Source of the DNA: Eledone cirrhosa
Taxonomy: Eukaryota
DNA: 64,000 bases
NCBI GenBank assembly: GCA_964016885.1
Contig: CAXHJY010001692.1
Coordinates: 124,001 to 188,000 of the forward strand
Reading direction: 5' to 3'
The notes under the pieces were generated by a model. It had not been told where the DNA came from and searched no databases. It saw only the letters and a program-made list of their open reading frames with translations. Shown here piece after piece: positions 1 to 64,000 of this stretch. Positions within the stretch are counted from its first letter, which is position 1; every line of letters begins with the position of its first letter. The translations under genes were made by a program, and so were the position numbers.

Positions 1-3000
1 CAGTCGTTAGAACGTCCAATAGAATGACAGTCGTTATAACGTTCAATAGAATGATAGTCGTTAGAAGGTCCAATAGAATGACAGTCGTTAGAACGTCCAA
101 TAGAATGACAGTCGTTAGAAGGTCCAATAGAATGACAGTCGTTAGAACGTCCAATAGAATGACAGTCGTTAGAACGTCCAATAGAATGACAGTCGTTATA
201 AAGTTCAATAGAAGGACAGTCGTTAGAAGGTCCAATAGAATGACAGTCGTTAGAACGTCCAATAGAATGACAGTCGTTAGAACGTCCAATAGAATGACAG
301 TCGTTAGAACGTTCAATAGAATGACAGTCGTTAGAACGTTCAATAGAATGACAGTCTTTAGCACGTCCAATATAATGACAGTCGTTAGAACGTCCAATAG
401 AATGACAGTCGTTAGAACGTCCAATAGAATGACAGTCGTTAGAACGTTCAATAGAATGACAGTCGTTAGAAGGTCCAATAGAATGACAGTCGTTAGAAGT
501 TCAATAGAATGACAGTCGTTAGAACGTCCAATAGAATGACAGTCGTTAGAACGTCCAATAGAATGACAGTCGTTAGAACGTCCAATAGAATGACAGTCGT
601 TAGAACGTCCAATAGAATGACAGTCGTTAGAACGTTCAATAGAATGACAGTCGTTAGAACGTTCAATAGAATGACAGTCGTTAGAACGTTCAATAGAATG
701 ACAGTCGTTAGAACGTCCAATAGAATGACAGTCGTTAGAACGTCCAATAGAATAACAGTCGTTAGAACGTCCAATAGAATGACAGTCGTTAGAACGTTCA
801 ATAGAATGACAGTCGTTAGAACGTCCAATAGAATGACAATCGTTACTACGTCCAATAGAATGACAGTCGTTAGAACGTCCAATAGAATAACAGTCGTTAT
901 AACGTTCAATAGAATGACAGTCGTTAGAAGGTCCAATAGAATGACAGTCGTTAGAACGTCCAATAGAATGACAGTCGTTAGAACGTCCAATAGAATGACA
1001 GTCGTTAGAACGTCCAATAGAATGACAGTCGTTAGAATGTTCAATAGAATGACAGTCGTTAGAACGTCCAATAGAATGACAGTCGTTAGAACGTCCAATA
1101 GAATGACAGTCGTTAGAACGTCCAATAGAATGACAGTCGTTAGAACGTTCAATAGAATGACAGTCGTTAGATCGTTCAATAGAATGACAGTCTTTAGAAC
1201 GTCCAATAGAATGACAGTCGTTAGAACGTCCAATAGAATGACAGTCGTTAGAACGTCCAATAGAATGACAGTCGTTAGAACGTCCAATAGAATGACAGTC
1301 GTTAGAACGTCCAATAGAATGACAGTCGTTAGAACGTCCAATAGAATGACAGTCGTTAGAACGTCCAATAGAATGACAGTCGTTAGAACGTCCAATAGAA
1401 TGACAGTCGTTAGAACGTTCAATAGAATGACAGTCGTTAGATCGTTCAATAGAATGACAGTCTTTAGAACGTCCAATAGAATGACAGTCGTTAGAACGTC
1501 CAATAGAATGACAGTCGTTAGAACGTCCAATAGAATGACAGTCGTTAGAACGTTCAATAGAATGACAGTCGTTAGAAGGTCCAATAGAATGACAGTCGTT
1601 AGAACGTCCAATAGAATGACAGTCGTTAGAACGTCCAATAGAATGACAGTCGTTAGAACGTCCAATAGAATGACAGTCGTTAGAACGTTCAATAGAATGA
1701 CAGTCGTTAGAACGTCCAATAGAATGACAGTCGTTAGAACGTTCAATAGAATGACAGTCGTTAGAAGGTCCAATAGAATGACAGTCGTTAGAACGTCCAA
1801 TAGAATGACAGTCGTTAGAACGTCCAATAGAATGACAGTCGTTAGAACGTCCAATAGAATGACAGTCGTTAGAACGTCCAATAGAATGACAGTCGTTAGA
1901 ACGTTCAATAGAATGACAGTCGTTAGAAGGTCCAATAGAATGACAGTCGTTAGAACGTCCAATAGAATGACAGTCGTTAGAACGTCAAATAGAATGACAG
2001 TCGTTAGAACGTCCAATAGAATGACAGTCGTTAGAACGTCCAATAGAATGACAGTCGTTTGAACGTCCAATAGAATGACAGTCGTTAGAACGTTCAATAG
2101 AATGACAGTCGTTAGAAGGTCCAATAGAATGACAGTCGTTAGAACGTCCAATAGAATGACAGTCGTTAGAACGTCCAATAGAATGACAGTCGTTAGAACG
2201 TCCAAGAGAATGACAGTCGTTAGAACGTTCAATAGAATGACAGTCGTTAGAACGTCCAATAGAATGACAGTCGTTACTACGTCCAATAGAATGACAGTCG
2301 TTAGGACGTCCAATAGAATGACAGTCGTTATAACGTTCAATAGAATGACAGTCGTTAGAAGGTCCAATAGAATGACAGTCGTTAGAACGTCCAATAGAAT
2401 GACAGTCGTTAGAAGGTCCAATCGAATGACAGTCGTTAGAACGTCCAATAGAATGACAGTCGTTAGAACGTCCAATAGAATGACAGTCGTTATAAAGTTC
2501 AATAGAAGGACAGTCGTTAGAAGGTCCAATAGAATGACAGTCGTTAGAACGTCCAATAGAATATCAGTCGTTAGAACGTCCAATAGAATGACAGTCGTTA
2601 GAACGTTCAATAGAATGACAGTCGTTAGAACGTTCAATAGAATGACAGTCTTTAGAACGTCCAATATAATGACAGTCGTTAGAACGTCCAATAGAATGAC
2701 AGTCGTTAGAACGTCCAATAGAATGACAGTCGTTAGAACGTTCAATAGAATGACAGTCGTTAGAAGGTCCAATAGAATGACAGTCGTTAGAAGTTCAATA
2801 GAATGACAGTCGTTAGAAGGTCCAATAGAATGACAGTCGTTAGAACGTTCAATAGAATGACAGTCGTTAGAACGTCCAATAGAATGACAGTCGTTATAAC
2901 GTTCAATAGAATGACAGTCGTTAGAACGTCCAATAGAATGACAGTCGTTAGAACGTCCAATAGAATGACAGTCGTTAGAACGTCCAATAGAATGACAGTC

Positions 3001-5855
3001 GTTAGAACGTTCAATAGAATGACAGTCGTTAGAACGTTCAATAGAATGTCAGTCGTTAGAACGTTCAATAGAATGACAGTCGTTAGAACGTCCAATAGAA
3101 TGACAGTCGTTAGAACGTTCAATAGAATGACAGTCGTCATAACGTTCAATAGAATGACAGTCGTTAGAACGTTCAATAGAATGACAGTCGTTAGAACGTC
3201 CAATAGAATGACAGTCGTTAGAACGTCCAATAGAATAACAGTCGTTAGAACGTCCAAGAGAATGACAGTCGTTAGAACGTTCAATAGAATGACAGTCGTT
3301 AGAACGTCCAATAGAATGACAGTCGTTACTACGTCCAATAGAATGACAGTCGTTAGAACGTCCAATAGAATGACAGTCGTTAGAACGTCCAATAGAATGA
3401 CAGTCGTTAGAACGTTCAATAGAATGACAGTCGTTAGAACGTTCAATAGAATGACAGTCGTTAGAACGTCCAATAGAATGACAGTCATTAAAACGTCCAA
3501 TAGAATGACAGTCGTTAGAACGTCCAATAGAATGACAGTCGTTATAACGTTCAATAGAATGACAGTCGTTACTACGTCCAATAGAATGACAGTCGTTAGA
3601 ACGTCCAATAGAATGACAGTCGTTATAACTTTCAATAGAATGACAGTCGTTAGAAGGTCCAATAGAATGACAGTCGTTAGAACGTCCAATATAATGACAG
3701 TCGTTAGAACGTCCAATAGAATGACAGTCGTTAGAACGTTCAATAGAATGACAGTCGTTAGAAGGTCCAATAGAATGACAGTCGTTAGAACGTCCAATAG
3801 AATGACAGTCGTTAGAACGTCCAATAGAATGACAGTCGTTAGAACGTCCAATAGAATGACAGTCGTTAGAACGTCCAATAGAATAACAGTCGTTAGTACG
3901 TCCAATAGAATGACAGTCGTTAGAACGTCCAATAGAATGACAGTCGTTAGAACGTTCAATAGAATGACAGTCGTTAGAACGTTCAATAGAATGACAGTCT
4001 TTAGAACGTCCAATAGAATGACAGTCGTTAGAAGGTCCAATAGAATGACAGTCGTTAGAACGTCCAATAGAATGACAGTCGTTAGAACGTTCAATAGAAT
4101 GACAGTCGTTAGAAGGTTCAATAGAATGACAGTCGTTAGAACGTCCAATAGAATGACAGTCGTTAGAACGTTCAATAGAATGACAGTCGTTAGAAGGTCC
4201 AATAGAATGACAGTCGTTAGAACGTCCAATAGAATTACAGTCGTTAGAAGGTCCAATAGAATGACAGTCGTTAGAACGTCCAATAGAATGACAGTCGTGA
4301 GAACGTCCAATAGAATGACAGTCGTTAGAACGTCCAATAGAATGACAGTCGTTAGAAGGTCCAATAGAATGACAGTCGTTAGAACGTCCAATAGAATGAC
4401 AGTCGTTAGAAGGTCCAATAGAATGTCAGTCGTTAGAAGGTCCAATAGAATGACAGTCGTTAGAAGGTCCAATAGAATGACAGTCGTTAGAAGGTCCAAT
4501 AGAATGACAGTCGTTAGAAGGTCCAATAGAATGACAGTCGTTAGAACGTCCAATAGAATGACAGTCGTTAGTACGTCCAATAGAATGACAGTCGTTAGAA
4601 CGTCCAATAGAATGACAGTCGTTAGTACGTCCAATAGAATGACAGTCGTTAGAACGTCCAATAGAATGACAGTCGTTAGAACGTTCAATAGAATGACAGT
4701 CGTTAGAACGTCCAATAGAATGACAGTCGTTAGAAGGTCCAATAGAATGACAGTCGTTAGAACGTTCAATAGAATGACAGTCGTTAGAAGGTCCAATAGA
4801 ATGAAGTCGTTAGAAGGTCCAATAGAATGACAGTCGTTAGAAGGTCCAATAGAATGACAGTCGTTAGAAGGTCCAATAGAATGACAGTCGTTAGAACGTC
4901 CAATAGAATGACAGTCGTTAGTACGTCCAATCGAATGACAGTCGTTAGAACGTCCAATAGAATGACAGTCGTTAGTACGTCCAATAGAATGACAGTCGTT
5001 AGAACGTCCAATAGAATGACAGTCGTTAGTACGTCCAATAGAATGACAGTCGTTAGTACGTCCAATAGAATGACAGTCGTTATAACGTCCAATAGAATGA
5101 CAGTCGTTAGAACGTCCAATAGAATGACAGTCGTTAGAAGGTCCAATAGAATGACAGTCGTTAGAACGTCCAATAGAATGACAGTCGTTAGTACGTCCAA
5201 TAGAATGACAGTCGTTAGAACGTCCAATAGAATGACAGTCGTTAGAACGTCCAATAGAATGACAGTCGTTAGAAGGTCCAATAGAATGACAGTCGTTAGT
5301 ACGTCCAATAGAATGACAGTCGTTAGAACGTCCAATAGAATGACAGTCGTTAGTACGTCCAATAGAATGACAGTCGTTAGAACGTCCAATAGAATGACAG
5401 TCGTTAGAACGTTCAATAGAATGACAGTCGTTAGAACGTCCAATAGAATGACAGTCGTTAGAAGGTCCAATAGAATGACAGTCGTTAGAACGTCCAATAG
5501 AATGACAGTCGTTAGAAGGTCCAATAGAATGACAGTCGTTAGAAGGTCCAATAGAATGACAGTCGTTAGAACGTCCAATAGAATGACAGTCGTTAGAAGG
5601 TCCAATAGAATGACAGTCGTTAGAACGTCCAATAGAATGACAGTCGTTAGAAGGTCCAATAGAATGACAGTCGTTAGAAGGTCCAATAGAATGACAGTCG
5701 TTAGAAGGTCCAATAGAATGACAGTCGTTAGAACGTCCAATAGAATGACAGTCGTTAGAAGGTCCAATAGAATGACAGTCGTTAGAACGTCCAATAGAAT
5801 GACAGTCGTTAGAAGGTCCAATAGAATGACAGTCGTTAGAAGGTCCAATAGAATG
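1..5855 (+). repeat. 27-bp tandem satellite (AGAATGACAGTCGTTAGAACGTCCAAT)n, ~215 copies, open at the window start
   Basis: Visible 27-bp periodicity. The ORFs are 9-aa repeats (RMTVVRTSN / LLDVLTTVI). Rare variants recur 2294 bp apart. Confidence 0.98.
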
Positions 5856-5962
5856 CTTCGCTGTAATCGTAACGGATCTTTACTCTCTCAGTTCAAATCA
5901 ATTCGAGGTCAACTTTGCCTTTCATCCTTTCAAGGTCGATAAAAAAGTACCAGTCAAGTACT
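5830..5962 (+). mobile_element. tRNA-derived SINE whose 5' head is the last satellite unit
   Basis: B-box-like GTTCAAATC followed by GAGGTCAACTTTGCCTTTCATCC...GGTCGATAAAAAAGTACCAGT, which matches the other SINE copies in the window (e.g. 47202-47372). Confidence 0.85.
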
Positions 5963-6171
5963 CGATTCGATTATTTCTCTAAATCTCTTCCTTAATTCAT
6001 TTTTCTCACTCTCAATTCTTCGAATGGAAACACCGTATGTCAACAAGGCGACTCTACGACGCCCTCGGGATTTTCGAGTCCATACATGCATACATATAAT
6101 AAAAACAGAACACACAACTAAAGGGTACAGAAAAGGAAGAAATGTGTATTTGATAATAAACTGTTTAGTCC

Positions 6172-6980
6172 TATATACCTGTTGTATCGCCCCTGTTGTA
6201 CCTTACCTGTTGTATCTCCCCTGTCGTATCTCCTCTGTCGTATCTCACCTGTGGTATCTCACCTGTTGTACCTCACCTGTCGTATCTCACCTGTTGTATC
6301 TCACCTGTGTATCTCCCCAGTTGTACCTTACCTGTTGTACCTCTCCTGTAGTATCTCACCTGTTATATTTCACCTGTCGTATCTCCTCTGTCGTATCTCC
6401 TCTGTCGTATCTCACCTGTCGTATCTCACCTGTTGTACCTCACCTGTCGTATCTCACCTGTTGTATCTCACCTGTTTTATCTCACCTGTGTATCTCCCCA
6501 GTTGTACCTTACCTGTTGTACCTCTCCTGTAGTATCTCACCTGTTATATTTCACCTGTCGTATCTCATCTGTCGTATCTCATCTGTTGTATCTCACCTGT
6601 TGTATCTCACCTGTCGTATCTTACCTGTTGTATCTCACCTGTCGTATTTCACCTCTTGTATCTTACCTGTCGTATCTCACCTGTTGTATCTCACCTGTTG
6701 TATCTCACCTGTCGTATCTCACCTGTTGTATCTCCCCTGTCGTATCTCACATGTCGTATCTCACCTGTCGTATCTCCTCTGTCGTATCTTACATGTATCT
6801 CACCTGTTGTATCTCACCTGTTGTATCTCACCTGTTGTATCTCACCTGTCGTATCTTACCTGTTGTATCTCACCTGTCGTATCTTACCTGTCATATCTCA
6901 CCTGTCGTATCTTACCTGTCGTATCTCACCTGTCGTATCTCACCTGTCGTATCTCACCTGTTGTATCTCACCTGTTGTAT
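6172..6980 (+). repeat. 14-bp minisatellite (TATCTCACCTGTYG)n
   Basis: Visible periodicity. The same peptide rotates through all three frames because 14 is not a multiple of 3. Confidence 0.95.
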
Positions 6981-7084
6981 ATTAAACATTATCTGTTTTT
7001 GGCCTCAAATTACAGAACATCGCAATATCGAGAATATAAATACTCGACGCTTTCATTTAACTGTGGTTATTGTATTTTACCACT

Positions 7085-7330
7085 AAACCAGGTGACTTAG
7101 GGCTTGACACCATGACATTGTGACTTCGGTTCTCGGACAGGTTGGTAGATTGTGTCCTTCAGCAAGGCACTTTATTTCACGTTGCTCTTGTTCACTCAGC
7201 TGTAGAAATGAGTTGAGTCGTCATTGGTGCCAAGCTGTATCGGACATTGCCGAGAGGGGAGATCAGACTTGTGCCCAGGAGGGAACTTTCTAGGTACAAA
7301 TCCCATGGTCATTCTTGACCGAAGGGGGTA
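7085..7330 (+). mobile_element. Second SINE family, CORE-like
   Basis: TTGTGTCCTTCAGCAAGGCACTTTATTTCACGTTGCTC...CACTCAGCTGTAGAAATGAG resembles the CORE-SINE central domain. Reverse copies are at 39003-39255 and 47035-47190. Confidence 0.65.
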
Positions 7331-7374
7331 TTTGCGTTACTTTGTCTTTTATAAGATATCTGGTAAATAAGAGA

Positions 7375-7587
7375 TTCTTATTTAGGCGTAGGACCAACAA
7401 GTTTGGGGGAGGGGAAAGTTAATTAATTCAACCCCAGTTTGTTACTGGTACATTTTTTTATCGACGATGTAAGGATGAAAGACAAAGCTAACCTCGGCAA
7501 AATTTGAACTCAGAACGCAAAGGGCCGTAACTATATGCCGCAAAGCATATAATCCGATGCTCTATCGATTACTGCCAATCCACCGCC
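7375..7587 (-). mobile_element. tRNA-derived SINE, near full length
   Basis: Reverse complement starts GGCGGTGGATTGGCAGTAATCG (A-box-like) and contains GAGTTCAAAT (B-box-like) and CTTTCATCC. Confidence 0.85.
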
Positions 7588-7600
7588 TCTCCTCGGCTAA

Positions 7601-7811
7601 TAATTGCTTCTACTTTAGGCACAAGGCCACCAATTTAAAGGGTAGGGGAGAGTCGATTAAATCGAACCCAGTTCATTACTGGTACTTCATTTATCGATCC
7701 CTTAAGGATGAAAGGCAAAGCTAACCTTGGCGGGATTTGAACTCAGTACGTAAAGGGCCATAACTATGTCACCAAGCATGTTGTTCACGGCTCTACTGCT
7801 AATCCACTACC
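7601..7811 (-). mobile_element. tRNA-derived SINE, copy in tandem with the preceding one
   Basis: GGCACAAGGCC...ACTGGTACTT...AGGATGAAAGGCAAAGCTAACCTTGGCGGGATTTGAACTCAG. Confidence 0.85.
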
Positions 7812-7825
7812 TTTATAATTTACAG

Positions 7826-7893
7826 CTCCGCATCGGGAAGTTGAACCCCAGCCTCACGCGTGACAGGCTGGCTTACCACTGCACTATCTTAAA
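7826..7893 (-). pseudogene. Degenerate tRNA-Asp(GTC) pseudogene
   Basis: CTCCGCATCGGGAAGTTGAACCCCAGCCTCACGCGTGACAGGC...TTACCACTGCACTA aligns to the reverse complement of metazoan tRNA-Asp (anticodon arm GCCTGTCACGC, T loop GGTTCAA). The D arm and 5' acceptor strand are damaged. Confidence 0.7.
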
Positions 7894-7934
7894 CCATAGT
7901 ATAGCTGAAAAACCTGTGTCAATCGTAAATGCCA

Positions 7935-8163
7935 TTAACCCTTTAGCATTTAACCCGGCTGTATCCGGACAGAATTTTCTCACCTCTTTCTGTTTAACGC
8001 TACCATAACTGGCTGCTCATACTTATGTAAAGGTATTGTTCTCAAAATGAATAATATCAAAATCTCATAGGTTCAGTATTATGTGAGATAATTATGTGAG
8101 GAAAAACCTTTACCCCGAAAATCCAATGGTAAATATAGAATAATGCAAATGCTAAACTATTAA
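7935..8163. mobile_element. TTAA-flanked MITE with piggyBac-type termini
   Basis: Left end TTAA-CCCTTTAGCATTT, right end AAATGCTAAA(CTA)-TTAA: a short imperfect TIR with TTAA on both sides. Confidence 0.6.
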
Positions 8164-8260
8164 AAGTTAACCACGGCGCGATTTAAAATCAGAACGTAAA
8201 GGGCTGTAGCTCTATGTAAAACATGTCCAACACTCTACCGATACTACCAATCCACCGCCT
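8164..8260 (-). mobile_element. 5' half of the tRNA-derived SINE
   Basis: AAGTTAACCACGGC...CAGAACGTAAAGGGCTGTAGC...CTCTACCGATACTACCAATCCACCGCC. Confidence 0.75.
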
Positions 8261-8781
8261 GGATGTCCTGTATATCAATGAATTGTCCATGATCTGGGTA
8301 ATTCCTTACGTTACGATAATCTTTATCGTGACATTTGTACATAGTGTTTTTAAATTTAGATAATTTATTCTTAAGAGTTTTAACGTTTTTTTAAAAATAT
8401 AATTCTATAGTATGATTCTTCTTTCCTGGAGGTGCGATGTTTGTCTACAATGTAGAGATGTATTGATCTTTTTAACAGCAACGAATCTAACAAGATACAT
8501 GTTTACAGCAACTCGATCATTTTGTCATCAGTGGTGTTGTTTTAGCATTTAATAATGAGTCTTGAGTTATTTCCAGATATTTTCTATGTTAAATTCTATT
8601 TTAATGTCGACATGAGAATGAAGTCATCTATTTCGAGTTTATTGTAATATGGGTTATATATTATCATAGATTACACCTCACTTCTGATTTGGATGTAGGA
8701 CAACGCTATGTTTAAATTGAAGGTCACAGACACAAGGTTACCATTAGTAAAACAATCTCACGCACTCATACTGGCACATGT

Positions 8782-8988
8782 TGGTTGCTATTTCTTGGCA
8801 GAAGAGTGCCACCCCTTCATTGAATATTGTACGATCATTTGCAGGCTTTTGTTTTGCAGGCACGTTCACAGATGTGACACTTGAATGGTCTGCCGCCTAG
8901 CAATACCAGCTGGGGAATGTCTCAATTGTCTGCCGCCTAGCAATGCCAACAGGGGGGGGGGGGGTCTGAAGGGCTGCCCCCTAGCAAT
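8782..8988 (-). mobile_element. 3' end of an RTE-type LINE remnant: last zinc finger plus 3' stem-loop
   Basis: Minus strand reads PQLVLLGGRPFKCHICERACKTKA (decayed C2H2 finger), then GTGGCACTC-TTCT-GCCA-AGAA-ATAGCAACCA, which aligns without gaps to the 3' end of the RTE-like repeat at 41169-41777. Confidence 0.7.
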
Positions 8989-11900
8989 ACCAGCTGGGGT
9001 GTGTCTTCATATATTCTAGCACGTCTGGTCAGTCCACCAGCTGGGGCAGGTCTTCATACATTCTACCATGACTGGTCAGCTCACCAGCTGGGGTGTGTCT
9101 TCATATATTCTACCATGACTGGTCAGTCCACCAGCTGGGGTAGGTCTTCATCTATTCTACCATGACTGGTCAGTCCACCAGCTGGGGGAGGTCTTCATAC
9201 ATTCTACCACGTCTGGTCAGTCCACCAGCTGGGGCAGGTCTTCATACATTCTACCACGTCTTGTCAGTCCACCAGCTGGGGTGGGTCTTCATACATTCTA
9301 CAATGACTGGTCAGTCCACCAGCTGGGGCAGGTCTTCATACATTCTACAATGTCTGGTCAGTCCACCAGCTGGGGTAGGTCTTCATACATTCTACCACGT
9401 CTGGTCAGTCTACCAGCTGGGGCAGGTTTTCATACATTCTACCACGTCTGGTCAGTCCACCAGCTGAGGCAGGTCTTCATACATTCTACCACGTCTTGTC
9501 AGTCCACCAGCTGGGGTGGGTCTTCATACATTCTACAATGACTGGTCAGTCCACCAGCTGGGGCAGGTCTTCATACATTCTACAATGACTGGTCAGTCCA
9601 CCAGCTGGGATAGGTCTTCATACATTCTACCATGTCTGGTCAGTCCACCAGCTGGGGCAGGTTTTCATACATTCTACCACGTCTGGTCAGTCCACCAGCT
9701 GGGGCAGGTCTTCATACATTCTACCACGTCTGGTCAGTCCACCAGCTGGAGCAGGTCTTCATACATTCTACCATGTCTGGTCAGTCTACCAGCTGGGGCA
9801 GGTCTTCATACAATATACCACGTCTGGTCAGTCCACAAGCTGGGGTAGGTCTTCATACATTCTACCACGTCTGGTCAGTCCACAAGCTGGGGTAGGTCTT
9901 CATACATTCTACCACGTCTGGTCAGTCCACCAGCTGGGGTAGGTCTTCATACATTCTACCATGTCTGGTCAGTCCACCAGCTGGGGTAGGTCTTCATACA
10001 TTCTATCATGTCTGGTCAGTCCACCATTTGGGGTAGGTCTTCATACATTCTACCATGTCTGGTCAGTCCACCATTTGGGGTAGGTCTTCATACATTCTAA
10101 CATGTCTGGTCAGTCCACCAGCTGGGACAGGTCTTCATACATTCTACCATGTCTGGTCAGTCCACCAGCTGGGGCAGGTCTTCATACATTCTACCATGTC
10201 TGGTCAGTCCACCAGCTGGGGCAGGTCTTCATACATTCTACCATGTCTGGTCAGTCCACCATTTGGGGCAGGTCTTCATACATTCTACCATGTCTGGTCA
10301 GTCCACCAGCTGGGGCAGGTCTTCATACATTCTACCATGTCTGGTCAGTCCACCAGCTGGGGTAGGTCTTCATACATTCTACCATGCCTGGTCAGTCCAC
10401 CATTTGGGGTAGGTCTTCATACATTCTACCATGTCTGGTCAGTCCACCAGCTGGGGTAGGTCTTCATACATTCTACCATGTCTGGTCAGTCCACCATTTG
10501 GGGTAGGTCTTCATACATTCTACCATGTCTGGTCAGTTCACCAGCTGGTGTAGGTCTTCATACATTCTACCATGTCTGGTCAGTCCACCATTTGGGGTAG
10601 GTCTTCATACATTCTACCATGTCTGGTCAGTCCACCAGCTGGGGCAGGTCTTCATACATTCTACCACATCTGGTCAGTCCACCAGCTGGGGTAGGTCTTC
10701 ATACATTCTACCATGTCTGGTCAGTCCACCAGCTGGGGTAGGTCTTCATACATTCTACCATGTCTGGTCAGTCCACCAGCTGGGGTAGGTCTTCATACAT
10801 TCTACCATGTCTGGTCAGTCCACCAGCTGGGGCAGGTCTTCATACATTCTACCACATCTGGTCAGTCCACCAGCTGGGGTAGGTCTTCATACATTCTACC
10901 ATGTCTGGTCAGTCCACCAGCTGGGGTAGGTCTTCATACATTCTACCATGTCTGGTCAGTCCACCATTTGGGGCAGGTCTTCATACATTCTACCATGTCT
11001 GGTCAGTCCACCAGCTGGGGCAGGTCTTCATACATTCTACCATGTCTGGTCAGTCCACCAGCTGGTGTAGGTCTTCATACATTCTACCATGTCTGGTCAG
11101 TCCACCAGCTGGTGTAGGTCTTCATACATTCTACCATGTCTGGTCAGTCCACCATTTGGGGTAGGTCTTCATACATTCTACCATGTCTGGTCAGTCCACC
11201 AGCTGGGGTAGGTCTTCATACATTCTACCATGTCTCGTCAGTCCACCAGCTGGGGTAGGTCTTCATACATTCTACCATGTCTGGTCAGTCCACCATTTGG
11301 GGTAGGTCTTCATACATTCTACCATGTCTGGTCAGTCCACCAGCTGGGGCAGGTCTTCATACATTCTACCACGTCTGGTCAGTCCACCAGCTGGGTTAGG
11401 TCTTCATACATTCTAACATATCTGGTCAGTCCACCAGCTGGGGCAGGTCTTCATACATTCTACCATATCTGGTCAGTCCACCAGCTGGGATAGGTCTTCA
11501 TACATTCTACCATGTCTGGTCAGTCCACCAGCTGGGGCAGGTGTTCATGCATTCTACCATGTCTGGTCAGTCCACCAGCTGGGGCAGGTGTTCATGCATT
11601 CTACCACGTCTGGTCAGTCCACCAGCTGGGGCAGGTCTTCATACACTCTACCAGCTGGGGTAGGTCTTTATACATTCTACCATGTCTGGTCAGTCTACCA
11701 GTTGGGGTAGGTCTTCATACATTCTACCATGTCTGGTCAGTCTACCAGCTGGGGTAGGTCTTCATACATTCTACCATGTCTGGTCAGTCCACCAGCTGGG
11801 GCAGGTCTTCATACATTCTACCATGTCTGGTCAGTCCACCAGCTGGGGCAGGTCTTCATACATTCTACCATGTCTGGTCAGTCCACCATTTGGGGCAGGT

Positions 11901-14900
11901 CTTCATACATTCTACCATGTCTGGTCAGTCCACCAGCTGGGGTAGGTCTTCATACATTCTACCATGCCTGGTCAGTCCACCATTTGGGGTAGGTCTTCAT
12001 ACATTCTACCATGTCTTGTCAGTCCACCATTTGGGGCAGGTCTTCATACATTCTACCATGTCTGGTCAGTTCACCAGCTGGTGTAGGTCTTCATACATTC
12101 TACCATGTCTGGTCAGTCCACCATTTGGGGTAGGTCTTCATACATTCTACCACGTCTTGTCAGTCCACCAGCTGGGGTGGGTCTTCATACATTCTACAAT
12201 GACTGGTCAGTCCACCAGCTGGGGCAGGTCTTCATACATTCTACAATGACTGGTCAGTCCACCAGCTGGGATAGGTCTTCATACATTCTACCATGTCTGG
12301 TCAGTCCACCAGCTGGGGCAGGTTTTCATACATTCTACCACGTCTGGTCAGTCCACCAGCTGGGGCAGGTCTTCATACATTCTACCACGTCTGGTCAGTC
12401 CACCAGCTGGAGCAGGTCTTCATACATTCTACCATGTCTGGTCAGTCTACCAGCTGGGGCAGGTCTTCATACAATATACCACGTCTGGTCAGTCCACAAG
12501 CTGGGGTAGGTCTTCATACATTCTACCACGTCTGGTCAGTCCACCAGCTGGGGTAGGTCTTCATACATTCTACCATGTCTGGTCAGTCCACCAGCTAGGG
12601 TAGGTCTTCATACATTCTACCATGTCTGGTCAGTCCACCATTTGGGATAGGTCTTCATACATTCTACCATGTCTGGTCAGTCCACCAGCTGGGGTAGGTC
12701 TTCATACATTCTACCATGTCTGGTCAGTCCACCATTTGGGGTAGGTCTTCATACATTCTACCATGTCTGGTCAGTCCACCATTTGGGGTAGGTCTTCATA
12801 CATTCTAACATGTCTGGTCAGTCCACCAGCTGGGACAGGTCTTCATACATTCTACCATGTCTGGTCAGTCCACCATTTGGGGCAGGTCTTCATACATTCT
12901 ACCATGTCTGGTCAGTCCACCAGCTGGGGCAGGTCTTCATACATTCTACCATGTCTGGTCAGTCCACCAGCTGGGGTAGGTCTTCATACATTCTACCATG
13001 CCTGGTCAGTCCACCATTTGGGGTAGGTCTTCATACATTCTACCATGTCTGGTCAGTCCACCATTTGGGGCAGGTCTTCATACATTCTACCATGTCTGGT
13101 CAGTTCACCAGCTGGTGTAGGTCTTCATACATTCTACCATGTCTGGTCAGTCCACCATTTGGGGTAGGTCTTCATACATTCTACCATGTCTGGTCAGTCC
13201 ACCAGCTGGGGCAGGTCTTCATACATTCTACCACATCTGGTCAGTCCACCAGCTGGGGTAGGTCTTCATACATTCTACCATGTCTGGTCAGTCCACCATT
13301 TGGGGCAGGTTTTCATACATTCTACCATGTCTGGTCAGTCCACCAGCTGGGGCAGGTCTTCATACATTCTACCATGTCTGGTCAGTCCACCAGCTGGTGT
13401 AGGTCTTCATACATTCTACCATGTCTGGTCAGTCCACCAGCTGGTGTAGGTCTTCATACATTCTACCATGTCTGGTCAGTCCACCATTTGGGGTAGGTCT
13501 TCATACATTCTACCATGTCTGGTCAGTCCACCAGCTGGGGTAGGTCTTCATACATTCTACCATGTCTGGTCAGTCCACCAGCTGGGGTAGGTCTTCATAC
13601 ATTCTACCATGTCTGGTCAGTCCACCATTTGGGGTAGGTCTTCATACATTCTACCATGTCTGGTCAGTCCACCAGCTGGGGCAGGTCTTCATACATTCTA
13701 CCACGTCTGGTCAGTCCACCAGCTGGGTTAGGTCTTCATACTTTCTACCATATCTGGTCAGTCCACCAGCTGGGGCAGGTCTTCATACATTCTACCATAT
13801 CTGGTCAGTCCACCAGCTGGGATAGGTCTTCATACATTCTACCATGTCTGGTCAGTCCACCAGCTGGGGCAGGTGTTCATGCATTCTACCATGTCTGGTC
13901 AGTCCACCAGCTGGGGCAGGTGTTCATGCATTCTACCACGTCTGGTCAGTCCACCAGCTGGGGCAGGTCTTCATACACTCTACCAGCTGGGGTAGGTCTT
14001 TATACATTCTACCATGTCTGGTCAGTCTACCAGTTGGGGTAGGTCTTCATACATTCTACCATGTCTGGTCAGTCTACCAGCTGGGGTAGGTCTTCATACA
14101 TTCTACCATGTCTGGTCAGTCCACCAGCTGGGGCAGGTCTTCATACATTCTACCATGTCTGGTCAGTCCACCAGCTGGGGCAGGTCTTCATACATTCTAC
14201 CATGTCTGGTCAGTCCACCATTTGGGGCAGGTCTTCATACATTCTACCATGTCTGGTCAGTCCACCAGCTGGGGTAGGTCTTCATACATTCTACCATGCC
14301 TGGTCAGTCCACCATTTGGGGTAGGTCTTCATACATTCTACCATGTCTGGTCAGTCCACCATTTGGGGCAGGTCTTCATACATTCTACCATGTCTGGTCA
14401 GTTCACCAGCTGGTGTAGGTCTTCATACATTCTACCATGTCTGGTCAGTCCACCATTTGGGGTAGGTCTTCATACATTCTACCATGTCTGGTCAGTCCAC
14501 CAGCTGGGGCAGGTCTTCATACATTCTACCACATCTGGTCAGTCCACCAGCTGGGGTAGGTCTTCATACATTCTACCATGTCTGGTCAGTCCACCAGCTG
14601 GGGTAGGTCTTCATACATTCTACCATGTCTGGTCAGTCCACCATTTGGGGCAGGTCTTCATACATTCTACCATGTCTGGTCAGTCCACCAGCTGGGGCAG
14701 GTCTTCATACATTCTACCATGTCTGGTCAGTCCACCAGCTGGTGTAGGTCTTCATACATTCTACCATGTCTGGTCAGTCCACCAGCTGGTGTAGGTCTTC
14801 ATACATTCTACCATGTCTGGTCAGTCCACCATTTGGGGTAGGTCTTCATACATTCTACCATGTCTGGTCAGTCCACCAGCTGGGGTAGGTCTTCATACAT

Positions 14901-17900
14901 TCTACCATGTCTGGTCAGTCCACCAGCTGGGGTAGGTCTTCATACATTCTACCATGTCTGGTCAGTCCACCATTTGGGGTAGGTCTTCATACATTCTACC
15001 ATGTCTGGTCAGTCCACCAGCTGGGGCAGGTCTTCATACATTCTACCACGTCTGGTCAGTCCACCAGCTGGGTTAGGTCTTCATACATTCTACCATATCT
15101 GGTCAGTCCACCAGCTGGGGCAGGTCTTCATACATTCTACCATATCTGGTCAGTCCACCAGCTGGGATAGGTCTTCATACATTCTACCATGTCTGGTCAG
15201 TCCACCAGCTGGGGCAGGTGTTCATGCATTCTACCATGTCTGGTCAGTCCACCAGCTGGGGCAGGTGTTCATGCATTCTACCACGTCTGGTCAGTCCACC
15301 AGCTGGGGCAGGTCTTCATACACTCTACCAGCTGGGGTAGGTCTTTATACATTCTACCATGTCTGGTCAGTCTACCAGTTGGGGTAGGTCTTCATACATT
15401 CTACCATGTCTGGTCAGTCTACCAGCTGGGGTAGGTCTTCATACATTCTACCATGTCTGGTCAGTCCACCAGCTGGGGCAGGTCTTCATACATTCTACCA
15501 TGTCTGGTCAGTCCACCAGCTGGGGCAGGTCTTCATACATTCTACCACGTCTGGTCAGTCCACCAGCTGGGGCAGGTCTTCATACATTCTACCACGTCTG
15601 GTCAGTCTACCAGCTGGGGTAGGTCTTCATACATTCTACCATGTCTGGTCAGTCTACCAGCTGGGGTAGGTCTTCATACATTCTACCATGTCTGGTCAGT
15701 CCACCAGCTGGGGTAGGTCTTCATACATTCTACCATGTCTGATCAGTCTACCAGCTGGGGTAGGTCTTCATACATTCTACCACGTCTGGTCAGTCCACCA
15801 GCTGGGGTAGGTCTTCATACATTCTACCATGTCTGGTCAGTCCACCGCTGGGGTAGGTCTTCATACATTCTACCATGTCTGGTCAGTCCACCAGCTGGGG
15901 GTAGGTCTTCATACATTCTACCATGTCTGGTCAGTCCACCAGCTGGGGTAGGTCTTCATACATTCTACCATGTCTGGTCAGTCCACCAGCTGGGGTAGGT
16001 CTTCATACATTCTACCATGTCTGGTCAGTCCACCAGCTGGGGTGGGTATTCATACATTCTACCATGTCTGGTCAGTCCACCACCTGGGGTAGGTCTTCAT
16101 ACATTCTACCATGTCTGGTCAGTCCACCAGCTGGGGCAGGTCTTCATACATTCTACCATATCTGGTCAGTCCACCAGCTGGGATAGGTCTTCATACATTC
16201 TACCATGTCTGGTCAGTCCACCAGCTGGGGCAGGTGTTCATGCATTCTACCATGTCTGGTCAGTCCACCAGCTGGGGCAGGTGTTCATGCATTCTACCAC
16301 GTCTGGTCAGTCCACCAGCTGGGGCAGGTCTTCATACACTCTACCAGTTGGGGTAGGTCTTTATACATTCTACCATGTCTGGTCAGTCTACCAGTTGGGG
16401 TAGGTCTTCATACATTCTACCATGTCTGGTCAGTCTACCAGCTGGGGTAGGTCTTCATACATTCTACCATGTCTGGTCAGTCCACCAGCTGGGGCAGGTC
16501 TTCATACATTCTACCATGTCTGGTCAGTCCACCATTTGGGGTAGGTCTTCATACATTCTACCATGTCTGGTCAGTCCACCATTTGGGGCAGCTCTTCATA
16601 CATTCTACCATGTCTGGTCAGTCCACCAGCTGGGGTAGGTCTTCATACATTCTACCATGCCTGGTCAGTCCACCATTTGGGGCAGGTCTTCATACATTCT
16701 ACCATGTCTGGTCAGTCCACCATTTGGGGCAGCTCTTCATACATTCTACCATGTCTGGTCAGTCCACCAGCTGGGGTAGGTCTTCATACATTCTACCATG
16801 CCTGGTCAGTCCACCATTTGGGGCAGGTCTTCATACATTCTACCATGTCTGGTCAGTCCACCATTTGGGGTAGGTCTTCATATATTCTACCATGTCTGGT
16901 CAGTCCACCATTTGGGGCAGCTCTTCATACATTCTACCATGTCTGGTCAGTCCACCAGCTGGGGTAGGTCTTCATACATTCTACCATGCCTGGTCAGTCC
17001 ACCATTTGGGGCAGGTCTTCATACATTCTACCATGTCTGGTCAGTTCACCAGCTGGTGTAGGTCTTCATACATTCTACCATGTCTGGTCAGTCCACCATT
17101 TGGGGTAGGTCTTCATACATTCTACCATGTCTGGTCAGTCCACCAGCTGGGGCAGGTCTTCATACATTCTACCACATCTGGTCAGTCCACCAGCTGGGGT
17201 AGGTCTTCATACATTCTACCATGTCTGGTCAGTCCACCAGCTGGGATAGGTCTTCATACATTCTACCATGTCTGGTCAGTCCACCAGCTGGAGTAGGTCT
17301 TCATACATTCTCCCATGTCTGGTCAGTCCACCATTTGGGGTAGGTCTTCATACATTCTACCATGTCTGGTCAGTCCACCATTTGGGGTAGGTCTTCATAC
17401 ATTCTAACATGTCTGGTCAGTCCACCAGCTGGGATAGGTCTTCATACATTCTACCATGTCTGGTCAGTCCACCATTTGGGGCAGGTCTTCATACATTCTA
17501 CCATGTCTGGTCAGTCCACCAGCTGGGGCAGGTCTTCATACATTCTACCATGTCTGGTCAGTCCACCAGCTGGGGTAGGTCTTCATACATTCTACCATGC
17601 CTGGTCAGTCCACCATTTGGGGTAGGTCTTCATACATTCTACCATGTCTGGTCAGTCCACCATTTGGGGCAGGTCTTCATACATTCTACCATGTCTGGTC
17701 AGTTCACCAGCTGGTGTAGGTCTTCATACATTCTACCATGTCTGGTCAGTCCACCATTTGGGGTAGGTCTTCATACATTCTACCATGTCTGGTCAGTCCA
17801 CCAGCTGGGGCAGGTCTTCATACATTCTACCACATCTGGTCAGTCCACCAGCTGGGGTAGGTCTTCATACATTCTACCATGTCTGGTCAGTCCACCAGCT

Positions 17901-20900
17901 GGGGTAGGTCTTCATACATTCTACCATGTCTGGTCAGTCCACCATTTGGGGCAGGTCTTCATACATTCTACCATGTCTGGTCAGTCCACCAGCTGGGGCA
18001 GGTCTTCATACATTCTACCATGTCTGGTCAGTCCACCAGCTGGTGTAGGTCTTCATACATTCTACCATGTCTGGTCAGTCCACCATTTGGGGTAGGTCTT
18101 CATACATTCTACCATGTCTGGTCAGTCCACCAGCTGGGGCAGGTCTTCATACATTCTACCATGTCTGGTCAGTCCAGCAGCTGGGGTAGGTCTTCATACA
18201 TTCTACCATGTCTGGTCAGTCCACCAGCTGGGGTAGGTCTTCATACAATATACCACGTCTGGTCAGTCCACAAGCTGGGGTAGGTCTTCATACATTCTAC
18301 CACGTCTGGTCAGTCCACCAGCTGGGGTAGGTCTTCATACATTCTACCATGTCTGGTCAGTCCACCAGCTAGGGTAGGTCTTCATACATTCTACCATGTC
18401 TGGTCAGTCCACCATTTGGGGTAGGTCTTCATACATTCTACCATGTCTGGTCAGTCCACCATTTGGGATAGGTCTTCATACATTCTACCATGTCTGGTCA
18501 GTCCACCAGCTGGGGTAGGTCTTCATACATTCTACCATGTCTGGTCAGTCCACCATTTGGGGTAGGTCTTCATACATTCTACCATGTCTGGTCAGTCCAC
18601 CATTTGGGGTAGGTCTTCATACATTCTAACATGTCTGGTCAGTCCACCAGCTGGGACAGGTCTTCATACATTCTACCATGTCTGGTCAGTCCACCATTTG
18701 GGGCAGGTCTTCATACATTCTACCATGTCTGGTCAGTCCACCAGCTGGGGCAGGTCTTCATACATTCTACCATGTCTGGTCAGTCCACCAGCTGGGGTAG
18801 GTCTTCATACATTCTACCATGCCTGGTCAGTCCACCATTTGGGGTAGGTCTTCATACATTCAACCATGTCTGGTCAGTCCACCATTTGGGGCAGGTCTTC
18901 ATACATTCTACCATGTCTGGTCAGTTCACCAGCTGGTGTAGGTCTTCGTACATTCTACCATGTCTGGTCAGTCCACCATTTGGGGTAGGTCTTCATACAT
19001 TCTACCATGTCTGGTCAGTCCACCAGCTGGGGCAGGTCTTCATACATTCTACCACATCTGGTCAGTCCACCAGCTGGGGTAGGTCTTCATACATTCTACC
19101 ATGTCTGGTCAGTCCACCAGCTGGGGTAGGCCTTCATACATTCTACCATGTCTGGTCAGTCCACCATTTGGGGCAGGTCTTCATACATTCTACCATGTCT
19201 GGTCAGTCCACCAGCTGGGGCAGGTCTTCATACATTCTACCATGTCTGGTCAGTCCACCAGCTGGTGTAGGTCTTCATACATTCTACCATGTCTGGTCAG
19301 TCCACCAGCTGGTGTAGGTCTTCATATATTCTACCATGTCTGGTCAGTCCACCATTTGGGGTAGGTCTTCATACATTCTACCATGTCTGGTCAGTCCACC
19401 AGCTGGGGTAGGTCTTCATACATTCTACCATGTCTGGTCAGTCCACCAGCTGGGGTAGGTCTTCATACATTCTACCATGTCTGGTCAGTCCACCATTTGG
19501 GGTAGGTCTTCATACATTCTACCATGTCTGGTCAGTCCACCAGCTGGGGCAGGTCTTCATACATTCTACCATGTCTGGTCAGTCCACCAGCTGGGTTAGG
19601 TCTTCATACATTCTACCATATCTGGTCAGTCCACCAGCTGGGGCAGGTCTTCATACATTCTACCATATCTGGTCAGTCCACCAGCTGGGATAGGTCTTCA
19701 TACATTCTACCATGTCTGGTCAGTCCACCAGCTGGGGCAGGTGTTCATGCATTCTACCATGTCTGGTCAGTCCACCAGCTGGGGCAGGTGTTCATGCATT
19801 CTACCACGTCTGGTTAGTCCACCAGCTGGGGCAGGTCTTCATACACTCTACCAGCTGGGGTAGGTCTTTATACATTCTACCATGTCTGGTCAGTCTACCA
19901 GTTGGGGTAGGTCTTCATACATTCTACCATGTCTGGTCAGTCTACCAGCTGGGGTAGGTCTTCATACATTCTACCATGTCTGGTCAGTCCACCAGCTGGG
20001 GCAGGTCTTCATACATTCTACCATGTCTGGTCAGTCCACCAGCTGGGGCAGGTCTTCATACATTCTACCACGTCTGGTCAGTCCACCAGCTGGGGCAGGT
20101 CTTCATACATTCTACCACGTCTGGTCAGTCCACCAGCTGGGGCAGGTCTTCATACATTCTACCACGTCTGGTCAGTCTACCAGCTGGTGTAGGTCTTCAT
20201 ACATTCTACCATGTCTGGTCAGTCCACCAGCTGGGGCAGGTCTTCGTACATTCTACCACGACTGGTCAGTCCACCAGCTGGGGCAGGTCTTCATACATTC
20301 TACCACGTCTGGTCAGTCTACCAGCTGGGGTAGGTCTTCATACATTCTACCATGTCTGGTCAGTCTACCAGCTGGGGTAGGTCTTCATACATTCTACCAT
20401 GTCTGGTCAGTCCACCAGCTGGGGTAGGTCTTCATACATTCTACCATGTCTGATCAGTCTACCAGCTGGGGTAGGTCTTCATACATTCTACCATGTCTGG
20501 TCAGTCCACCAGCTGGGGTAGGTCTTCATACATTCTACCATGTCTGGTCAGTCCACCGCTGGGGTAGGTCTTCATACATTCTACCATGTCTGGTCAGTCC
20601 ACCAGCTGGGGGTAGGTCTTCATACATTCTACCATGTCTGGTCAGTCCACCAGCTGGGGTAGGTCTTCATACATTCTACCATGTCTGGTCAGTCCACCAG
20701 CTGGGGTAGGTCTTCATACATTCTACCATGTCTGGTCAGTCTACCAGCTGGGGTAGGTCTTCATACATTCTACCATGTCTGGTCAGTCCACCAGCTGGGA
20801 TAGGTCTTCATACATTCTACCATGTCTGGTCAGTCCACCAGCTGGGTCAGGTCTTCATACATTCTACCACGTCTGGTCAGTCCACCAGCTGGGGCAGGTA

Positions 20901-23900
20901 TTCACACATTCTACCATGTCTGGTCAGTCCACCAGCTGGGGCAGGTCTTCATACATTATACCACGTCTGGTCAGTCCACCAGCTGGGGCAGGTATTCACA
21001 CATTCTACCATGTCTGGTCAGTCTACCAGCTGGGGTAGGTCTTCATACATTCTACCATGTCTGGTCAGTCCACCAGCTGGGGTAGGTCTTCATACATTCT
21101 ACCATGTCTGGTCAGTCCACCAGCTGGGGTGGGTATTCATACATTCTACCATGTCTGGTCAGTCCACCACCTGGGGTAGGTCTTCATACATTCTACCATG
21201 TCTGGTCAGTCCACCAGCTGGGGGTAGGTCTTCATACATTCTACCACGTCTGGTCAGTCCACCAGCTGGGGTAGGTCTTCATACATTCTACCATGTCTGG
21301 TCAGTCCACCAGCTGGGGTAGGTCTTCATACATTCTACCATGTCTGGTCAGTCCACCAGCTGGGGTGGGTATTCATACATTCTACCATGTCTGGTCAGTC
21401 CACGAGCTGGGGCAGGTCTTCATACATTCTACCATGTCTGGTCAGTCCACCAGCTGGAGTAGGTCTTCATACATTCTACCATGTCTGGTCAGTCCACCAT
21501 TTGGGGTAGGTCTTCATACATTCTACCATGTCTGGTCAGTCCACCATTTGGGGTAGGTCTTCATACATTCTAACATGTCTGGTCAGTCCACCAGCTGGGA
21601 TAGGTCTTCATACATTCTACCATGTCTGGTCAGTCCACCATTTGGGGCAGGTCTTCATACATTCTACCATGTCTGGTCAGTCCACCAGCTGGGGCAGGTC
21701 TTCATACATTCTACCATGTCTGGTCAGTCCACCAGCTGGGGTAGGTCTTCATACATTCTACCATGCCTGGTCAGTCCACCATTTGGGGTAGGTCTTCATA
21801 CATTCTACCATGTCTGGTCAGTCCACCATTTGGGGCAGGTCTTCATACATTCTACCATGTCTGGTCAGTTCACCAGCTGGTGTAGGTCTTCATACATTCT
21901 ACCATGTCTGGTCAGTCCACCATTTTGGGTAGGTCTTCATACATTCTACCATGTCTGGTCAGTCCACCAGCTGGGGCAGGTCTTCATACATTCTACCACA
22001 TCTGTTCAGTCCACCAGCTGGGGTAGGTCTTCATACATTCTACCATGTCTGGTCAGTCCACCAGCTGGGGTAGGTCTTCATACATTCTACCATGTCTGGT
22101 CAGTCCACCATTTGGGGCAGGTCTTCATACATTCTACCATGTCTGGTCAGTCCACCAGCTGGGGCAGGTCTTCATACATTCTACCATGTCTGGTCAGTCC
22201 ACCAGCTGGTGTAGGTCTTCATACATTCTACCATGTCTGGTCAGTCCACCAGCTGGTGTAGGTCTTCATACATTCTACCATGTCTGGTCAGTCCACCATT
22301 TGGGGTAGGTCTTCATACATTCTACCATGTCTGGTCAGTCCACCAGCTGGGGCAGGTCTTCATACATTCTACCATGTCTGGTCAGTCCACCAGCTGGGGT
22401 AGGTCTTCATACATTCTACCATGTCTGGTCAGTCCACCAGCTGGGGTAGGTCTTCATACATTCTACCATGTCTGGTCAGTCCACCATTTGGGGTAGGTCT
22501 TCATACATTCTACCATGTCTGGTCAGTCCACCAGCTGGGGCAGGTCTTCATACATTCTACCATGTCTGGTCAGTCCACCAGCTGGGTTAGGTCTTCATAC
22601 ATTCTACCATATCTGGTCAGTCCACCAGCTGGGGCAGGTCTTCATACATTCTACCATATCTGGTCAGTCCACCAGCTGGGATAGGTCTTCATACATTCTA
22701 CCATGTCTGGTCAGTCCACCAGCTGGGGCAGGTGTTCATGCATTCTACCATGTCTGGTCAGTCCACCAGCTGGGGCAGGTGTTCATGCATTCTACCACAT
22801 CTGGTCAGTCCACCAGCTGGGGCAGGTCTTCATACACTCTACCAGCTGGGGTAGGTCTTTATACATTCTACCATGTCTGGTCAGTCTACCAGTTGGGGTA
22901 GGTCTTCATACATTCTACCATGTCTGGTCAGTCTACCAGCTGGGGTAGGTCTTCATACATTCTACCATGTCTGGTCAGTCCACCAGCTGGGGCAGGTCTT
23001 CATACATTCTACCATGTCTGGTCAGTCCACCAGCTGGGGCAGGTCTTCATACATTCTACCACGTCTGGTCAGTCCACCAGCTGGGGCAGGTCTTCATACA
23101 TTCTACCACGTCTGGTCAGTCCACCAGCTGGGGCAGGTCTTCATACATTCTACCACGTCTGGTCAGTCTACCAGCTGGGGTAGGTCTTCATACATTCTAC
23201 CATGTCTGGTCAGTCCACCAGCTGGGGCAGGTCTTCATACATTCTACCACGACTGGTCAGTCCACCAGCTGGGGCAGGTCTTCATACATTCTACCACGTC
23301 TGGTCAGTCTACCAGATGGGGTAGGTCTTCATACATTCTACCATGTCTGGTCAGTCTACCAGCTGGGGTAGGTCTTCATACATTCTACCATGTCTGGTCA
23401 GTCCACCAGCTGGGGTAGGTCTTCATACATTCTACAATGTCTGGTCAGTCTACCAGCTGGGGTAGGTCTTCATACATTCTACCATGTCTGGTCAGTCCAC
23501 CAGCTGGGGTAGGTCTTCATACATTCTACCATGTCTGGTCAGTCCACCAGCTGGGGTAGGTCTTCATACATTCTACCATGTCTGGTCAGTCCACCAGCTG
23601 GGGGTAGGTCTTCATACATTCTACCATGTCTGGTCAGTCCACCAGCTGGGGTAGGTCTTCATACATTCTACCATGTCTGGTCAGTCCACCAGCTGGGGTA
23701 GGTCTTCATACATTCTACCATGTCTGGTCAGTCTACCAGCTGGGGTAGGTCTTCATACATTCTACCATGTCTGGTCAGTCCACCAGCTGGGATAGGTCTT
23801 CATACATTCTACCATGTCTGGTCAGTCCACCAGCTGGGGCAGGTATTCACACATTCTACCATGTCTGGTCAGTCCACCAGCTGGGGCAGGTCTTCATACA

Positions 23901-26900
23901 TTCTACCACGTCTGGTCAGTCCACCAACTGGGGCAGGTATTCACACATTCTACCATGTCTGGTCAGTCCACCAGCTGGGATAGGTCTTCATACATTCTAC
24001 CATGTCTGGTCAGTCCACCAGCTGGGGCAGGTGTTCATGCATTCTACCATGTCTGGTCAGTCCACCAGCTGGGGCAGGTGTTCATGCATTCTACCACGTC
24101 TGGTTAGTCCACCAGCTGGGGCAGGTCTTCATACACTCTACCAGCTGGGGTAGGTCTTTATACATTCTACCATGTCTGGTCAGTCTACCAGTTGGGGTAG
24201 GTCTTCATACATTCTACCATGTCTGGTCAGTCTACCAGCTGGGGTAGGTCTTCATACATTCTACCATGTCTGGTCAGTCCACCAGCTGGGGCAGGTCTTC
24301 ATACATTCTACCATGTCTGGTCAGTCCACCAGCTGGGGCAGGTCTTCATACATTCTACCACGTCTGGTCAGTCCACCAGCTGGGGCAGGTCTTCATACAT
24401 TCTACCACGTCTGGTCAGTCCACCAGCTGGGGCAGGTCTTCATACATTCTACCACGTCTGGTCAGTCTACCAGCTGGTGTAGGTCTTCATACATTCTACC
24501 ATGTCTGGTCAGTCCACCAGCTGGGGCAGGTCTTCGTACATTCTACCACGACTGGTCAGTCCACCAGCTGGGGCAGGTCTTCATACATTCTACCACGTCT
24601 GGTCAGTCTACCAGCTGGGGTAGGTCTTCATACATTCTACCATGTCTGGTCAGTCTACCAGCTGGGGTAGGTCTTCATACATTCTACCATGTCTGGTCAG
24701 TCCACCAGCTGGGGTAGGTCTTCATACATTCTACCATGTCTGATCAGTCTACCAGCTGGGGTAGGTCTTCATACATTCTACCATGTCTGGTCAGTCCACC
24801 AGCTGGGGTAGGTCTTCATACATTCTACCATGTCTGGTCAGTCCACCGCTGGGGTAGGTCTTCATACATTCTACCATGTCTGGTCAGTCCACCAGCTGGG
24901 GGTAGGTCTTCATACATTCTACCATGTCTGGTCAGTCCACCAGCTGGGGTAGGTCTTCATACATTCTACCATGTCTGGTCAGTCCACCAGCTGGGGTAGG
25001 TCTTCATACATTCTACCATGTCTGGTCAGTCTACCAGCTGGGGTAGGTCTTCATACATTCTACCATGTCTGGTCAGTCCACCAGCTGGGATAGGTCTTCA
25101 TACATTCTACCATGTCTGGTCAGTCCACCAGCTGGGTCAGGTCTTCATACATTCTACCACGTCTGGTCAGTCCACCAGCTGGGGCAGGTATTCACACATT
25201 CTACCATGTCTGGTCAGTCCACCAGCTGGGGCAGGTCTTCATACATTATACCACGTCTGGTCAGTCCACCAGCTGGGGCAGGTATTCACACATTCTACCA
25301 TGTCTGGTCAGTCTACCAGCTGGGGTAGGTCTTCATACATTCTACCATGTCTGGTCAGTCCACCAGCTGGGGTAGGTCTTCATACATTCTACCATGTCTG
25401 GTCAGTCCACCAGCTGGGGTGGGTATTCATACATTCTACCATGTCTGGTCAGTCCACCACCTGGGGTAGGTGTTCATACATTCTACCATGTCTGGTCAGT
25501 CCACCAGCTGGGGGTAGGTCTTCATACATTCTACCACGTCGGGTCAGTCCACCAGCTGGGGTAGGTCTTCATACATTCTACCATGTCTGGTCAGTCCACC
25601 AGCTGGGGTAGGTCTTCATACATTCTACCATGTCTGGTCAGTCCACCAGCTGGGGTGGGTATTCATACATTCTACCATGTCTGGTCAGTCCACGAGCTGG
25701 GGCAGGTCTTCATACATTCTACCATGTCTGGTCAGTCCACCAGCTGGAGTAGGTCTTCATACATTCTACCATGTCTGGTCAGTCCACCATTTGGGGTAGG
25801 TCTTCATACATTCTACCATGTCTGGTCAGTCCACCATTTGGGGTAGGTCTTCATACATTCTAACATGTCTGGTCAGTCCACCAGCTGGGATAGGTCTTCA
25901 TACATTCTACCATGTCTGGTCAGTCCACCATTTGGGGCAGGTCTTCATACATTCTACCATGTCTGGTCAGTCCACCAGCTGGGGCAGGTCTTCATACATT
26001 CTACCATGTCTGGTCAGTCCACCAGCTGGGGTAGGTCTTCATACATTCTACCATGCCTGGTCAGTCCACCATTTGGGGTAGGTCTTCATACATTCTACCA
26101 TGTCTGGTCAGTCCACCATTTGGGGCAGGTCTTCATACATTCTACCATGTCTGGTCAGTTCACCAGCTGGTGTAGGTCTTCATACATTCTACCATGTCTG
26201 GTCAGTCCACCATTTTGGGTAGGTCTTCATACATTCTACCATGTCTGGTCAGTCCACCAGCTGGGGCAGGTCTTCATACATTCTACCACATCTGTTCAGT
26301 CCACCAGCTGGGGTAGGTCTTCATACATTCTACCATGTCTGGTCAGTCCACCAGCTGGGGTAGGTCTTCATACATTCTACCATGTCTGGTCAGTCCACCA
26401 TTTGGGGCAGGTCTTCATACATTCTACCATGTCTGGTCAGTCCACCAGCTGGGGCAGGTCTTCATACATTCTACCATGTCTGGTCAGTCCACCAGCTGGT
26501 GTAGGTCTTCATACATTCTACCATGTCTGGTCAGTCCACCAGCTGGTGTAGGTCTTCATACATTCTACCATGTCTGGTCAGTCCACCATTTGGGGTAGGT
26601 CTTCATACATTCTACCATGTCTGGTCAGTCCACCAGCTGGGGCAGGTCTTCATACATTCTACCATGTCTGGTCAGTCCACCAGCTGGGGTAGGTCTTCAT
26701 ACATTCTACCATGTCTGGTCAGTCCACCAGCTGGGGTAGGTCTTCATACATTCTACCATGTCTGGTCAGTCCACCATTTGGGGTAGGTCTTCATACATTC
26801 TACCATGTCTGGTCAGTCCACCAGCTGGGGCAGGTCTTCATACATTCTACCATGTCTGGTCAGTCCACCAGCTGGGTTAGGTCTTCATACATTCTACCAT

Positions 26901-29900
26901 ATCTGGTCAGTCCACCAGCTGGGGCAGGTCTTCATACATTCTACCATATCTGGTCAGTCCACCAGCTGGGATAGGTCTTCATACATTCTACCATGTCTGG
27001 TCAGTCCACCAGCTGGGGCAGGTGTTCATGCATTCTACCATGTCTGGTCAGTCCACCAGCTGGGGCAGGTGTTCATGCATTCTACCACATCTGGTCAGTC
27101 CACCAGCTGGGGCAGGTCTTCATACACTCTACCAGCTGGGGTAGGTCTTTATACATTCTACCATGTCTGGTCAGTCTACCAGTTGGGGTAGGTCTTCATA
27201 CATTCTACCATGTCTGGTCAGTCTACCAGCTGGGGTAGGTCTTCATACATTCTACCATGTCTGGTCAGTCCACCAGCTGGGGCAGGTCTTCATACATTCT
27301 ACCATGTCTGGTCAGTCCACCAGCTGGGGCAGGTCTTCATACATTCTACCACGTCTGGTCAGTCCACCAGCTGGGGCAGGTCTTCATACATTCTACCACG
27401 TCTGGTCAGTCCACCAGCTGGGGCAGGTCTTCATACATTCTACCACGTCTGGTCAGTCTACCAGCTGGGGTAGGTCTTCATACATTCTACCATGTCTGGT
27501 CAGTCCACCAGCTGGGGCAGGTCTTCATACATTCTACCACGACTGGTCAGTCCACCAGCTGGGGCAGGTCTTCATACATTCTACCACGTCTGGTCAGTCT
27601 ACCAGATGGGGTAGGTCTTCATACATTCTACCATGTCTGGTCAGTCTACCAGCTGGGGTAGGTCTTCATACATTCTACCATGTCTGGTCAGTCCACCAGC
27701 TGGGGTAGGTCTTCATACATTCTACAATGTCTGGTCAGTCTACCAGCTGGGGTAGGTCTTCATACATTCTACCATGTCTGGTCAGTCCACCAGCTGGGGT
27801 AGGTCTTCATACATTCTACCATGTCTGGTCAGTCCACCAGCTGGGGTAGGTCTTCATACATTCTACCATGTCTGGTCAGTCCACCAGCTGGGGGTAGGTC
27901 TTCATACATTCTACCATGTCTGGTCAGTCCACCAGCTGGGGTAGGTCTTCATACATTCTACCATGTCTGGTCAGTCCACCAGCTGGGGTAGGTCTTCATA
28001 CATTCTACCATGTCTGGTCAGTCTACCAGCTGGGGTAGGTCTTCATACATTCTACCATGTCTGGTCAGTCCACCAGCTGGGATAGGTCTTCATACATTCT
28101 ACCATGTCTGGTCAGTCCACCAGCTGGGGCAGGTATTCACACATTCTACCATGTCTGGTCAGTCCACCAGCTGGGGCAGGTCTTCATACATTCTACCACG
28201 TCTGGTCAGTCCACCAACTGGGGCAGGTATTCACACATTCTACCATGTCTGGTCAGTCCACCAGCTGGGGTAGGTCTTCATACATTCTACCATGTCTGGT
28301 CAGTCCACCAGCTGGGGTAGGTCTTCATACATTCTACCATCTCTGGTCAGTCCACCAGCTGGGGTGGGTATTCATACATTCTACCATGTCTGGTCAGTCC
28401 ACCACCTGGGGTAGGTCTTCATACATTCTACCATGTCTGGTCAGTCCACCAGCTGGGGGTACGTCTTCATACATTCTACCACGTCTGGTCAGTCCACCAG
28501 CTGGGGTAGGTCTTCATACATTCTACCATGTCTGGTCAGTCTACCAGCTGGGGTAGGTCTTCATACATTCTACCATGTCTGGTCAGTCCACCAGCTGGGG
28601 TGGGTATTCATACATTCTACCATGTCTGGTCAGTCCACGAGCTGGGGCAGGTCTTCATACATTCTACCATGTCTGGTCAGTCCACCAGCTGGAGTAGGTC
28701 TTCATACATTCTACCATGTCTGGTCAGTCCACCAGCTGGGGTAGGTCTTCATACATTCTACCATGTCTGGTCAGTCCACCAGCTGGGGGTAGGTCTTCAT
28801 ACATTCTACCACGTCTGGTCAGTCCACCAGCTGGGGTAGGTCTTCATACATTCTACGATGTCTGGTCAGTCCACCAGCTGGGGTAGGTCTTCATACATTC
28901 TACCATGTCTGGTCAGTCTACCAGCTGGGGTAGGTCTTCATACATTCTACCATGTCTGGTCAGTCCACCAGCTGGGGTGGGTCTTCATACATTCTACCAT
29001 GTCTGGTCAGTCCACCAGCTGGGGTAGGTCTTCATACATTCTACCATGTCTGGTCAGTCCACCAACTGGGGTAGGTCTTCATACATTCTACCATGTCTGG
29101 TCAGTCCACCAGCTGGGGCAGGTCTTCATACATTCTACCATGTCTGGTCAGTCTACCAGCTGGGGTAGGTCTTCATACATTCGACCATGTCTGGTCAGTC
29201 CACCAGCTGGGATAGGTCTTCATACATTCTACCATGTCTGGTCAGTCCACCAGCTGGGGTAGGTCTTCATACATTCTACCATGTCTGGTCAGTCCACCAG
29301 CTGGGGCAGGTCTTCATACATTCTACCATGTCTGGTCAGTCTACCAGCTGGGGTAGGTCTTCATACATTCGACCATGTCTGGTCAGTCCACCAGCTGGGA
29401 TAGGTCTTCATACATTCTACCATGTCTGGTCAGTCCACCAGCTGGGGTAGGTCTTCATACATTCTACCATGTCTGGTCAGTCCACCAGCTGGGGAAGGTC
29501 TTCATACATTTTACCATGTCTGGTCAGTCTACCAGCTGGGGTAGGTCTTCATACATTCTACCATGTCTGGTCAGTCCACCAGCTGGGATAGGTCTTCATA
29601 CATTCTACCATGTCTGGTCAGTCCACCAGCTGGGGTAGGTCTTCATACATTCTAGCATGTCTGGTCAGTCCACCATTGGGGTAGGTCTTCATACATTCTC
29701 CCATATCTGGTCAGTCCACCAGCTGGGGGAGGTCTTCATACATTCTACCACGTCTGGTCAGTCCACTAGCTGGGGTAGGTCTTCATACATTCGACCATGT
29801 CTGGTCAGTCCACCAGCTGGGATAGGTCTTCATACATTCTACCATGTCTGGTCAGTCCACCAGCTGGGGCAGGTCTTCATACATTCTACCACGTCTGGTC

Positions 29901-32900
29901 AGTCCACCAGCTGGGGTAGGTCTTCATACATTCTACCATGTCTGGTCAGTCCACCATTGGGGTAGGTCTTCATACATTCTACCATATCTGGTCAGTCCAC
30001 CAGCTGGGGGAGGTCTTCATACATTCTACCACGTCTGGTCAGTCCACCAGCTGGGGTAGGTCTTCATACATTCGACCATGTCTGGTCAGTCTACCAGCTG
30101 GGGTAGGTCTTCATACATTCGACCATGTCTGGTCAGTCCACCAGCTGGGGTAGGTCTTCATACATTCTACCATGTCTGGTCAGTCCACCATTGGGGTAGG
30201 TCTTCATACATTCTACCATGTCTGGTCAGTCTACCAGCTGGGGTAGGTCTTCATACATTCTACCATGTCTGGTCAGTCCACCAGCTGGGGCAGGTCTTCA
30301 TACATTCTACCACGTCTGGTCAGTCCACCAGCTGGGGTAGGTCTTCATACATTCTACCATGTGTGGCCAGTCCACCAGCTTGGGCAGGTCTTCATACATT
30401 CTACCATGTGTGGTCAGTCCACCAGCTGGGGTAGGTCTTCATACATTCTACCACGTCTGGTCAGTCCACCAGCTGGGGTAGGTCTTCATACATTCTACCA
30501 TGTCTGGTCAGTCCACCAGCTGGGGCAGGTCTTCATACATTCTACCACGTCTGGTCAGTCCACCAGCTGGGGTAGGTCTTCATACATTCTACCATGTCTG
30601 GTCAGTCCACCAGCTGGGGCAGGTCTTCATCTATTCTACCATGACTGGTCAATTCACCAGCTGGGGCAGGTCTTCATACATTCTACCATGTCTGGTCAGT
30701 CTACCAGCTGGGGTAGGTCTTCATACATTCTACCATGTCTGGTCAGTCCACCAGCTGGGGCAGGTCTTCATACATTCTACCATGTCTGGTCAGTCCACCA
30801 GCTGGGGTAGGTCTTCATACATTCTACCATGTCTGGTCAGTCCACCAGCTGGGGCAGGTCTTCATACATTCTACCATGTCTGGTCAGTCCACCAGCTGGG
30901 GCAGGTCTTCATACATTCTACCATGTCTGGTCAGTCCACCAGCTGGGGCAGGTCTTCATACATTCTACCATGTCTGGTCAGTCCACCAGCTGTGGCAGGT
31001 CTTCATCTATTCTACCATGACTGGTCAGTCCACCAGCGGGGGTGGGTCTTCATACATTCTACCATGTCTGGTCAGTCCACCAGCTGGGGCAGGTCTTCAT
31101 ACATTCTACCATGTCTGGTCAGTCCACCAGTGGGGTAGTCTTTATACATTCTACCATGTCTGGTCAGCCTACCACTGGGGTGGGTCTTCATACATTCTAC
31201 CATGTCTGGTCAGTCTACCAGCTGGGGTAGGTCTTCATACATTCTACCATGTCTGGTCAGTCTAGCAGCTGGGGTAGGTCTTCATACATTCTACCATGTC
31301 TGGTCAGTCTACCAGCTGGGGTAGGTCTTCATACATTCTACCATGTCTGGTCATTCTACCAGCTGGGGTAGGTCTTCATACATTCTACCATGTCTGGTCA
31401 GTCTACCAGCTGGGGTAGGTCTTCATACATTCTACCATGTCTGGTCAGTCTACCTGCTGGGGTAGGTCTTCATACATTCTACCATGTCTGGTCAGTCTAC
31501 CAGCTGGGGTAGGTCTTCATACATTCTACCATGTCTGGTCAGTCTACCAGCTGGGGTAGGTCTTCATACATTCTACCATGTCTGGTCAATCTACCAGCTG
31601 GGATAGGTCTTCATACATTCTACCATGTCTGGTCAGTCTACCAGCTGGGGTAGGTCTTCATACATTCTTCCATCTCTGGTCAGTCTACCAGCTGGGGTAG
31701 GTCTTCATACATTCTACCATGTCTGGTCAGTCTACCAGCTGGGGTAGGTCTTCATACATTCTACCATGTCTGGTCAGTCTACCAGCTGGGGTAGGTCTTC
31801 ATACATTCTACCATGTCTGGTCAGTCTACCAGCTGGGGTAGGTCTTCATACATTCTACCATGTCTGGTCAGTCTACCAGCTGGGGTAGGTCTTCATACAT
31901 TCTACCATGTCTGGTCAGTCTACCAGCTGGGGTAGGTCTTCATACATTCTACCATGTCTGGTCAGTCTACCAGCTGGGGTAGGTCTTCATACATTCTACC
32001 ATGTCTGGTCAGTCTACCAGCTGGGATAGGTCTTCATACATTCTACCATGTCTGGTCAGTCTACCAGCTGGGGTAGGTCTTCATACATTCTACCATGTCT
32101 GGTCAGTCCACCAGCTGGGGTAGGTCTTCATACATTCTACCATGTCTTGTCAGTCCACCAGCTGGGGTGGGTCTTCATACATTCTACCATGTCTGGTCAG
32201 TCCACCAGCTGGGGTAGGTCTTCATACATTCTACCATGTCTGGTCAGTCCACCATTTGGGGTAGGTCTTCATACATTCTACCATATCTGGTCAGTCCACC
32301 AGCTGGGGTAGGTCTTCATACATTCTACCATGTCTGGTCAGTCCACCAGCTGGGGCAGGTCTTCATACATTCTACCATGTGTGGCCAGTCCACCAGCTTG
32401 GGTGGGTCTTCATACATTCTACCATGTCTGGTCAGTCCACCAGCTGGGGTAGGTCTTCATACATTCTACCATGTGTGGCCAGTCCACCAGCTGGGGTGGG
32501 TCTTCATACATTCTACCATGTGTGGTCAGTCTACCAGCTGGGTTTGGTCTTTATACATTCTACCATGTCTGGTCAGTCCACCAGCTGGGGTAGGTCTTCA
32601 TACATTCTACCTTGTCTGGTCAGTCCACCAGCTGGGGTAGGTCTTCATCTATTCTTCCATGTCTGGTCAGTCCACCAGCTGGGGCAGGTCTTCATACATT
32701 CTACCACGTCTGGTCAGTCCACCAGCTGGGGCAGGTCTTCATCTATTCTACCATGACTGGTCAGTTCACCAGCTGGGGCAGGTCTTCATACATTCTACCA
32801 TGTCTGGTCAGTCCACCAGCTGGAGTAGGTCTTCATACATTCTACAATGTCTGGTCAGTCCACCAGCTGGGGTGGGTCTTCATACATTCTACCATGTCTG

Positions 32901-34846
32901 GTCAGTTCACCAGCTGGGGTAGGTCTTCATACATTCTACCATGTCTGGTCAGTCCACCATTTGGGGTAGGTCTTCATCTATTCTACCATGACTGGTCAGT
33001 TCACCAACTGGGGCAGGTCTTCATACATTCTACCATGTCTGGTCAGTCCACCAGCTGGAGTAGGTCTTCATACATTCTACCATGTCTGGTCAGTCCACCA
33101 GCTGGGGTGGGTCTTCATACATTCTACCATGTCTGGTCAGTCCACCAGCTGGGGTAGGTCTTCATACATTCTACCATGTCTGGTCAGTCCACCAGCTGGG
33201 GCAGGTCTTCATACATTCTACCATGTGTGGCCAGTCCACCAGCTTGGGTGGGTCTTCATACATTCTACCATGTCTGGTCAGTCCACCAGCTGGGGTAGGT
33301 CTTCATACATTCTACCATGTCTGGTCAGTCCACCAGCTGGGGTAGGTCTTCATACATTCTACCATGTCTGGTCAGTCCACCAGCTGGGTTTGGTCTTTAT
33401 ACATTCTACCATGTCTGGTCAGTCCACCAGCTGGGGCAGGTCTTCATCTATTCTTCCATGTCTGGTCAGTCCACCAGCTGGGGTGGGTCTTCATACATTC
33501 TACCACGTCTGGTCAGTCTACCAGCTGGGTTTGGTCTTTATACATTCTACCATGTCTGGTCAGTCCACCAGCTGGGGCAGGTCTTCATACATTCTACCAT
33601 GTCTGGTCAGTCCACCACTGGGGTGGGTCTTCATACATTCTACCATGTCTGGTCAGTCCACCAGCTGGGGTAGGTCTTCATACATTCTACCATGTCTGGT
33701 CAGTCCACCAGCTGGGGCAGGTCTTCATCTATTCTTCCATGTCTGGTCAGTCCACCAGCTGGGGTGGGTCTTCATACATTCTACCATGTCTGGTCAGTCC
33801 ACCAGCTGGGGCAGGTCTTCATACATTCTACCTTGTCTGGTCAGTCCACCATTTGGGATAGGTCTTCATACATTCTACCATGTCTGGTCAGTCCACCAGC
33901 TGGGGTAGGTCTTCATACATTCTACCATGTCTGGTCAGTCCACCATTTGGGGTAGGTCTTCATACATTCTACCATGTCTGGTCAGTCCACCATTTGGGGT
34001 AGGTCTTCATACATTCTAACATGTCTGGTCAGTCCACCATTTGGGGCAGGTCTTCATACATTCTACCATGTCTGGTCAGTCCACCAGCTGGGGTAGGTCT
34101 TCATACATTCTACCATGTCTGGTCAGTCCACCAGCTGGGACAGGTCTTCATACATTCTACCATGTCTGGTCAGTCCACCATTTGGGGCAGGTCTTCATAC
34201 ATTCTACCATGTCTGGTCAGTCCACCAGCTGGTGTAGGTCTTCATACATTCTACCATGTCTGGTCAGTCCACCAGCTGGGGTAGGTCTTCATACATTCTA
34301 CCACGTCTGGTCAGTCCACCAGCTGGGGCAGGTCTTCATACATTCTACCATGTCTGGTCAGTCCACCAGCTGGGGTGGGTCTTCATACATTCTACCACGT
34401 CTGGTCAGTCCACCAGCTGGGGCAGGTCTTCATACATTCTACCATGTCTGGTCAGTCCACCAGCTGGGGCAGGTCTTCATACATTCTACCATGTCTGGTC
34501 AGTCCACCAGCTGGGGCAGGTCTTCATACATTCTACCTTGTCTGGTCAGTCCACCAGCTGGAGCAGGTCTTCATACATTCTACCATGTCTGGTCAGTCCA
34601 CCAGCTGGGGTAGGTCTTCATACATTCTACCATGTCTGGTCAGTCTACCAGCTGGGTTAGGTCTTCATACATTCTACCATGTCTGGTCAGTCCACCAGCT
34701 GGGGTAGGTCTTCATACATTCTACCATGTCTGGTCAGTCCACCAGCTGGGGCAGGTCTTCATACATTCTACCATGTCTGGTCAGTCCACCAGCTGGGGTA
34801 GGTCTTCATACATTCTACCATGTCTGGTCAGTCCACCAGCTGGGGT
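8989..34846 (+). repeat. 47-bp satellite (ATGTCTGGTCAGTCCACCAGCTGGGGYAGGTCTTCATACATTCTACC)n, ~550 copies, with higher-order duplications
   Basis: Continuous 47-bp periodicity over ~25.9 kb. Diagnostic variants recur at multi-kb spacings. Confidence 0.99.
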
Positions 34847-35092
34847 ACAAATTAAGCCACACTCACTGCAAATATACCGTAGAGTGTGACAATGGAACCG
34901 TCTCACGGTTGGCTTGATACCTCCCTGGCTCGTGTAATTTCAGATGGTTGACAAATACAGCCCTTGTTCGAAGATACATTACCACATATATTGCACCTCA
35001 ATTCCTGCAGGATTTTTACATGTACTCCACTTGAGTTACGCTTACGAAGTGAACGGTTCAAAACAGCATCATATGTTCTACTCGCATATACT
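34847..35092 (-). mobile_element. Upstream part of the same RTE-type LINE remnant (two frameshifted C2H2 fingers), 5'-truncated
   Basis: Minus strand: YDAVLNRSLRKR...ELRCNICGNVSSNK/AVFVNHLKLH...then, after another frameshift, ICSECGLICTPAGGLTRHGRMY, whose second half is the first satellite unit. Confidence 0.75.
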
Positions 35093-35094
35093 GG

Positions 35095-35372
35095 TACACA
35101 CACACGCTCACGCACACACTCACGCCCACGCGCACACACGCACTCGCGCACTCACGCACTCAATCTCTCACGCATTCATTTTCTCACTCATTCACTTTCT
35201 CACGCACTCACTATCACGCATTCACTCCCTCACTCACTCGCTCACTCACTCACTCTTTCACCCACTCTCTCACTCTCTCACCCACTCTCTCACTCTCTCA
35301 CCCACCCACTCACTCTGTCTCTCACTCTCACTCATTCGCACTCTCTCACACACTCACTCTCTCGCACACACA
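35095..35372. repeat. Degenerate (CA)/(CACT)n microsatellite
   Basis: Direct inspection. Confidence 0.9.
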
Positions 35373-35853
35373 ATATACAATCCAGTAACAGTTTAGGTCT
35401 ACTGTTACATATGATCCCATAAATATGTATGGTGAAGATAACCTCGATTTGAACTCAGAACTCAAAGGGTCATAACTTTATAACACAAAGCATCTTTTCC
35501 GACGCTCTACCGATCTTCGTCTTAAAATATCTAAAACTAAACTTTAAATCTTCAGTTATACTTCTTACGTTCATGAAAATTACTTTTTGAAATAATTATT
35601 TGAATGTTGAATTTAAAGATAAGAATTAGTTAATTTCGCTCTTCGTCTCTCTAAGGTGGTTTAAATGAATACCAGTCATTTGCTTGGGGTTAAACATATA
35701 TATAAGTTTATCCCCGGTTCAATCGGGTGTAACCACAGTAAGTGAGGTATTTAATACATTGCAGAGTATAACTATTTAATATATAATATTCAATATAGAA
35801 AAGACTTCTACATGATTTCTCACGAATGAAACAGTTCTAGTCCTGTAGAAGTC

Positions 35854-35856
<3 letters not shown>

Positions 35857-35929
<73 letters not shown>

Positions 35930-36536
35930 CGAAGGAAATGTGGTAAGGAACCAGGTGGAACATAACGCACCAAAGTACTCAGTACTTAGGGTAGTAGAGA
36001 AAGTGGGTAATAGGAACGAGTAGGACCCCGACGGCTGAGCTCAAGCCGTTTCGACGGCTAATTCTAGTTATATTAATATAACTTATCCGCTACAAATATG
36101 TCGCTAGATATTTCCTTTGGTGTAAGAAATGATTCATAACTTCATGTTCTACGTCACGTACATGTAAGGGGGTATTGCTTGGTGTCTGTGTGTGAGCGTG
36201 CCTATGTGTGTCCGTGTGTAGGGGTGAGCGTGCGTGTGAGTGCGAGTCTGTGTGCAAGTGGGAGCCTGTGTACCTCCGTGGGAGTGCGTGTGAGCGTGTT
36301 CATTTCTGAGATTGTGTGTGTGTATGTGTGGTAGCGTGGGGGTCTGCGTGAGACTGTGACCGTGTGTATGTGTGCATGTGTGTGGAGTGCGCGTCAATGT
36401 GTGCTGGAGCCTGTGCGTGTATGTGAGACTGTGTGTGGGAGAGAGTGAGCGTGTTCATTTGTGAGTGTATGTATATGTGTGGGGTGCGCGTCTGTGTGTG
36501 TGGGAGCGAATGCGTTTGTGTGCGGGTGTCTATATG

Positions 36537-36567
<31 letters not shown>

Positions 36568-36730
36568 TATGTAAGGACCTTATTTTGTTCTGCTGGTGTA
36601 AGCTCAAAGAACAACAAACAAAATGGCGTATGTATTGGTTGACAGTTGGGATTATAAGTAGACACGTGTTTAGATAAGTGTACGAACTCACTGACACTTT
36701 GTTGTGTTGTTCATGGGAAACTTACCTCTA

Positions 36731-36801
<71 letters not shown>

Positions 36802-37470
36802 CGTGTGTGAGTGTGTGTGTGTATGTGTGTGTGTGATATATGTGTGTGTCTCTGTATATATGTGTGTGTCTCTGTATATATGTGTGTGTGTGTGTGTATA
36901 TATATGTGTGTGTGTATATATATGTGTGTGTGTGTGTATATATGTATATGTGTGTGTGTATATATATATGTATATGTGTGTGTGTGTGTGTATATATGTA
37001 TATGTCTGTGTGTATATATGTATATGTGTGTGTGTGTGTGTGTGTGTATATGTATATGTGTGTGTGTATATATGTATATGTGTGTGTGTGTGTGTGTATA
37101 TATGTATATGTGTGTGTGTGTGTGTATGTATATATATATGTGTGTGTGTGTATGTATATATGTGTGTGTGTGTATGTATATATGTATATGTGTTTTTGTA
37201 TATGTGGGTATGTATATGTGTGTGTTCGTGTGTGCAAGTTTGTACAAACGAATTTGTAAAGCCAGGTAAATGTTTGCAGAGATAAGTAAGAACACAAAGG
37301 AACGTATACAAATACATACACACACTCACAAACACATACACAAACACACACATACAAATACATAAACTCACTCACAAACACACACATACAAATACATAAA
37401 CTCACTCACAAACACACACATACAAATACATAAACTCACCCACACATACAAGACACACACACACACAGAT
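35857..37470. repeat. Cluster of (TA)n, (GT)n and mixed TA/TG microsatellites with short unique islands
   Basis: Pure (TA)n at 35857-35928, degenerate GT at 36180-36570, mixed tract at 36732-37470. Confidence 0.9.
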
Positions 37471-37571
37471 GGGTGGAAAATTAAATAGATGTGGAATCTG
37501 TGTAACTCTTTCCCCCCGCCCGCTCTTGCTCTTTCTATATCTACATATACATTCATGTTTGTGTGTATATA

Positions 37572-37752
37572 ATAATTGTTTCTACTTTTGGCACAAGGCC
37601 AGCAATTACCCAGTACATTACTGGTTCTTTATTTTATCGACCCCGTAAGGATGAAAGGCAAAGTTAACCTCGGCGGGATTGAGAACACAGACTGTAAAGG
37701 GACGTAACTCTATGCTGCAAAGCATGTCGTCCGACCCTCTGCCGATACTGCC
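37572..37752 (-). mobile_element. tRNA-derived SINE
   Basis: GGCACAAGGCCAGCAATTACCCAGTACATTACTGG...ATCGACCCCGTAAGGATGAAAGGCAAAGTTAACCTCGGCGGGATT. Confidence 0.85.
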
Positions 37753-37822
37753 CTGTGTGAATATTATGTTTATATAATAAATCTTCAGGCCTCTTCAAAT
37801 ATTTATATGTACGATATGATAA

Positions 37823-37908
37823 ACGGGTGTCAGTTGAAAAGTTCATAAGATGACCAAGATACTCTCATGGAATGACCAAATAAGGTTTATTTTTCAACAT
37901 ATTCCCTG
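37823..37908 (+). mobile_element. Possible mariner-family terminal fragment
   Basis: ACGGGTGTCAGTTGAAAAGTTCATA...TGACCAAATAAGGTTTATTTTTCAACATA resembles mariner MITE ends as I recall them. No partner TIR was found. Confidence 0.4.
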
Positions 37909-37957
37909 GAAAGAAGCAATGTAGTTATTGATATGAAGAGTTGATTTCACAGCTCTG

Positions 37958-38337
37958 CCCCCACAGCCCTCTCAGGAATAAGTGGGTGGGCATGTCTGAG
38001 GTATCCTATCCCCACAGCCCTCGCAGGAATAAGTGGGTGGACATGTCTGAGGTACCCTATCCCCATAGCCTTCGCAGGAATAAGTGGGTGGGCATGTCTG
38101 AGGTACCCTACCCCCACAACCTTCTCAGGAACAAGTGGGTTGGCATGTCTGAGGTGCCCTGCTCCACAACCCGCCCAGGAATAAGGGGGTGGGCATGTGT
38201 GAGGGCGCTGCGCCCACAACCCTCGCAGGAATAAGTGGGTGGGCATGTGTGAGGACGCTGCTCCCACAACCCTCCCAGGAATAAATGGGTGGGAATGTCT
38301 GAAGACCCTGCCCCCCACTCTCTCAGGAATAAGTGGG
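37958..38337 (+). repeat. ~51-bp minisatellite, ~7.5 diverged copies
   Basis: Unit CCCACAGCCCTCGCAGGAATAAGTGGGTGGGCATGTCTGAGGTACCCTATC; 17-aa periodicity in the ORF track. Confidence 0.92.
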
Positions 38338-38507
38338 AGAAGAACAAGTATGGGCCGTTACAAAAAGAAGGTACTGATCCGTTCATTAGCCAAACATTAA
38401 GGTTATCGAATCTCATTTGTTTTGCTCCAGGAACTCGTGAAGGGGATAAAATTAACGGCATTAAAAATACTATTAAAATTATCTTAATTTCGTATAACAT
38501 AAACAAG

Positions 38508-38900
38508 GGTTTCTGATTGAGGCACAGGGCCAGCAATTCGGGGGGAGGGGAAAGTCAATTAAATCAACCCAATGTATGTTTGGTACTTTGTTTCATCAAC
38601 CCCGTAGCGATGAAAGGTAAAGCTAAATTCGGCAGGATTTCAACTTAGAACATAAACGGCCGTAACTCTATGCCGCAAAGCACAATGTCCGTCGCTCTAA
38701 CAGTACTGCATAACCACTATATAGTAATTGTTTCTACTATTGGCACAAGGCCAGCAATTACTCAGTACATTACTGGTACTTTATTTTATCGACCTCGTAA
38801 GGATGAAAGGCAAAGTTAACCTCGGCGGGATTTTAACTCAGACCGTAAAAGAGCGTAACTCTGTGCTGCAAAGCATGGCGTCCGATACTGATACTGCCAA
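38508..38900 (-). mobile_element. Two tandem tRNA-derived SINE copies (38508-38716, 38725-38900)
   Basis: Each carries GGCACA(A/G)GGCCAGCAATT...GATGAAAGGYAAAG and a decayed head. Confidence 0.85.
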
Positions 38901-39002
38901 TAATGAAACAAAGCAATATTAGAACACCAAATTAACGAACAGTTAACTATTTTGATGTATTAATTATATGTAAAGACCCCCTTTAGTGGGGTTCGTACAT
39001 AG

Positions 39003-39255
39003 AAAGTGTCTTGCTCAAGAACATAATGCATCACCCTTTCCGAGATTCGAACTCACAACTTAACAATTGCAAGTGCAATGCTCTAACTTCTACGCCATAC
39101 ACTTTCATATGTATATTCTAACATTTGTACAGCTGAGTAAACTGGACCAAAGTGAAATAAAGTGTGTTGCTCGAGGACAAAATGAATCACCCTGTCCGGG
39201 AATCGAACTCAAAACTTTACGAATGCACGCCCAACGTGCTAATCACCAAGCCATA
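39003..39255 (-). mobile_element. Two fragments of the CORE-like SINE
   Basis: AAAGTGTCTTGCTCAAGAACA...TTCGAACTC and CAGCTGAGTAAACTGGA...GTGAAATAAAGTGTGTTGCTCGAGGACA...GGGAATCGAACTC (B box on the minus strand). Confidence 0.7.
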
Positions 39256-39851
39256 CGCTTTCCCTTTGATCCATTACATGTGAAGGAAGTACTATCTTAG
39301 TATAATAGTCTATTACAGCATTAAAGATAAACGTAAAAACTATTGTATCTAATGACAGATAAATACCTCATAAATCAGAGAGTTTTTAACTTGCAACTCG
39401 TGATGGCGTCGTGGGTGTGCCGTAGTGCCATACTATGTGTCTTGGGTATTTAACCAGGACGAAGGCCACCCCTTTCTCTAGGTAATCAGATAGCATTTAA
39501 GATTAATTACTGAATTACATAATCGACAATTCAATTAAGATTATTATGAGTTACGTCAACAACATTAGCTGAAAACATCAACAACGACGAAGAGTTGAAT
39601 ACATCGTTGCCCAGTTCTTGCCACAGTCAGTGTTTGTAGACATATGAACATTTAACAGCGTTGCTGTAGACGTATGACGAACACTGGTGCAATACACAAG
39701 AAATACAGAAGGGAGGCCTGGCTTTCATATGTAAACGGTAGACTCCCATGTTTCACGTATGATTGATGGGTCAACGAGCTGACAGTTTCGGGGCTTCTTC
39801 CATTTAATGACGGTAATAATAGGCAATGACACCATTCTTGCTGACATCATC

Positions 39852-39852
<1 letters not shown>

Positions 39853-39882
<30 letters not shown>

Positions 39883-40224
39883 CAGCCAAGGTGTGTGTGT
39901 GTGTACCAGTGTGTCAGTCAGTGTGTGTGTGTGTGTGTGTATCAGTGTGTCAGTCAATGTGTGTGTGTGTGTACCAGTGAGTCAGTCAATGTGTGTGTGT
40001 GTGCGTGTGTACCAGTGTGTCAGTCAATGTGTGTGTGTGTGTACCAGTCTGTCAGTCAATGTGTGTGTGTGTACCAGTCTGTCAGTCAATGTGTGTGTGT
40101 GTGTACCAGTGTGTCAGTCAATGTGTGTGTGTGTGTGTGTACCAGTCTGTCAGTCAATGTGTGTGTGTGTGTACCAGTCTGTCAGTCAATGTGTGTGTGT
40201 GTGTGTCTGTGTGTACCAGTCTGT

Positions 40225-40264
<40 letters not shown>

Positions 40265-64000: not shown

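Follow-up and report, generated by a model that had tools for sequence, protein, structure and literature searches.

Introduction

It is established that satellites can arise from transposable elements, and several described systems come close to the locus presented here. Minisatellites born between direct repeats of 5-10 bp in retroposons were described by Haber and Louis (1998) and, for Alu, by Jurka and Gentles (2006) (summarized in PMC6947457 and PMC3389668). AluS and LTR12 are tandem-repeat hotspots, in which a single region of the element has produced tandem repeats at many different loci; the repeat of LTR12 is suggested by the authors to have been present in the source and to have been spread by transposition (PMC3389668). 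The Ogre-derived satellites of Lathyrus sativus and PisTR-A of pea are short retrotransposon-borne arrays that underwent great expansion at few loci (PMC7004042). LINE-derived satellites include PROsat, Pvc20 (L1 ORF2), the common cetacean satellite (L1 3′ end), and chicken HinfI (CR1) (PMC9659126), and maize CRM1TR and CRM4TR are satellites from retrotransposon sequence (PMC3648361).

Here, we analyzed a window of 64,000 nucleotides from Eledone cirrhosa, in which a 47-bp piece of a LINE zinc-finger region has been repeated about 550 times in place. On balance, the array probably stems from a two-unit duplication that was already present in the source element before insertion. This is a clear case of a known route, the tandem repeat derived from a transposable element, and since that origin is established, the mechanism is not new. 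In the open-access literature, no paper was found that treats this array or any array of LINE origin in a cephalopod.

As in the retroposon minisatellites described in the sources above, a unit lying between short near-repeats in a non-LTR retroposon was duplicated and amplified locally; here, however, the near-repeat matches imperfectly over 8 bp, one of its states being a palindrome, coding sequence makes up the unit, and the array is as long as 26 kb (PMC6947457, PMC3389668). The source-borne repeat suggested for LTR12 is the model that we favor for the window, but AluS and LTR12 are human SINE and LTR sequences, whereas in the window the repeat lies in the ORF of a LINE, and diagnostic letters in a fixed order lead back to an ancestor with two units (PMC3389668). 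Similarly, Ogre and PisTR-A share with the window the region-dependent expansion of short arrays of dispersed elements at few loci; they are LTR elements with 3′ UTR arrays in most copies, while in the window's family the unit is duplicated in about 1-2% of LINE copies, where it frameshifts the ORF (PMC7004042). The monomers of PROsat, Pvc20, the cetacean satellite, HinfI, CRM1TR, and CRM4TR likewise come from LINEs or other retrotransposons, ORF2 included (PMC9659126, PMC3648361). As presented in the first of these sources, the LINE-derived cases rest on monomer similarity or long monomers, whereas the window shows the parent insertion, its flanks, its target-site duplication, and smaller sister arrays (PMC9659126).

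The Array and the LINE Copy That Encloses It

The initial annotation described a 26-kb satellite of about 550 copies inside a LINE zinc-finger region, and this description holds. The array (8989..34846, minus strand) has a period of 47 bp, 549 copies, and 90% matches over 25.9 kb; it comprises 131 unit types, with a mean pairwise difference between units of 6.2%. The unit covers the helix half of C2H2 finger 2 with its two His positions and runs into the first part of the linker; it is not a segment between fingers 2 and 3 as had been proposed. A block of 90 units (4,290 bp) is duplicated in tandem at 19689..28268 on the minus strand (ends approximate), 88 of the 90 units being identical, and smaller nested repeats are found at offsets of 1345, 2332, 2991, 3301, and 3677 bp. 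In being long, head-to-tail, and organized in higher-order blocks, the array conforms to satellite DNA; the contig that carries it is unplaced, consists of tandem arrays over 72% of its length, and contains no TTAGGG runs. No function is implied for it.

A single 5′-truncated LINE copy encloses the array between 11-bp target-site duplications with one mismatch, at 8768..8778 next to the LINE 3′ end and at 35088..35098 next to the truncated 5′ end, a feature overlooked in the first reading. The 5′ part of this LINE (34847..35087, minus strand) contains finger 1, the spacer, and the first half of finger 2; it is 78-82% identical to 39 dispersed places, carries two frameshifts, and still matches zf-C2H2 (E 0.0057). 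The 3′ end (8779..8904, minus strand; 69-87% identical to dispersed copies) holds the remaining linker, a broken finger 3, and a short tail. Around 20 bp of finger 3 are deleted near 8845 and the His pair is gone; the missing letters are present on loose read ends at 8845. The window's LINE copy is old and dead.

Between the array and the left flank lies an 84-bp secondary duplication (8905..8988, minus strand) that is absent from family copies and consists of two extra part-copies of the downstream boundary plus a G12 run. ATTGCTAGG is found at 8896, 8936, and 8980, and the boundary word at 8902 and 8986. Read depth is zero at 8908-8965, and the stretch stands as a feature of the assembly. 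The translations quoted earlier for the unit and both flanks are all present on the minus strand. Reducing the array to one unit does give the continuous frame ICSEC...FKCHICE, but only if these 84 bp are removed as well. The 3′ stem-loop claimed for the LINE was not recovered, either at this copy (z +0.38) or as a consensus fold across 56 tails.

The Parent LINE Family

Three C2H2 fingers close the ORF of the parent family; in copy L005, zf-C2H2 is matched with an E of 2.7e-8. C-terminal C2H2 fingers can occur in RTE-clade ORFs. Reverse transcriptase is found upstream of the flank in long copies, as in the C6 copy, where the decayed RVT_1 match has an E of 1.2e-5 and falls below the curated cut-off; this copy is 67% identical to P0002, which bears Exo_endo_phos, RVT_1, and zf-C2H2. 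Truncation at the 5′ end is variable, with an upstream extent of 250 bp to more than 3 kb in 26 copies, while the 3′ end is common. The upstream reverse transcriptase, the variable truncation with a common 3′ end, and the target-site duplication identify the family as an APE-RT LINE.

A single ORF with endonuclease, reverse transcriptase, and C-terminal C2H2 fingers is the layout of P0002, P0006, and P0012. P0002 is an intact relative of 1,091 aa, with a finger region that is 52% identical over 107 aa; a protein search with the finger region alone scored none of 48 candidates. The family is a putative member of the RTE clade, a label that fits its domain layout and is based on that layout, on PMC9115989, and on motifs of the clade. 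The octopus RTE LINE RTE-2_OV has one ORF of about 1,100 aa with endonuclease, reverse transcriptase, and C2H2 fingers, and is like P0002 in ORF layout (PMC9115989). Words of the window's family are absent from supplementary files 1-4 of that paper, and the RTE-2_OV sequence itself was not found in them.

Single-Unit Copies and Growth in Place

Dispersed family copies show the order right flank, one unit, left flank, and all 20 loci matched by both flanks are colinear. Finger 3 was found 40-81 bp from the anchor in 57 of the 61 single-unit copies, with 39 of these at 79-81 bp and none longer. Both flanks therefore come from one LINE family and not from unrelated ones and, because the dispersed copies are colinear with one unit between the flanks, the earlier proposal of growth in place stands.

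An insertion of the array into the LINE from elsewhere, or a length that is largely an assembly artifact, is very improbable. The unplaced contig measures 213 kb, the near-perfect 4,290-bp block may have been duplicated by the assembly, none of the reads crosses the whole array, and part of the 84-bp stretch lacks reads. However, the unit sequence belongs to the LINE itself and continues both flanks in register. The left flank, which is single-copy, is matched without a difference over 606 bp in one read run. Of 548 junction matches genome-wide, the window accounts for 508 and five LINE loci for the other 40, which leaves no larger donor array in the assembly. In addition, the summed unit depth is 7,000-16,000 times that of the flank, or at least about 230-520 after division by the 31-letter word overlap, a rough ratio from a run that is probably the source sample. 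No second allele of the locus was found in the assembly. Two RAD runs from other individuals contained family reads and not the locus flank.

The initial annotation also took the 12-bp direct repeat bounding the array to be its seed. The 12-mer does bound the array, with 193 exact copies, the first at 8989 and the last at 34835, but a pre-existing 12-bp repeat was rejected as the seed: none of 47 single-unit copies carries ACCCCAGCTGGT at both unit ends, and the 12-mers at these ends agree at only 4-9 of 12 positions. What the ends share in single-unit copies is CAGC(T/G)GGT versus CAGC(C/T)GGT alone; their commonest states agree at 6-7 of 8 positions in CAGC.GGT, and the perfect 8-mer at both ends was again seen in 0/47. 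The array 5′ boundary (34835..34846, minus strand) reads ACCC where the family has AAGT (36 of 47 single-unit copies). The nine-unit array on C22 still has AAGT at its 5′ end, with CAGCCG at its 3′ end. A perfect repeat at array ends can be a product of homogenization, so that a seed deduced from the ends of an array may be mistaken if paralogues are not consulted.

Other Array-Bearing Copies

The same unit is duplicated in the same register at six other LINE copies, with 2, 2, 2, 9, 18, and 10 or more units, which suggests that the starting duplication arrived with the element. The letters C43-T44 are found at the junctions of the window and of copies C6, C22, and C5, but in 0 of 59 single-unit copies, where A33, T21, and G28 were seen 1, 1, and 0 times. 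Outside the array, C43-T44 was found in 0 of 17 terminal-type matches; the ordinary terminal form accounts for 167 matches. The window, C22, and C5 have unit A followed by unit B; C6 is an A/B recombinant. In the window, the 3′-terminal units (8989..9130, minus strand), compared with the other loci, carry the B-type letters (A33; A43-C44) of the putative ancestral dimer. Junction letters absent from the single-unit copies, in the same 5′-to-3′ order at four loci, point to one ancestral two-unit source, which argues against a first duplication at the window locus as had been proposed. An A-B dimer that is plain, intact, and flanked on both sides was not found.

The array-bearing insertions are separate, with different 5′ ends and flanks and bodies 20-30% apart, and a segmental duplication of these loci was rejected on these grounds. 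Rare alleles common to the upstream LINE bodies place the pairs window-C6, C6-C22, and window-C22 at the 98th, 99th, and 89th percentiles of 1,953 pairs. Between the window, C6, and C22, the 3′ flanks differ at positions that vary from copy to copy (GGTATTGC, AGTTTTAC, GATATTAC). Trees built to group the array-bearing copies were star-like and uninformative: no branch uniting these copies had support, and the array-bearing label needed 7 changes versus 6.6 when shuffled. L064 and L065 (misanchored), L077 (no match), and duplicate rows were left out; the comparison of junction letters with its tree also dropped rows below 215 bp, keeping 62 of 68.

One duplication could also have occurred at one locus, and its two-unit junction could then have passed into paralogous single-unit copies through ectopic gene conversion, or through repair templated by a paralogue or an excised circle, before each recipient grew in place. 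This is possible though unlikely, and arises because one of the four loci sits on another subfamily background. The C5 body groups with L070, L106, and L012 and has nothing extra in common with the window (12th percentile), so C5, with the shared junction on this body, must be mosaic. It has the other subfamily's alleles to 28 bp before the unit, then the shared junction, and no LINE 3′ tail, a pattern expected of repair that was broken off; template switching in reverse transcription would account for C5 as well. Several of the alleles common to the window, C6, and C22 are no more than 61 bp from the unit, as conversion would have it, and the star trees agree; others, however, lie 154-218 bp upstream, and the paralogues are about 20% apart, a divergence that hinders conversion unless it was early. 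That a satellite seed homes among paralogous LINE copies by ectopic conversion across subfamilies and chromosomes, then grows to 2-550 units by locus, we regard as rather doubtful. If true, movement of the junction between subfamilies would be a little-documented route of satellite spread.

Three loci, C4, C10, and C1695, have junction letters of their own, which indicates that this register was duplicated independently at least three more times. Moreover, only five other tandem pairs, short (11-17 bp) and none recurrent, were found in 52,968 LINE bases, which gives the unit site the look of a hotspot. In one natural copy, the 60-mer that covers the unit ranks in the top 2% for fold stability. 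All this would suit a single-unit copy that inserted and was duplicated de novo between near-repeats, the other loci being independent and their shared letters parallel changes. This route, a corrected form of the one in the initial annotation, is nevertheless improbable: it needs the same two-letter change at four loci, with A33, T21, and G28 in ordered positions, and the 12-bp repeat is missing from the single-unit copies.

Hairpin selection was rejected as the reason for C43-T44. The fold pairs these letters with GGTAG, but the change has a ddG of +0.2 kcal/mol and 52% of 6,669 double changes are as good; it does not stabilize the fold, and convergence is left unexplained by such selection. 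In line with the looping-out proposed below, one unit folds at -11.1 kcal/mol versus -5.9 ± 1.75 for 61 single-unit copies, folding energy being no measure of slippage. The three-unit fold has a z of -3.96, inflated because the shuffles destroy the repeated palindrome.

Proposed Course of Growth

In the reading that we favor, with the duplication already in the source, slippage or repair between CAGC(T/G)GGT and CAGC(C/T)GGT, 47 bp apart, would have made the first duplication. A source with units A (C43-T44) then B (A33, A43-C44) may then have retrotransposed to the window locus, C6, and C22. With two units in place, the palindrome CCAGCTGG would lie at both ends of each unit and, by prediction, make precisely one unit loop out and encourage further slips. 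Unequal exchange or repair copying of multi-unit blocks could have extended the array to 26 kb, while homogenization probably overwrote the 5′ boundary and so created the 12-bp repeat. The final size may have been set by the locus, on a contig so rich in tandem arrays. With a single 47-bp seed at seven mapped insertions, in arrays of 2 to about 549 units, the family offers a natural experiment on locus versus sequence as the determinant of array size.

Finally, a second array of 90 kb lies 3 kb from the window's array and has grown likewise from a SINE-like dispersed repeat, its unit being 27 bp long. With this neighbor and the six other loci of the same LINE, the view that a satellite's birthplace is rarely visible does not hold here.

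The array and its parent LINE

The 47-bp array on the minus strand spans 8989-34845 and holds 549 copies by TRF. Our own cut gave 544 intervals of 131 types, including 518 of 47 bp and eight 76-bp variants, with a mean pairwise difference of 6.2% between units. The flank and unit translations quoted in the initial annotation were located on this strand, and its 12-mer at both array ends. In reads from runs that probably represent the source sample, the left flank was matched over 606 bp and unit depth was very high; 8908-8965 was uncovered and no read spanned the array.

Both flanks derive from one LINE, as had been proposed, and the family copies carry the monomer. The right flank matched 39 scored places (477 candidates) at 78-82% identity, and in all 20 right-flank loci fetched, the left flank followed directly after one unit. 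Finger 3 was alignable in 57 of 61 non-redundant single-unit copies, at one-unit spacing in 39 and closer, via deletions, in 18. LINE copies have a common 3′ end and differing 5′ stops. A long copy on contig C6 retains RT remnants with 67% identity to P0002, an intact 1,091-aa endonuclease-RT-C2H2 protein that is 52% identical to copy L005 across three fingers. The layout of P0002 is that reported for octopus RTE-2_OV in the excerpt of PMC9115989, a likeness by layout. The window copy (8779-35087) is bounded on both sides by 11-bp target-site copies, so about 0.4 kb of LINE was enlarged roughly 60-fold. This copy is dead: its reading frame shifts twice, finger 3 has suffered a deletion, and 17% of its letters depart from the column majority.

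After the LINE 3′ end comes ATGT, and TG/TA-type simple repeats are a frequent setting of the copies (ends of L001, L007, L010 and L014), which suggests a target preference. Deletions inside the 47-bp segment were seen in several single-unit copies (L095, L102, L103, L004, L100 and L133), three of them between 3-4-bp microhomologies.

Seed and boundaries of the unit

The unit had been placed between fingers; instead, it covers the helix of finger 2 and the start of the linker. The continuous frame expected on collapse to one unit does appear, but only when an extra 84-bp duplication (8905-8988) is also removed. No support was found for a 3′ stem-loop. The 12-bp direct repeat regarded as the seed was present in none of the 47 single-unit copies alignable at both boundaries (the remaining 14 of 61 were not aligned at both). 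In these 47, the two boundary 12-mers agree at 4-9 letters, no perfect 8-mer occurs at both unit ends, and the 5′ word begins AAGT in 36. Since the 9-unit C22 array also keeps the parental words at its 5′ and 3′ boundaries, the window's 12-mer is most likely array sequence written over the 5′ boundary.

Sister loci and origin of the duplication

The event is not unique to the window: the same unit is duplicated on contigs C4, C5, C6, C10, C22 and C1695. Junction pattern matches sum exactly to 548 (window 508, C6 17, C10 13, C22 8, C4 1, C5 1). The C1695 locus was added by a DNA search that scored only 39 of 118 candidates, so more diverged dimers may go undetected. C4, C5 and C1695 have two units each, and C10 about 11 plus 43 shorter ones; at this locus (L027:3187-4890; C10:40064187-40065890) 47/48-bp units give way to deletion derivatives of about 27 bp up to an assembly gap. 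The C6 array has 18 units, 16 of them, all internal, identical, within a near full-length, decayed LINE copy (L024:4650-5510; C6:101154650-101155510); this is very recent expansion or homogenization within an old insertion. With a family of at least 320 copies (estimated by pattern matching in a biased sample) and 477-602 candidates, the duplication is carried by 1-2% of copies. By comparison, 52,968 other LINE bases held five short tandem pairs, none recurrent.

Junction letters are private at C4, C10 and C1695, so these duplications look independent. C43-T44 is common to the window, C6, C22 and C5, and was found in 0/59 single-unit copies and 0/17 terminal-type matches outside the array. A33 (1/59) occurs in every C6 unit and, at the window, C22 and C5, in the 3′ unit. 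T21 (1/59) is common to C6 and 16 window units, and G28 (0/59) to C22 and C5, in the first unit at each. These ordered letters fit one ancestral dimer, unit A carrying C43-T44 and unit B A33 and A43-C44. Set against them, independent origins at these four loci are improbable. Hairpin selection as a cause of convergent letters was tested and failed.

Rare-allele sharing in the upstream bodies (98th percentile for window-C6, 99th for C6-C22, 89th for window-C22) gives modest support to a possible common source for these three. It gave none for C5 (12th-59th percentile), whose body falls with another subfamily, and trees did not resolve the ancestry of array-bearing copies. From the shared letters and this uneven support we lean toward a dimer-bearing source having retrotransposed to the loci, over ectopic conversion, which would have spread the duplicated junction and seems rather unlikely. 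The proposed amplification in place holds under retrotransposition from a source, conversion and independent origin alike, and we regard it as highly probable.

The window array is real, well preserved and belongs to a known class of TE-derived repeats. Excerpts of published work describe minisatellites arising from short repeats in retroposons and repeat hotspots in elements (PMC6947457, PMC3389668), arrays carried by source elements (PMC7004042, PMC3389668), satellites derived from LINE ORF2 (PMC9659126) and the retrotransposon-derived maize CRM1TR/CRM4TR (PMC3648361); the word "satellite" is absent from excerpts of two papers on octopus repeats (PMC12988792, PMC13282606). The window array adds a corrected seed and sister loci, which form a useful series.

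Growth of the array

Duplication would place every unit between copies of the palindrome CCAGCTGG, whose predicted pairing would extrude one unit; the predicted fold is -11.1 kcal/mol, versus -5.9 +/- 1.75 in the 61 single-unit copies. The palindromic junction is present at 6/7 loci, the sole exception being a dimer. Its link to further growth is weak because two loci with the palindrome also remained dimers. The array contains a repeated 4,290-bp block, in which 88/90 units are identical, among smaller nested blocks; this points to multi-unit copying, partly recent, or in part to an assembly effect.

Contig context

The window occupies C1719:124001-188000. Tandem arrays with periods of at least 10 (77, 89, 17, 106, 27, 14, 47, 79 and 27 bp; surveyed in L143-L156, L022, L023 and the window) make up 72% of this contig (213 kb, in a 3.0-Gb assembly), which has no TTAGGG runs and looks like an expansion-prone locus. 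Unit-plus-flank matches were found elsewhere for each of its 77-, 89-, 17- and 139-bp arrays. The fetched loci, about 0.4 Mb in all, gave no such match for the further window minisatellites at 6177-6980 (14 bp), 37958-38337 (51 bp), 51611-52257 (79 bp), 52418-54069 (27 bp) and 56462-56848 (55 bp).

A further 27-bp array (3,353 units, 90.6 kb; C1719:39292-129855) enters the window at 1-5855. A dispersed repeat that is very common (2,278 candidates) matches the final unit of this array together with its right flank; 3 of the 39 other scored copies span at least two of the 27-bp units, and arrays of this unit were found at two other copies (L140, L142). The right flank is intact and the left end shows about 15 bp of the repeat head. 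This array grew from the head of the SINE-like repeat, a head that we read, by its motifs, as that of a tRNA-derived SINE. Together with the 47-bp array, this makes two in-place births with preserved flank within 3 kb; such a birthplace, held to be rarely visible, thus has a second case only 3 kb away.
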